Shown here piece by piece: positions 1-64,000 of a DNA stretch of 64,000 bases. Where the stretch lies: the NCBI GenBank assembly GCA_002269645.1, contig NIVC01000551.1, forward strand, positions 248,001 through 312,000. Reading direction: 5' to 3'. Source of the DNA: Macrostomum lignano (lineage: Eukaryota). How positions within the stretch are numbered: position 1 is the first letter of the stretch; each line of letters opens with the position of its first letter. A program made the translations under genes and the position numbers. The notes beneath the pieces were generated by a model, which was not told where the DNA came from, ran no database searches, and saw only the letters and a list, made by a program, of their open reading frames with translations.

Positions 1-164
1 ATTTTAGCAAGCAAGCAAGATATTCTTCTTCGTGCTGACCATCAAGCAAATTTAGCTTGTCTAAGACAGCAGCGCTAGGCAAGCACGCTGAGCCGCCTCT
101 CTGCTTTGCGTCGACTCATGCATCACCGCTCCAGAAAGCCATATTAGTTGGTAAGAGAACAGTC

Positions 165-503
165 CTGTTTTGCGAGTACGACAACGAAGATGCTCAGCAT
201 TTCGTCTGTCAATGCCCGTTCTTCACCAGGGAGCGGCTAAACCACCTCGGTCCAAACCCATCTATCGATGATGTTTGTAGACCCTAGAACATCTCACGGC
301 TCGTCCGGTTCCTTCGGGCAACTAGACGAGCCTCTTTCTTCCCGAATGAAGAAAACGCTGCAGGACGTACTGGCGGACCGCCCTGACTGGCCCCGCACCA
401 TTGCCGAAGCGGGCGGGACACCAGGGTTTAAGTAGCGGAATGGGCGACTCTCGCCTCCCCTCTGCGTCTTCGGACTGCCCTGCAGTTAAGTCCAGTAAGT
501 AAG
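165..503 (+). mobile_element. 5'-truncated 3' end of LOA/R1-like non-LTR retrotransposon
   Basis: Encodes CEYDNEDAQHFVCQCPFF, nearly identical to the C-terminal CCHC-type motif of the element at 62200-62430. Shares the 3' UTR and ends in a TAAG-type tail. Confidence 0.85.
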
Positions 504-1525
504 TCAGAGCAGTCCTCAAGCATTCAGTCAAGCATCAAATCTCCCTGAAACAGCCCAGAGGATGTCTCGAATAGGTCTCATATGTCGTTCAGTGTTGCCA
601 GGACAGTTTTCGTGTCACTTTTCATTGGTGTGAAAGGTGCTCTAGAACGTTTTACGCACGGAGCTCCTTCTGGAGCACTGCCCTGACGATGGAGTCGAAT
701 TCCTGGGTGAAATTTATAAAAATAACAATCGTAGGATCGACTGGTGTATCCGCGCCTCCTCGATGACTCGAAAAAGAGCCAGGATCTGTGCCATTGTGCC
801 GCGATGGTGCCGGAACCCGTTTTGTTGAGGGCACTTGTGCGGATCCAGCAGGGGCTGCAACCGCGATGGTTGCGAAACAGTGCAGAAACGAAGACAGATG
901 ACTCGTGTCTCTATATAAGTAAAGTAACACTGTTCGTTTCTTGACTTGTGCTCATAGATTGCAGCTACTTTATACAGATACTACTGCTTGAATTTCTAAA
1001 GTAGTGTATAAATATATACGCTCGAAAAGCGATAAAAAGCGATAAAGATTGGAATTAGCAGCTACAGTGGCTAAGAGCAGTTGGTTAGAAAACTACCAAC
1101 CCAAGGAGTTGTGGACGATAGGTGGTACAATAAAAGGACGACGCAAATGCGCAATACGAGCTAGTACTTGCCGCGTTCTATTTAGCCCTCGCGTTTAGGC
1201 TATATTTAGATCTGGGGAAGTACCTGATTTGGATTCTCCAGCAGTAACTCGTACTAAACTGCTCTTTACGCAATTGAGAAGGATATAAATCTTCTACGTG
1301 ATTTTGTAGACCTTAAAAGATGTGTGCTGTAAATGCCTCAACAATGTGACTGCTGATTGTACGCTCGTATGTCACATTAAGTTAAGAAAGTTATCTTTCC
1401 AGCAATTAATTTTTGTCATAATAACCATGCGTATGATGTCATGGAGCTTGATCAAGAGCAAAAATTATCAATAACCTTTTACGTGCTAATTCTTCTCTAC
1501 TTAACGGTTCCGAGGATAGATAAAA

Positions 1526-1691
1526 ATGGGATGCTTTTCCCTTGATTTCCCGCAATTTTCGGTAACGATACATTACTTACAAGAGGTCACTAAAAACCAG
1601 GCGGCATTGATAAAAGTGGAAGCAAGACTGAGAGTCAGGAGGAGGACAAAGACAGGTGTTGTAAAGATCCAGCCAAATGTGAGCTGTGCAT
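1526..1691 (+). pseudogene. Degenerate Cys-module paralog (E-like exon)
   Basis: RCCKDPAKCELC followed by a phase-2 GTAAGA donor at 1692, similar to [11 protein letters not shown] at 7329-7363. In-frame TAA at 1591 and no in-frame ATG; upstream MGCFS start is in another frame. Confidence 0.45.
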
Positions 1692-2488
1692 GTAAGACTT
1701 TGTTTGTCTGTTTTACTATCTGATTTAACATTACGAGCGTATTTTGATTTTGACCTTGTATTCAGCGTGATCATGGTGACTTTGCTTTAGTAATTCTCTA
1801 GAATTCTAATATCACCGTGTCGACGAGTTTTCACCTTGAGAGGCTGGTTTCTTAGAAACGGCCGCAGGTAAGATTTAGATGAAAAGCCGTAAATTAGCCG
1901 TGTGGTCACTCTTTCAAACGCCATTCGCTGGATTTACAAGCTAGGACCATGATTTCCAATTTTCATACCTGTCTTTATTATTCTTGGCTCATTATTCAAT
2001 ATCAAAGTTTTGTTTAAACTATGCTAAATGGATCCCAATTGATTTGATCGGTGATTTCATCACAAGAAATTTTTTTAACATGTTTATTCAGTTATTCAGC
2101 GACTTTCCCTGGCTACTCAACGGGCAAGGTTTTAAATACAAGCATGCAAGGGGTTTGGACTAAATTACATTATTAATAAACTAAGCTTAAACTCAACTTT
2201 ATAGATAAAAGTCAGTCCGAGTCCGAGATTTGTCGTTTGCCGTTCGATTATTCACCAAATTTACAAAAACTGGAGTTATTTTGATGCCATATGATTATTA
2301 TTCAGGATTGCCAATTTCAAGACTTTGGCGCACACTTCTAATCCAGTGTAAATTCCCGGATAGCGTGCACTGCAGCGCTTGCAGTCTATAAAAGTACATT
2401 CGCAGTTCTGTACGCGTAGATGCAATACGAATTATTCTAGCTCTGTAAAGAATTTTTACGCCTTCACGGTGGGGTTGTTGCAAAGTCT

Positions 2489-2680
2489 AGTAAGCTCATG
2501 TGCTGCTGTCCAGAGGGACTAATAGGAACTGCCACTTGGCGGGTTGCCAGGAACTCAAAAAGGTCAAAAACTTGTTCGCTGGTATCCTCATGCTGTTGAA
2601 AATCAAAGACGTCCCACAGACTTCTACAGAACAACACCTATTGCTGTTCTCAATTGCAACATCTTTAGTGAACTACTTAT
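2489..2680 (+). pseudogene. Possible decayed Cys-module paralog
   Basis: MCCCPEG start plus TATCCTCATGCTGTTG, which resembles the YPHCCC exon of the 43.7-kb gene with a 1-nt loss and a stop. Confidence 0.25.
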
Positions 2681-3188
2681 TCAAAATTATCAATCTGAAT
2701 GTATTACTCAATTCAATCCAACTCAATTTAAGATGGCTTTCGCTGAATTCCTAAATTCGACTTAGCTTGTACAAGGTTCTACTCCAATTCTCTCGCCCTC
2801 TCGAGTTTTCTATTCTCAAATCATTCTTTTCGTCCAACTATATGTTCAGCTATCATGCGAGTGCTAAATTAGGTTTTATTCAGCTAATGTATATTTTCAA
2901 CAAACTTTAGGCAAAAAATCAGTATTTGAGTCACTGGCGTCATGCATGCAATTATCTCGTTGATGGAAAGCAGTTTTGATGTACTTCGTACATCTACTCC
3001 GCTGAAGAGTAACCAAATTCGAACTCAAGCATAGCCCTTCGCTTACTGAGCTCGTCTAAGATTGATGAGGTACTACCTGTCATAAATATGCATTAAGGCA
3101 GCTATCAACTATTTACGAGTAGATCTATGGCCTTTTTCAACACTGTATTGTCCTGTATTTTATTGAAATTCATGCAGAGTCAACCATC

Positions 3189-4192
3189 ATGAATCAGTGT
3201 TGTCATAAACCTTTTTGTGGGATCTGCATTCAAATGTGAGTGAAGTAAATTGATAATGCTGCCATTATTTTGACACTTCTGGTTGATCTAACTACGAGCC
3301 TCTACGTAGCCTCTCAGCCTTCGACTGACGTGCCTGAGAGCTCAGAAATCAATTTTTGAGAGCTCTGGACTCCCACAACTACCAGATAGTCAGTGATAGT
3401 CAGTATCCTCACAGGTAGTTTATGTAGCATTTTCTGCTCAGGTTAATCCTATGAGCTTTTAACTGATCATAGTTAGAAAATTCAAGCTTGAAAATCGACA
3501 AAAACTTTAGTCTATGGGCTCATAGACTCATGCCCATCAAGCCAGCCATCAATCAGATCATCTAAGTATGACTGAATTTTAACTTCGATCCTGATGTTGA
3601 TGCTGATGATAAGATCGAGCTGATGCGTTAGGGGAAGAGCTGATGGAGAGCTGGATGAATAAACTCCATGTCCATTAGCCTTGTAAGTGTCTAGCTGGTC
3701 ATCTACGGTCATTTATGGTCATCCATTGTCATCTAAGAGTAAGAGTAATTTAAGAGTAGAGTCAGAAGCTTGTAAATTAGCTCATAAATCATGATGGCGC
3801 GTCAAAACATGATGCGATGAAAAAGCATTGATAATTCAAAAAAGATCCCAATAAAAAGAGGCGCTCAATTCTCTTATTTCCTTAATTTGAATTTTTGCGC
3901 TGTTTTAGGAAGCTGTCAGGAGGATGCTGCGCTCATCCAGGCGGCAAGTGTGTCTTTATTTACTATTGAACACGTTTGATTACGTAAGCAGTTGCAATTG
4001 CTGACGCAATTTTCCTCTCTACATTTTCTTTCTTTTAGTGGCTGTCGCGGCAAGAGTGTAGCAACAAGCATTGTTGCTGCTGGTGGCGCTGGAGCTGCTG
4101 TTGGTGCAGCGGCTGTTGCTGCTGCGCCTATAGTGATAGCCGGTGGAGCTGTGGTTGCTGGCATCGCCTGCATAGCTAAATTGTTTTACTAG
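3189..4192 (+). CDS. Cys-module mini-gene D1 with Gly/Ala hydrophobic tail (79 aa)
   Basis: Exons 3189-3235, 3909-3947, 4039-4192; GT-AG introns, both phase 2. MNQCCHKPFCGICIQMKLSGGCCAHPGGNGCRGKSVATSIVAAGGAGAAVGAAAVAAAPIVIAGGAVVAGIACIAKLFY. Confidence 0.75.
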
Positions 4193-4261
4193 GCTGATGT
4201 AAAGCCAACTGACTTAAATATTAAAAAAAACTCCTTTTGGTAACTGTGCTCGAACTCTACA

Positions 4262-4492
4262 AATAATATTCATAGATTGCGTCAGATTTGTGCTCCCGAC
4301 AGCTCAGTCGAGGGCTGCGTACGGCTGTTCAGTCCACTAGCACTAGCACCCATTTTACAGTTACGAGCTATGTGAACTGAAGCACTGCAGGGTAAATTGC
4401 CTTGCTCAGGGTCACAAATTGGTTTGTGTATCGAACCCCTGACCTTTGAGTCGTGAGTCCGACCCTCTAACCACTCTAGGCTACAACCCTAC
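4262..4492 (-). mobile_element. tRNA-derived CORE-type SINE
   Basis: Reverse complement has a tRNA-like head (TAGCCTAGAGTGG...GGTTCGAT) and a CORE-like block (GTGACCCTGAGCAAGGCA...CTGTAAAATGGG). Homologous to 50232-50546. Confidence 0.75.
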
Positions 4493-5018
4493 GATTTACT
4501 CTTAAATCTACTGTTTCAAATTAACCGAATTCCGAAGTATTTTTGTATCAACTATTAATATGTATAAATATTTATTCCGAATGCCTCCGAAAGGATTTTT
4601 GATGGCATCATCGTTTGTTAATGACTTTTTTTATCCTATTCTAACATTAAAACACTGACTTTAGTTAAAGATTTACGAGCAGCATATACCGAACAGACAC
4701 CGCTCATGAACTGGTCGCGTAGATTACCGGTTGGAATGCTAAAAAGTCGACAAAATTGTCGCCACACGATAATGGATTGGAAAATCAGGTAGTTCTTCAT
4801 GCAAGTTTTTCAATCGAAATGTCTTCTGGCATGTATTTTGTGCAAGACCGATGGATGCGGTACAACCTGCATGTACTGCCGTGTTTTCACCAATATTGAC
4901 TTCATTTAAAGAATCCTGGACCCAGCTTTGCTATGCTATTCGACCAAAGTGTTGGTGATTTGATTTCTCTACAGCGGGCGAGGGCTTCTGACAAACCACA
5001 AATAAATTCTTCAACACC

Positions 5019-5615
5019 ATGGGCCCAGTTTCTTCCCAATGCTGTCAAAAGAAAGATTGTGTCGAATGCAAGAGTGTGTAAGCATTTTTATTCATAACTG
5101 TTAATTGGCTTTTTAGGTACGCGGCAAGGAAGCCTCTGTGTTCGTTTCTCTCCTCAAGAAGCGACACTCAAAAGAATTCCTACTCGCCTTGCATGGTTTC
5201 GATATTAAGTTATAGAAATATCTACTCGCGCTAGCAACCTCCCTAGAGTGGGACTGGATCCTCTCTGGTTCCATTGACCCTGTCATGCCTCTGTAAAGCA
5301 GTTCTTTAACGTTTTGACAATTTTAGAAGAGACAACTGCAAAGGCTGCCGTGACGGATGCTGCGTACACCCGAGCGGCACGTAAGTCGCATTGTTTATCT
5401 GCGCAGAATCGCCAGCCCGAAGCTCTTTTCCCTAAATGCACACAGTTACTCATTTCAGAGGCTGCAAACCCGCTACAGACGATGTTGAATGTACAATGCT
5501 GTCGGCCATTGCTGGCGATGCTACCATAGATCCTGGAGTTCCAATCGAAGAGCCAAATCTAGCGAGCAGCCGTGGAGCGGATAATGCAGCTGACATCAGC
5601 ATCGATTTTATCTAG
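5019..5615 (+). CDS. Cys-module mini-gene D2 with acidic tail (89 aa)
   Basis: Exons 5019-5077, 5327-5380, 5459-5615, both introns phase 2. MGPVSSQCCQKKDCVECKSVRDNCKGCRDGCCVHPSGTGCKPATDDVECTMLSAIAGDATIDPGVPIEEPNLASSRGADNAADISIDFI. Shares GCC-x-HP-x-G-x-GC with D1. A competing AG near 5117 makes the first junction less certain. Confidence 0.65.
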
Positions 5616-5886
5616 CTGTGATCTTCGGGTCATTCTCAATGTCAGCAAAAGCTGACTGCTGACATATTTATACTTTTATATAAACTATCAATTCCTAAAC
5701 AATATCTACATTTTGTTTTATTCAGAACAAATATTTTTAATAGCAAACGCTCAAAAACTAAGGTACTGGAAAATAGGTAAGGCTAACAAAATTAGAACCC
5801 ACGCATGTGCTATTTTTGGCCACATGGAAGTTTCCTGTTCTTAGCTTATACACTTTCTATCTTATGTGTACACGCACTGTAAGTGA

Positions 5887-6009
5887 CATTGTCACACAAC
5901 CGGTGAGAGACATTACTGCTCATTCCGCTGACTCCCCTGAGCAGGCACACAAGCGCGCGGATACGTACGCAGTCATACGTACAGGCAAACACACACACAG
6001 GAGTGCACA
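5887..6009 (+). repeat. Dispersed ~125-bp repeat
   Basis: Homologous in inverted orientation to ~63178-63299 (CTCCCCTGAGCAGGCACACA...GCGCGCGGATAC). Confidence 0.7.
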
Positions 6010-6384
6010 GCGGCCCAGTGCACCAGTAAACCCAAACCTTGACTTGAATTTGGCCCAAAATTTCTTGAATTTGACTTGACTTACACGTCACTGGCAGAGT
6101 ACAAGTGCCTTCTTTGATAAAAAAACATTTTCTTTTTACATTTTTTTGAAAAAGTAATCAAAGTCTTCCTATCGAGTCCTTGAGTTGCGGTATCCATATA
6201 TATCATGTAGCTGGAAATTTTCTCTTTTTATGACCATATTATCTACAATATATTTGAAATAACAATGAATAAGCTAACAACTCTACGCTCGTAAACTCCT
6301 TTTGTCCATAAACAGTAAGCAATAGGCAGAAAGTTTGTTTGAAACACAAATGTGTCAAGATCAGAGTCAAGATAAAAAATATTT

Positions 6385-6612
6385 AGGATCAGAGAGAGTC
6401 GGGATCAGAGAGAGTCGGGATCAGAGAGAGTCGGGATCAGAGAGAGTCGGGATCAGAGAGAGTCGGGATCAGAGAGAGTCGGCATCAGAGAGAGTCGGCA
6501 TCAGAGAGTCATGATCAGAGAGTCATGATCAGAGAGTCAGGATCAGAGAGTCAGGATCAGAGAGTCAGGATCAGAGAGTCAGGATCAGAGAGTCAGGATC
6601 AGAGAGTCAGGA
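6385..6612 (+). repeat. GAGAGTCAGGATCA 14-16-bp satellite
   Basis: Direct tandem units visible. Confidence 0.95.
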
Positions 6613-6839
6613 TCCAAGTCAGTATTTTCAATCTCATAAAACTCTACAAGTGTATTCTCTATTCAATCAGCATTCAGATGCAGCATTTGTTCTCACTAAT
6701 ACCGAAATAATTATTACCAAAACTGATTGTTGACTCGGAAGTTTCGTGAGTACCAAAAATAGCACCCGATTGCTGTACATGCACGAGACATGAGGAACCG
6801 AAATCCTTTTCACTAGTCCAGGAACAGATAGCGTGTGGT

Positions 6840-6849
6840 CTATTTTTAG
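6840..6849 (+). promoter_or_regulatory. MEF2-consensus site CTATTTTTAG
   Basis: Matches CTA(A/T)4TAG ~430 bp upstream of the E1 ATG; conserved at 24073-24082 in the paralogous block. Confidence 0.4.
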
Positions 6850-7274
6850 CTCGTAGACAGTGGAAACTACCCACCTAATTTCTGGATTCTCCCAAATCAC
6901 TAGTAACAGTAGAATGCCACCAAAGCGGTACTTCTGAGGCATTCTAGTGCCAAATAACATGACGTTAAGGTCTTGATGGCGTAATGTCTGAAAAAAAGAG
7001 TTAGAATATGCATGGGGCAAGTAAGCTCGTGATTAATGTCATTTTCATAGATTACAGAAGCAGAAAAGCGTCAGAGTTAATAATGATAATAACTAACAAA
7101 TATCAAAATCAAACCATGACTCTGATATGCATTTAGAATGGGGTACTGCACTGATCCCTTTCTATACATAATACAATATGCTCGACTGTAGGTAGCTATG
7201 AAGAAGTTATTGGACAAATTTGATCACATCAAGTTTAATATCGAATTTAGTAAGCTTATTTTCAATAAGAAAGC

Positions 7275-8509
<1,235 letters not shown>

Positions 8510-9759
8510 ACATTGGCACAGGGGTCTAGCTAGATACTGCATTGAGAGACTGCAATTAATTGAGTTGGCCCGAGTAGTGACAACACCTTCACCCATCAAC
8601 AGTCCAATAGCGGCAATCATGTTTTAAAGCCGATTCTTTATTCCGAATATATATGACTGCGAGCAAATTTGAGTTTCTTGAGTAATGGCTCGTAAAAATT
8701 CAAGTTTTTTGAAGTCATTGTTCACTAGGATTTTAATACCACCTTTATGTGCTCTTTTTGAAAATTATCAAACTTGTTTTTCACCTACTCATTAATTGGT
8801 GTTTTTGTTTTTTTTATTTTTTTATTAGAGGCGGGGGTTGTGTGCACCCTGGCGGCCTCATTAAAAATTCAAAAATGTAATCTGTGTGCCGAAACCAGTT
8901 GAAAATAAATGCAAAAGAAATCATCATCCCCACAAGTCTATGTATTGTACTCGTAGTCCTGGTTACTATACGAGATACGCTGCATGTACGAGTATTACAA
9001 GGTTATAGCTGACCACAATAAACTGGGAAGACCTCAACGCCTGATCTATACTTAGCACCGGCGTTGGATTCTATATGTACGAGCGTAGATTTACCTCGCT
9101 GCGGACAAGCCATAGTGGAACTTAGCTCGTACATTAGTTAGCTACATGGACAGATTTACACTATGTACAAGCGTACATCCGTTTTATTACTTTCAATCTA
9201 GTATATTTCGCCGTCTAACTCTGTACGAGTATACTATTTCGTAGTTGAAGTACGCTAAAGCATTGTTGAATCGTAAAGCACTTTCTACAAGATGATTCAG
9301 TTGTATCGTTAAAGATAGCAGCATTTGGTTAAGATTCTTGAGTGTATCCTTGCTACAATCAAACTTTTATTGTCATCAACTTTCAGTTGTTAATTACCAA
9401 CCAACGGACAAAACTATTGATAGCAGATATTACTCGATCTCTGATTTGAATTGATGTGTTTACTTTCATAGGCTGTGATTTGTACATATACGGAACGGAG
9501 TAAGTTTTGGTGTAAGGTACGAGTAGGGTCAAGGTGGACAGAATACATGCTTTTAAAATCCCGTAGGTAGAATGGATGAGATCTGTGCTGAGAACGGGAT
9601 ATATCTGTTTATTATAGATTCTAACAATGACGTCTACATGTACAGATCGATGATGGAATTAATGAGGCACAGCCTCTGACTAGGCGTTCATATTATTTGT
9701 GGTAATCGATTTCTGTAATTTCTTTTAAAACTGACAACTCGCGCTGACACCATGCTACC

Positions 9760-9907
9760 CCATGAGGGGTATTTTCTGCCCCTCGTTGTTGGTGAGTACG
9801 CAACTCAGTAATTACTTTGACTCTCAGCAGTCACTATCAACTATGTTGTAGCGTAATTTGTTGATAAGATTGCTTGGAGCGAAGGAAGGTGCTGCTGCAA
9901 GCACTGA
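9760..9907 (+). pseudogene. A-type mini-gene A1, disabled
   Basis: Lacks the ATG-containing segment found in A2; 1-nt shift before the GTGAGT donor at 9792; acceptor AG displaced. Still encodes IAWSEGRCCCKH*. Confidence 0.65.
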
Positions 9908-10086
9908 TCAGAATATTCCGCCGCTACTGTGACCGCTTCTAACGTCTTTTGAAGTCTATTGAACATTGTTTATCAAAATTTATCCATAACTGACATTTTC
10001 AAATCTTAGCTAAAAAAATCCAATCGTTTTAGGTACAAAAAATATTTTTTAATTTTAAAACATTGTTTTAAAACATTACTTAAATA

Positions 10087-10432
10087 GTCAGTCAGTCAGT
10101 TAGTCAGTCAGTCAGTCAGTCAGTCAGTCAGTCAGTCAGTCACCCACTCACTCAAGTCAGTCAGTCAGTCACCCACTCACTCAAGTCAGTCAGTCAGTCA
10201 GTCACCCACTCACTCAAGTCAGTCAGTCAGTCAGTCACCCACTCACTCAAGTCAGTCAGTCAGTCAGTCAGTCAGTCAGACAGTCAGTCAGTCAGTCACC
10301 CACTCACTCAAGTCAGTCAGTCAGTCAGTCAGTCAGTCAGTCAGTCAGTCAGTCAGTCAGTCAGTCAGTCAGTCAGTCAGTCAGTCAGTCACCCACTCAC
10401 TTACTCAAGGCATGCAGTCAGTCAGTCAGTCA
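10087..10432 (+). repeat. (TCAG)n with ACCCACTCACTCAAG variants
   Basis: Direct tandem units. Confidence 0.95.
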
Positions 10433-10454
10433 TTATTTTTCGTACACTACTAAG

Positions 10455-10593
10455 ACAGGCCAGGAGAGCCGGAAGTTGCTGCTGCGTACATATTAATTAT
10501 TGGCGAAGAAGTATTCATCAGATTTTGATGGTTTCTGCTGTAGCAGTAAGCTGTAGCAGCTGCTGCTGTAAAATTTCCAATCGTTTTAGGTAA
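10455..10593 (+). pseudogene. Orphan T-type exon 2 (T1)
   Basis: QARRAGSCCCVHINYWRRSIHQILMVSAVAVSCSSCCCKISNRFR* after a phase-2 acceptor. No matching exon 1 found; 3' part duplicates 10010-10090. Confidence 0.6.
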
Positions 10594-11471
10594 AAAAAAT
10601 ATTTTTAACATTTTAAAACATCTTTCTAAAACATTACTTAAATAGTCAGTCACCCACTCACTCAAGTCGGTCAGTCAGTCAGTCAGTCAGTCACTCAAGT
10701 ACATATAAATGATGTTTCGATAGATACAAAAGATACGCTGCATGCTCTCACAGACTACAAACTGGCAAGTACCTCATAGCTGATCTATACTGAGCGCAGG
10801 CGTTTGGTTCTGTTTTAGTTCAACGTTTTCGGTTTTCGCTGCGTACTACAGCTACATGTACGCTACAGCTAGAATATTAGCTAGCTATACAATGGACAGG
10901 AGACATATATACTAAAATGTACATTGATAGCTGTACTGTGCATTGTACAACTGGTTGATAGGATTTCCAATCTAGTCTAGTCAACAGCTCTACTCAACGC
11001 CTCACTATGTAGAAATACCAATTTGTAATATTAGTATATTGCATTTGTTTTATAGGGTACGTTGAAGTATTGTTGAATCGTTAAGGCACTTCCTGCAAGA
11101 GGATTTATGATTGTAACTTTGCTACTAGCACTTTTATGTAATTAATTTTTAGGCCTTAATTGCAATCAACAGCCAGACTAGCACAGATACTCGATTCGAT
11201 ATCTGATTTGAGTCGATTCGCCCAGATGCAGAGCAAATTCCAGTGTAAGGTGCGATTAGAGGACAGATGGTTAGTCAGAAGAATGGATGAGATCTCTGTT
11301 TAGAACAGGGTAGATCCATTTGGAATAGAAGGTTCTGGCGTTACAAAACTGCAATGACGTCTGCATGGGCAGATGATGCATTTAATGAAGCACAGCCTCC
11401 GAGTGGGCTTTTTTATTTTTGTGTATCTTTTTCTCTAATCTATTTTAAAACTCACATCTCGCACTGACACT

Positions 11472-11635
11472 ATGGCGTCACCATGCTGCTCTTGGTATTA
11501 TTTATGCCTTCGTTGTTGGTAAGTACAGAAGTCAGCAATTCCATTTACTCTCAGCTGACAGTATCGACCAAATTTTAATCGCAATGTGTTTATAGGATTG
11601 CTTGGAGCCAAGGAAGGTGTTGCTGTAGGCACTGA
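11472..11635 (+). CDS. A-type ultra-short Cys peptide A2 (28 aa)
   Basis: Exons 11472-11518 and 11596-11635, GTAAGT...TTTATAG, phase 2. MASPCCSWYYLCLRCWIAWSQGRCCCRH. Confidence 0.7.
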
Positions 11636-11859
11636 GCAGCATTTGAGCAGCATTGCTGCTGCTGCCAGTGCCACTGCCGCCACTGTGACCGCTTCTTACT
11701 CTGAAGTCGATTGAACAATGTTTGGAACGATAATTTATTGCTATACTCGTATTTATCTTTTACATCTTGGCTCAAAATTATTTTCTTTAATTTTTTGTTT
11801 TTAGAACGGAAATTTTGTTTTTAATTTAAAATTTTAACATTTCTTTAACTGTTTTTCAA

Positions 11860-12330
11860 AAGATCAATTACATGTAAATCCCTTTTTTAATACGAGCTAC
11901 ATTTGTTTTTATTGCCTGCTTAAATAAAAAAGGTTTTATGTGACGCACCAAACAGTTCATTCCAGCTATCAGAAAACAAAGTACATGTATCGGCATTCGT
12001 TCTTTATGTTTGGTAGCCTGAGAGTATAGGAACTCGTGGAATTGGAGATGGATTGTGGGGCCGCAACCGTCATTTCTCACTCAAACGAGGCCTCTGCGCT
12101 TCGGATGTCTATCGAAGTAAAACATGAGAGAACTTGAACTCTATGATTTCCATACGTTCAGACGAGAATGGTCCTATGTAAAGGATCGTTGCGATAATTT
12201 TAACCTTCCAATCATTACGACAACAGATCTCTACCACTCACACTGCAAAAAGAGAGCAATAATATGCGTATTGGCCTCAGTCGAAAAAGCTGGTTGACAA
12301 GAAAACAGTATTTTTGCAGAGTTGCTACTG
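11860..12330 (+). pseudogene. B-type degenerate paralogous block B1
   Basis: Homologous to 16335-16960 and 33765-34290. Contains TATCGAAG, as at the end of exon 2 of the 46.8-kb gene. No intact frame. Confidence 0.35.
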
Positions 12331-12424
12331 TCAATAGCGTGAAAAATTCATAAAAAACAAGTCTGTCCTGCAATAATCGTTCGTTTGCTCACTCCAAATC
12401 CTAATTTTAAATCCTAAAGGTCCG

Positions 12425-13002
12425 GATCAGAAAGAGAGTCAAGATCAGAGAGTCAGATCAGAGAGTCAGGATCAGAGAGAGTCAAGACCAGAGAGTCAGG
12501 ATCAGAGAGAATCAGGATTAGAGAGTCAGGATCAGAGAGTCAGGATCAGAGAGTCAGGATCAGAGAGTCAGGATCATCAAAGAGTCAGGATCAGAGAGTC
12601 AAGATCGTCAGTCAGAGAGTCAGGATCAGAGAGTCAGGATCAGAGAGTCAGGATCAGAAAGAGTCAAAATCAGAGAGTCAGGATCAGAGAGAGTCAGGAT
12701 TAGAGAGTCAAGATCGTCAGTCAGAGAGTCAGGATCAGAGAGTCAGGATCAGAGAGTCAGGATCAGAGAGTCAGGATCAGAGAGTCAGGATCATCGCAGA
12801 GTCAGGATCAGAGAGTCAGGATCAGAGAGTCAGGATCAGAGAGTCAGGATCAGAGAGTCAGGATTAGAGAGTCAGGATCAGAGAGTCAGGATCAGAGAGT
12901 CAGGATCAGAGAGAGTCAGGATCAGAGAGTCAGGATCAGAGAGTCAGGATCAGAGATTCAGAATCAGAGAGTCAGGATTAGAGAGTCAGGATCAGAGAGT
13001 CA
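12425..13002 (+). repeat. GAGAGTCAGGATCA satellite
   Basis: Direct tandem units. Confidence 0.97.
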
Positions 13003-13390
13003 CTTTTTGCGTTCGTGATTGTTTTGAATTCATAGTTTCAATTTTTTGAAGGCGATACCAAGTCGAGGGTGTGGCAACCAATGAAATGAAAAGCATTAAG
13101 TCTATCTGACCCATATCTTCCCCGGCTCAGTATACCAGTAACACAGTCTATCTTCTAGGCTCGTACGCTCGAACATGTACTGTACTACCTTAAGTACTGC
13201 CTTTTTCTGAGGACGGTTCTGCGTGAGGCTATTTCTGTCCGAAACGTTATGAACAAGAATATCGAGATTTTTCAGAGATGGTTTGCAACATAAAGGTTAC
13301 GGTGGGCCAATGTGGTTTATCAAATTATCAAAGGAGTTCCAAATTTTTACATGTCAGTTTAAACGTGTAAATGTAAAGAACAAAGAGCAA

Positions 13391-14809
13391 ATGTTCTGCG
13401 TTTGCCCAATTCCCCTTTGTCCATTGTGCGTGTAAGCTTCTGCTGCTGATACTTTTCTGTTACATTATGGCGATCAGTCAGTCAGTCAGTCAGTCTGTCA
13501 CCCACTCACTCAAGTCAGTCAGTCAGTCAGTCAGTCAGTCAGTCAGTCAGTCAGTCAGTCAGTCATTCAGTCAGTCAGTCAGTCAGTCAGTCAGTCAGTC
13601 AGTCAGTCAGTCAGTCAGTCAGTCAGTCAGTCAGTCAGTCAGTCAGTCAGTCAGTCAGTCAGTCAGTCAGTCAGTCAGTCAGTCAGTCAGTCAGTCAGTC
13701 AGTCAGTCAGTCAGTCAGTCAGTCAGTCAGTCAGTCAGTCAGTCAGTCAGTCAGTCAGTCAGTCAGTCAGTCAGTCAGTCAGTCAGTCAGTCAGTCAGTC
13801 AGTCAGTCAGTCAGTCAGTCAGTCAGTCAGTCAGTCAGTCAGTCAGTCAGTCAGTCAGTCAGTCAGTCAGTCAGTCAGTCAGTCAGTCAGTCAGTCAGTC
13901 AGTCAGTCAGTCAGTCAGTCAGTCAGTCAGTCAGTCAGTCAGTCAGTCAGTCAGTCAGTCAGTCAGTCAGTCAGTCAGTCAGTCAGTCAGTCAGTCAGTC
14001 AGTCAGTCAGTCAGTCAGTCAGTCAGTCAGTCAGTCAGTCAGTCAGTCAGTCAGTCAGTCAGTCAGTCAGTCAGTCAGTCAGTCAGTCAGTCAGTCAGTC
14101 AGTCAGTCAGTCAGTCAGTCAGTCAGTCAGTCAGTCAGTCAGTCAGTCAGTCAGTCAGTCAGTCAGTCAGTCAGTCAGTCAGTCAGTCAGTCAGTCAGTC
14201 AGTCAGTCAGTCAGTCAGTCAGTCAGTCAGTCAGTCAGTCAGTCAGTCAGTCAGTCAGTCAGTCAGTCAGTCAGTCAGTCAGTCAGTCAGTCAGTCAGTC
14301 AGTCAGTCAGTCAGTCAGTCAGTCAGTCAGTCAGTCAGTCAGTCAGTCAGTCAGTCAGTCAGTCAGTCAGTCAGTCAGTCAGTCAGTCAGTCAGTCAGTC
14401 AGTCAGTCAGTCAGTCAGTCAGTCAGTCAGTCAGTCAGTCAGTCAGTCAGTCAGTCAGTCAGTCAGTCAGTCAGTCAGTCAGTCAGTCAGTCAGTCAGTC
14501 AGTCAGTCAGTCAGTCAGTCAGTCAGTCAGTCAGTCAGTCAGTCAGTCAGTCAGTCAGTCAGTCAGTCAGTCAGTCAGTCAGTCAGTCAGTCAGTCAGTC
14601 AGTCAGTCAGTCAGTCAGTCAGTCAGTCAGTCAGTCAGTCAGTCAGTCAGTCTGTTAGTCAGTCAGTCAGTCATTATTACTGTACACTACTCAGAGCGGC
14701 CAAGTTAGCTGGAAGTTGCTGCTGCGTACATTGGGGAAAAAGAGCTCATCTGGTTTTTGCGGTTGCCGCTGCTGCAGCTGTGCTGTCGGTTTTTGCGCTC
14801 ACACCGTGA
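13391..14809 (+). CDS. T-type Cys-module gene T2 with C-terminal hydrophobic helix (51 aa)
   Basis: Exons 13391-13431 and 14695-14809; phase-2 intron almost entirely (TCAG)n. MFCVCPIPLCPLCVAAKLAGSCCCVHWGKRAHLVFAVAAAAAVLSVFALTP. Confidence 0.72.
13475..14672 (+). repeat. (TCAG)n microsatellite, intronic
   Basis: About 1.2 kb of near-perfect TCAG; source of the poly-SQSV ORF. Confidence 0.98.
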
Positions 14810-15960
14810 CGTCAATTTTAAACTTTCGTAAGTCTAATTGCCCAGAGAACATGAACTAATTGTTTGCAGAACATGGGCATACAACCAACAGTGTATCAAT
14901 GAGTTTTGCTTAATAACTGGCATCTTTCATTTGGACTTGTAATGTAATTGCTATTGGGTCTATATTTAAATCATGTCTCGATAGATATTTCTATAATTAT
15001 ATTTATTAAGCTGATATCTACTTCCATAATTCGATTAAAAAAGTTTCAACATTGTCTGACTGACTGTCAACTGACGGAAATATAGTTTAAATTACCAAAT
15101 TATCATGAATTTTAATGTTATGAATTTCTATTTAGTCTATACAATTTTTCTTAAAAATAAATTATAAGAAATACTCTAAGATCTACTAAACTCTACTTTC
15201 TATACGCTGCATGCACTTACAGGCTACAATAAACTGGAATGTTGTACCTCTTCGCTGATCTATACTTAGCGCAGGCGTTGAGACTATTTATAAATTTAAT
15301 GTTTTCTGTTTCTCTCTGCGTACTATAGCCATAGTGGAACTTACACTGGCTAGCTACATGTACGTATCATATATGTGTACGCTCGTACTATGCATGGTGC
15401 AGCCGGTAAGGATTTCCAATCTAATTTAATAAACAGCTATACCGAAACCTATACTCATTGTTTTTTTCTAGGAGTGCTCCTACATTGTTGAATCGTAAAG
15501 CCCTTTTTTAAAGTTGATTTATTATCAATAGTTAAAGTTAAGTAAATTTCGTTTAAGACGCTTAGTTGTAACTTTGCGACAATAGAACTTTTTTGTCATC
15601 AACTTTCAATCTTTAGCTGCTAACCAGCAGACAAACTAGTGAATACTCGATCTCTGATTTGAATCGATTCACCAAGATGCAGAGCAAATTTCGGTGTAGA
15701 TTACGAATATGGGACAGGTGGATAGAATACATCCAGAATATTTCCACCTAGAATGGATGAGATCACTGTTGAGAACAGGGTACCAGTAGAACTGTGTAGA
15801 ACAGTTAGGTTCTGACATTACAATTCTGACAATGACGTCTACATGTGATAATACAGATGAGACATTTAATGAGCCACGGCCTTCGACAGGGCTTTCTTAA
15901 TTTTTGTGGAAGCATATTTCGGTAATTTCTTTTTAAAACGGACATCACGCGCACAACACT

Positions 15961-16126
15961 ATGTCGACCCCATGCTGCCCTTGGGGCATTTTGTGCCGTA
16001 ATTGTCGGTAAGTACAGAAGTCAGTAATTGCATTCACTCTCAGCAGTCAATCATCGACAAAATTTTAAACCACAATGCGTTTATAGGGATGCTTGGGACG
16101 AAGGAAGGTGCTGCTGCAGGCACTGA
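15961..16126 (+). CDS. A-type ultra-short Cys peptide A3 (28 aa)
   Basis: Exons 15961-16007 and 16087-16126, phase 2. MSTPCCPWGILCRNCRDAWDEGRCCCRH. Confidence 0.72.
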
Positions 16127-16334
16127 GAAGCTGTGACCACTTCTGACTTCTTGAGAAGTCGATTAAAAACTGTTCATGACACTAATTATACATTCATCTC
16201 TGACATATTGCCTTAAGAACTTTTTAAACTCTATTTTCTAAACAAAAAATTGTTTTTAATTTTTACCAATTTTTCAAACTTTTTTCTTAAAAATACTTAA
16301 ATCTCTTTTCTGAAGTAGTTGCGTTTTTATTTTT

Positions 16335-17092
16335 CACGATTTTTTCAATAAAAATGATTTTACGTGACGCACAAAAAGTACATTCCCGTCATCAGAAAAC
16401 AAAGCATTTAGTCTTTTACGTCTCGCAGCCTGAGAGCAGGATTCAGAAACTCGAGGAATGAAATGAGCGATGGACTGCAGGGCCATTGAGAAGTTTGGAG
16501 TGTGTGAGTTTGCTGAGCAGTTGTCTGTAGTCAAAGATCGTTCATTGGAAGTTTATCGAAGGAACCAGCTTGCTAGACTGACTATGACTTGCTAGACTCA
16601 TAAGCTACTATGAGTAGCTTATTAGAGAACGTGACTCTATGGTTTCCAGATGTTTATTGCGAGAATGGTCCTCTGTCCAGGAGTTGCGATACTTGGCCTT
16701 CCAATCCTGCAGTAATAGATTTCTACACTCAAACATCACACTCACTGCGAGAGTGTAGAAAGTGAAAGCAATAAAATTAGTTAATGAGGCAATAGCGCTA
16801 GCCTAATAATAATAGTAAATCTTAGGGTTAATAATTACTTCCCTACTGAAAATAAGTATTCTAAATGAAATGAGTCCAAATGAAAATAAGGTAAGCGCTG
16901 ACTCTCAGACTCCAGCAATAAGCAAAATTCTTATTGGCCTCTAAATTAGCAAAGCAAATGATTACAGACAAAAGTGCAGGCTCACCTGAGGCCTGCATGA
17001 TGCTGGCTGCTGATGCTGTAGGTGCTGTAGATGCAGTTGCCAGCACGGTTCCCTGCAGATAGACAGAGAAACGCAAAAAACTTGAGAGTTCT
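16335..17092 (+). pseudogene. B-type degenerate paralog B2
   Basis: Block homologous to B1 and B3. Near 17000-17050 reads GC*CCRCCRCSCQH, resembling a CCC-x-H exon with an in-frame stop. Confidence 0.4.
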
Positions 17093-17099
17093 TGCGCAC

Positions 17100-17565
17100 A
17101 CGCGCTCACAAAACAGACGAGAGAGAGGTGGGCGGCTGCGGTCTAGGCTGAGACTCAACGCCTGCAAGTCAGATACGAAACAGACACTCACAGTCGCCCT
17201 CGTCCATGGCGATTCCGCTCCGTCGGCTGGTGCAGAAGAACCCGTGCCAACGGGACTTGGTCGCTGCGGCTGACTCCGGAGGCAGTGACCCAGCAGCATC
17301 TGGCGGCGCCGGCGCAGGGTGACGCTCAGATGTGGAACGCCGGCGCGGCCCATCAGGTCTCTGACGGCAACTTCTCGGGGTAGTGCACGCCCAGGGTGTA
17401 GCGCAGCACGAAGAGCGCGTCCAGGGCTCGCTCTCGTGTGTCGGTCATCGGCACCGCTTCCATGCCGTACAGGAGGATCGGCTCCACGGCCACACAAAAG
17501 AGGCGCACCTTCAGACCATCCCTCGCAGATAAGTTGAAGACGTTCCTGAGCAGGTGCGCCGCATG
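17100..17565 (-). mobile_element. RTE-like LINE, C-terminal ORF fragment
   Basis: KVRLFCVAVEPILLYGMEAVPMTDTRERALDA...RRRRQMLLGHCLR, typical of the post-RT region of RTE-clade elements. Same family as 34300-34460. Confidence 0.75.
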
Positions 17566-17929
17566 CAATGGTGGGTTCAGCACGCCTGGATTGAAGAGTA
17601 AAGTTTTGCTTATTTCATTGTACTCATCATTTGCCTATTTTACCTGCCCCCCTCCGCGCCTCACGCCACCTTTTCTCACCGCCTCCATATTGATTTGTTA
17701 TAACGTACATTGCAAGTCATGCACACTTACAACCCCCCCCCCGCTAAAGCCTGTGTCAACTCCGCCATATATTATATTGAGAATAAATATACCTAGCTCA
17801 AGAGTAGACTGCGCGAAACCCCCCTTGGTGATTTTGTTCTGCTACGATTGTCAATTGCGAGGCTAGCCGCCAAGTGCTGAGTTCTCAGTTCTTAAGAATC
17901 TCTTGTTAACAACGCCTGTGTATCCCCAG

Positions 17930-20900
17930 GCTTACGAGCTACGGTCTGCGATCCTACACACCTGCACCCCCTCTATTCTGGTGCAGGAATGGCAGGAGAA
18001 CTCTCTCCCAGCTGACGCATGTGTTCAAGCTGCTGGACTGACTGGGCTCCGGCGGCGGCAACCCATCCGTGGCCTGCTGGCCAATTATGGTACGGGCCCC
18101 GCCCGGAAGTGAACCTGTGCGTATCAGGTATCTCTGGCCACGGCTCTGAGGAACAGGTATCACCCTCTGACCTTAACAGGGTATGCGGCCAGTCCGCAGG
18201 CTCCGGGGACGGCCTCTTGTCCCCCTCAAGGGCCCAGTGTACCACCGTGCTGATGGTCCTTTGGTTCGGCCTCTGGTTTTTCCAAGCCGGGCTCTTAGCC
18301 GGGGAGTTTCTCGGTTGCTAGCGGTCGGGCCGGTAAGGGCTTAAGCTACCCCCGGTCGCTACCTCTCGCCTGGATGTTGGGTTTGGGGTTACTTGCCCAG
18401 CAGCTTCTCACCTCTAGTCCCCATTCGCCTTTCAGCGAATCATGGAGTATTCATTTTCATCCAACATGTCCGAGGCTGCTGGAGCACCAACCGAGCTTGG
18501 TATCGCGGCCCAGCCGGACATTCGCAACACTGGAACCCCCGGTGCCTCTCAGTCAGCCCCTGCCGCCGCTCAGGACAATGCCGGACAACAGGAAAGCGGA
18601 CCTCAGATCTCTAAAAAGAAGGCCCGTAGCATTGCTCGCTAAAAAGCTTTTCTCCAGCGCAAAGCGGAGGAACGGAGGAGTGCGAAAGCCGCCTCTCCGG
18701 CCACCTCCGAGGAGGGTGCCAGTAACTCTGCGAATCCCGCAAAGGAGCCGACATCCGACAAGGGGGCGGACCTCGCGCCGGTCAGATGCATCAGGTGCCG
18801 CCGAAGCTCCTGGTGCGGCTGGCCCCTCCCGTGACGGGCCCTCTGTCCGTGTGGAAGCTCCCACGGCCGTGGAGGGATCCAAAGCGGGGGGGGGGTGCTG
18901 GCCAAACCACCAAGCCAAAGCGCACCTATGCGGCTATGGCCAAGAGGCAGCCGGCCCTGATCATTCAAGGCCAGGAGACGCCTCTTATGGCCGAACAGCT
19001 CGACCAAATCTGGCGCAGGCTGGACTCCCACCTGGTCAAGATGGCCTTGAACTGTACCGCTATTCCAGTCCAAAATACGAAAGTCGAGGACCAAGCCCTT
19101 CAAATCCAGCCCGCCGACAGCCAGTCTGTACAGCAGCTCCTCGAGATGTTGAAAATCTTCGACTGGGGTACGGAGCTGGAAAACTTGTTTATCTACAGGG
19201 AGGACGAGCGACCCCGGACACACCGGCACCATGCCTGGATTCCGGCTCGCAGCTGCATCACCAAGGCCGACGAGCTGCGTCGCCTGCTAGTGGCTACTGT
19301 AGTGACTGGCTGCTAACTGGCTATTCAGCAGCATTCACTAGCTGTTCCCAAGAGCGCTGTGATCCGCTGCACAGCAGCTCAGTCCACCTGATCTAGTGAG
19401 AGAGATACCCTGTGCTGGGCTTAAGTGTTTACTGCCCGATGACTCATCGCCTGAGCGGGCGCGGCAGCCACACTCAATATCTTCCCCTCTCGCGCTGAGG
19501 AGCTGTAGCAGGATGACTCATCACCTGCGCGGAGTGTAAAGGCTGCCTAGAGGGAGTAAACAGGATGACTCATCCGCCCAAGTTCTATTTTTAGCACAGA
19601 AAAGCACGTGACTGTGCACGCACACTGTGCGTGGCCACTGACCTTGAGTCACGCCACTGCTGCGTGACAGGGTTGCCTTATTTGGAAGTCGGCCTTGGAT
19701 CACGCGTTGCTCGCATGATCCTGTTGACCAAATAAGGAAGTTTCACGCGCTCACTTTTGGGGGTCCGCTCGACTATAAATACGGAGCATCTGGGAGCCAT
19801 TTTTCTCCAGATCACGTTCACCGGCGTCGTCTCGCAGAGCATCGTGGCTAACTCGTGAAGCCTCCTCCGAGCTCTCCTCTCTCATTTCAGGTTTTTCAGG
19901 TTTTCAGGTTCGAGCAGCATTCTACAAGAACGATCAACTGTCGAGACATTTTCAGATTTGCCTTTGCTCCGAGCGACTTTGTTATTTTATTTCAGGTGAC
20001 GGATAGACAACTCTGCCGACGCGTCGAGTCCGCACACCAAGGAGGCAGCAACCCTACCGAGTCTAAGGCTAACGTTTTAGGTTCCTTTTTAGGCAAATCG
20101 ATAGGTAGTACAACGGTACTATCTAGCTACTTCCGGAGCAGCGAGTTCTATTTCTAGGAACATCTTCAAGAACTCGGGAAGGAGCGTAACACTACCAACC
20201 CGGAGCTACCGGCCAATGGCGTCGTAGTTCACGAGACCATCTCCAAGCCGGGCGAAGACGGTTTCACGGCTATTCTTGCACTGTCGGATAGCTGGATGCT
20301 CCGCTATCTGGACATGTCCCTCATCTCTGTCGGGCTGTTGCAGATTCAGCTCTTTAGCTTTGAGTCTGACGCCACTCGCCCACCGTCCCCGGAGAAGCGT
20401 AAGCGGGCGAGCAGGGGGCTCTGCCGGGCGGAAACGCCTAGGAAAAGAAGCTCCCGGTCGTCACGACCCCTCCGAGGACGTGGACCCCGTCAGCGGGAAA
20501 GCCGCGAAAGCTGCAGCAACAGGCGGCCGTGGAAAGGGTCGGAAGCCTGCCAGGAACACTATCCGTTCTGGTCTGACTCAGCGCGCGAAGCAGCTGCTGG
20601 ACACCGCCAAGGCCAACAACCGCAGCAACCCCCAGCCCAATGTCACCACTGCTGCCCCCCCCCCTGGAAAACCGGGCCGAGAGCGAGAATGCCGACCTTG
20701 TGGTGGCCCCGCCCTCGACCATGGAGACCATCCGGGAGGAGCCCATGGAACTGGAGCCTGGAGCTATCGGCGAGGCAGAAGAGGCGGCTCTCCTGCACAA
20801 CTCGTCTTGAGCCGGCAGGAAGCTGCGCGGACCACTCGTGGAATCCCCAGAGTGGACATCCTGCAGCTAAACTTACACCACTGCATCGTGGCCTCGACCA

Positions 20901-22912
20901 ACCTGATGCAGGTGGCAAAATTTGGGAAACCGGGCATCATCCTACTTCAGGAGCCCTGACAGCCCATGAGGCTTCCTGTCCTATTGAAGCCTACAAAGGC
21001 AAAAAATCCGCCCTCTGGTGGCACCCGGCGCTTGGATCCCTCCGGCGCAAGGCAAAGTGCCTCCAACGGAAAGCTCGCAAGAGCAAGGACCCAGCCGACC
21101 TGGCCGCCTATCAAGACGCGATTCGCGACTTTAAGCGTGAAACCAGGAAAGCCAAGTCCGACAAGTGGCGCCAATACTGCGCGGAGTTAGAAGGCACCCG
21201 CCCTACTTCACGCGTGGTTAAGGCTCGCACCCTCGACAAAATGTCAAAGCTCTCAGTCATTAAAAGACCGGACGGCCGGCTCGCTGAGAACCCAGGGGAA
21301 TCGCTGGACATCATGCTCACCAGCTCTTTCCCACGTGCCGCACCGCAGCTAGGCCCACCGGACCACTCTCCGGGCGGACAGATCCTGGCTTCGACCATCA
21401 TTACTAGAGAGAAGACGGCTCGCGCCGCAAAATCCTTCTCTCCTTTCAATTCACCGGGACCTGACAGCATTTATCCTGCCTTCCTCCATGAGGCAGTTAA
21501 AAATGACAGGTTTCTCGGCCTCCTCTGCAACCTCTTCAAGGCCAGCATTACCCTCGGGTGCGTGCCAAAAGCCTGCCAAGAGGCCACGGTGGTCTTCATA
21601 CCCAAACCAGGGAAGCTACGGAGACTATCATTCTGCCAAAGCTTACCGCCCTATCAGTCTGACATCTTTCTTCCTCAAACTGATGGAACGGCTGGTGCTC
21701 TGGCGCCTTCTCCTCGTTGAGCTGAGGAACTCCCCGCTCTCCCCCAATCAACACGCCTTTCGTCCTAGACGCTCCATCGAGAGTGCGCTGCACGCCATTG
21801 TCGACAAGCTGGAGCGCGCCGTGCTTGGCAGTGGATACGCGCAGTCGCTTTTCCTCGACATTGATGGTGCTTTCAATAATGTGCTCTTTGGAGCCTTTAG
21901 GCGGGCCCTGGAATCCCGGGGCACGCACGAGCAACTTATCTGCTGGATCATCATGTACATGATCTGCCATCGTACTGCCACCTCGCACCTCCTGGGACAC
22001 TCCCGCTCCGTGGAAGTCCAGAAAGGCGGACTGCAGGGTGAAGTCCTCAGCCCGATCCTCTGGAATTTAGTCATGGACGAGCTGCTTTGCAGCCCGCATA
22101 CGGACCCAGTTCAGAAGGTCGGCTATGCGGACGATGTTACCGCCACCGTGGCTGGACCGTCACCCGTTGTCCTCAGGGACCTCCTTCAAGCCTTCATCCA
22201 CCGTGCCGAGCGCTGGGCACATAGCTGCGGTCTCAGGTTCTCTGAGTCTAAAACCGTGGCTATCATGTTCACCAGCCGCCGAAACTGGAGGACTGAGCTG
22301 CTCTCCCTCTATGGCAAACCCGTTGCCATGGAGAAACAAACTAGATGTCTGGGCGTCACCCTCGACCATAGACTGAGCTGGACCCCGCACGTCCAAACCA
22401 AAGTCCGCAAAGCTCTCGCGACTCTCGCGCAGATCCGCAGAGCTTTCGGTGCTACCTGGGGCCTCACCCCCGCCGCCTCTGGTGGATTTACACTGCCATT
22501 GTTAGACCGGCCATCTCCTTCGCCGGCTTCATTTGGAACAGTGCCCTAGAGGTGAAAGGGGTTCTTGAGGTTTTAAATAGGGTGCAAGGCCGCGCTTGTC
22601 AAGCTATCATGAGCGCGGCTCCCTCTACGCCCTTTGCTGGCATGAACTCCTTCTTGGACATTCCCCCCTCGACCTCTTTGTTAGAGGGGAGGCAATGAAA
22701 GCCACCTGCCGTCTGCTTGACGCGGGTGTCCAAATGCAGAAGCAGTTCGCCTTTAGAAAGCGGAACCTCTGGCCGCATGGCGACCTCAACCTGCGAGACC
22801 TGGAAGCAGCGAGAGGCCTGCTGACCCTCTCGGACGGAATCCCGTCCACGCTCTGCTCTCGGCTCAAATTCAAAACCAGCATTCCACCACGCCATGAAGC
22901 AAGAGATAACTC
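17930..22912 (+). mobile_element. Decayed LOA/R1-like non-LTR retrotransposon
   Basis: ORF1 from 18442 (stop, frameshifts, LTR insertion) aligns to ORF1 at 57286. APE start VDILQLNLHHC...QEP near 20850 is followed by a ~0.7-kb deletion. RT with FLDIDGAF, QGEVLSP and YADD is frameshifted. Truncated at the RNase H start by satellite. Confidence 0.9.
19298..20191 (+). mobile_element. Solo LTR (894 bp) with 4-bp TSD
   Basis: TGT...ACA termini with CTAC duplicated at 19294-19297 and 20192-20195. Removal restores ORF1 RRLLVATNPELPANG. Contains TATAAATA at 19774, three TGACTCA sites and a MEF2-consensus site. Confidence 0.85.
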
Positions 22913-23842
22913 AGGAGTCAGGATCAGAGAGTCAGGATCAGAGAGTCAGGATCAGAGAGTCAGGATCAGAGAGTCAGGATCAGAGAGTCAGGATCAGAGA
23001 GTCAGGATCAGAGAGTCAGGATCAGAGAGTCAGGATCAGAGAGTCAGGATCAGAGAGTCAGGATCAGAGAGTCAGGATCAGAGAGTCAGGATCAGAGAGT
23101 CAGGATCAGAGAGAGTCAGGATCAGAGAGTCAGGATCAGAGAGTCAGGATCAGAGAGTCAGGATCAGAGAGTCAGGATCAGAGAGTCAGGATCAGAGAGT
23201 CAGGATCAGAGAGTCAGGATCAGAGAGAGTCAGGATCAGAGAGTCAGGATCAGAGAGTCAGGATCAGAGAGTCAGGATCAGAGAGAGTCAGGATCAGAGA
23301 GTCATGATCAGAGAGTCAGGATCAGAGAGTCAGGATCAGAGAGTCAGGATCAGAGAGTCAGGATCAGAGAGTCAGGATCGGAGAGTCATGATCAGAGAGT
23401 CAGGATCAGAGAGTCAGGATCAGAGAGTCAGGATCAGAGAGTCATGATCAGAGAGTCAGGATCAGAGAGTCAGGGTCAGAGAGTCAGGATCAGAGAGTCA
23501 GGATCAGAGAGTCAGGATCGGAGAGTCAGGATCAGAGAGTCGGGGTCAGAGAGTCAGGATCAGAGAGTCAGGATCAGAGAGTCAGGATCAGAGAGTCAGG
23601 ATCAGAGAGTCAGGATCAGAGAGTCAGGATCAGAGAGTCAGGATCAGAGAGTCAGGATCAGAGAGTCAGGATCAGAGAGTCAGGATCAGAGAGTCAGGAT
23701 CAGAGAGTCAGGATCAGAGAGTCAGGATCAGAGAGTCAGGATCAGAGAGTCAGGATCAGAGAGTCAGGATCAGTGAGTCAGGATCGGAGAGTCAGGATCA
23801 GAGAGTCAGGGTCAGAGAGTCAGGATCAGAGAGTCAGGATCC
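22913..23842 (+). repeat. GAGAGTCAGGATCA satellite
   Basis: Direct tandem units. Confidence 0.97.
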
Positions 23843-24391
23843 AAGTCAGTATTTTCAATCTCATAAAACTCTACAAGTGTATTCTCTAATCAATCAGCAT
23901 TCAGATGCAGCATTTTTGCTCACTAATACCGAAATAATTATTACCAAAACTGACTGTTGACTCGGAAGTTTCGTGAGTAACAAAAGTAGCACCGGATCGC
24001 TGCACATGCATGCGTGTCCGAGACTTGTAGAACCAGTCATTTTCACTAGACGAGGAACAGATAGCGTGTGGTCTATTTTTAGCTCGTAGACAGTGGAAAC
24101 TACTTACTAACTTCTGGATTCCCCCAAATCACTAGTAACAGTAGAATGCCACCAAAGCGGTACTTCTGAGGCATTCTAGTGCCAAATAACATGACGTTAA
24201 GGTCTTGATGGCGTAATGCCTGAAAAAAAGAGTTAGAATATGCATGGGGCAAGTAAGCTCGTGATTAATGTCATTTTCATAGATTCCAGAAGCAGAAAAG
24301 CGTCAGGTTTAATAATAATAAAAACTTTTAAATATTAAAATCGCATTCAAGTTTAATATCAAATTAGTAAGCTTATTTTCAATTTGCAAGC

Positions 24392-24467
24392 ATGTGCAAA
24401 AGTGGAAGTATCTGCACTGCCAGATCTGGGCGTGCTGCCCAGATCCCGCAAACTGCGAACAGTGCCA
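24392..24467 (+). pseudogene. E-type paralog E2, frameshifted, exon 2 deleted
   Basis: [12 protein letters not shown] before a GTAAGA donor, out of frame with the ATG (76 nt). After the TCTG array the sequence joins directly to the E1 3' flank. Upstream 23840-24390 is paralogous to 6612-7270. Confidence 0.7.
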
Positions 24468-24489
24468 GTAAGATCTGTACTTACTTTTG

Positions 24490-24770
<281 letters not shown>

Positions 24771-25084
24771 CTTGAATTGAGTTGGCCCGAGTGATGAGAA
24801 CGCCTTCACCCATCAACAGTCCTAGTGGCAATCGTTTTTTAAAACCCATTTATTCCGAATATGATTACGAGCAAATTTATTTTCTTACGAGGCCAACTCC
24901 TCCTCTGGAGGAGAAAGGGGAAGAACTCCCATCACCGGAATCCATTCCCTGAAATCCATCAGCTGAAATTCCATGACTTGAATCCCATCTTCCAAATCAT
25001 CTCCAAATCCTCTGTAAAGCCTTTCAAATACCATATCTTGTTTTCCCTGTTCGCAAAAACTGACTGCCATTGTCCAGACTCAGA

Positions 25085-25505
25085 TTCTTCTGTCTCCTCT
25101 CTTCTCTTTTCTCTCCTCTCACGTCTCTCATCTCTACTACCTTATTTATCTCTTCTCCCTCGTCTTTCGTCTTTCTCTCCTGTCTCCTTTATCCCCTGTT
25201 TTCTCCTCTCTCCTCTCTTCTCTCCTCTCTCATCTCTCATCCCTCATGCCTCATCTCACTATTTCTTTCTCCTCTACTCTCAGCTCCTCTCTTCTCTCTC
25301 CTCTCATCTCTCCTGTCTCCCTCTACTATCTCATATATTCCCTCTCATCTCCTCTCTCCTCTTTTCTTCTCTCTCCCTCTTCGTTCCCGCCTTACTCCCC
25401 TCTTCTCTCCCATCTGTCATGTCTAATCTGTCCTCTCTCATCTCTACTCTCTTTTCTATAATCTCTTCTCTCTTCTCTTTTCACTCTTCTCTTTACTCTC
25501 TTTAC
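25085..25505 (+). repeat. CT-rich low-complexity tract
   Basis: Degenerate TCTCC/TCTC; source of spurious Ser/Leu-rich ORFs. Confidence 0.9.
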
Positions 25506-25544
25506 TGACTGACTGAAGATACCAAATCCATCAAAATCCCTCCG

Positions 25545-25760
25545 TGAAACAGAAATCCTCTCCGCGAAACAGAAATCCTCTCCGCGAAACAGAAATCCTC
25601 TCCGTGAAACTGGGCTCCATGGAAATCCTCTGAGTGAAACTGACATCCATCAAAATCGTCTCCGTAAAACAGAAATACATCTAAATTCTCTCCACGAAAA
25701 AAAATCCTCTCCGTGAAACCGAAAACCATCAGAATACTCCGTGAAACTGGACTCAATCGA
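25545..25760 (+). repeat. ~20-bp minisatellite (AAATCCTCTCCGTGAAACAG)
   Basis: Several perfect and diverged tandem units. Confidence 0.8.
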
Positions 25761-27267
25761 AATTTTCTCTGTCAAAAAGAACTTAACTCTCAGAATTCAT
25801 TGGTTAGGGTTAGGGTTAGAGCTGCACAGAGCTGCGTGTTGAATTAATTGAATCAATTAATTGCGCAAACCATTTCTCAGTCAGACAGTATCAGTCTTAT
25901 TTAAATTTAAATAAACGGTTGCGCAGTCTAAATCAACCCTCCAATACGCAGCGGCAGACCCCCTTCCAATACGCCCAACTTTATCTATTACGTCTCGCAA
26001 AACTGAGTACAATTTTTGCAGAAAGTTAAAAGTATGGAAATAGTTTTTTAAATGCGGTGCTTTTTCTTTTCATATTTAAAGCATACAACTTATATCCCCG
26101 AACTCAGCGCTGCAAGATCTTTCCAGCAATATAAGTCTCTTCTCTCAAAGTTTAAAACTCGAGGAACAGTTAGCGTTTGAAATTTACCGATTTCCCGACT
26201 GCTTGCTAGAGAAGCTCGCAAGTTTATTCATTGAATTTCACTGCCAAACTAATACACAGGGCTGCCAATAATAAAACCAAATGAATCTCGACACAGTCTA
26301 TCTATTTACACTGTACAACTGCTATGTACACTCAGCCCAAGCCCAACCCCCCGTTCTGGGGGAAGCATTAAATTTAACTCAACCCCCCAACACGCGGGGG
26401 GTTTTATTTGCATTGAACCCAGAACACGCGCACCCACCACCCCTCAATACACAGCGGCCCGCGGGCGGAGGTTGGGGTGGCTATTTTTACAAACTGGCTG
26501 CAGCCCCAGGCAGAGTGGCCAAAGAAGGTTATTGGGGGTTAAAAAAGCAGTTTTCTGCTTTTTTAGGGATGTTAAAATGTGAAAATTAAAAATTAAAATA
26601 GCCTAAAGCCTGCTCCGGAAAATTTGCAGTTTTCCCATATAAGTTTCGACGCTGACTTGCTAGTTGTCTAGGAGAAAAATCGCAACACACACACAATCAT
26701 CGCACCAGTTTTAGTATTAAGAAGTAATAGCTCGTAAGAAATCGATTTTTTGAGGTCATTTATTATCAAACGTGTTCATCACCTGCTCATTAAGTGGTGT
26801 TTTGGTTTAGTTTGATTTCCCTATTGCAATAAAACTACTAGTTATTCTTATTGTTTGATTTTGGAGCAGTAAAATACTTTTCTGCAAAACCAATTGCTTT
26901 TCCTTCAAGACTTAAGAGTGAAAATGGTGCCAAAATAAGTGCCAAAATGAGTGACAGTGGCGCCAAAATCTTACCAACATTATTGTGGCGCTAAAATGAC
27001 ATTGTAAGCAGCAGATTTCGTATGGTTTAGATTTCTTAGAAATTCAGCTAAACAGTACAACCTTGTCCCGAAAATCTGATTAGGTGCGGTGACTTCACCA
27101 GCTACATGTAACTCATGCTTAAAAATACATGGGGATTGCCAACCAGGTACTGCCTGGATGTCGCGAATATTTGTAAATCTTTGTACATATTTATCAGGAA
27201 AGTTGAAATCAAAGTTCGTCTCTTTTTGATAGTCGCAAAGCCAATCGCAACTTTTGAACTAAAAATA

Positions 27268-27640
27268 ATGAACATCTGCGAGAGCAAGCCAGCGATTGAG
27301 CAGTCGGTGCCTCCGGACAGCTGCTGCCCGTTCGGTCGGTTCGATTCATTTTCTTCTTGATGTAACTTTATACAGGAATACAGCTTAGGAATGAAGGAAA
27401 CCGAATGTAAACTGATGAAATTTTCAAAATATTTTCTTAAGAAAATGAGAGCTGAGAACTTCAATCAGAAATGCCGACTGGTGTGTTGCTGCAAGCACGG
27501 GAGCGAGCCTAAATACAAGCGTATAGCCCAGTATAAATTGCTGTGTATGTTGCTATGCTCAACATTGACAAGTTCTTTAAATTTATTCTTTCAATTTTAC
27601 AAAAAAAATTTCCTTTTCAGTGGATTACTGCAATTTCAGT
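27268..27640 (+). pseudogene. Degenerate Cys-module paralog F
   Basis: SCCPFGRFDSF (CxxC positions read TTC/TTT), followed by MRAENFNQKCRLVCCCKHG. No consistent splice path found. Confidence 0.45.
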
Positions 27641-28886
27641 ATCAGGATCAGAGAGTCAGGGTCAGAGAGTCAGGATCAGAGAGTCAGGATCAGAGAGAGT
27701 CAGGGTCAGAGAGTCAGGATCAGAGAGTCAGGATCAGAGAGAGTCAGGATCAGAGAGTCAGGGTCAGAGAGTCAGGATCAGAGAGTCAGGATCAGAGAGT
27801 CAGGATCAGAGAGTCAGGGTCAGAGAGTCAGGATCAGAGAGTCAGGATCAGAGAGTCAGGATCAGAGAGTCAGGATCAGAGAGAGTCAGGATCAGAGAGT
27901 CAGGATCAGAGAGTCAGGATCAGAGAGAGTCAGGATCAGAGAGTCAGGATCAGAGAGTCAGGGTCAGAGAGTCAGGATCAGAGAGTCAGGATCAGAGAGT
28001 CAGGATCAGAGAGAGTCAGGATCAGAGAGTCAGGATCGGAGAGAGTCAGGATCAGAGAGTCAGGATCGGAGAGTCAGGATCAGAGAGTCAGGATCAGAGA
28101 GTCAGGATCGGAGAGAGTCAGGATCAGAGAGTCAGGATCAGAGAGAGTCAGGATCAGAGAGTCAGGATCGGAGAGAGTCAGGATCAGAGAGTCAGGATCA
28201 GAGAGAGTCAGGATCAGAGAGTCAGGATCAGAGAGTCAGGATCAGAGAGTCAGGATCGGAGAGAGTCAGGATCAGAGAGTCAGGATCAGAGAGTCAGGAT
28301 CAGAGAGTCAGGATCGGAGAGAGTCAGGATCAGAGAGTCAGGATCGGAGAGTCAGGATCAGAGAGTCAGGATCAGAGAGTCAGGATCGGAGAGAGTCAGG
28401 ATCAGAGAGTCAGGATCAGAGAGAGTCAGGATCAGAGAGTCAGGATCGGAGAGAGTCAGGATCAGAGAGTCAGGATCAGAGAGAGTCAGGATCAGAGAGT
28501 CAGGATCAGAGAGTCAGGATCGGAGAGAGTCAGGATCAGAGAGTCAGGATCAGAGAGTCAGGATCAGAGAGTCAGGATCAGAGAGAGTCAGGATCAGAGA
28601 GTCAGGATCGGAGAGAGTCAGGATCAGAGAGTCAGGATCGGAGAGAGTCAGGATCAGAGAGTCAGGATCAGAGAGTCAGGATCAGAGAGAGTCAGGATCA
28701 GAGAGTCAGGATCAGAGAGACAGGATCAGAGAGAGTCAGGATCAGAGAGTCAGGATCAGAGAGAGTCAGGATCAGAGAGAGTCAGGATCAGAGAGTCAGG
28801 ATCGGAGAGAGTCAGGATCAGAGAGTCAGGATCAGAGAGAGTCAGGATCAGAGAGTCAGGATCGGAGAGTCAGGATCGGAGAGTCA
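27641..28886 (+). repeat. GAGAGTCAGGATCA satellite
   Basis: Direct 14/16-bp tandem units. Confidence 0.97.
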
Positions 28887-29360
28887 CATATTGTTCATAC
28901 TGTATGGCGCTCCTAAGAAGATATTCGGTACGGCGAATCCTGACAAGCTTTTTTACACTCTACAGATGTCCCGCTATACTCGTACAGTTGTGTGCAAAAT
29001 TGAAATTACGAACTTTTGAATTTATTTAATTTTTGAATTTATTGAAGGCGATACCAAGTTGAAGGTGTGGCACCAATGAATTTAATATCATTAAGCTTCT
29101 ATCTGACCGCACCTCCCCCGTCTCAGTACCCCAGAAGTATAGTCTACCCTCTATGCTCGTAAATGTACTGTACAATCTCCTCAGTACTACCTGGTTCTGA
29201 AGACTGTTCTGTTTGAGGCTATTGCTGTTAGAAACGTTTGCAACAAAAATATTCTCCCCCCAAATTTGTCTAACATATAGTTTCCAATGGACCCCTGTGA
29301 TTTTAAATCTGCTTGCTATTAGCATTTGTTAAATAGCCAGTTTAAAAGAATAAAGAGCTA

Positions 29361-30489
29361 ATGGTCTGCCTCTGTCCTCGTCCATTATACCTTTGTGTAC
29401 CATGTCAGTAAGTTTCTATTGCTGATGTTTGTGTTAAGAAATGGTGGCGTTACTGACTTAAGTAAGTGGTCAGTCAGTCATCCACTCACTCAAGTCAGTC
29501 AGTCAGTCAGTCAGTCAGTCAGTCAGTCAATCAGTCACCCACTCACTCAAGTCAGTCAGTCATCCACTCACTCAAGTCAGTCAGTCAGTCACCCACTCAC
29601 TCAAGTCAGTCAGTCAGTCAGTCATTCAGTCAGTCAGTCAATCAGTCACCCACTCACTCAAGTCAGTCAGTCATCCACTCACTCAAGTCAGTCAGTCATC
29701 CACTCACTCAAGTCTATCAGTCACCCACTCACTCAAGTCAGTCAGTCAGTCAGTCAATCAGTCACCCACTCACTCAAGTCAGTCAGTCAGTCAGTCAATC
29801 AGTCACCCACTCACTCAAGTCAGTCAGTCAGTCAGTCAGTCAGTCAGTCAGTCAGTCAGTCAGTCAGTCAGTCACCCACTCACTCAAGTCAGTCAGTCAG
29901 TCAGTCAGTCAGTCACCCACTCACTCAAGTCAGTCAGTCAGTCAGTCAGTCAGTCACCCACTCACTCAAGTCAGTCAGTCAGTCAGTCAGTCAGTCACCC
30001 ACTCACTCAAGTCAGTCAGTCAGTCAGTCAGTCAGTCAGTCAGTCAGTCAGTCAGTCAGTCAGTCAGTCACCCACTCACTCAAGTCAGTCAGTCAGTCAG
30101 TCAGTCAGTCACCCACTCACTCAAGTCAGTCAGTCAGTCAGTCAGTCAGTCACCCACTCACTCAAGTCAGTCAGTCAGTCAGTCAGTCAGTCAGTCAGTC
30201 AGTCAGTCACCCACTCACTCAAGTCAGTCAGTCAGTCAGTCAGTCAGTCACCCACTCACTCAAGTCAGTCAGTCAGTCAGTCAGTCAGTCAGTCAGTCAG
30301 TCAGTCAGTCAGTCAGTCAGTCAGTCAGTCAGTCAGTCAGTCAGTCAGTCAGTCATCATCTGTAAACTACTCAGAGTTGCCAGGATAGCCGGAAGTTGCT
30401 GTTGCGTACATTATTGGCGGAGAGCTCATCTGGTTTTTGCGGTTTCTGCTGCTGCAGCTGTGCTGCCGGTTGTTGTTCTTATACTGTGA
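29361..30489 (+). CDS. T-type Cys-module gene T3 with C-terminal hydrophobic helix (53 aa)
   Basis: Exons 29361-29407 and 30375-30489, phase 2. MVCLCPRPLYLCVPCQVARIAGSCCCVHYWRRAHLVFAVSAAAAVLPVVVLIL. Confidence 0.75.
29470..30355 (+). repeat. (TCAG)n/ACCCACTCACTCAAG compound repeat, intronic
   Basis: Direct tandem units. Confidence 0.97.
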
Positions 30490-31389
30490 CGTCAGTTTGA
30501 AGGGTCGGAAGTCTTAGTTCTCGCAGAGAACCTGAACGGCATCGTCTTCCCAAAAACTGTTGCTCCTCTGAAACAAAAATATGTTAAATAGCTATCTGTT
30601 TTACAAACTGGCAACAAAGCTTTTTCTCTCCGCCTGATTTAAATATTCAAAACTGTACGAGCGTTATCTGTGTGCCGAAATCAGTTGAAAAGAAATGTGA
30701 AAGAAATCAACATCCCCTCAAGTCTATGTATTGTAGTCATACGAAGTAAGCTCCATGTGTTACGAAGTAACTGATTGCAATAAACTAGTCCATACATAGA
30801 ACAGGCGTTGGATTCTATATATAGATTCACTGTTTTTTATTTCGCTGCGTACAAGCCATAGTGGAACATAGCTCGTACATTAGCTAGCTGCATGGCTGAA
30901 GATTTCCACTATCTACAAGCGTACTTATATCGCTGTACTATGCATAGTACATCCGTTTAATTACTTTCAATCTAGTTTAATGAGCAGCAATGCTCTATGT
31001 CTAACTCTGTAGAAATACTAATTGCAATACAATATACGGTTTCGTATTAGAGGTATGTTAAAGCACTGTTGAATCGTAAAGCACTACAAGATGATTCAGT
31101 TGGTAGTTAAAGTTAGCAGCATTCGGTTAAGATTCTTGGGGGTATCCTTGCTACAATTGAACTTTTATTGTCATCAAATTTCAGTGCTTGATAATAACCA
31201 GCCAATGGACAAACTATTGATAGTAGGCATTACTCGATCTCTGATTTGAATTGATTTCTTAATCGTTTTTTACACTCATAGGCTGTGATTTGCACAGATG
31301 AAAAGCAAATTTTGGTGTAAGGTACGAGTATGGGCAGGTGGACAGAATACATGCTTTTAAAATCCCGTAGGTAGAATGGATGAGATCTG

Positions 31390-31524
31390 TGCTGCCTTCA
31401 TCTTTGGTAAGTACGGAAGTTAATAATTGCATTCAGTCTCAGTATAGTCAGTAGTGAATAAATTTTTACGCAATTTGTTTATAGGATTGCTTGGAGCGAA
31501 GGAAGGTGCTGCTGCAGGCACTGA
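31390..31524 (+). pseudogene. A-type paralog A4, exon 1 deleted
   Basis: Donor at 31407 and exon IAWSEGRCCCRH* (31485-31524) retained. Deletion joins the upstream promoter block directly to the exon 1 end. Confidence 0.65.
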
Positions 31525-31529
31525 GTCGT

Positions 31530-32106
31530 TAGTCAGTCACCCACTCACTCAAGTCTGTCCCTCACTCAAGTTAGTCAGTCACTCAAGTCAGTCAGTCACT
31601 CAAGTCAGTCACTCACTCAAGTCAGTCAGTCACTCAAGTCAGTCACTCACTCAAGTCTGTCACTCACTCAAGTCAGTCACTCACTCAAGTTAGTCAGTCA
31701 CTCAAGTCAGTCAGTCACTCAAGTCAGTCACTCACTCAAGTCAGTCAGTCACTCAAGTCAGTCACTCACTCAAGTCTGTCACTCACTCAAGTCAGTCAGT
31801 CACTCAAGTCTGTCAGTCACTCAAGTCTGTCACTCACTCAAGTCAGCCAGTCACTCAAGTCAGTCAGTCACTCAAGTCAGTCAGTCACTCAAGTCTGTCA
31901 CTCACTCAAGTCAGTCAGTCACTCAAGTCAGTCACTCACTCAAGTCTGTCACTCGCTCAAGTCAGTCAGTCACTCAAGTCTGTCACTCACTCAAGTCTGT
32001 CACTCACTCAAGTCAGCCAGTCACTCAAGTCAGTCAGTCACTCAAGTCAGTCAGTCACTCAAGTCAGTCAGTCACTCAAGTCAGTCAGTCACTCAAGTCA
32101 GTCACT
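31530..32106 (+). repeat. CACTCAAGTCAGTCAGT ~17-bp repeat
   Basis: Direct tandem units. Confidence 0.93.
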
Positions 32107-32126
32107 ATTTTTCGTACATTACTCAG

Positions 32127-32235
32127 ACAGGCCAGGAGAGCTGGGATTTGCTGTTGTGTACACTGGCGAAGATTTCATCTGGTTTCTGCGGTTGCTGCTG
32201 TTACTGGTATTGTGACGTCAATTTTGAAAGTTTGA
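32127..32235 (+). pseudogene. Orphan T-type exon 2 (T4)
   Basis: QARRAGICCCVHWRRFHLVSAVAAVTGIVTSILKV*, open with a phase-2 acceptor. No T-type exon 1 upstream. Confidence 0.6.
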
Positions 32236-33372
32236 AAGCCCGCAGAGGACATGAAGTACCGTATCATGTGCTGCATTAAGTATCAATGAGTTTTGTTTAA
32301 TCAGAAGGATCTTTCTTTTTATTTCATTTAAATGTAATTTGCCCAACATATAAATGATTTTTCGACTGATATTTCTAAAATTATTCCTATAGGAAAGTTT
32401 CGACATTGTTTTCCCAACAACTGTTACTCCTGTCAAATGGCTACATGTACTCGTATATTTAGCAACATACTGACAAAGACACTTCTCTGGTACGGCGTCG
32501 ATCATTTAAGAGTATTTGCCTGTTTCGAAATTTCGAAACTGACAAAGAGCAATAACTTAGTGTAAAATGTTTTTAATGTCATGAATTTCTATTTTATCTG
32601 TAGAACTAAGATCCAATAAACTCTATACTTACTATACACACTGCATGCACTCACAGACTACAGTAAACTGGAATGTACCTCATCGCCTGATCTATATTAA
32701 GCGCTATTTATAAATGGAACGTGTTCGGGTTTCTCTCTGCGTACCATAGCTATCGTGGAACTTACACTAGCCAGCTACAATGGACAGGAGACATATACTA
32801 TGTACACATGGATGCACTCCGCATATTAAAACCGGTTAAGGATTTCCAATTTAATTTTATAAACATCTATACTCAATACTCTACTTATTGGTATTACTAC
32901 TCATTAGAATAACATTAAATTATTGTCGAGTCGTCAAGCACTTTTGATTCGTGACCAGATGATTTATTATTAATAGTTAAATTAAAGTAGCAACATTCGT
33001 TTAAGATGTTTGCTTGTAACTGCTACAATAAAACTTTTTTGTTGACTTTCAGTCTTTATAGCTACATGTACAAACCAACAGACTAGTGAATACTCTATAT
33101 CTGATTTGAATCGATTTGTCCAAGATGCAGAGCAAGTTTTGGTGTAAGGTACGAGTAGAGGACAGGTGGATAGAATACATCTAGAATACTTTCACGTAGA
33201 ATAGATGAGATCACTGTTGAGAACAGGGTAGAACCGTGTAGAACAGTAAGGTTCTGGATTACAACTCTGGCAATGACGCCGACATGTACAGATGAGGCAT
33301 TAATGAAGCACAGTCTCTGACGGAAGTAGATTTTTATATTTTCTTTCGAAACTGACATCTCGCGCTGACACT

Positions 33373-33533
33373 ATGTCGACATCATGCTGCGCTTTGAAGA
33401 AATGCCCTAATTGTCGGTATGTACAGTAGTCAGTAACTAAATTCAGTCCCAGCTGTCAGTATCGACTAAATTTTAACCGCAACGTGTTTGTAGGGCAGCT
33501 CGGAGAAACAACAGGTGTTGCTGCAGGCAATGA
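33373..33533 (+). CDS. A-type ultra-short Cys peptide A5 (27 aa)
   Basis: Exons 33373-33416 and 33494-33533, phase 2. MSTSCCALKKCPNCRAARRNNRCCCRQ. Confidence 0.7.
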
Positions 33534-33764
33534 GAAGCTGTGACTACTTCTGACTTCTTCAGATGTCGATTAAAAAGTGTTCATGACACTTTACTTGTAT
33601 ATTCATCTCTGACATATTGGCTTAAAAACATTTTAAACTTTATTTTCTGAACAAGAATTTGTTTTAGTTTTAAACAATTTTTAAACTTTTTTTTTAAATA
33701 TCTAAATCTCTTGATTAACTAAAGGCGTTTTTAGTTTTCGCTGTTTTTAAATAAAAATGATTTT

Positions 33765-34290
33765 ACGTGACACAGCAAAGTCGTGACACATGACACGTCA
33801 TCAGAAAACATACATTTGGTCTCTTTTACGTCTCGCAGCCTTAGAATAGCATTCAGAAACTCGAGATATGTGCGATGGACTGCGGGGCCAGAGAGAAGTT
33901 GGAAGTGGTTGAGTTCGCTGGGGGAGTCGCCTATAGTCGAACATGGAACTTTGTGTGGGCGTTCATCAGGAGTCTACCGAAGGTACCAGCTTGCAAGACT
34001 ACTATGAGTAGCATATGAGAGAACGTGAACTCTATGATTTCAAGATGCTCAATGCAATCGTTACGGTAGCAGACCTCTACCACGATCTCTACCAAAACAA
34101 AAGGATTTAATGAGGCAGTGTCTAGCTTAATAATAAATAGTAAATCCTTGGGTTAATTATTTCCCTAATGAATAAATAAAAAGCAAAATAAAGGTAAGCG
34201 CTGACTCAAGACTCTAGCAATAAGCAAAATGCGTATTGGCCCAAAATTAGTAAATAAGTAATTAGTAATGATTACAAACAAGAGTCTATA
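33765..34290 (+). pseudogene. B-type degenerate paralogous block B3
   Basis: Homologous to B1 and B2; exon-like segment ends TACCGAAG|GTACC. Confidence 0.35.
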
Positions 34291-34299
34291 AGAGAGCTG

Positions 34300-35875
34300 C
34301 AGGGACCTGTAGAGCGCGTCGAGGGCTCGGTCTCGTGTGTCGGTCATCTGCACCGCTTCCATGCCGTACAGGAGGACCGGCTCCACGGCCGCTCAGAAGA
34401 GGCGCACCTTCAGGCCGTCCCTCGCAGCTGAGTTGAAGACATTCGGACCGAGCAGGTGCGCCGGGCGCCTAGATTTGATTCCTCTTGTCGGAGACAATGG
34501 AGTCTGCGGACTCGTTGCTATAGCGATCCGAGGTACCGGAAGTCCTCACCACACACGGCGATGGCGTCTCTGTTAGGCAGCGCAAGTGCCCACGTGCATC
34601 CCCTCTGTCTTTTGTGTTGACCGGGTGCGCCCTGTCCTGAAGAGCCCTGAAGAGCGCCTTGTCATCGGCGTACGCGAGAGCAGGCAGCGGAACACCAGGA
34701 TGTTGGAGGAGCTTCGCGTGGAACTAACAAGTAGCTGTCGTCCTCTTGAAGGAAGCGGCGGAGCACATAATCCACAAACCATGATGAAAAGCAGGGGAAG
34801 CAGCCTGTCGCCCTGCATGACGCCGGAGGCTGTGCTGCATTGGAATCAGTGTTCAGGTCCATAACCGCATCTACCAGTGCAGCGGGAACAGCAGTAGTAG
34901 GACAAGCAACCACGCGCGATCGCAAGCCTGAGCACCGAGTCGAACGCCTTGCGGAAGTCTGCGAAGACGTTAGCGGGTCTTGCAGGCCTCGATGACGGCG
35001 CGGTTGGTCGCAACCTGCTTTGGGGTGGACCTGCCCGGGCGGAAGCCGCTCTGAAGACTCAGCAGCATCTGATTGAGGCCAGGCAGGAGGCGGTTACGCT
35101 GGAGCACTGCATTTAGCAGCTTGGCCATGGTGTTCAAGGCTGGTAGAGGCCCCCTTCTTTGGGATCGAAACGATCTTGGAGGTGCGCCATTATGGTTGGG
35201 GACTGGTGATGGCGGGGTTAGCTCGGGCAGCTTCAGGGCCCTGGGAGGAATGAAATCGACCACAGCCATGATTGGTCAGAGGAAAAATTTGGTATTGGTA
35301 ACAATGGAGCGGCTATAGCAGGAGCGTTGAGCACTGTGACATGAGCTGGTGCTGGATCTCGGTCCGCTGGACGTAGGTGCTCTGCAGCTGGACCCGAGCA
35401 GTACTGTCCTGGTCGCTGTCGTGGCCGTGAATGACAGTGGCTCGAGTGGGACAATTTCCAGGTCGTATGGTTGATTAGATTTGCTGTCGTGAATCTTGTC
35501 GTGAGCAAGAATCCCACAGAGACCGAGGTCCTCTACGACACCCTGGGTCACCTGCTGGATGTAAATCCATCCTATGATCTTGTTTTTGTTTTCGGTGACT
35601 TCAATGCGCCTCTGCTTGGTCCAGGCCAGCAGGGATCTGATTGCCTTAACGGCACTATGAGGCAGCGTCTCTGCAAACTCCCCAACTTTCTTTGGCCCCA
35701 GCAGGCGGACCAGGCGGATAGACTGGGTCTTCTGCCCCTTTGCTCTCCGGTCCAGAGGGCACAGAGTGACCAACATCCGCCCTATTTGCTTGAAGTCCGA
35801 CATCGACTAACGCTGGACCTGAGAAACCCGGAGACTCGGACAGCCTTCCATGGCCGTCCTGGCAAAGGTTCCCAG
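34300..35875 (-). mobile_element. Rearranged RTE-like LINE (RT on -, APE fragment on +)
   Basis: Minus strand: AKLLNAVL...QSGFRPGRST...VIEAC, QGD.L.P.LFI, EPVLLYGMEA. Plus strand 35480-35870: YDTLGHLLD...VFGDFNA. Confidence 0.8.
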
Positions 35876-35984
35876 TAAGTCAGACCTCAAAATAAGTGGC
35901 TCGGGAAGAAAGGCAAGAAAGACTCCGCGTTGGTAAGAACCACTTATCTGAGGAATGTGCGCCCCAAAATGCTCACTAATCCTG

Positions 35985-37590
35985 AGAGATTCAGGATCAA
36001 AGAGTCAGGATAAGAGAGTCAGGATGAGAGAATCAAGATGAGAGAGAGTCAGGATGAAAGAGAGAGTCATGATGAGAGAGAGAGTCAGGATGAGAGAGAT
36101 TCAGGTTGAGAGAGAGGATGAGAGAGAATCAGGATGAGAGAGAGAGTCAGGATGAGAGAGAGTCAGGATGAGAGAGTCAGGATGAAAGAGAGTCAGGATG
36201 AGAGAGTCAGGATGAGAGAGAGTCAGGATGAGAGAGAGAGTCATGATGAGAGAGAGAGTCAGAATGAGAGAGATTCAGGTTGAGAGAGAGGATGAGAGAG
36301 AGCCAGGATTAGAGAGATTCAGATTGAGAGAGAGTCAGGATGAGAGAGATTCAGGTTGAGAAAGAGTCAGGATGAGAGAGAGTCAGGATGAGAGAGAGTC
36401 ATGATGAGAGAGAGAGTCAAGATGAGAGAGATTCAGGTTGAGAGAGAGGATGAGAGAGAGCCAGGATAAGAGAGATTCAGATTGAGAGAGAGTCAGGATG
36501 AGAGAGATTCAGGTTGAGAGAGAGAGTCATGATGAGAGAGAGAGTCAGGTTGAGAGAGATTCAGATTGAGAGAGAGTCAGGATGAGAGAGATTCAGGTTA
36601 AGAAAGAGTCAGGATGAGAGAGTCAGGATGAGAGAGAGAGTCAGGATCAGATAATCAAGATGAGAGAGAGAGAGTCAGGATGAAAGAGAGTCAGGTTGAG
36701 AGAGATTCAGGTTGAGAGAGAGGATGATAGAGGGTCAGGATCAGAGAATCAAGATGAGAAAGAGAGAGAGAGAGAGATTCAGGATCAATAATCAAGATGA
36801 GAGTGAGAGAGAGAGAGTCAGGATCAGATAATCTAGATGAGAGAGTGAGAGTCAGGATGAGAGAGAGTCAGGTTGAGAGAGAGTCAGGATGACAGAGATC
36901 AGAGATTCAGGTTGAGAGAGAGTCAGGTTGAGAGAGAGTCAGGATGAGAGAGAGTCAGGTTGAGAGAGAGTCAGGATGAGAGAGGGAGTCATGATGAGAG
37001 AGATTCAGGTTGAGAGAGAGGATGAGAGAGAGTCAGGATGAGAGAGATTCAGGTTGAGAGAGAGGATGAGAGAGAGTCAGGTTGAGAGATATTCAGGTTG
37101 AGAGAGAGGATGAGAGAGAGCCAGGATTAGAGAGATTCAGATTGAGAGAGAGTCAGGATGAGAGAGATTCAGGTTGAGAAAGAGTCAGGATGAGAGAGAG
37201 TCAGGATGAGAGAGAGAGAGTCATGATGAGAGAGAGAGTCAGGATGAGAGAGATTCAGGTTAAGAAAGAGTCAGGATGAGAGAGTCAGGATGAGAGAGAG
37301 AGTCAGGATCAGATAATCAAGATGAGAGAGAGAGTCAGGTTGAGAGAGATTCAGGTTGAGAGAGAGGATGATAGAGGGTCAGGATCAGAGAATCAAGATG
37401 AGAGAGAGAGAGAGAGAGTCAGGATCAGATAATCTAGATGAGAGAGTGAGAGTCAGGATGAGAGAGAGTCAGGTTGAGAGAGAGTCAGGTTGAGAGAGAG
37501 TCAGGATGAGAGAGAGTCAGGTTGAGAGAGAGTCAGGATGAGAGAGAGTCATGTTGAGAGAGAGTCAGGATGAGAGAAGGTCAGGATACA
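35985..37590 (+). repeat. Degenerate GAGAGTCAGGATGA satellite
   Basis: Variable (GA)n plus TCAGGAT/TCAGGTT units, with higher-order repetition. Confidence 0.95.
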
Positions 37591-37641
37591 GGACACTCAC
37601 TCATACACTCACTCATGAACTACCCGCTCCCCCACTCACAG

Positions 37642-38340
37642 GACAGTCCGCAGCTACCAGAAATGGAAGTTTAGTGCCAGCCAGTCGAGGCCCTGCTGCT
37701 GCCTGGCAGTCCCCTCCAAACGGTGCTGCCACGTGCGCTGGTGCAGAAAATGCGAAGAGAAAATGAGGAGAGAGGGTGGAGGGAGAGGGAGAGAGGGAGT
37801 CAGGAGGGAGAGAGGGAGAGGGGCAGGGCGAGAGGGAGAGAAGGGGAGAGAGAGGGAGAGAGAGAGAGAGAGGGGGAGAGAGAAAGAGAGGGAGAGGGGA
37901 GGGAGAGAGGGAGTCGGGAGGAAGAGAGGGAGAGGGGGAGGGCGAGAGGGAGAGAAGGGAGAGGGAGAGAGTGAGAGAGAGAGGGGGAGAGAGAAAGAGA
38001 GGGAGAGAGGAGGGAGAGAGGGAGTCAGGAGGGAGAGAGGGAGAGGGGGAGGGCGAGAGGGAGAGAAGGGGAGAGAGGGTGGAGGGAGAGAGAGAGGGAG
38101 TTAGGAGGGAGAGAGGGAGAGGGGCAGGGCGAGAGGGAGAGAAGGGAGAGAGGGTGGAGGGAGAGGGAGAGGGCGAGTCAGTGTCGATTACGAGCGCAGA
38201 TGCCAAGTTCTTACTGAAATCTCACTCCCCTTAGCATTCTTAACTCAACTCCCCTTGACTTCTATTGCAGCCTGAAGGGCTACTGCTGTTGCAAGCACTA
38301 CTGTTTCAAGACGCACAGCGAAGCCTGCGGGATTCTTTAA
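37642..38340 (+). pseudogene. Partial double-module gene C5 (exons 2-3)
   Basis: TVRSYQKWKFSASQSRPCCCLAVPSKRCCHVRWCRKCEEKM (37642-~37767, no GT donor; a GA tract follows) and LKGYCCCKHYCFKTHSEACGIL* (38271-38340). Exon 1 not found. Confidence 0.6.
37765..38175 (+). repeat. GA-rich purine tract
   Basis: GGGAGAGA-type low complexity with internal duplications. Confidence 0.92.
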
Positions 38341-38884
38341 TCTAAGAAGTGCCATGATGCTGCTTGACAAATCGAACAAAAACACTGACATCAAGTGCAA
38401 CGTCATATTTTTTATAGAAAACCCTTTTTTCAAATCTAAGCGCTACGAATTACGAGTATCATAAAAACTACGAAAAAACAAATCTAGGCGCGCATACATA
38501 TTTTAGCTACTGTTAGTAGCCTGTAAAGAATTTTGCTTTAATAAGATGTTGAAATCGAATGATAAAACGGCAATTTATTGTTTACAGAATTATTAAAATG
38601 TGTTAATTTTTTCTTTAAGTTTCATAACAATTATAATCCCATAAAATAATGTAACTGGATGCAATAAAGGCACGATATTTTACTTACTTATGCAGCTGCC
38701 AGCATCTCAAAACTATACTTTTTACATACTGCTGCTCCTAGGAAAAGTCCTAACAACTGGGTACTTCCCTGTGATCGCGCGATCACATGCATACATAAAC
38801 TGTGAACAGCATGGCAGTGTATCTGGAAAAAAAGCTTTGTCTGCACACGTTTAGATATTATTTAAAGTCGAACATTGTCTAACA

Positions 38885-38922
38885 ATGGAGTGCTGCAGAA
38901 GACGCAACTGCAATTATTGCTC
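38885..38922 (+). pseudogene. C4: orphan exon 1 (MECCRRRNCNYCS)
   Basis: Phase-2 GTGAGT donor; paralog of 43701-43738. Downstream exons appear deleted relative to the 43.4-45.2 kb block. Confidence 0.65.
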
Positions 38923-39269
38923 GTGAGTCACTCACTATCGAGGTATCTTGGCTGGCTGTCTCACAGGTTAGGAGTGTAATATTGCTTGTCTAACAGGTAT
39001 AACCGAGTTTTTCTGACAGGTATTAACCTTCATCTAACAGTTATTAACCTTTCTAACAGGTATTAACCTTCGTCTAACAGGTATTAACCTTTATCTAACA
39101 GGTGTATTAACCTTCGATTGGAAGCAAAAGTGGCTGGAAAATTGATGAAACCAATATTTGCAATATGTGGTAAACTGACACAGAATATTGGTGAAATTCT
39201 GAATTAATTGAGTCAAATACTCGTTTTCACATTCCTGTTTTGATTTAACTGTTGAAATCGGTTATAAAC

Positions 39270-39325
39270 GCGGTAGATCCCAGTTCTATTTTTAGCCTTG
39301 AGCGCTTTCCAATTTCTATTTTTAG
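39270..39325 (+). promoter_or_regulatory. GCGGTAG-N-GTTCTATTTTTAG composite motif (MEF2 consensus, two sites)
   Basis: CTATTTTTAG at 39286 and 39316. Same composite at ~42244-42269, ~44909-44933, ~47571-47596 and ~51070-51096. Confidence 0.45.
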
Positions 39326-39576
39326 CACAGATTTCAGTGTACAGATGTCAGTGTTCCATGTACTTTATTTTGATTTAATGCACGAAATTCTACTTCATAT
39401 TTACGGTATTTAAAGTTTATTTTTTTTAATAAACTAGCTAATTGTGATCGGTTATACATATAATCCATGCCATCTGCATCACTTCAACTACATTTAAAAA
39501 ATACGAGTCACTTTTAGAGCTATGCATTTCTTTGAGTATTGTCAACTCGGGGCGGTTAAAACAGTGGATCCTTGAA

Positions 39577-40368
39577 GAATGGGGTAGACCCTGTAGAATG
39601 GGGTAAATCCCTGTAGAATGGTGTAGATCCCTGTAGAATGGGGTGGATCTCTGTAGAATGGGGTAGATCCCTGTAGAATGGGGTAGATCCCTGTAGAATG
39701 GGGTGGATCTCTGTAGAATGGGGTAGATCCCTGTAGAATGGGGTAGATCCCTGTAAAATGGGGTAGATCTTTGTAGAATGGGGTAGATCCCTGTAGAATG
39801 GGGTAGATCTTTGTAGAATGGGGAAGATCTTTGTAGAATGGGGTAGATCCCTGTAGAATGGGGTAGATCTTTGTAGAATGGGGTGGATCCCTGTAAAATG
39901 GGGTAGATCCCTGTAGAATGGGGTAGATCCCTGTAGAATGGGGTAGATCTTTGTAGAATGGCGTGGATCCCTGTAAAATGGAGTAGATCCCTGTAGAATG
40001 GGGTAGATCTCTGTAGAATGGGGTAGATCCGTGCAGAATGTGGTAGATCCCTGTAGAATGGGTTAGATCCCTGTAGACTTGGGTAGATCTCTGTAGAATG
40101 GGGTAGATCCGTGCAGAATGTGGTAGATCCCTGTAGAATGGGTTAGATCCCTGTAGACTTGGGTAGATTCCTGTAGAATGGGGTAGATCCCTGTAAAATG
40201 GAGTAGATCCCTGTAGAATGGGGTAGATCTCTGTAGAATGGGGTAGATCCGTGCAGAATGTGGTAGATCCCTGTAGAATGGGTTAGATCCCTGTAGACTT
40301 GGGTAGATTCCTGTAGAATGGGGTAGATCCCTGTAAAATGGAGTAGATCCCTGTAGAATGGGGTAGAT
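39577..40368 (+). repeat. 20-bp minisatellite GTAGAATGGGGTAGATCCCT
   Basis: About 40 tandem units. Confidence 0.95.
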
Positions 40369-40419
40369 CATGTTGGAACAAGGTTGATCAAGGTACAACG
40401 AGATTGATTGGATCGAGAA

Positions 40420-40792
40420 CTGACGTTCCTGACAATCCAAACTGACGTTCCTGACAACCCAAACTAACGTTCCTGACAACCCAAACTGATATTCCTGACA
40501 ATCCAAACTGACGTTCCTGACAACCCAAACTAACGTTCCTGACAACCCAAACTGACGTTACCGACAACTCAAACTGATATTCCTGACAACCCAAACTGAT
40601 ATTCCTTACAACCCAAACTGACGTTCCTGACAACCCAAACTGACGTTCCTGACAACCCAATCTGACGTTCCTGACAACCCAAACTGATATTCCTTACAAC
40701 CCAAACTGATAGTCCTTACAACCCAAACTGACGTTCCTGACAACCTAAACTGACGTTCCTGACAATCCAAACTGACGTTCCTGACAACCCAA
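40420..40792 (+). repeat. 22-bp minisatellite CTGACGTTCCTGACAACCCAAA
   Basis: About 17 tandem units. Confidence 0.95.
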
Positions 40793-41515
40793 ACGGGACC
40801 AAAGTGACTTAAGTTGTGTTTCTGAGTAAAGGAGTCAGTAGAGAATCTAAACAGGTGCATATAGTCAGAGTTGCTGACTTTTTCGATTTTCGTTTTCACT
40901 AATCTTTACTGTTTTTTCTATTTCTATAACTGACGCAGCACAAAGTTAACGATCTGACGACAACAGGTAGTTCCGGGTGGACTTGCACGCTTTACAAGTC
41001 TAAGGATTCTGAATGAAGTTCTGAAATGAGACTTAACTGCTACTCCAAATGCCACTTGTGTTAGCCAACAGTTTGTCCTGACCCAGGAAACTTATCTATT
41101 GATTTGAGATTTTGGATCTCTAAAGAATCAAAAGGTTATTGGGAAGTTTTATCCAAGTGTAAGCGTCTCCAGTGACATGTGTCGAACGCTCAACCAACTT
41201 GAGTTGAAAAGCGATTTTCTAAAGTTTGAGTCAACATCGAAACACTGTGAATTATCGGGAGGCCTTACCGTTTGATAGTTGCAACAATAATTTTCAAACG
41301 GTAAACACCACGTGGTCCACTAAGCATGGAAGGTCAACTTGATGCTCAAGGTACAACACTCCTTCTTACAGGGCAGTACCTTCTGGGTCATCAGTATTAT
41401 GGTACTGCCTGGTTTGATGATTTCTATTTAAAACTTTGACTTTGACGAGCTGTATTGGGGGAGGAATTCCGGTCTCAAATCATTGTAAGGATCACCAGCG
41501 GCTTCCAGTGAGGCA

Positions 41516-41988
41516 ATGTCGACCTACTCTGCAGCAGGCTGTTGCAACTGCGTGAAAAAACGGAACGACTGCGAAAACTGCGCGTAAGATATGGATTCAC
41601 TGTTCGACGTTTATTCGGCGATTAATTTTATTTTTCAACTTTCAAGCTTATCAACTTTGAAAATTTCAGACGGACCAAGGCTTACGTTGCTTGGCAGAAT
41701 ACTAAGCTGGGTCCTCACGAGCAGCAGAGGCCTCCCTGCTGCTACATTCATCACGGGAAGAACCTCACTGATGGCATGTGCTGCTATCCAGTTACCTGTC
41801 CAGTCTGCAATAAGTATCACAGGTTTGTGCAACCCGTTTTGATAGACTTCCAAAGACGGCTCTGCGCTTAAAATCAATTGTCTATGTAAATTTTTTTCAG
41901 CTTCTTTTTTCCGGACGGGGTAAATCAACGACCTTATCCACATTGTTGCTGCAAGCACTACAGCAAGTCGACGAATTATAAAAATTGA
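41516..41988 (+). CDS. Double-module Cys/His gene C1 (102 aa)
   Basis: Exons 41516-41583, 41670-41822, 41901-41988, both introns phase 2. MSTYSAAGCCNCVKKRNDCENCARTKAYVAWQNTKLGPHEQQRPPCCYIHHGKNLTDGMCCYPVTCPVCNKYHSFFFPDGVNQRPYPHCCCKHYSKSTNYKN. Confidence 0.8.
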
Positions 41989-42394
41989 TTATCACTCACG
42001 ATTAACACTGACTAAAGATATTAATTAATGATTCAATAATGACCTTGATGTGTGCTCGATGCGTTAAATGCATGACCTATTCATGCCTTGTTTTTGTCTC
42101 TATGAAAAATAAATTGGCCTGAAGTTAAAGTCACCCACTTCAACTAACTACAACTCAGTCGTTTAAAGTCCAAAAGTGTCATCAGCTACTCAGTTGTTGC
42201 ACGAAGTCTAGTTGCGTACACACGTGCGTACACACACTCCTACGCGGTAGATTCCTGTTCTATTTTTAGAAATGATGTCCATATTATTCCGAGAGAGCGC
42301 ACAAAACGCTTTGAGAAAAATACCGGCCGGGGTAACAACTGCCTGAGGGAATGCCACAGCTTACGAGTATAATAGACCACCCACCAAGTTTCTG

Positions 42395-42952
42395 ACAGTA
42401 GTGGGTCACGCTAGAGAGATTAGTGGGTCAAGCTAGCGATATTAGTGGGTCACGCTAGAGAGATTAGTGGGTCAAGCTAGCGATATTAGTGGGTCACACT
42501 AGATTAGTGGATCACACTAGAGAGAATAGTGCGCCATCTTATAGAGAGATTGGTGGGTCACACTAGAGAGAATAGTGGGTCACACTAGAGAGATTAGTGG
42601 GTCACACTAGATTAGTGGATCACACTAGAGAGAATAGTGCGCCATCTTATAGAGAGATTGGTGGGTCACACTAGAGAGATTAGTGGGTCACACTAGAGAG
42701 ATTAGTGGGTCACACTAGATTAGTGGGTCACACTAGAGAGAATAGTGCGCCATCTTATAGAGAGATTGGTGGGTCACACTAGAGAGAATAGTGCGCCATC
42801 TTATAGAGAGATTTGTGGGTCACACTAGAGAGATTAGTGGGTCACACTAGAGAGATTAGTGGGTCACACTAGATTAGTGGGTCACACTAGAGAGAATAGT
42901 GCGCCATCTTATAGAGAGATTTGTGGGTCACTCTAGAGAGACTAGTGGGTCA
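42395..42952 (+). repeat. 22-bp minisatellite TAGTGGGTCACACTAGAGAGAT with variants
   Basis: Tandem units with a recurring GTGCGCCATCTTATAG variant. Confidence 0.93.
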
Positions 42953-42994
42953 TGATTTATAAATGACGTAACTACAATAAATGATGAGGCAGTT

Positions 42995-43363
42995 CCCTGT
43001 ACCTGCCAACTATGCTACTTATTTAACCTCAATGTATTGCCCCATAAACATATTTCATTCTAACAGGTAAGCAAGTTTATGAATTTTTCATCTTTAAACC
43101 TACTAATAGCATCGTTATTAAGAGTCTACTTAACGGAAATTTCTTGCTACTGTTGTGTTTATAAAAGTCAAAGGTGCTCGCGATGTAGGAAGCAAATAAA
43201 GAAGGTTTGTCTAGAATTAAAGTCACAAAACTTAAGAGAAGTTAAATTTAATTTCAGGTTCATTAAAAACTATATCGTCTTGAAGAATAGCGAGTTATTA
43301 AATATTACCAACAGGCAGTGTGGATCAAGTATTACGATCGTACCATTTAAACCACAAAAGTGA
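42995..43363 (+). pseudogene. Possible degenerate Cys-module paralog G
   Basis: PCTCQLC before a GTAAGC donor at ~43068, and SCYCCVYKSQRCSRC within ORF 43079-43363. No convincing start codon. Confidence 0.35.
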
Positions 43364-43700
43364 AACGCAGAGCAAAAGAAAGTGCTGTAAAGAAAGAAAC
43401 TCCAAATCCAACTAAAAGAGGGAGGAGGTGTTAATTTTACGCAACAATTAAATTCCCATAAATTAATTTAACTGGATGCAATAAAAACATAATCGATATT
43501 TTACTTACTTATGAAGCTGCCGGTATCTCAAAACTATACTTTCTAAGTACTTTTAAGCTCTTGTGAAACGTCTCAACAGGGTACTTCCCTGTGATCACGC
43601 GTTTACATGTATACATAAACTGTGAACGACATGGCAGTTCATAGAAAAAAACTTTGACTGCCCACGTTAAGTTAAGTTATAATTTAGACACTGTCTACTA

Positions 43701-44770
43701 ATGAAGTGCTGCAAAGAGCTCTGCTGCAGCGAATGCTCGTGAGTCACTATCGAGGTATCTTGGTTGGTTGTCTGACAGGCTAGGGTATAATATGGCTTGT
43801 CCACAGGTGTAACTAAGTTTGGTCTAACAGGTATTAACCTTCATCTAACAGGTATTAACATTTATCTAACAGGTATTAACGTTCATCTAACAGGTATTAA
43901 CCTTCATCTAACAGGTATTAACATTTATCTAACAGGTATTAACGTTCATCTAACAGGTATTAACCTTCATCTAACAGGTATTAACCTTCATCTAACAGGT
44001 ATTTACCTTCATCTAACAGGTATTAACCTTCGTCTAACAGGTATTAACCTTCATCTAACAGGTTTATTAACCTTCATCTAACAGGTATTTACCTTCATCT
44101 AACAGGTATTAACCTTCCTCTAACAGGTGTATTAACCTTCATCTAACAGGTTTATTAACCTTCATCTAACAGGTATTTACCTTCATCTAACAGGTTTATT
44201 AACCTTCATCTAACAGGTATTTACCTTCATCTAACAGGTGTATTAACCTTCATCTAACAGGTATTTACCTTCATCTAACAGGTGTATTAACCTTCATCTA
44301 ACAGGTATTGACCTTTATCTAACAGGTATTAACCTTCATCTAACAGGTATTAACCTTCCTCTAACAGATATCAGCCTTGATCTAACAGGTGTTTACCTTG
44401 ATTTAGCAGGTATCCTGAATCCTAAACTACATATGCATATATATTACGCAACGCAATCTCAACGCAGAAGAATCGAAGATTACGCCATCATGCGCAATGT
44501 TCGAAGACCCTGCTGCTGCAGACACGCCCGCAGGTGCTGGTTTCATCCAGATGATCTGTTTTCCTGCTGCTACAACCGCTGGTGCGAGCTCTGCTATGAA
44601 CGAAATTGGTAAGTTAACTGATTAAGCAATCATTTCCTAAAGATGCTCAAGCTGAAAACCTGCATCTTGAACTTGTAAATTTCAGCTTCGACGGTCCCAG
44701 AAGACGGAACAGTAGAAACGGCTATCCTCATTGCTGTTGCAAGCACCACTTTTATGAGTACGAGAGCTGA
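43701..44770 (+). CDS. Double-module Cys/His gene C3 (87 aa)
   Basis: Exons 43701-43738, 44468-44608, 44686-44770, both introns phase 2. MKCCKELCCSECSRIEDYAIMRNVRRPCCCRHARRCWFHPDDLFSCCYNRWCELCYERNCFDGPRRRNSRNGYPHCCCKHHFYEYES. Confidence 0.8.
43815..44412 (+). repeat. 21-bp intronic minisatellite CTAACAGGTATTAACCTTCAT
   Basis: Tandem units in C3 intron 1; shorter array at ~38990-39115. Confidence 0.95.
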
Positions 44771-45342
44771 GAATTGAAATGCAGGACAACTGATGAATGG
44801 CTGGATAAATGAGTTAACACAAAAAACAGTGATTTCGAATTAATTAAGTCATATATGTGTTCCATAATTCTATTTTGATTTACTAGCTGTTAAAATCGGC
44901 TTTAAACACGGTAGATCCCAGTTCTATTTTTAGCCTTGAGCGAGGTCCAATTTCTATTTCTATCACATACTTTCTTATGTACTTTATTTTTGTTAAATGC
45001 ACGAAATTTTACTAAATATTTACTGCATTTTCTATACGTGATCTTTGATTTACGGTGTTTAAAGGTTATTTTTTAAATCAACTTGCTAATTTTGTTCGTC
45101 CATCACTTGAACGAAATTTAAAAAATACGAGTCATTTTTAGAGCTTTGCATTTCTTTGAGTACTCATATTGTCTATTCGGGGTGGTTAAAACAGTGGGAA
45201 AAGGTAAATAGATTGTTGTGGAAAGGGACAGATATCTGTAGAATGAGGTAGATCCCTGTAGTATGAGGTACATCCTTGTTGAATAGGGTAGATACCTGTA
45301 GCATAGGGGTAGATCCCTGGAGAATGGGTAGATCGTGTCGGA

Positions 45343-46300
45343 ACGAGGTTGATCAAGGGTAGAACGAGGTTGATCAAGGGTAGAACGAGGTTGATCAAGG
45401 GTAGAACGAGGTTGATCAAGGGTAGAACGAGGTTGATCAAGGGTAGAATGAGGTTGATCAAGGGTAGAACGAGGTTGATCAAGGGTAGAACGAGGTTGAT
45501 CAAGGGTAGAACGAGGTTGATCAAGGGTAGAATGAGGTTGATCAAGGGTAGAACGAGGTTGATCAAGGGTAGAATGAGGTTGATCAAGGGTAGAACGAGG
45601 TTGATCAAGGGTAGAACGAGGTTGATCAAGGGTAGAATGAGGTTGATCAAGGGTAGAATGAGGTTGATCAAGGGTAGAATGAGGTTGATCAAGGGTAGAA
45701 GGAGGTTGATCAAGGGTAGAATGAGGTTGATCAAGGGTAGAATGAGGTTGATCAAGGGTAGAACGAGGTTGATCAAGGGTAGAACGAGGTTGATCAAGGG
45801 TAGAACGAGGTTGATCAAGGGTAGAATGAGGTTGATCAAGGGTAGAACGAGGTTGATCAAGGGTAGAATGAGGTTGATCAAGGGTAGAACGAGGTTGATC
45901 AAGGGTAGAACGAGGTTGATCAAGGGTAGAATGAGGTTGATCAAGGGTAGAATGAGGTTGATCAAGGGTAGAATGAGGTTGATCAAGGGTAGAAGGAGGT
46001 TGATCAAGGGTAGAATGAGGTTGATCAAGGGTAGAATGAGGTTGATCAAGGGTAGAATGAGGTTGATCAAGGGTAGAATGAGGTTGATCAAGGGTAGAAC
46101 GAGGTTGATCAAGGGTAGAACGAGGTTGATCAAGGGTAGAATGAGGTTGATCAAGGGTAGAATGAGGTTGATCAAGGGTAGAATGAGGTTGATCAAGGGT
46201 AGAAGGAGGTTGATCAAGGGTAGAATGAGGTTGATCAAGGGTAGAATGAGGTTGATCAAGGGTAGAACGAGGTTGATCAAGGGTAGAATGAGGTTGATCC
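45343..46300 (+). repeat. 21-bp minisatellite GGTAGAA(C/T)GAGGTTGATCAAG
   Basis: About 45 near-perfect units; 21-bp period explains the long spurious ORFs. Confidence 0.97.
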
Positions 46301-46775
46301 CGGTAGAACGCGGCACTGGTTTTGGGCAATAATCAGTTTATTTCCCAGCCGCAGGCGGATTTCGTAAGAAGTCATGAAGATCTCTATAAAATTAAAAGAT
46401 TGATTAATTAAATCTCTTTTACCATCATAACAAGGCATAACTGATGTTCCTGGCAACCCAAACACCCAGTGACCCAGAGTGTGTCTCTAAGGAGTCTAAG
46501 TAAATGAGTCGCAGCAGGTGCTTTTAGTCAGCAGTTGCTATAATTGTTAATTTTCGTTTTCACTGTTACATCTGTAATGTTTTTCTTTATATTTATAAAA
46601 GTGACGCAACACAAAACTAATGTTGCTGCTGCTGTTACAATCTTGCAACGGGTAGTTCCTGGTGGACTCGCACGCTTTTACCAGGAGCTACCGCATATCA
46701 GCAGATGCTTATATCGCTTTAATTGTTGGTTTATGGCCACTGAGTCTGATCCAAGTTCTATTCTCAACAGAGGAA

Positions 46776-47285
46776 ATGTCTGAAAAAAGGGAGAAAATTT
46801 GCTGTCCCTGCGTTGAAAAGAATTCGAATACCAGGTGCCAGATGTGCCTGTAAGTAAATTCTAACTTTCTTCTATGGTATCATTCTAAAATACAGAACTT
46901 TCTGAGATCCAAATCTTCTTCTAAATTCTGAAATGAAATTCTAAAATTCTAAAGTTTTGAAATGAGACTCCATTGCTGCTCCAATTTTTTTCAGTCGAAT
47001 GAGAGCATACATCACTTGGCAGAATGAGAAACTGGGGACAGCCGATGCCCTGAGATTCTCGTGTTGCTATATTCACCACGCGCAGGATAGGCTGAATGAG
47101 AATGGCTGCTGCAAGGCGGGCTGCACAGTTTGCAGAAGATATCGAAGGTAGGCCGAATTGATTCTCAGTACATTCGCCAGATTTTTTATCAGACAAAGCG
47201 CCAGTCTAAAAATATGCATTTCAGTTACCTATGCTGCTACTGCTGCTGCCACCACTGCTTTGCCGCTCAGCATGATAAACAGTAG
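46776..47285 (+). CDS. Double-module Cys/His gene C2 (95 aa)
   Basis: Exons 46776-46849, 46995-47147 (153 nt, same as C1), 47225-47285. MSEKREKICCPCVEKNSNTRCQMCLRMRAYITWQNEKLGTADALRFSCCYIHHAQDRLNENGCCKAGCTVCRRYRSYLCCYCCCHHCFAAQHDKQ. Alternative acceptor at 47192. Confidence 0.78.
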
Positions 47286-47917
47286 CTAAAAGGAAAGTGA
47301 AGACGTTCGATTCAGTGAATCAGCGTCAAATACATTTGTTATTCCTAATACCGCCTGTGTTATCCAAACAGCTAAAGATGACAAATGTTACTTGTGATGT
47401 TCGACTTCTTTAAACAGATTTTAATGTGTGTCCTCATCTGTGTGCTTCATAAGGTGCTCATCTGTATTTCTCTCTAATGAAAAATAAATTGGCCAACAAT
47501 TTCTACATGGGGTTAAAAAGTGGCCCAAAAAGTCACTCACTTTAACGATCTACAGTGCACTCATACCTACGCGGTAGATTCCTGTTCTATTTTTAGAAAG
47601 GATGTCCATATTTCTTTAAGAAGGAGCGCGTACGCGCTTGTAAACACGTTTTGAGTAAAAAATGTAACTGGCCTGAAGGAATGCCGCACAGCTTGTTAGC
47701 TGACCGCTTATTTTACCGCCTATTATAGGTACTAAGTTTCTGTTCGCATTTTCACGTTTATTTCAACTAAATATTAAAAATTTGATGTCAATATATATGT
47801 GATAGATTAGAGAAAAAATTTCAACTAAATTTGTAGAGTGATGGCCTAATTTTATTGTACACGGTTCACACTTTAATAGACTGCTAGCCGCAACCAACTT
47901 TGCTTAACTTGCAGCCC

Positions 47918-47975
47918 AAAGATGCGCCGTGCAATAGCTGCTGCTGAGCTGTCGGTTGCACATCTGCCCATTAAG
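47918..47975 (+). mobile_element. 3' fragment of the CORE-type SINE
   Basis: AGATGCGCCGTGCAATAGCTGCTGCTGAGCTGTCGGTTGCACATCTG matches ~50450-50496. Confidence 0.7.
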
Positions 47976-48054
47976 ACAGTTTTAGTTAATTATTTTAATT
48001 AAATCTTCGCTGTAAGGATCAACATAAATTTAAGCATATGATAAAATTTTTCAG

Positions 48055-48154
48055 TGAATTTTACCACAATGGAAACCATAGACAATCTCCGCACTGCTGT
48101 TGCTACCATTTCTACTGCCATCAGTGCCAGACTCCGAGCTGCTCAGTTCTATGA
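48055..48154 (+). pseudogene. Orphan terminal exon H
   Basis: Phase-2 TTTTTCAG acceptor; EFYHNGNHRQSPHCCCYHFYCHQCQTPSCSVL*, homologous to exon 3 of C1, C3 and C6. Confidence 0.6.
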
Positions 48155-48462
48155 GATCATTGAGTTCAGGAACTGCTGCCTCCATCAGTTTGACTAATCT
48201 AATGAGAATTGTTTTTTTTTCTTTTTTTTGACTCGATCATTGACTTTTTAGCTTTGAAGTGCATTCTTTATTTTGCAAGAATTGTAACCTATGGATTAGC
48301 GACCAACAGGTGAATACAGCTGTTCCCTAACAATAAACTCATCGACTGAGACTCACAAAAGGACTTACTAATTCACTCATCGACTTGCTCTTCAACTCAC
48401 CCAATCTCTAAGCTAAATAGATCATAAAATGCTTGTAAAAACCATGCCCATGACAAACCCTA

Positions 48463-49090
48463 CGATTAGGGTCATACAGCAGTCACATTAGGGTCATGAA
48501 GCAGTCACGTTAGGGTCATACAGCAGTCACATTAGGGTCATGCAGCAGTCACGTTAGGGTCATACCGCAGTCACATTAGGGTCATGAAGCAGTCACGTTA
48601 GGGTCATACAGCAATAACAGTGGGTCATACAGCAGTCACGTTAGGGTCATACAGCAGTCACGTTAGGGTCATACAGCAATAGCAGTGGGTCATACAGCAG
48701 TCACGTTAGGGTCATGCAGCAGTCACGTTATGGTCATACAACATTAACAGTGGGTCATGCAGCAGTCTTGTTAGGGTCATACAGTAGTCATGTTAGGGTC
48801 ATACAGCAGTCATGTTAGGGTCATACAGCAGTCATGTTAGGGTCATGCAGCAGTCTTGTTAGGGTCATACAGTAGTCATGTTAGGGTCATACAGCAGTCA
48901 TGTTAGGGTCATACAGCAGTCATGTTAGGGTCATGCAGCAGTCATGTTAGGGTCATACAGCAGTCACGTTAGGGTCATGCAGCAGTCGTGTTCTGGTCAT
49001 GCAGCATTCACGTTAGGGTCATGCAGCAGTCTTGTTAGGGTCATGCAGCAATCATGTTAGGGTCATGCAGCAGTCATGTTAGGGTCATGA
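48463..49090 (+). repeat. 22-bp minisatellite GTTAGGGTCATACAGCAGTCAC
   Basis: About 28 units, most containing TTAGGG. Confidence 0.95.
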
Positions 49091-49293
49091 ACCGTTCACA
49101 GTTTGTGAGGTGTTTTTGCCTGTTGCTGAATAAGGTACTGGCTCAACGGGATCCATGAATTGAAACTGAGGTAAGGAGGTACTGCCTAATAATCTGATGG
49201 ATATAAAAAGTTTTGCTTCCCAGTGGAAGTATCAATTGATTTAGCTACCTTGTTCCAACTACAATCTGTTGAGTGATTTAACTCATAATTGAA

Positions 49294-50248
49294 ATGCCAA
49301 TCTGCTGTCCTTGCGTTGGACACCGAAGATGCGTTCGCTGCAAGTGAGTAGCTGCGTGTGAGTAGCTGCGTGTGAGTAGCTGCGTGTGAGTAGCTGCGTG
49401 TGAGTAGCTGCGTGTGAGTAGCTGCGTGTGAGTAGCTGCGTGTGAGTAGCTGCGTGTGAGTAGCTGCGTGTGAGTAGCTGCGTGTGAGTAGCTGCGTGTG
49501 AGTAGCTGCGTGTGAGTAGCTGCGTGTGAGTAGCTGCGTGTGAGTAGCTGCGTGTGAGTAGCTGCGTGTGAGTAGCTGCGTGTGAGTAGCTGCGTGTGAG
49601 TAGCTGCGTGTGAGTAGCTGCGTGTGAGTAGCTGCGTGTGAGTAGCTGCGTGTGAGTAGCTGCGTGTGAGTAGCTGCGTGTGAGTAGCTGCGTGTGAGTA
49701 GCTGCGTGTGAGTAGCTGCGTGTGAGTAGCTGCGTGTGAGTAGCTGCGTGTGAGTAGCTGCGTGTGAGTAGCTGCGTGTGAGTAGCTGCGTGTGAGTAGC
49801 TGCGTGTGAGTAGCTGCGTGTGAGTAGCTGCGTGTCAGTTTATCTGAATTTCGATGTCTTCCATTTTTGAAAAAAAAACGTTTCAGAATTATGATGAAAT
49901 ACATCAAATGGCAAAAAAAAAACTGGGCGTGAGCATGAGAACCCAGTGCTGGTGCTGCTATCTTCATCACGAGCAGAATATTCTGGCTGATGACGGTTGC
50001 TGCAAAAAAAAATGCAGTGTCTGCAACAACAACCGCAGGTGAGCGCAAAAAGATACTCGTATTTTGAAGTTAGCTCATTTTTTTAGGTTTTAGCTCGTAG
50101 ATATTATATAGCCAACTTAGCAACAACGAAAAATTGTAAATTTACCCCTTTCAGCAAGTACTTCTACAGCGGAAATCAACGCAAGAAGTACCGCAAATGC
50201 TGCTGCTACCATTACTTTCAAAGTCGCTATAGTGGGGTTGTAGCCTAG
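49294..50248 (+). CDS. Double-module Cys/His gene C6 (one 1-nt indel in an A-run)
   Basis: Exons 49294-49343, 49887-50038 (152 nt versus 153 in C1/C2; A10 run), 50155-50248. Corrected: MPICCPCVGHRRCVRCKIMMKYIKWQKKKLGVSMRTQCWCCYLHHEQNILADDGCCKKKCSVCNNNRSKYFYSGNQRKKYRKCCCYHYFQSRYSGVVA. Confidence 0.68.
49344..49833 (+). repeat. 14-bp tandem repeat GTGAGTAGCTGCGT x35
   Basis: Perfect units starting exactly at the C6 exon 1 donor. Confidence 0.97.
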
Positions 50249-50546
50249 TGGTTAGGGCGTTGGACTCACGACTTGAAGGTCGGGGGCTCGATTCCTGATC
50301 CCACTGCAACAATTGTGTCCTTGAGCAAGACACTCAACTCTGCACTGCTTCAGTTCACCCAGCTGTAAAATGGGTGCCAGCATTAGCTGGGTAATTGAGG
50401 GTGTGTGGAGACCCCCAGTCCTTGGACTGAACAGCCGTACGCAGCCTTCAGATGCGCCGCGCAATAGCTGCGGCTGAGCTGTCGGTTGCACATCTGGCCC
50501 AATTGGGCTGGTGTAATCAATTATTATTATTATTATTATTATTATT
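50232..50546 (+). mobile_element. tRNA-derived CORE-type SINE with (ATT)n tail
   Basis: A-box/B-box-like head, GTGTCCTTGAGCAAGACACTCAAC...CTGTAAAATGGG resembling the MIR CORE domain, and an (ATT)n tail. Confidence 0.85.
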
Positions 50547-51454
50547 TTAGTGTCAATGATTAAACAGCTACAGATCGACATGAATTTTTTGTCAACACAG
50601 CTAAAATTAATATGCTTTTTATTATGCTACTCCACAAAAGCTCTTCAAAGTTTTGGTACTGCCCCGAATATTTGTAAACGCGATAACAATAGCTTTTATA
50701 ATTTATCACTCGATCACTTTGGTTGCAGACAAGATTCACTTTTTCGATAATTATTTTCAAATTTAACCAATAAATAATGGACTGTCATATTGATTAAAGA
50801 AAGCGTACGTAAACAAATATAGAATTATTCAGAATGCATACGGTTTGACATTAGTATCTTTTCCAAATAATTTTTTCGTACTACATCAATATGAAAACGA
50901 AAAGTCTGAGAAACTTTAGTACAAAACAATTCAATCTTCTCACTAGGTGTCGTTTCGCTCGATTCCTGTTCTATTTTAATAAGTGACAAAGCCATGGTAC
51001 AGCTGTGTCTCCGCAACTATGAACATTTTTCACTCCAAAGGACAGAGGTAGCTATTTTGTATAGGGCTGGCGGTAGTTCCCCGGTTCTATTTTTAGCCAT
51101 GGCGCATTCGCCTACTATAGAATATGTCTAATGTTTTGCACTGTTAAACTTTATTTATAGCGTTTTAGTAAATACTAGCAATCTAGTGCGGCCCCCCTTC
51201 GGGGCGCCCAATAAGAAAGGAGCAAAAATAGTTCATGGAAAACAATAAAAAAACACATTTTCTTAAACACTAATTCCTTCTTCACATTTTAAAAATCACC
51301 TTATTCGTGTAAAATTGTCACGGACTAAGATGTTTGCAAAATTAAAAAATCACTTTTTCTCTAAAGTTAACAAACAGTCAACAAAATATTGTTTCCCTAA
51401 ATAGAAAATATTCCCAAGACAGCAAGCAACCCCCTCCAAAAGTGAACAATCGCA

Positions 51455-51615
51455 GATAGCAAGCATCCTCTAATGCTCATAGCAAGAATCACCACAGATA
51501 GCAAGCATCTGCAGATAGCAAGCACCCCCCAGATATTATAGAAGCATCCACCCAGATAGCAAGCATCCACCCAGATAGCAAGCATTCTGCAGATAGCAAG
51601 CACCCCCCAGATATT
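51455..51615 (+). repeat. GATAGCAAGCA-based ~20-bp repeats
   Basis: Several imperfect tandem units. Confidence 0.75.
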
Positions 51616-51731
51616 ATATTAAGATTGTGTCTTAAACATGTATATATTTTCATGTACCTTCAATTTTTGTTTTTTTGTGTCCTCGATTTATTTATTAGCA
51701 TTCCTCAGTTTTCTTTTCCGGCGTTCATAAT

Positions 51732-52138
51732 GTGTCTCTGATGTTGATTGAATGTGTGCTCAATATATGGCATATTGATCTGTGCTCAGTGTGTCTTTGA
51801 TGTTGATTGAATGTGTGCTCAATATATGGCATATTGATATGCCCTCAGTGTGTCTTTGATGTTGATTGAATGTGTGCTCAATATATGGCATATTGATCTG
51901 TGCTCAGTGCGTCTCTGATGTTGATTGAATGTGTGCTCAATATATGGCATATTGATCTGTGCTCAGTGCGTCTCTGATGTTGATTGAATGTGTGCTCAAT
52001 ATATGGCATATTGATCTGTGCTCAGTGCGTCTCTGATGTTGATTGAATGTGTGCTCAATATATGGCATATTGATCTGTGCTCAGTGCGTCTCTGATGTTG
52101 ATTGAATGTGTGCTCAATATATGGCATATTGATGTCCT
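51732..52138 (+). repeat. 57-bp tandem repeat x7
   Basis: Unit GTGTCTCTGATGTTGATTGAATGTGTGCTCAATATATGGCATATTGATCTGTGCTCA, with no unique spacers. Confidence 0.95.
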
Positions 52139-52659
52139 CAGTGTCTTTTTATTTGCTTTTATGATGTCTTTGATGTCTCTTCAGCATTTTTTCTAGGTGT
52201 CCTAATCGCATTAGCCCATAGTTTACATGCACGTGTCAGTATAAACCTACTCGTAGATCCTCATACTCATAGTCACGGAAAGTTTAAAAAGTTACATAGA
52301 AAAAATGAGTTTTTCATACAAAATAATTCTTTTAAGATTCTTTATTTACGCTCTTACATATCGCAAAAACCTAATTAAGAACTTGCGGCAGTGCCTTGAA
52401 GCGTCCATATGGTGCATCTGTGTACTCCCCCCGATCCTGTAGTCAGAAAGTCCCGACATAATTGACATTTTTCAGGCTAGACTGTGTAAATTGTCAAAGC
52501 AGCATCATAACATTGTATTGTAGAGTCATCTAAAATTAGTCGTGACGTATAAGCAAGACTTTAGTCCCTTGTTAGACTAGTTAAACTGGTGACGTATTTA
52601 CTACTAGTTGAGTACGAGGTAGTAGTTTATTGAGCATATGCCATCATTCTGAATCTGGC

Positions 52660-53222
<563 letters not shown>

Positions 53223-53637
53223 GGCAGAGAGCCTAATTACTAAAACTTCTATGTCTGCAGTACAAAGATGACTGCGTGCAGCACGAAGCACGAAGTGTTG
53301 TTGAAACGAATGAATAAATAATGAGAAATTTTTCCTAAAGGGTGTTCTTAGATTTTCGTGAAAAAAAGCCGATCCAAGGCAGCTGCGAGAAATGCCAATT
53401 AGTAGAAAATTAGAGATTTAGTATATTTAGATTGGCATTTCAGAATGTCTATTTCACTGCAAGCAGGGCCTCAGAAGACTCATCTTCTAGAGCTTTGTTC
53501 TCCGTCGCCTAGCAACCCAGCCCCCAACTTCACCCATAGCGAAAATTTAACTACATCTAGCTACTGCCAACTTTTTCCCAACTTTGCTAAAAGGGATTCT
53601 CGGAATTAGAAAAAGTAAGTTTTGGAGAAAAGCTGCA

Positions 53638-55074
53638 ATGCAAATGGCGATTTCTCAGCCATTGACTTTTAGCTTCATCTGCGCTGTCATTGCGACTGCT
53701 GCGGCCGCAGACTCCGGCTGGGAGCGCCAGCGAGGCGACCTCGCCGAGTACCGGGTGATGGCGGTGAAGCAGGCCAGCAGCGACATTCACTGTACAGCGG
53801 TCGCTGAGAACGCGGATGCCGTCCGCTTCGACGCGGCCTCGGGCTCCTGCTCGCTGCTGGCCTGCGATCGGGGAGCGATGGACGCCTGCAGGAAGTGCCG
53901 GCACGCCAGCGACTCCAGCCTGCCTCAGCTGTGGGTGAGTGTAGCCTGCGGGGTCAGCAGCGACAACTCCTGCATCGGCTGTGGGCAGTATGACTTGGTG
54001 CCAATGACTCGAATTCAAAGCCAACAGAGCAACAGGTACATGTAGGTTGGAAAGGCTCATAGTTTGGCGCGTTAGCGATTCGCTAGCAATCTTGAAAGCG
54101 GCTCACAGTAGACAAGCGGGCAGTCAGCTTGCGGTTCGGGCGGTCACGCCAGCGTCCGGGTCTCGGAACTGCAGAGCCGGACAGTCTCGAAAACCACCGC
54201 CAGGAACAAGGCCAGTCTTTGACGATCTGGTAGGGCCTTGGAAAGTAAAAAGTACGCGCATCTACTAAGGTATTTGAAGGACCAGAACAAGCTTTGACCA
54301 GCGGGTAGAGCGATTCACATCTATGAAGGCCAACCTCCAAGGCACAGAAAGTGTACATGCCTGATGTGGTTGGACGATATCGCCCTCCTACGAATTATTA
54401 TATACTATTAAAGCCTATGTGCGCTTGAAAAATTATAAAGTAAATATTGGAACAGTTTAATCCAGAGAAACAAATGCAGCACTTATGCACGCTTGCAGGT
54501 GAGGGAGCCGGTGAAGTGCTGGACGACCTTCCAGCACAGAGTCGACGGCTCCGTCAGCTTCAACCGCAGCTGGGCGGAGTACGCAAGCGGATTCGGTCAG
54601 GGCGAGAGTCTCAACTACTGGATGGGACTGGAGCAGCTCCACCAGCTCACCGCCACTGGAGTGTGGAGAGTCCGCTGGGAGTTCAGCGACTGGAACGGCA
54701 CCTGGTACTGGGCTGAGAATGCTCCGTTCTCTGTTGGCCCAGCGACCGACAAGTACAGGTGCTCGATGGGACCTCTGGACGCGAGCAGGTCGAGTGTCGG
54801 ACAGCGGGCAGATTTGGAACTGTCGCCGAACAACTGGCAGTTCAGCACAGCGGACTCCGACAATGACAACTGGAGCGATGGCAGCTGCGGGCAACAACGG
54901 TCCGCTGGCTGGTGGTACGGCCGCTGCTCATCCATGGACCCGAACGGACTCTACAGAGAATATCCCAACGTTTACGAGAACATTAGAGGAGTTTACTACC
55001 TGCTGAGTAACTCGGGTACCGTGTTCGCTGTGTCGTACTCCATGAAGACTTTTGAGTGCATGATAATCAACTGA
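53638..55074 (+). CDS. Secreted fibrinogen-related domain (FReD) protein with N-terminal PAN/apple-like region
   Basis: Exons 53638-53934 and 54499-55074 (phase 0). Signal-peptide-like N-terminus; [47 protein letters not shown] and GWWYGRC are fibrinogen C-domain motifs. The PAN call is tentative. Confidence 0.85.
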
Positions 55075-55097
55075 GACAATTGAGAAAGCTGAGTCTA

Positions 55098-55326
<229 letters not shown>

Positions 55327-55887
55327 AGTTTATTGAAGTTCAGATTTACGATTTAATTCTTCGATTTCCACAAGAAGTCGAGATGCACCGCACCTTTGAA
55401 GATACGCTCGTAGCACACCTGATGACTCCAGATACAATAATAGAGCATCTAATTTTGACCACAATATAGCTTTTGAGTCCGTATGATTTCCTGTATTATA
55501 GCTATGCGGTACAACAGTAACCAAGTCAAACCTTTCTTGACCTTTATTACGAGTAGAAAACAATTCTATGAGCTAATTCTTAACTAACTGTATCTCCTAA
55601 TCATAGCATTAAATAAACTTCTCCAACTTTACATTTGGAAAACGAGAACTAGACTTAAAGACCATAACCCAATGTCTTACTTAAAGTAGCACAATCAGCA
55701 GTTAGTCCGCTGCGCCCAGCAAAGAACAAGGGGACAGCCGAACAGCCGCCCCCAAAAGAACCACCGCCGGCTTATACAGTATAAGCACACAGAGCAACCA
55801 CCCCCCAACCAACACCCACCCCAAGGCCAAGCTGGGCTGGCTGACTAAAGCCGGTTTGTACTGGCGGCACAAACCCGTACATAAATG

Positions 55888-56768
55888 TCCTTCTCGGGTT
55901 CTTGAAGATGTTCCTAAAAATAGAACCCGCTGCTCCTGAAGTAGCTAGATAGCACCGCTGTACTACCTATCGATTTGCCTGAAAATGAACCTAAAACGTT
56001 AGCCGTGACTTGGTAGGGTTGCTGCCACCTTGGTGTGTGGACTCGACGCGTCGGCAGAGTTGTCTATCCGTCACCTGAAAGAAAAATTACAAAGTCGCTC
56101 GGAGCAAAGGCAAATCTGAAAATGTCTCGACAGTCGATCGTCTTAGTTGAATGCTGCTCGAACCTGAAAACCTGTAAAACCTGAAATGAGAGAGGAGAGC
56201 TCGGAGGAGGCTTCACGAGTCAGCCACGATGCTCCGCGAGACGACGCAGTCTGGAGAAAAATGGCTCCCAGATGCTCCGTCTTTATAGCCGAGCGGACCC
56301 CCAAAAGTCACGTGAGTTTCATGCGGTGAGCGCGTGAAACTTCCTTATTTGGGCATTGAAATCATGCAAGCGACGCGTGATTCAAGGCCAACTTCCAAAT
56401 AAGGCAACCCTGTCACGCGGCAGTGGCGTGACTTAAGGTCAGTGGCCACGCACAGTGTGCGTGCACAGTCACGTGCTTTTCTGTGCTAAAAATAGAACTT
56501 GGACGGATGAGTCATCCTGTTTACTCCCTCTAGGCAGCCATTACACTCCGCGCAGGTGATGAGTCATCCAGCTACGCCTCGCAGCGCGAGTGGGAAGACA
56601 TTGAGTGTGGCTGCCCACGCCTGCTCAGGCGATGAGTCATCGGGCAGTAAACACTTAGGCCCAGCACAGGGTAACTCTCTCTTTAGATCAGGTGGACTGA
56701 GCCACTGTGCAGCGGATCACAGCGCCCTTAGGAAAAGCAAGTGAATGCTGCTGAATAGCTAGTTAGCA
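55888..56768 (-). mobile_element. Second copy of the 894-bp LTR, inverted, ends eroded
   Basis: Reverse complement aligns along nearly all of 19310-20183; terminal ~10 bp and TSD not matched. Confidence 0.85.
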
Positions 56769-57285
56769 CTTAGCTGGATTGATGGATTGATCAATGGATT
56801 GATACCAAAATCAATCAACCAATAATCATCTAAGAGTATCGGAATCGGTCCGCAGATCCTACCCAATCCCTTAGGAATAGGGAGGCCTCAAATTCAATAA
56901 CTCAATAAAATCGACTGATCAGTAACGGCCGTCTGCACCCGCTATTTGCCGCTGGCAGCCGCAGACCCCCCCCCCCTCACGCTGTTTCACAAGTCGACCC
57001 AGGGTACTCGTCCCCGCGTGTGTTCAAGGCAGACCCTAGGGCTGCTGGACAGACTGGGCTCCGACGCTGGCGACCCATCCAGTGGCTTCGGCCGAACTTG
57101 GGTATGCGGGTCTGGCTTGCCAGCCTGCAGGCCGTGGTACTGCTTAACGTACCCCCTAATGCCTAAGGTGTTTGACCGTGCCGATGGGCTGGAAGGCCGG
57201 GGGTTGTCCGGTCGCTAGCGGTCCTTTTCTTTTTCTTCTTTCCTCTTTCTTTTGTGACTCTGCTCACTCCTTCCCGCTTTCAGCT

Positions 57286-58723
57286 ATGGCGTCATCCGCC
57301 TCTTTCAACCCCGCTGAAGCCGGGGCCCCGGCAACTCCGGCCGGTGACTCTGGCACCAGCGCCGCCCCACCGGGGGCAGATGGGCTTGCCGCCGGCTCGG
57401 CCAGTGACATGCCCGCACGCGCAACCGGGCCCTCCGCTGAAGCCCGACGCACCCGCAACCAACGCCGCAACGAGCGGCGATGGCGACTACGGGGTACTGC
57501 GGGCCGGCCACCGGCGGAGGGGGAACCTAGGGAGGGCGAGGCTGCTGTTGGGCCGAAAGGAACCACAGCAACCCCTGCCCCCCAGTATACCTGCTACAAG
57601 CGCGGCCGGGCCTTCGGGAACCGCCGCCACCAACTACGCCTCAAAGGTCAAGCTCCAACCGGCGGTCATCGTCTTCGGGGAAGAGCAGGACCTCACGGCC
57701 GACGAGCTCGACAGTGCCTGGCGCACCATCGATGCTGCGCTCATCGACCAGCTCCTGGCGGGCCGCCCTGTGAGCGTGGTCAAATCTGCCAAGACAGACG
57801 GCTGCATCTTCATCTGGTGCAGCTCGGAGGAGAGCAGCCGCAGTCTACGCGAGCTTCTGCCAAAGCTGAACTGGCCCAAGAAGCTCGGCAAGCTCGTCTT
57901 CGCCAGCGAGGGCGAACGACAAAAGACCCAGCGCTTTCGCATCTGGATCCCGGCCGGCAGTGCCATTAAGTCCGGAGATCAGCTTAGGCAAATATTGCTA
58001 AAGCTGCACCCCGACCTTGAGGTCAACGGGCTCCTACACCACGCCACTTCCCGCAAGGAGAAGGGGGCTACGGTGATCCTAGGGCTCTCTGATGACTGGG
58101 CTAAGCGCTTGCCGCCTAAGTCCACAATTCATATTGGTCTGACTCAGCTGACCATCCTCCGTTGCGAGGAGCGGAAAGCTGATGAAGCCAAGAATGCCAA
58201 AGCTTCCGAAACCGGAACTGGGGCCCAGGCTCCTCCGGCAAAGAAGCCGAGGCAAACGGCCGATCCTATGCCCGGTAAGGCAGTTCGCGCTGCTGAAACC
58301 GGAAGTCGCAATCGCAGACCCGCCAGGAGCACCCGGAGGTCCGGCCTGATCCAGCGCGCGCTGGACCAGGCCAAGAACCTTCGTGCGCATCGTGAGCGGG
58401 CCCGCGCTTCTCGCGCTCCACCCCAACAGCCAGAAGGCCAGACTCTAAGCGGGGAGGCTCCGACCCACTGGTTCGAGTCTGTGACTCACCAGGAGGCTGG
58501 CGCCACCCGCATCGACCTGACCGACGAGGCAGAGGGGACGGGCAGTGACAGCACCGAAGCACGCAGGGGAGGCGACGGTAACGTCCACGCTGGGCTCACG
58601 TCCGCGGAGGACTCCACAGCCACCCTAACTGCTGAGGACGCTGAAACTCCCATGGAGGTATGCGGGTCACCCACCACTGAAAAGGAGAAGGATGACCTGC
58701 TCAACGATTCCCCAACTGCGTGA
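57286..58723 (+). CDS. Retrotransposon ORF1 (one frameshift near 57570-57590)
   Basis: MASSASFNPAE... switches frame into NYASKVKLQPAVIVFG...RFRIWIP. Homologous to the ORF1 at 18442-20850. Confidence 0.75.
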
Positions 58724-58725
58724 TA

Positions 58726-61700
58726 ATGATCAGCAACCAGGGAATCCATTGCCTGCAGATTAATCTGCAGCACTGCGTCGCAGCCTCGGTCAACCTTATG
58801 CGTTACGCCGAGCTCGACAAGCCGGGGCTCATCCTCGTCCAGGAACCCTGGACTCTCAGAGGTAAGCCTCAAAACGCCCCTGCTGGCTACAATTGTTTTT
58901 ATACTTACCCTCGCGAGGCCAACCAGCCTCCCAGAGCTTGCATCTTTGCGAGCAAAACGCTCAGTGCGTGGCTCAGATCGGACCTGTCCAACAGGGACAT
59001 CTGCGTCATCCAATCCGAGGACCTTCTTCCTGGGAAGACCACCCTCATTGCCTCGGTTTACCTACCAGGCGATGCTGCGGTCGTCCCCAGAGCCCTCGCT
59101 ACGCTGGTAGAGCTCTGCTCTGCCAAAAACTACGAGCTAATGGTTGCCGGGACATCAACGCCCACCACACTCACTGGGGCAGCACTGGCATTAATCAGAG
59201 AGGCGAAGACCTCCTAGCCTACGTTGCCTCTACGACCCTCGAGTTCTGCAACTCTGGGTCCACCCCTACCTTTGACAACGGACGGTGGTCGGAGGTGATC
59301 GACGCTACGCTCGCAACGCCCAGACTCTACCAGAGTATTGGGGCGTGGCGGGTGCTTCCAGTGTCCTCACTCTCGGATCACAAGTTCATCTCCTTCAACC
59401 TAATGGCCGCGCGTAGCGCAACTCGTGTTACGTGGAGACGGAACGCCAGAAATACTGATTGGGAAACCTTCGGGCTCGCCCTGAAGGAATTCCATCGGTC
59501 TCCTGGCAAACCACCCACGATCACGTCGTGCCGAGAGGCGGATGAGTGCGCGACTGTTTTGACAGAGACGCTAACCGCCGCCTTTGAGGCGTCCTGCCCT
59601 TTAAAAGCCTATAAAGGGAAAAAATCGGCGCCGTGGTGGAATCCCGAGCTCGGCAACCTCCGTCGCAGGGCTAAGAGACTCCACCGCAGAGCAACTAAAA
59701 CTAAGAGCCCTGCAGACCAAACCGCCTATCATGAAGCAATTCATGAGTTTAAAAGGCAGGTTAGGAATGCAAAGGCTCAAAAATGGCGACAATACTGTGA
59801 GGAGCTAGAGGGCTCACGCCCCACCTCCAGAGTTGTGAAAGCGCTCACGCTGGACAAAATGTCTAAGCTCTCCTCGGTCAAACGCACCGACGGTACGTCC
59901 ACGGACAACCCAGGGGAAACGCTTGATGTAATGCTCACTGCGTTTTTCCCCAACGAGCCAGCTAACCAGACCACTCCGGATCACTCGGAGGGAGGTCACG
60001 CGCTGGCTGCCTCTATCATCACGGAGGACCGCATTGTGAGAGCGGCAAATTCCTTCAAGCCTTTCAAAGCCCCAGGACCCGACGGCATTGTACCGGCCCT
60101 TCTAAGAGAGGCGGTTAAATGCCCAGGCTTCCTGCGCAAACTTTGCAGCCTTCTTCGGGCATGCATCACGCTTGGTTATGTCCCACAGGCATGGACCGAG
60201 GCAAAGGTGATCTTTATCCCTAAGCCAGGCCGCCCGGACTACCATTCTATCAAATCCTTCAGACCGATCAGCTTGACCTCCTCCTTGGTCAAGCTGATGG
60301 AGAGACTGGTGGTTTGGCGCCTTCTCTCTGTTGAGCTGAAGAACAAACCTCTCAGCGAGAACCAGCACGCTTTTCGGGCGGGTCGCTCCACTGAAAGCGC
60401 GCTGCACGTCCTGGTCGATAAACTCGAGAAGGCCGTGCTTGGTAATGGCTTTGCTCTGGGGATCTTCCTGGACATCATTGGCGCCTTCGATAACGTCCTC
60501 TTTGAGGCGTTCCGAAGAGCTCTTTGTGAGAGGCAAACGCACTCACATCTCACCAGATGGATCATGTACATGATCAGCCATCGCACGGCCACCGCCAGTC
60601 TGCTGGGCTACCAGAGGACGGTCCCCGTCTGCAAAGGTAGCCCGCAAGGTGGGGTGCTGTCTCCAGTTCTCTGGAATATGGTCATCGATGAGCTCCTCCG
60701 GGATGTTCGGCCTGACCCCATTCTGAAAGTTGGTTATGCGGACGATGTCACCGCGGTGGCATCTGGTCCGTCCCCTGATACCCTCAGGGACCTTCTTCAG
60801 AACTTTATCTACGCCGCTGAGCAATGGGCGGACCGCTGTGGTTTAAGGCTCTCTGAGACTAAGACCGCAGCGATCATGTTCACCAGCAGGACCAAGTGGC
60901 AGATTCGGCCGCTCACGCTTTACGGAAGGGAAATCCCCTTCTGCAAGCAGACTAAATGTCTGGGTATTACCCTGGACCACAGGCTGAACTGGTCACCCCA
61001 CGTTCAAACAAAAGCCAAAAAGGCCTTCGCAGTCCTCGCGCAATTGCGCAGGGCTGTCGGCACCACCTGGGGGCTCACCCCCAAGCGCTTCTGGTGGATC
61101 TACACTGCAATGGTTAGGCCCGCTATCTCGTATGGCGGCCTGATCTGGGCTAGCGCCCTGCAGATAAAGACCTGTCTAGAGGCTTTCAGGAGAGCGCAAG
61201 GGCGCGCATGTCGCACGATCATGAGCGCCTCTCCGTCTGCTCCTTACGATGGCCTCAACGCCTTCCTCAACATTCCTCCGCTGGACAATTTTGTCCGCAG
61301 GTAAGCGGCTAAGACTGCCCGCCGTCTACTTGACGCTGGCATTCGTATCCTGCCCGATAGGGCCATGGCTAAGCGCAAGCTCCTGCCTCACGCCGACCTC
61401 TGCCTTAAAGACTTGAGAGACAGCGGCGGGCTCCACGTCTTACCTGACGGTGAACCCCGCACTCTCAACCTCCTTCAGCGCTACAAGGTCACCATCCCCT
61501 CTAGGGATGCTGCCAATGACCTCTGGAATTTCCAGGAGGTCCATTGCTACACGGACGGTTCCATCAAAGACAGTCGCGCCGGCTTTGGGGTCTGCATCAT
61601 CATCAACGACCGCGTCATTGCCACGCATGCCCAGCACACTGGCAGACTCTCCACGGTCTTCCAGAACGAAGTCCTTGCCATCAGCTCTTGCGCTGCAGAG

Positions 61701-62429
61701 CTGAACGCCAAGGTTACGAGAGGAAAGACTATTGTCATCCACTCCGACAGCCAAGCGGCCTTACAGGCCCTTTGCCACACCACAACGAACTCCCGGACAG
61801 TCGCCGACTGCGCCCGGCAGCTCAACCTCCTGACCAGAAGCAATACTGTCAGGCTGAAGTGGATCCCAGGGCACGCAGGGTTTCCGGGGAACGAGCTGGC
61901 AGACACCCTCGCCAAGAGGGGCGGCTCTGGCTCTTTCTTCGGCCCTGCCCCCCTGGTCCCTATGCCCTTGACAGTCATCAATCGTCAGATCGACGACTGG
62001 GCTGACTCCCTCCACAGGGACAGATGGGCGGGCACCCAAAACTGCCGGCAATCTCGTGCCGCGGTTCCTTGCCCGTCTCGCAGGCTCAGAAACATCCTTC
62101 TGAACCAGAATCGGAAGGATATTCGTGCCCTTGTCATGACCCTTACCGGCCATGGCTACCTCGCCAGGCACTGCTTCCTCCGAGGCGACCTCGAGAGCGA
62201 AATTTGCCCCTTTTGCGAGTGCGACAATGAAGATGCTCAGCACTTTGTCTGTCACTGCCCTTTCTTTAACAGAGACCGGCTACGCTACCTCGGGCCGAAC
62301 CCGTCCATTGACGAGGTTTGCCAGCCCGACAGCATCCCACGGCTCATCCAGTTCCTTCGGGCGACTAGACGAGCCAGTTTCTTCCCCACGGAAGATCACG
62401 CTGCAGGACGGACCGGCGGACCACCCTGA
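58726..62429 (+). CDS. Retrotransposon ORF2: APE, RT, RNase H, CCHC (frameshift ~59150, stop 61302)
   Basis: LQINLQHC, LVQEPW, GDINAHH (after restoring 1 nt), SDHKFI, FLDIIGAFD, PQGGVLSP, YADD, CYTDGS, HSDSQAAL, WIPGHAG, GNELAD, CPFC...HFVCHC. Confidence 0.9.
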
Positions 62430-63308
62430 CCGGCCCCACGCCTCTGCCTGTCCGCGGGCCTTCAGGGGCTAGCGGAATGAGCGACCCTCGCCTCCCCGCT
62501 GTGTCTACGGACCACCCTGCAGCTAAGTTAAGTAAGTTATCGGCCGGCAATGACACAGCTCTCAATAATGAAGTAACAAAGACTCAAATAACAAAGACTT
62601 ACCAATTAGTGTTTGTCTCTCTCAGATATACTCGTAAAGCCTTGCTTGGTAGCTCTGGCTAAGCCCAAGATTTCTTAAGGCTGCTCCGACTCTGAAGTTT
62701 CAGCTCTGATTTTCGCTTGTATTTATACACGATTTCATTCGACCTTGAGTCCCAAACCGGTTTTATTGATCAGAATCAAGAAATGGACTTTGTCCCTTGA
62801 CCGGTGGAGTTTTGAATAGATTAGGGGTGAAGCTTAGGTCGCATTTAAATCGACATTTACCATATTTGGAAATATAGGTTGAAAACCGGTTTTTCGGATT
62901 ATGTATAAGATCACTCTCTGTTTACGTGATATTGCAGGTATTACTGAAAATAGAGTATGACGAATGTTAGTTTTTAAAAAGTATTCATGTTTTTATCTTA
63001 CTACTTTTAGTAGTCTGCTCACCAACTAGAAGAGAGATCTCTACACCGAGTGCAGTCACATCGACTTGGGGCTAAACTGGAATCTCAGCTTGGCTCTGCT
63101 CGTGCAATGAACGCCCTTGAGGGCCAACATCCAAGGCACAGTGAAGTGTACATGCCTAACGATACATAAAGTTCGACTGTACACTCCTGTGTGAGTGTGT
63201 GCCTGTGCGTATGACTGCGTAAGTATCCGCGCGCCTGTGTGCCTGCTCAGGGGAGTCGGCGTAATGGGCAGCAATGACTCGCTGGTTGTGTGACAATGTA
63301 ACGATATA

Positions 63309-63413
63309 TACCGATTTTTTTCGGCAGCAATTGCGTAAGCTGAAGCCGCGTACAAATACTTCAGCGTAGCGGCTGAAGCTTAGTAGAGCAATTGCTGCCG
63401 AAAAAAATCGGTA
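63309..63413. repeat. Perfect 26-bp inverted repeat / hairpin element
   Basis: TACCGATTTTTTTCGGCAGCAATTGC (63309-63334) and its exact reverse complement (63388-63413), with further partial inner pairing. Confidence 0.9.
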
Positions 63414-63713
63414 CATGTCATTATTGTACCCTTTTGACTTCCCTTGTCTATGGCCCAGACATGTATAGTGCGGATGCTGAGTATGAAATGCGATTGTTGC
63501 CGGAATGCGCTTTGAAAGGGTTGTAGAGATAATCAATCGTCTATGGCAAATTTAGTTGTTCTCTAAATGAAAGGGTTGTAGAGATAATTAATCGTTTATG
63601 GCAAATTTAAAGGACAGTGAAGACAGCTAGCCTGGCTGCCATGAGTTAATTCTCAAGTTGATTTTGAGCTTGAATTAATTCTCCTATTCGGAGTGCAAAT
63701 AGGAAAACTAGCT

Positions 63714-64000
63714 ATGATTCGCTACGCAAACATTCCTGGCGGAGAAATATGTGGACTCTCCACGGACGAGTTGGCTTTTGTCACCCGAGAGTCGAGCACG
63801 CGCTACGTTCTGGAGATGGACAACCTGGATGCGTCGTCCAGTTCCAACGGGCTGCCTGAGCTAGGTAGCGAAGATCTGGAAATGTTGGACCGACTTGAGA
63901 GTGACTCAGTGCCGAAATCGACCGAGACGCAACGGAAGCTTCACGTGGCAAGGTTCCGACAGTTCCTCAACGAGAAGGGGCTCTGCCAGGAGTTTGAGCG
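63714..64000 (+). CDS. 5'-partial ORF, probable Crypton-type tyrosine-recombinase protein
   Basis: Open to the window edge. SVPKSTETQRKLHVARFRQFLNEKG resembles the N-terminal region of Crypton/DUF3504-type proteins; catalytic part lies outside the window. Confidence 0.45.
   Translation, partial: MIRYANIPGGEICGLSTDELAFVTRESSTRYVLEMDNLDASSSSNGLPELGSEDLEMLDRLESDSVPKSTETQRKLHVARFRQFLNEKGLCQEFE

Follow-up and report, generated by a model that had tools for sequence, protein, structure and literature searches.

The question raised by this locus is whether the short cysteine-rich exons spread along it belong to real genes and, if so, what kind of protein these genes encode. The window analyzed is a stretch of 64,000 nucleotides of Macrostomum lignano (NIVC01000551.1:248001-312000). 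On its forward strand, we rebuilt eleven intact ORFs of 27 to 102 aa, all of whose introns are GT-AG, exactly as the initial annotation had proposed, together with one copy carrying a 1-nt frameshift (g49294) and about eight degenerate or partial copies (Table 1). The whole inventory amounts to about 20 loci and about 25 modules over about 50 kb, so the earlier figure of about 25 mini-genes stands as a count of modules and not of genes. The cluster extends upstream beyond the window, where a nearby member starts with MGLCCS.

Table 1. Loci of the cluster in the window. A slash marks an intron position.
Locus	Position	Strand	State	Exons	Sequence and remarks
	1526..2599	+	uncertain or degenerate, type II-like	1627-1691 (module A), 2491-2599 (possible, B-like)	ATG MGCFSL at 1526; module-A exon ends DRCCKDPAKCELC/GT; B-like exon CCCPEG, without His
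g3189	3189..4192	+	intact, 79 aa	3189-3235, 3909-3947, 4039-4192	MNQCCHKPFCGICIQ/MKLSGGCCAHPGG/NGCRGKS, then 40-residue hydrophobic Ala/Gly/Val tail
g5019	5019..5615	+	intact, 89 aa	5019-5077, 5327-5380, 5459-5615	MGPVSSQCCQKKDCVECKSV/RDNCKGCRDGCCVHPSG/TGCKPATDD, then acidic tail
g7275	7275..8880	+	intact, 46 aa	7275-7363, 8829-8880	second-exon product QGGGCVHPGGLIKNSKM
	9752..10593	+	pseudogenised type I unit	9752-9791 (degenerate A, Cys lost), 9869-9907 (B, acceptor displaced 1 nt), 10455-10593 (orphan B')	B, IAWSEGRCCCKH then stop; B', QARRAGSCCCVH.., then hydrophobic Cys-rich tail
g11472	11472..11635	+	intact, 28 aa	11472-11518, 11596-11635	MASPCCSWYYLCLRC/WIAWSQGRCCCRH
g13391	13391..14809	+	intact, 51 aa	13391-13431, 14695-14809	MFCVCPIPLCPLC/VAAKLAGSCCCVHWGKRAH, then transmembrane-like tail LVFAVAAAAAVLSVFALTP
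g15961	15961..16126	+	intact, 28 aa	15961-16007, 16087-16126	MSTPCCPWGILCRNC/RDAWDEGRCCCRH
	24392..24467	+	frameshifted copy of g7275 exon 1		ends on GT donor; 13-nt deletion between ATG and motif
	27469..27537	+	isolated B-like exon		KCRLVCCCKHGSEPKYKR..; no partner exon found
g29361	29361..30489	+	intact, 53 aa	29361-29407, 30375-30489	MVCLCPRPLYLCVPC/QVARIAGSCCCVHYWRRAH, then tail LVFAVSAAAAVLPVVVLIL
	31379..32235	+	degenerate type I unit, exon A mostly deleted	31485-31524 (surviving B), 32127-32235 (orphan B')	B, IAWSEGRCCCRH then stop; B', QARRAGICCCVHWRRFH then tail
g33373	33373..33533	+	intact, 27 aa	33373-33416, 33494-33533	MSTSCCALKKCPNC/RAARRNNRCCCRQ; Gln replaces His
	37642..38340	+	5'-truncated two-module relic	37642-37762 (without phase-2 donor), 38271-38340 (last)	..RPCCCLAVPSKRCCHVRWCRKCEEK; last exon, LKGYCCCKHYCFKTHSEACGIL then stop
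	38885..38922	+	exon 1 only		MECCRRRNCNYC/GT
g41516	41516..41988	+	intact, 102 aa, two modules	41516-41583, 41670-41822, 41901-41988	
	43139..43189	+	dead exon A		ISCYCCVYKSQRCSRCR; ATG and donor lost
g43701	43701..44770	+	intact, 87 aa, two modules	43701-43738, 44468-44608, 44686-44770	
g46776	46776..47285	+	intact, 95 aa, two modules	46776-46849, 46995-47147, 47225-47285	
	48055..48154	+	orphan last exon		EFYHNGNHRQSPHCCCYHFYCHQCQTPSCSVL then stop; part of dead gene at 43139
g49294	49294..50248	+	two modules, frameshifted	49294-49343, 49887-50038, 50155-50248	1-nt frameshift in A10 run, exon 2

A two-exon module, shared by all intact copies, occurs once or twice in each gene; its full consensus is M-x(1-17)-[CC/CxC/CCxC]-x(4-8)-C-x2-C, a phase-2 intron, and x(n)-CC(C)-x-H. 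The motif first described holds in general, except in the B motifs of g7275 (GGGCVH, with a single Cys) and g33373 (CCCRQ). Module-A exons all end in phase 2, as previously claimed, 0 to 4 codons 3' of the CxxC, on a GTAAGT, GTGAGT, GTAAGA or GTAAGC donor, or on GTATGT (g33373) or GTTTGT (A2 of g41516). Because this same intron directly follows the CxxC in every module and the modules align with one another, we consider the copies to be one family. Between the half-sites lies a linker of 4 to about 24 residues, so any metal site would not be rigidly spaced. In the window, the forward strand has 22 occurrences of motif A, 21 of motif B, and 15 start exons complete with ATG, motif and phase-2 GT; the reverse strand has 1, 1 and 0, and 100 first-order Markov shuffles average 0.45, 2.3 and 0.02. 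The pattern far exceeds chance and is strand-biased.

The array is one of tandem, one-strand, small protein-coding genes that have been duplicated, shuffled and pseudogenised. A segmental duplication copied 6.4-17.6 kb onto 23.6-34.5 kb, and with the several pseudogenised copies it supports the birth-and-death evolution suggested at the outset. The introns of g7275 and g13391 contain a 1-kb (TGTC)n and a 1.2-kb (TCAG)n repeat, respectively. Several damaged loci have better-preserved relatives: the exon at 38885, which compared with its paralogue g43701 has lost the downstream exons, is related to an intact gene on another contig (P0004, 85 aa); the dead exon at 43139 has an intact counterpart in L002, a start exon MSSCCYCVNRRQRCRRC just 5' of an annotated 71-aa gene; and g49294 has an intact relative of 95 aa (P0003). 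The copy at 1526 is 98.6% identical to its duplicate in L003, and the gene model originally begun at this position is uncertain, since its ATG and the motif share a frame only if one assumes an unsupported 65-nt intron whose acceptor is weak.

Comparison among copies shows that the constraint is concentrated on few residues. Among Cys columns, 71 are conserved and 2 changed, while among the 396 non-Cys columns 292 are conserved and 104 changed (Fisher p 6e-7). The in-frame indels and synonymous TGC/TGT changes reported earlier are indeed present: the L003 homologue of g3189 keeps its ORF with 12-nt and 3-nt indels, and also has a 1-nt indel immediately 5' of the stop. The proposed dN/dS check gave a pooled value of 0.52, with 0.44 for g13391 versus g29361 and 0.14 for g15961 versus its L002 copy MLTPCCPWGILCGNCRAAWREGRCCCRH (pS 0.44, 7 synonymous changes); the value is 0.78 once Cys, His and Met codons are excluded, and synonymous sites are saturated across types (pS about 0.8). 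A feature absent from the initial annotation is that the loops between the cysteines diverge faster than the neighboring introns; exons differ by 7.8% and non-exon DNA by 3.6%, and type I exon 1 by 30-32% compared with 12-15% in its flanks. One case is g11472 and its L003 homologue MASNCCPLGIFCPFCWIAWSQGRCCCRH, in which both inter-cysteine loops of exon 1 have been wholly replaced (SWYYL to PLGIF, LR to PF) and residue 4 differs (P to N), while exon 2, the 77-nt intron and every one of the seven Cys have been retained. Strong constraint falls only on the seven Cys and the His, other module residues turning over at or above the rate of neutral DNA; the reading frame, start and stop codons and splice sites are also retained.

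The cluster had been described as hidden, and most of it is indeed unannotated, but four loci of the window have GenBank hypothetical-protein models, as do at least nine loci on duplicate contigs. These models come from RNA-seq data assembled with StringTie/TACO, followed by TransDecoder (PMC5730564). Only one of the four is complete, that of g41516 (BOX15_Mlig003191g1, P0001, 100% identity). The model for g43701 is 5'-truncated (67 aa); that for g49294 (65 aa) starts 3' of the frameshift; and that for g5019 (Mlig032788g1, P0008, 79 aa) is identical in exons 2-3 and uses a different frame in exon 1, an annotated homologue (P0007) matching our reconstruction. A transcript-based GenBank model is missing for eight of the eleven intact ORFs, and no GenBank annotation was found for g3189, g7275 or g46776. 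We conclude that these are real, protein-coding genes, since the Cys columns are conserved, indels stay in frame, dN/dS is below 1 and four members have RNA-seq-based annotation.

The module has no match in Pfam, NCBIfam or PDB, and an exhaustive profile search returned only M. lignano paralogues, which were the only hits in sets of 5.8 billion clustered proteins and 1.84 billion representative ones; ten of the eleven intact products were not found in a set of about 15 billion proteins. On these searches, the module is so far detectable only in Macrostomum lignano, which bears out the proposal of an unrecognised, lineage-specific family.

Regarding cellular location, the absence of signal peptides claimed for all members applies to nine of the eleven intact products, in which no signal-like N-terminus was seen; the MFCVCP and MVCLCP proteins have a hydrophobic N-terminus and an ambiguous status. 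From these nine, the products would remain on the cytosolic side. Nevertheless, transmembrane-like hydrophobic C-terminal tails occur in g3189, g13391, g29361 and two orphan exons (Kyte-Doolittle 2.6-2.8 for the C-terminal 15-mers of the three genes, 2.6 for the g3189 tail), and the N-myristoylation pattern fits the starts of g7275 (MGNIGS) and of the MGLCCS member upstream. Because of these tails and starts, part of the family is probably membrane-tethered, and the original description of cytosolic proteins needs to be qualified in this sense.

Our preferred, though tentative, reading, which falls somewhat short of an even chance, is that the module is a mini-domain of metal-thiolate type, with Zn or Cu as the metal and often tethered to a membrane, in a birth-and-death tandem family. 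The Cys7His scaffold would be too small to fold unaided in a reducing compartment, and a bound metal would hold it together. One Cys3His or Cys4 site would be built from the CxxC knuckle and the C-x(1-2)-H, and the additional CC or CCC would supply either another site or a Zn/Cu(I)-thiolate cluster. Some members may be tethered through a myristoylation-type MG start adjoining the CC pair, and others through a tail-anchor-like hydrophobic helix directly C-terminal to the CCCxH. Such a module would be a minimal scaffold for binding or buffering, stabilised by metal and quick to diversify. The loss of the His in g33373 and the single-Cys B motif of g7275 count against this reading; AlphaFold2 with a 5-sequence alignment gave a pLDDT of 50, a model too poor to inform on ligand geometry. 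Also against it, MRE-type TGCRCNC elements showed no excess (41 observed, 48.9 expected) and no clustering upstream of the genes.

The main alternative, possible but clearly less probable, is that the Cys clusters are palmitoylation sites and the products S-acylated membrane micro-proteins, small lipid-anchored scaffolds on the cytosolic membrane face. An N-terminal CC, an MG start (present in several members) and a CCC near a hydrophobic tail are classic S-palmitoylation contexts, and Cys clusters of this kind are palmitoylated in GAP-43 (MLCC), AKAP18-alpha (MGQLCC), SNAP-25 (CGLCVCPC) and cysteine-string protein, to which those of M. lignano may be likened. All three contexts occur here and weigh against metal: every start exon has its CC pair within the first 4-20 residues, the two myristoylation-type starts have an adjoining Cys, and in g13391, g29361 and the B' exons 6-8 residues separate the CCCxH from the transmembrane-like tail that follows it. 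The hydrophobic, aromatic N-termini of types I and IV and the unconstrained turnover of non-Cys residues would also fit a lipid anchor. However, acylation requires neither a fixed C-x2-C spacing nor a His, both conserved in all types; highly charged loops flank the Cys in types II, III, V and VI; and the second module of the two-module proteins lies 50-90 residues from the N-terminus. S-acylation and metal binding are compatible and do not exclude one another.

It is rather unlikely that the products are structural proteins that cross-link a hardened structure inside cells, for which the stylet, the sperm bristles and the sperm tail would be candidates. The proposed analogues are the keratin-associated proteins and the Drosophila Mst84D/Mst87F sperm-tail proteins, which combine small size, a cytosolic location, a high Cys content, tandem clustering and fast evolution, and which harden through disulfide or zinc bridges. 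Most M. lignano members likewise have no signal peptide, their tandem cluster shows copy-number flux, and loops that outpace introns have a tempo typical of reproductive proteins; one study reports reproduction-related Macrostomum genes as rapidly evolving (PMC7336406). On the other hand, no KRTAP- or CGP-type repeat motifs were found, the transmembrane-like tails and myristoylation motifs are ill-suited to a bulk matrix protein, and the locus tags were not found in the papers and supplements searched for expression data.

Least probable is that most copies are non-functional young ORFs, with non-coding transcripts or unstable peptides, in which duplicated (TGC)n/(GCN)n low-complexity DNA of a repeat-laden region mimics a Cys-rich family: GCN runs do encode the Ala-rich tails, and TGCTGCTGC-like strings the CCC, identical DNA gives CCCC, AAAA or LLLL by frame, exons are no more conserved than flanks, dN/dS is 0.78 outside the Cys, His and Met codons, a good number of copies are dead by now and eight intact ORFs have no transcript-based model, but this leaves unexplained the conservation specific to Cys (71 of 73 columns), the isolated CxxC cysteines outside any repeat, the ATG, stop, GT-AG sites and intron phase kept in every type, the in-frame indels, the pair at 0.14 and the four members within the RNA-seq-derived annotation.

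Returning to the metal-stabilised mini-domain, what survives across the saturated types is the fixed C-x2-C, the Cys pair 4-8 residues upstream and the His 1-2 residues past the last Cys. This conserved spacing is that of zinc-knuckle ligands and is unneeded for acylation, which is why we place metal over lipid as the likelier organizing principle. Compared with thioneins, the polar and charged loops (K, D, E, N, P) of types II, III, V and VI are similar, whereas the type I peptides, in which Trp, Tyr and Leu abound (5 of 28 residues are aromatic), differ from them and resemble interfacial membrane segments more closely.

The cluster of Cys/His mini-genes is real, and the initial annotation described it well: it is a taxonomically restricted, mostly unannotated tandem array of genes for Cys7His micro-proteins whose loops are hypervariable. 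The window was translated in six frames and searched for Cys/His patterns, and exon models were then built by hand from the DNA. Nearly all pattern matches fell on the forward strand, and most of them run directly into a stop codon or a GT. The resulting set of eleven GT-AG-spliced intact ORFs of 27-102 aa reproduces the proposed number and size range exactly. The start-side motif (module A, a CC, CxC or CCxC followed after 4-8 residues by CxxC) occurs 22 times on the forward and once on the reverse strand, compared with a mean of 0.45 in 100 first-order Markov shuffles; the equivalent values are 21, 1 and 2.3 for the CC(C)-x-H motif (module B), and 15, 0 and 0.02 for complete start exons. About 25 mini-genes had been claimed, a figure that fits the modules but not the genes: the model with which the cluster was said to start, at 1526, requires a 65-nt intron without support, and other copies are relics, so we set the count at about 20 loci containing about 25 modules.

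Cys/His genes, relics and other features in and next to the window, with the corresponding GenBank models; genes are named by their start position
Feature	Position	Strand	Type	State or content	GenBank model
Upstream member	NIVC01000551.1:243452-245048 (segment L005, 414-2010)		III	88 aa	annotated
g3189	3189	+	III	intact, 79 aa, GT-AG	
g5019	5019	+	III	intact, 89 aa, GT-AG	P0008; exons 2-3 right, exon 1 in another frame
g7275	7275	+	II	intact, 46 aa, GT-AG	
g11472	11472	+	I	intact, 28 aa, GT-AG	
g13391	13391	+	IV	intact, 51 aa, GT-AG	
g15961	15961	+	I	intact, 28 aa, GT-AG	
g29361	29361	+	IV	intact, 53 aa, GT-AG	
g33373	33373	+	I	intact, 27 aa, GT-AG	
g41516	41516	+	V/VI	intact, 102 aa, GT-AG	BOX15_Mlig003191g1 (P0001); correct, 100% identical
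g43701	43701	+	V/VI	intact, 87 aa, GT-AG	67 aa, 5'-truncated
g46776	46776	+	V/VI	intact, 95 aa, GT-AG	
g49294	49294	+	V/VI	twelfth gene; sole defect a 1-nt shift in an A10 run	65 aa, start after frameshift
Relic units	9752; 31379	+		dead exon A or shifted acceptor	
Relic	24392	+		frameshifted copy	
Relic	27469	+		single isolated exon	
Relic	37642/38271	+		gene 5'-truncated	
Relic	38885	+		exon 1 only	
Relic	43139 / 48055	+		one dead gene in two separated pieces	
Orphan B-prime exons	10455-10593; 32127-32235	+		AG acceptors intact, ORFs compatible with a phase-2 donor	
GCN-/TGC-rich DNA	4072-4125; 11636-11701; 14760-14800; 30440-30480			poly-Cys, poly-Ala or poly-Leu by frame	
Repeat-filled introns and spacers	7384-8360; 13474-14673; 22911-23841; 27642-28886; 29469-30355; 35984-37587; 39567-40794; 43823-44413; 45341-46299; 48466-49088; 49344-49839			microsatellites and minisatellites	
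~140-bp repeat	4361-4495	-		downstream of g3189	
~140-bp repeat	50229-50368	+		directly after the g49294 stop	
~140-bp repeat, duplicate contig	L002 837-1046; 12354-12562				
Fibrinogen-C exon	54493-55074	+		Pfam PF00147, E 3.8e-35, one open exon	
Non-LTR retrotransposon	56000-62540			gag-like ORF 57254-58723, endonuclease/RT ORF 58893-61304, RNase H ORF 61365-62429, in separate frames	
Non-LTR retrotransposon	17000-23000			older, broken copy	
Non-LTR retrotransposon	1-500			3' fragment 168-500, 79% identity to 62211-62537	
Non-LTR retrotransposon	19311-20183			inverted copy of 55888-56768, 90%	

The module alignment reveals six sequence types built on one design: M, 1-17 residues, CC (or CxC, CCxC), 4-8 residues, CxxC, a phase-2 intron, a linker of 4 to ~24 residues and CC(C)-x-H. 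All module-A exons end in phase 2, 0-4 codons past the CxxC, and their donors are GTAAGT, GTGAGT, GTAAGA or GTAAGC, apart from g33373 (GTATGT) and module two of g41516 (GTTTGT). Three positions are invariant, namely Cys two of the pair and the two CxxC cysteines; conservation is 90% or more for the His and for one B-motif Cys. The motif and intron ascribed to the intact copies are common to them as a design, but two intact copies lack the His or a Cys. Type I proteins consist of the module alone; type II begins with MGNIGS; type III has a third exon encoding an Ala/Gly/Val-rich hydrophobic or an acidic tail; type IV adds a C-terminal hydrophobic helix; and types V and VI carry two modules, with a middle exon in which B1 is fused to A2. 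The Cys content of these proteins is 10-26% at 27-102 aa, the motifs CC, CxC, CCxC, CxxC and CCC are all represented, and the first Cys of the intact proteins lies at residues 3-20. Aromatic residues make up 5 of 28 positions in g11472, 12 of 102 in g41516 and 12 of 87 in g43701.

Two B-prime exons without a gene of their own encode QARRAG(S/I)CCCVH and then a hydrophobic tail, each of them following a dead type I unit. As alternative 3' exons, they might serve a gene further upstream, for example g7275, in which the B exon is one Cys short. An in-frame Cys-rich stretch past the TGA of g11472, AAFEQHCCCCQCHCRHC, was rejected as read-through, being low-complexity (GCT/TGC)n sequence that is not conserved in the duplicate segment L003. 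Low-complexity DNA rich in GCN and TGC also encodes the CCC motifs and the hydrophobic tails rich in Ala, and both may derive from trinucleotide repeats.

The absence of signal peptides agrees with the low hydropathy of the first 15 residues (Kyte-Doolittle at most 0.7) in nine of the eleven intact proteins, but not with the high values of both type IV proteins, g13391 and g29361. By the same measure, the signal peptide or prepro-region typical of secreted Cys-knot toxins and defensins is missing from nine of eleven. Hydropathy also singles out the C-terminal 15-mers of g3189, g13391 and g29361 (2.6-2.8), with no such tail in the other eight intact ORFs; of these three tail-anchor candidates, g13391 and g29361 are hydrophobic at the N-terminus as well. 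The PROSITE pattern for N-myristoylation requires Gly2, as G-{EDRKHPFYW}-x2-[STAGCN]-{P}. MGNIGST of g7275 and MGLCCSV of the upstream member match it; MGPVSS of g5019, with Pro at position 3, and MGCFSL of the start at 1526 do not. Gly2 is absent from the other eight intact ORFs.

Duplicate copies provide the evidence for coding and selection. A segmental duplication within the window places ~6.4-17.6 kb onto 23.6-34.5 kb, and collinear cluster copies lie on two other contigs of the redundant assembly (L002 on NIVC01000905.1; L003 and L004 on NIVC01002882.1, L004 entering the comparisons in part only). The ATG, stop codon, GT-AG sites and reading frame are retained across the copies. Indels had been described as multiples of three, and those of 3 or 12 nt between copies conform to this; the single exception, 1 nt long, immediately precedes the stop codon in the g3189 homologue and changes the last residues only. 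Cysteine columns are conserved in 71 cases and changed in 2, as against 292 and 104 for the other columns (Fisher p 6e-7). Seven close pairs give a pooled dN/dS of 0.52, away from the value near 1 that the initial annotation had taken to speak against the genes, and 0.78 without Cys, His and Met codons. For g15961 and its L002 copy, 7 synonymous and ~6 non-synonymous changes give a dN/dS of 0.14; outside the ligand codons, several other pairs lie above 1. Exons have diverged by 7.8% versus 3.6% in aligned non-exon DNA (Fisher p 1e-12), and exon 1 of type I genes by 30-32% versus 12-15% in the flanks; in a five-way type I alignment, conservation is visibly higher in the intron and in the upstream 100 nt than in the inter-cysteine codons. 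Because exons diverge faster than their flanks while the Cys columns are kept, we read the scaffold as constrained and the loops as relaxed or under diversifying selection.

Divergence from the duplicates (window 33070-42013 against L002 1432-10499; window 1-12089 against L003 4735-20161) is a mosaic with sharp boundaries, and a few kb suffice for it to pass from 0% (at 37-39 kb) to ~20%. At one boundary, 41459-41784 shows no differences and the 31 nt that follow show 11. In L002, the type I gene has flanks orthologous to g33373 and an exon 1 like that of g15961. Together, these patterns suggest gene conversion between paralogues.

Searches for relatives support the view that the family is lineage-specific and matches no described family. 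Pfam-A gave no match for 14 family proteins even at E up to 10, NCBIfam gave no family match, the PDB was empty by sequence for both a single protein and an 18-module profile, and nothing was found in Rfam and tRNA scans. A profile of four two-module proteins matched Macrostomum lignano only; among its matches, P0001 maps, as does P0008, to contig NIVC01000551.1 of assembly GCA_002269645.1, and the coordinates of the two put the window at 248001-312000. In an exhaustive HMMER search of 1.84 billion representative proteins, the two-module profile recovered only M. lignano members, apart from two repetitive false positives (P0005 and P0006, weak matches rejected as relatives, one of them built of C-type-lectin repeats). 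Word-indexed searches with a single-module alignment and with the annotated type III homologue P0007 returned M. lignano entries only; a single 34-position module is too short for significance in libraries of this size, and other Macrostomum species are probably known only as transcriptomes outside the libraries searched. The UniRef label DUF2769 (PF10967) of the duplicate-contig paralogue P0002 was rejected, as hmmscan of P0001-P0004 against the current Pfam-A was empty at E up to 10; DUF2769 resembles the family in its small size, Cys-richness and CxxC-type motifs, and likewise has no assigned function. Similar motifs occur in PLAC8 (CCxxxxCPC), the copper-fist zinc module (C-x2-C-x8-C-x-H), Cox17 (CCxC) and also CYSTM; none of these identities has Pfam scan support, and the spacings differ. 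An AlphaFold2 model of P0001 on a 5-sequence alignment was uninformative (pLDDT 50).

The GenBank annotation of the assembly combines genome-guided RNA-seq assembly (StringTie/TACO) with TransDecoder (PMC5730564), which gives transcript support to the four family loci annotated within window positions 1-15615 and 31516-51988. The ten intact products other than that of g41516 have no exact-sequence match in a collection of ~15 billion proteins. Calling the family hidden is therefore largely fair, but calling it unrecognised has to be qualified, as a few members are deposited as hypothetical proteins and one paralogue bears the DUF2769 label. The GenBank locus tags were not found in the papers or the supplements of M. 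lignano expression papers that were searched. Microsatellites and minisatellites ((TGTC)n, (TCAG)n, 14-mers, 20-22-mers) fill most of the longer introns and spacers, giving rise to the long spurious ORFs of the ORF list; the short introns of type I and two-module genes are free of them. Overlap with these repeats is probably the reason why transcript models were left out of the annotation. The annotated upstream member, ~3-4.5 kb before the window start, reads MGLCCSVEDCPRCKSV / RDERERRDGYRDGCCKHPNKK / GCEPATDS and then an acidic tail; the cluster consequently reaches past the left edge of the window.

Other elements share the window with the cluster. The fibrinogen C-terminal globular domain is presumably part of a fibrinogen-related gene that directly follows the cluster. 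This exon, the non-LTR retrotransposon copies and the GT-AG introns filled with micro- and minisatellites are in keeping with a metazoan genome. A non-LTR retrotransposon family is present in several copies, with a GC content of ~58% compared with ~40% in the surrounding DNA. The ~140-bp repeat has a tRNA-like start (GGGGTTGTAGCCTAGTGGTTAGGGC...) in which ARAGORN called no tRNA, and for this reason it is probably a tRNA-derived SINE.

Small Cys-rich families limited to one lineage are common, so what is new here lies in the sequence and design and not in the kind of family. A transcriptome-based annotation of a model flatworm has missed most of a multigene family, whose ORFs of 27-95 aa, with repeat-filled introns, fall below ORF-calling thresholds. 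The design is clean and testable: seven Cys and a His, a fixed intron phase and loops that are hypervariable, with lipid or transmembrane tethers as options. Metal binding by the module would make the family the first metallothionein-like system to be described from Platyhelminthes; acylation would make it an unusual set of stand-alone, lipid-anchored micro-proteins. Transgenesis, RNAi and in situ methods exist for M. lignano, making both hypotheses directly testable.

We favour a metal-thiolate mini-domain, with parts of the family putatively tethered to membranes. A module of ~28 residues with seven Cys, one His and no signal peptide would have neither disulfides nor a hydrophobic core to rely on. 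Where synonymous sites are saturated between types, three elements are retained: the knuckle C-x2-C, a pair of Cys 4-8 residues before it, and a His that follows the last Cys by 1-2 residues. Small zinc sites have this ligand pattern, which is why the metal reading is preferred. The mini-domain would bind one or two zinc ions or a Cu(I) cluster. Tethering could take place in part of the family by N-myristoylation beside the CC pair (MGNIGS, MGLCCS), or through a tail-anchor-like helix; in proteins of ~50 aa, insertion would necessarily be post-translational and would leave the Cys module in the cytosol. Against metal binding stand the aromatic-rich type I peptides, the variable linker length, the two intact copies that have lost the His or a Cys, the uninformative AlphaFold2 model and the absence of MRE-like promoter elements: TGCRCNC has 41 matches in the window versus 48.9 expected, none clustered upstream of genes, a test that presupposes MTF-1 in the flatworm.

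Metallothioneins are one of the close comparisons. They too are very small and Cys-rich (here 10-26%, in CC, CxC, CxxC and CCC motifs), lack signal peptides, are encoded by intron-split genes in tandem clusters of variable copy number and have polar loops, as several of our types do. By their classical definition, they contain few or no aromatics. The Cys/His family differs in its many aromatics, its conserved His, the low Cys density of its longer members, the transmembrane-like tails or myristoylation motifs of some members, and the lack of a match in Pfam, which includes metallothionein families; metal-thiolate clusters are putative here. Recognisable metallothionein genes have been reported absent from parasitic flatworms (PMC3561135), a gap that a Cys/His replacement would fill.

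The main rival reading is that the Cys clusters are S-acylated, which could coexist with metal binding and suits their N-terminal and juxtamembrane position. Acylated proteins such as GAP-43, AKAP18-alpha, Src-family proteins (MGC), SNAP-25 and cysteine-string protein likewise have Cys pairs or clusters at the extreme N-terminus; two Cys/His members share the MG start fitting the myristoylation pattern, and here too Cys adjoins a membrane-like tail. However, those motifs are short anchors on larger functional proteins, whereas our module is nearly the whole protein, keeps its CxxC spacing and its His, and is in some cases repeated in mid-protein. At lower probability, the proteins could have a structural role in stylet or sperm, like keratin-associated proteins. 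These and the Drosophila sperm-tail proteins Mst84D/Mst87F are also small, intracellular and Cys-rich, in tandem clusters with rapid duplication and loss, but have no sequence or repeat similarity to the flatworm genes, which are distinguished by conserved introns, the Cys7His pattern and membrane-tether variants. A set of mostly non-functional young ORFs from TGC-/GCN-rich repeats is likewise of lower probability.

A more ambitious scenario, which we consider unlikely, is that a metal-thiolate micro-protein family evolved in Macrostomum, possibly de novo from TGC-/GCN-rich microsatellite DNA, with smallest members of 27-28 aa (seven Cys and a His) and membrane-tethered versions; it would replace the metallothioneins that flatworms appear to lack, and its loops would diversify under positive selection, as an intracellular counterpart of the toxin and defensin design of conserved scaffold and hypervariable loop. 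Conotoxins and defensins are secreted, disulfide-bonded and made as prepropeptides with signal sequences, whereas the flatworm proteins lack both signal and propeptide and are probably retained where conditions are reducing. The mode of evolution is nevertheless alike, with a conserved Cys framework, hypervariable loops and conserved non-coding flanks, and the type I genes, in which the intron and 5' flank are better conserved than the codons between cysteines, match this signature.

Follow-up and report, generated by a model that had tools for sequence, protein, structure and literature searches.

A tandem array of two-exon, seven-cysteine microgenes in Macrostomum lignano: candidate metal-thiolate peptides

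Here, we describe a tandem array of five gene copies (A genes) in a 64,000-nucleotide stretch of Macrostomum lignano contig NIVC01000551.1 (the window). Three of the copies, A2, A3, and A5, are unannotated two-exon open reading frames (ORFs), each with a product of 27-28 residues that contains seven Cys; A1 and A4 are broken, and a fourth intact peptide, A6, is carried by two paralogous contigs, and the A array is also represented on NIVC01000905.1 and NIVC01002882.1. Judged from sequence comparisons among the intact copies, coding constraint on the A peptides, and on their Cys in particular, is real, and the spacers between the Cys change fast. Adjacent to the array and on the same strand lies an annotated cluster of genes for Cys/His-rich proteins of 65-102 residues (B family); the A genes appear to be shortened relatives of these genes, without the middle exon. 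We tentatively suggest that A2, A3, and A6 are microgenes under selection, with A5 as a divergent copy, and that they encode metallothionein-like metal-thiolate peptides.

Anatomy of the A genes and their flanks

The region of interest extends from the A of the A2 start codon at 11472 to the final base of the A5 stop codon at 33533 (Table 1). In A2, A3, and A5, a GT-AG phase-2 intron of 77-79 nt lies two bases 3' of a CxxC motif, and the stop codon is TGA. The seven Cys occupy aligned positions in every one of these peptides, account for 25-26% of the residues, and are arranged in CC, CxxC, and CCC motifs without CxC. The three peptides of 27-28 residues with seven Cys match the sequence exactly as given in a preliminary description of this DNA, and the conservation of Cys scaffold, intron position, and stop that it reported holds across the three copies. 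The C-terminal motif is CCCRH in A2, A3, A6, and the A4 remnant, CCCKH in A1, and CCCRQ in A5. A2 has a very hydrophobic spacer and five aromatic residues in addition to His, A3 and A6 have two aromatic residues each in addition to His, and only A5 has no aromatic residues; Arg accounts for 3-6 of the 27-28 residues (11-22%). The in-frame ORF directly downstream of the stop codon is found in A2 only and could represent either a remnant module or a chance product of TGC repeats.

Table 1. Features of the A array and the adjacent B cluster (positions in the window)
Feature	Position	Strand	Remarks
A1 pseudogene copy	about 9330-9973	+	start lost, frameshift, acceptor shifted, no AATAAA
A1 exon-1-like	9752-9791	+	start lost, frameshifted
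A1 exon-2-like	9869-9907	+	reads IAWSEGRCCCKH and stop; acceptor shifted
A2 conserved upstream block	11353..11451	+	CRE-like AATGACGTC at 11353; TATA-like TTTTAAAAC at 11443
A2	11472-11635	+	product MASPCCSWYYLCLRCWIAWSQGRCCCRH
A2 exon 1	11472..11518	+	MASPCCSWYYLCLRCW; phase-2 donor GTAAGT
A2 intron	11519-11595	+	77 nt, GTAAGT..TATAG
A2 exon 2	11596..11635	+	IAWSQGRCCCRH and TGA
A2 downstream in-frame ORF	11636..11704	+	AAFEQHCCCCQCHCRHCDRFLL; 7 further Cys
A2 AATAAA poly(A) signal	11923..11928	+	288 nt past stop
A3	15961-16126	+	product MSTPCCPWGILCRNCRDAWDEGRCCCRH; intron 79 nt
A3 exon 1	15961..16007	+	
A3 exon 2 and TGA	16087..16126	+	
A3 AATAAA poly(A) signal	16347..16352	+	
A4 pseudogene copy	about 31127-31524	+	~190 bp deletion takes promoter and most of exon 1
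A4 exon-1 remnant	31393-31406	+	
A4 exon 2	31485-31524	+	intact; satellite begins directly after stop
A5 damaged promoter	33272..33356	+	CRE-like changed to TGACGCC; 20-bp deletion; TATA-like changed to TTTCGAAAC
A5	33373-33533	+	product MSTSCCALKKCPNCRAARRNNRCCCRQ; intron 77 nt, GTATGT..TTGTAG
A5 exon 1	33373..33416	+	shorter by one codon than in other copies
A5 exon 2 and TGA	33494..33533	+	W19 and H28 lost
A5 AATAAA poly(A) signal	33750..33755	+	
B0 (further B-type gene), terminal exon	38260..38340	+	CCCKH
B-type first exon	38885..38923	+	MECCRRRNCNYC; no obvious partner exons downstream in contig
B1	41516..41988	+	exons 41516-41583, 41670-41822, 41901-41988; 102 aa; identical to BOX15_Mlig003191g1
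B4	43701..44770	+	exons 43701-43738, 44468-44608, 44686-44770; satellite in intron 1
B2	46776..47285	+	exons 46776-46849, 46995-47147, 47225-47285; 95 aa
Bx (further B-type gene), terminal exon	48050..48154	+	CCCYH
B3	49294..50248	+	exons 49294-49343, 49887-50038, 50155-50248; 14-mer satellite in intron 1; frameshift within A10 run 49913-49922

A2, A3, A5, and A6 each carry a conserved upstream block and have an A at -3 relative to the ATG. The TATA-like element lies only ~30 nt 5' of the A2 ATG, which would leave almost no 5'UTR and counts against the explanation that we favor. The 3'UTR is ~220-290 nt long, and AATAAA is found at +217 to +288 in the intact copies and is absent from the broken copies A1 and A4. 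Overall, the copies with an intact ORF are exactly those that have kept the start codon, both splice sites, the stop codon, and the poly(A) signal. No signal peptide was detected in the A peptides, in which Cys begins at residue 5. Upstream in-frame stops are located 8-14 codons from the ATG in A2, A3, and A6 and farther upstream in A5; because no AG acceptor lies between the upstream stop and the ATG in A2 or A3, a hidden signal-peptide exon is impossible in these two genes. The conserved promoter block can be read on the minus strand as LIKCLICxCRRHC; this reading lacks a start codon, and the positions of its stops differ between copies, so that we consider it non-coding. Similarly, we rejected the A unit as a structured RNA or SL-RNA, based on the lack of an Rfam match, of a tRNA, and of covariation.

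The A array sits among satellites and recombines, with demonstrable activity of gene conversion or of unequal crossing-over. Other Cys-rich sequences were rejected: the similarity of Cys-rich "C-units" beside (AGTC)n satellites to exon 2 of the A genes is not significant, and the Cys-rich stretch at 4051 results from reading an IFI6/27-like Gly/Ala-rich exon out of frame. In GenBank, the B genes are annotated and the A genes are not. The M. lignano annotation was built from transcripts, and non-coding ones were excluded (PMC5730564); the 28-aa ORFs are missing from it because transcripts classed as non-coding were dropped.

Selection on the A peptides

Among the four intact copies, 39 of the 81 coding columns vary. 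By contrast, the Cys codons are invariant in these copies at all 14 of their first and second positions (hypergeometric P=2.9e-5), and silent TGC/TGT changes are present at three of the seven Cys third positions. Consistently, each of the six pairwise comparisons has zero nonsynonymous changes at ~18.7 Cys sites. In the comparison of A3 with A6, the substitution pattern (Sd 7.2/16.3, Nd 5.8/67.7, dN/dS 0.14, p=0.002) shows purifying selection on the whole peptide.

Outside the Cys codons, the pattern is the opposite: 36 of 60 non-Cys coding columns (60%) vary vs 146 of 408 non-coding columns (36%) (p=6e-4), confirming the strong divergence of the spacers noted earlier, and in five of the six pairs the non-Cys pN is 0.34-0.52 vs a pS of 0.10-0.26. 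The preliminary description suggested diversifying selection as the cause of this divergence. However, the excess derives mainly from the promoter-damaged A5, the replacement excess over flank divergence being significant only in pairs with A5, while the A3/A6 pair is under purifying selection and gene conversion can mimic such a signal. The excess of spacer changes may reflect gene conversion and not selection.

These data also bear on the idea that the A copies are dead B-type leftovers, or short ORFs that go untranslated within non-coding transcripts, whose reading frames are preserved by youth and gene conversion. Of the five copies, A1 and A4 are plainly dead, the promoter of A5 is damaged, the A genes are unannotated and the protein, literature, and supplement searches gave no sign of their expression, the array recombines among satellites, and the A intron is better conserved than the A exons, as fits conversion tracts. 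However, the coding sequences of the copies have diverged by 16-32%, and still no replacement position of a Cys codon has changed while silent Cys changes accumulated; moreover, the low dN/dS of A3 vs A6 and the retention of the gene signals in exactly the intact-ORF copies argue against decay. Altogether, we consider this explanation unlikely, albeit one to be taken seriously.

Hypervariable spacers on conserved Cys, with a better-conserved intron and flanks, would also be expected of secreted, disulfide-knotted toxins or antimicrobial peptides in an arms race. Indeed, conotoxin- and defensin-type peptides share with the A peptides the frozen Cys, the fast loops, the better-conserved non-coding sequence, and tandem birth-and-death. 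In contrast to the A peptides, they are secreted as prepropeptides and have an even number of Cys. The A peptides are leaderless, with an upstream coding exon impossible in A2 and A3; the whole product comprises just 27-28 residues with Cys from residue 5, and the Cys number is odd in every intact copy. We regard a toxin function as close to refuted.

Relation to the B family and to other proteins

The B family includes the named proteins BOX15_Mlig003191g1, Mlig005498g2, Mlig028464g2, and Mlig004807g1. The Cys count of the B proteins varies from 14 to 17, they contain 8-12 aromatic residues and conserved non-Cys motifs, and His is conserved beside the Cys clusters (CCC-x-H, CCYIHH). Between B1 and its paralog, pN (0.062) and pS (0.059) are about equal and all Cys are kept. 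AF2 modeled B1 as disordered, with a pLDDT of 44, and this model is unusable.

The B and A genes have several properties in common. In both, the first exon encodes M-x(n)-CC-...-C-x2-C, with its 3' end 2 nt past the last Cys codon, every intron is in phase 2, the C-terminus is CCC-[KRHY]-H, no signal peptide was found, and the Cys are invariant while the non-Cys residues change fast. Using a first-exon signature that we defined post hoc (ATG-CC-C-x2-C followed by a donor), we found seven matches in the window, all on the + strand, vs none in 20 shuffles; it matches only the first exons of A2, A3, A5, and the B genes. The B genes differ in having a 153-nt (51-codon) middle exon, which is absent from all A genes and encodes motifs not found in A (AYxxWQNxKLG ... 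CCYIHH ... CC-x3-C-x2-C). Because the A genes share the first-exon design and the phase-2 introns of the B genes, they resemble B genes without the middle exon, and because all introns are in phase 2, loss of this exon would preserve the reading frame. The term "minimal one-module genes" used previously for the A genes therefore fits. By similarity, neither nhmmer (E>0.6) nor hhalign (probability 2.8%) connects A to B significantly; it is from the gene-structure signature that we infer descent of A from B.

In database searches, the B family was restricted to M. lignano. When all of 1.84 billion cluster representatives were scanned by HMMER with a B profile, the matches were M. lignano proteins and one translated satellite, with no others, and an 83-residue concatenation of three A peptides had no candidate sharing three words among 5.8 billion proteins. 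In Pfam, the A peptides matched no family at E up to 10, metallothionein families included, and the B proteins had no match; a DUF2769 label on one B paralog in UniRef was not reproduced by the Pfam search. A PDB sequence search gave nothing significant (best E=0.39), a LINE ORF had no exact match among the records, and searches of literature and supplements, by Mlig gene identifier as well as for Cys-rich, stylet, or metallothionein proteins of Macrostomum, gave nothing relevant.

The B proteins also help to weigh a role of the A peptides as multiply S-palmitoylated, membrane-anchored micropeptides, in which the N-terminal CC and the C-terminal CCC would be acylated, with spacers of hydrophobic or aromatic character at the membrane interface. 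The N-terminal MxxxCC and the C-terminal R-CCC-R-H, together with nearby basic residues, resemble dual-acylation motifs, and the hydrophobic A2 spacer with its five aromatics is as expected for such an anchor. However, this role gives no account of the internal CxxC or of the conserved His, A5 has no hydrophobic spacer, and the B relatives, with their conserved polar motifs, look like folded Cys/His domains. We judge this role to be very unlikely.

Possible function of the A and B proteins

We suggest that A2, A3, and A6 would be real microgenes that are maintained by selection and, presumably, translated, with A5 as a divergent copy of the same kind. In this scenario, the A genes would have kept exon 1 and the last exon of the B genes, with its CCC-x-His, but not the 153-nt middle exon. 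Lacking a signal sequence, the peptides would remain cytosolic or nuclear. Constraint falls on the seven Cys and, in most copies, on the C-terminal His of CCC-[RK]-H; the seven thiolates and, where present, the imidazole could wrap Zn(II) or Cu(I) as a small cluster. The spacers would be free to change or be driven to change. The array itself turns over as units duplicate in tandem, undergo unequal crossing-over or gene conversion, and decay into pseudogenes.

Of the functions considered, metal binding by the A peptides is in our view the likeliest. It is favored over disulfides because the A peptides have an odd and the B proteins a variable number of Cys, because His is conserved beside the Cys clusters in proteins without a signal peptide, and because B1 is predicted to be disordered. 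The chemistry would be metallothionein-like without homology to any metallothionein family. The Cu-metallothioneins of Neurospora crassa and Agaricus bisporus have 25-26 residues and seven Cys, are CxC-rich, and are without aromatics or His. These short fungal proteins resemble the A peptides in length, the seven Cys, the lack of a signal peptide, and a Cys content of ~25%; however, they are not homologous, their CxC-rich pattern differs from the CC/CxxC/CCC of A, and metal-responsive promoter elements were not found in A. The Cd-metallothioneins of ciliates (Tetrahymena) have CCC and CC clusters, the nematode MTL-1/2 have His and occasional Tyr beside Cys clusters and a C-terminal His, and the architecture of both is modular and arose from duplication. 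They differ from the A peptides in being much longer, and rich in Lys, Ser, and Gly, not in aromatics.

Measured against what defines metallothioneins in general, the A peptides have the small size, a Cys content within the usual range (about 15-30%), and the CC/CxxC motifs, but they do not have the paucity of aromatics and His, the membership of a known family, or the MRE promoter. A core of the MRE (TGCRCNC), an MTF-1 element that flatworms may or may not use, was found once, at -560 of A5, but not in the 600 bp 5' of any of A1-A4, and the window as a whole contains 41 cores vs ~44 expected by chance. The aromatics in A2, A3, A6, and the B proteins, together with the lack of MRE cores and of a Pfam metallothionein match, count against a classical metallothionein; the lost His and damaged promoter of A5 count against our proposal as well. 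Of the metallothionein analogy drawn in the preliminary description, the chemical likeness stands, while family membership, promoter elements, and the aromatics and conserved His speak against more than that.

Alternatively, the A and B proteins could be intracellular Cys-rich structural or reproductive proteins that form intermolecular disulfides and evolve fast under sexual selection, with candidate roles as cross-linkers of sperm chromatin, of sperm structures, or of an intracellularly formed stylet. Mammalian protamine P1 and keratin-associated proteins are small, basic, Cys-rich, leaderless, fast-evolving, and encoded in clusters, and PRM1 has one short intron; the A peptides share the small size, basic character, Cys richness, lack of a leader, and rapid evolution. 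Conversely, protamine-like sperm nuclear basic proteins are expressed specifically in testis and have above about 40% Arg, far more than the A peptides, and KAP-type repeats are absent from A. A basic net charge (+1 to +7), vicinal CC/CCC, and the lack of a signal peptide fit such a function, as do tandem clusters, rapid copy turnover, fast non-Cys evolution, and the restriction to M. lignano. The CRE-like and TATA-like promoter resembles that of post-meiotic mammalian genes, a weak analogy that points in the same direction. Also in line with this idea, one study reports that reproduction-related genes evolve fast in Macrostomum (PMC7336406). However, the conserved His beside the Cys clusters points to metal ligation and not disulfides, and the Mlig gene identifiers were absent from the supplementary tables searched. 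We hold a structural or reproductive function to be distinctly improbable.

If translated, the A peptides would be among the products of the shortest intron-bearing animal protein-coding genes with clear selection, and standard annotation is blind to these genes. Together, the A and B genes provide a compact case of a lineage-specific Cys-rich family that grows and shrinks by whole exons with a single intron phase, and of how satellite-embedded tandem arrays in a recent polyploid turn over between its subgenomes. Metal-buffering proteins of the metallothionein type are reportedly absent from flatworms (PMC3561135). If the A and B proteins bind metal, flatworms would gain their first described metallothionein-like system, one also useful for M. 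lignano toxicology. More speculatively, and with low confidence, the two families may constitute a flatworm-born modular metallothionein system that ranges from a 28-aa Cys7-His unit to 102-aa three-module proteins and is unrelated to known metallothioneins. If so, A and B would supply the metal buffering reported missing in flatworms, and, because the minimal unit would be a single translated microgene, the array would be a natural experiment on the minimum size of a genetically encoded metal-cluster peptide.

Anatomy and turnover of the A array

We conclude that the A genes, which encode peptides of 27-28 aa with seven Cys, are a lineage-specific, unannotated microgene family under real coding constraint. 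The peptides A2, A3 and A5 of the preliminary description were recovered with exactly the sequences reported there, as two-exon genes. The conserved intron position and stop codon that it had noted were found in all three genes, each of which has a single GT-AG intron of 77-79 nt in phase 2, 2 bases past the CxxC motif, and ends in TGA. The intact copies have a common upstream block with a CRE-like site (AATGACGTC) at about −120 and a TATA-like site (TTTTAAAAC) at about −30, an A at position −3, and a conserved AATAAA that closes the 3'UTR (+217 to +288); AATAAA was not found in the two dead copies, A1 and A4. In-frame stops lie 8-14 codons 5' of the ATG in A2, A3 and A6 (a fourth intact copy, on paralogous contigs) and farther upstream in A5. 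Because no AG dinucleotide separates this stop from the ATG in A2 and A3, an upstream signal-peptide exon is excluded for these two genes. The promoter of A5 is damaged by a 20-bp deletion and by mutations in both the CRE-like and the TATA-like site, and its peptide has lost W8, W19 and H28. A2 alone carries a 43-nt insertion directly after the TGA, giving an in-frame ORF (AAFEQHCCCCQCHCRHCDRFLL, 11636-11704, plus strand) with seven further Cys, which could be readthrough, a relic module or a TGC-repeat accident. A minus-strand reading of the conserved promoter block in several copies (LIKC[IL]ICxCRRHC) was rejected as coincidental; it has no start codon, and its stops are inconsistent.

Features in the window and on the paralogous contigs
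Feature	Position	Strand	Remark
A1	about 9330-9973	+	start codon lost, frameshifted, acceptor shifted
A2 exons	11472-11518 / 11596-11635	+	intron 11519-11595
A3 exons	15961-16007 / 16087-16126	+	intron 16008-16086
A4	about 31127-31524	+	promoter block lost, along with most of exon 1, to a deletion of about 190 bp
A5 exons	33373-33416 / 33494-33533	+	intron 33417-33493
Chimeric A copy (A6)	L001 1432-2600; L003 about 4396-5163
Minus-strand reading of promoter block	11340-11400, 15815-15880, 33255-33320	-	rejected
Satellites bracketing A units	7384-8360, 10086-10432, 12433-14673, 22911-23841, 27642-30355, 31545-32104, 35984-37587
B cluster	38260-50248	+
Locus matching BOX15_Mlig003191g1	31516-51988		NIVC01000551.1 279516-299988
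LINE-like copies	about 17000-23400; about 55900-62500
IFI6/IFI27-like last exon	4040-4192	+
Fibrinogen C-terminal domain exon	54493-55074	+

A2, A3 and A5 belong to a five-copy, satellite-flanked array with units of about 0.8-1.4 kb, all on the plus strand, in metazoan DNA of 46% GC that is dense in tetranucleotide and 14-22-mer satellites and LINE copies. The B1 match places this DNA in the Mlig_3_7 assembly of Macrostomum lignano, a free-living flatworm. Long (AGTC)n or (TGTC)n arrays and 14-mer (TCAGAGAGTCAGGA)n satellites bracket every A unit, and AGTCAGT is present inside the A intron itself; recombination in the array may be driven by these satellites. Cys-rich open stretches without a start codon recur at 14722, 30402 and 32139 (plus strand), directly 3' of (AGTC)n arrays (GFCGCRCCSCAVGFC and similar, then TGACGTCA and TTTTAAAC); a kinship with A exon 2 was rejected, the similarity being no higher than in shuffle controls. 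Both LINE-like retroelement copies have ORF1, RT and RNase H ORFs; the first, between A3 and A4, is fragmented and at 19311-20183 matches the second LINE region in inverted orientation. The window also holds the last exon of an IFI6/IFI27-like gene (Gly/Ala-rich transmembrane), whose Cys-rich look is a wrong-frame artefact, and a fibrinogen C-terminal domain exon with 77% identity to BOX15_Mlig008989g1, apparently an unannotated or divergent paralog.

Identity between the paralogous contigs NIVC01000905.1 (L001) and NIVC01002882.1 (L003) is 98.6%, and each matches the window at about 96%; both carry A6 (MLTPCCPWGILCGNCRAAWREGRCCCRH). The L001 copy is a recombinant, since its sequence 3' of the stop is A5-like (about 97% identity) while its CDS, promoter and farther upstream sequence are nearer to A3. 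The 4.7 kb upstream of A6 contain no other A copy. Together, these findings indicate unequal crossing-over among array members, and that A copy numbers differ between subgenomes; the array evolves by unequal crossing-over or gene conversion, besides duplication and decay.

Constraint on Cys codons and variability of the spacers

Among the four intact copies (A2, A3, A5 and A6), 39 of 81 coding columns vary, but the first and second positions of the Cys codons, 14 in all, are invariant (hypergeometric P=2.9e-5; compared with non-coding columns, p=0.003), which upholds the fixed Cys scaffold proposed earlier. Silent T/C differences occur at 3/7 Cys third positions, and by Nei-Gojobori counts the Cys sites (about 18.7) are free of nonsynonymous change in every pair. 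A3 and A6 are under plain purifying selection (Sd 7.2/16.3 sites, Nd 5.8/67.7 sites, dN/dS 0.14, Fisher p=0.002). The search for a structured RNA in the A unit yielded neither an Rfam family nor a tRNA, nor any supporting covariation. The copies might instead be non-functional relics, and A1, A4 and the promoter of A5 are indeed decayed; nevertheless, we conclude that at least some of the family has been under selection at the level of the translated peptide.

Outside the Cys codons, 36/60 coding columns vary, compared with 146/408 in the pooled 5' flank, intron and 3'UTR (p=6e-4). Partitioned pairwise distances are 0.08-0.18 for the intron, 0.18-0.25 for the flanks and 0.14-0.36 for the exons. 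The short intron is thus better conserved than the rest of the unit, and neither RNA structure nor an Rfam family accounts for this; because it is unusually conserved and the flanks are close to the exons, using it as the sole neutral yardstick overstates the spacer excess. Tested against the 5' flank, the replacement excess reaches significance in A2-A5 and A3-A5 (p about 1e-4 to 2e-4), both of which include the copy with the damaged promoter, but not in A2-A3 (p=0.15). Moreover, recombination among paralogs, which is demonstrated here, can bring in blocks of differences. We regard the diversifying selection suggested previously as a reasonable, not proven, reading.

The adjacent B cluster

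Downstream lies the B cluster, with six or more small genes rich in Cys and His, in the order B0 (terminal exon), an orphan first exon at 38885, B1, B4, B2, Bx and B3, with satellites within intron 1 of several. B1, B2, B3 and B4 have three exons each and reconstructed products of about 87-102 aa; B3 and B4 are deposited as shorter products of 65 and 67 aa, while B1 is annotated in full (translation 100% identical to BOX15_Mlig003191g1). L001 and L003 also have annotated B paralogs. The M. lignano annotation was built on assembled transcripts, those classed as non-coding having been left out (PMC5730564); therefore, the B genes are supported by RNA, and an ORF of 28 aa would stay unannotated. 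The frameshift in B3, where the GenBank product has only 65 aa, lies within an A10 homopolymer (49913-49922) and may reflect either a long-read error at the homopolymer or a real pseudogene; the L001 paralog (P0010, 95 aa) is intact. B1 and its L001 paralog (pN 0.062, about equal to pS 0.059; 14/14 Cys kept) evolve under the same regime as the A genes. A B profile searched against 5.8 billion clustered proteins, together with a full HMMER scan of 1.84 billion representatives, matched only M. lignano proteins, apart from one translated satellite. Pfam has no family for A or B proteins, a PDB sequence search gave no significant match, and AF2 models B1 as an unstructured chain (pLDDT 44).

Every B intron is in phase 2, as in A, and every B first exon has the A first-exon design, M-x(n)-CC-...-C-x2-C with the donor site two bases on. 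A regular-expression search for this design matched seven plus-strand sites in the window (A2, A3, A5 and four B first exons) and none in 20 shuffles. The C-termini read CCC-[KHY]-H in B and CCC-R-H in A. Because phase-2 introns flank the 153-nt B middle exon, removing it keeps the frame and yields the A architecture, so that "minimal one-module genes" was a fair description. Neither nhmmer nor hhalign detected significant similarity between A and B; the link is gene-structural only, and the first-exon signature was defined post hoc, on genes already seen.

Putative chemistry of the peptides

The A peptides lack a signal peptide, Cys counts are odd in A (7) and variable in B (14-17), His is conserved immediately beside the Cys clusters in both families (CCC-x-H, CCYIHH), ligand density reaches 8 per 28 residues in A, and the metal-free chain is predicted to be disordered from the B1 model. 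Secreted toxins, palmitoylated micropeptides, and Cys-rich structural or reproductive proteins are rival readings; the features just listed point to metal ligation over disulfides, secretion or acylation. Our best-supported guess is that the A peptides form a putative small cytosolic Zn/Cu-thiolate cluster with metallothionein-like chemistry. The earlier comparison with metallothioneins would hold at this chemical level only; classing the peptides as metallothioneins is not justified because they contain aromatic residues and His, match no metallothionein family in Pfam and have no MRE cores upstream of their genes, and because non-Cys motifs are also conserved in the B relatives, a trait that fits folded Cys/His domains better. 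Altogether, the preliminary observation is confirmed and its interpretation partly supported. An absence of metallothionein genes has been reported for parasitic flatworms (PMC3561135); if the metal-cluster guess is true, the family would fill a gap.
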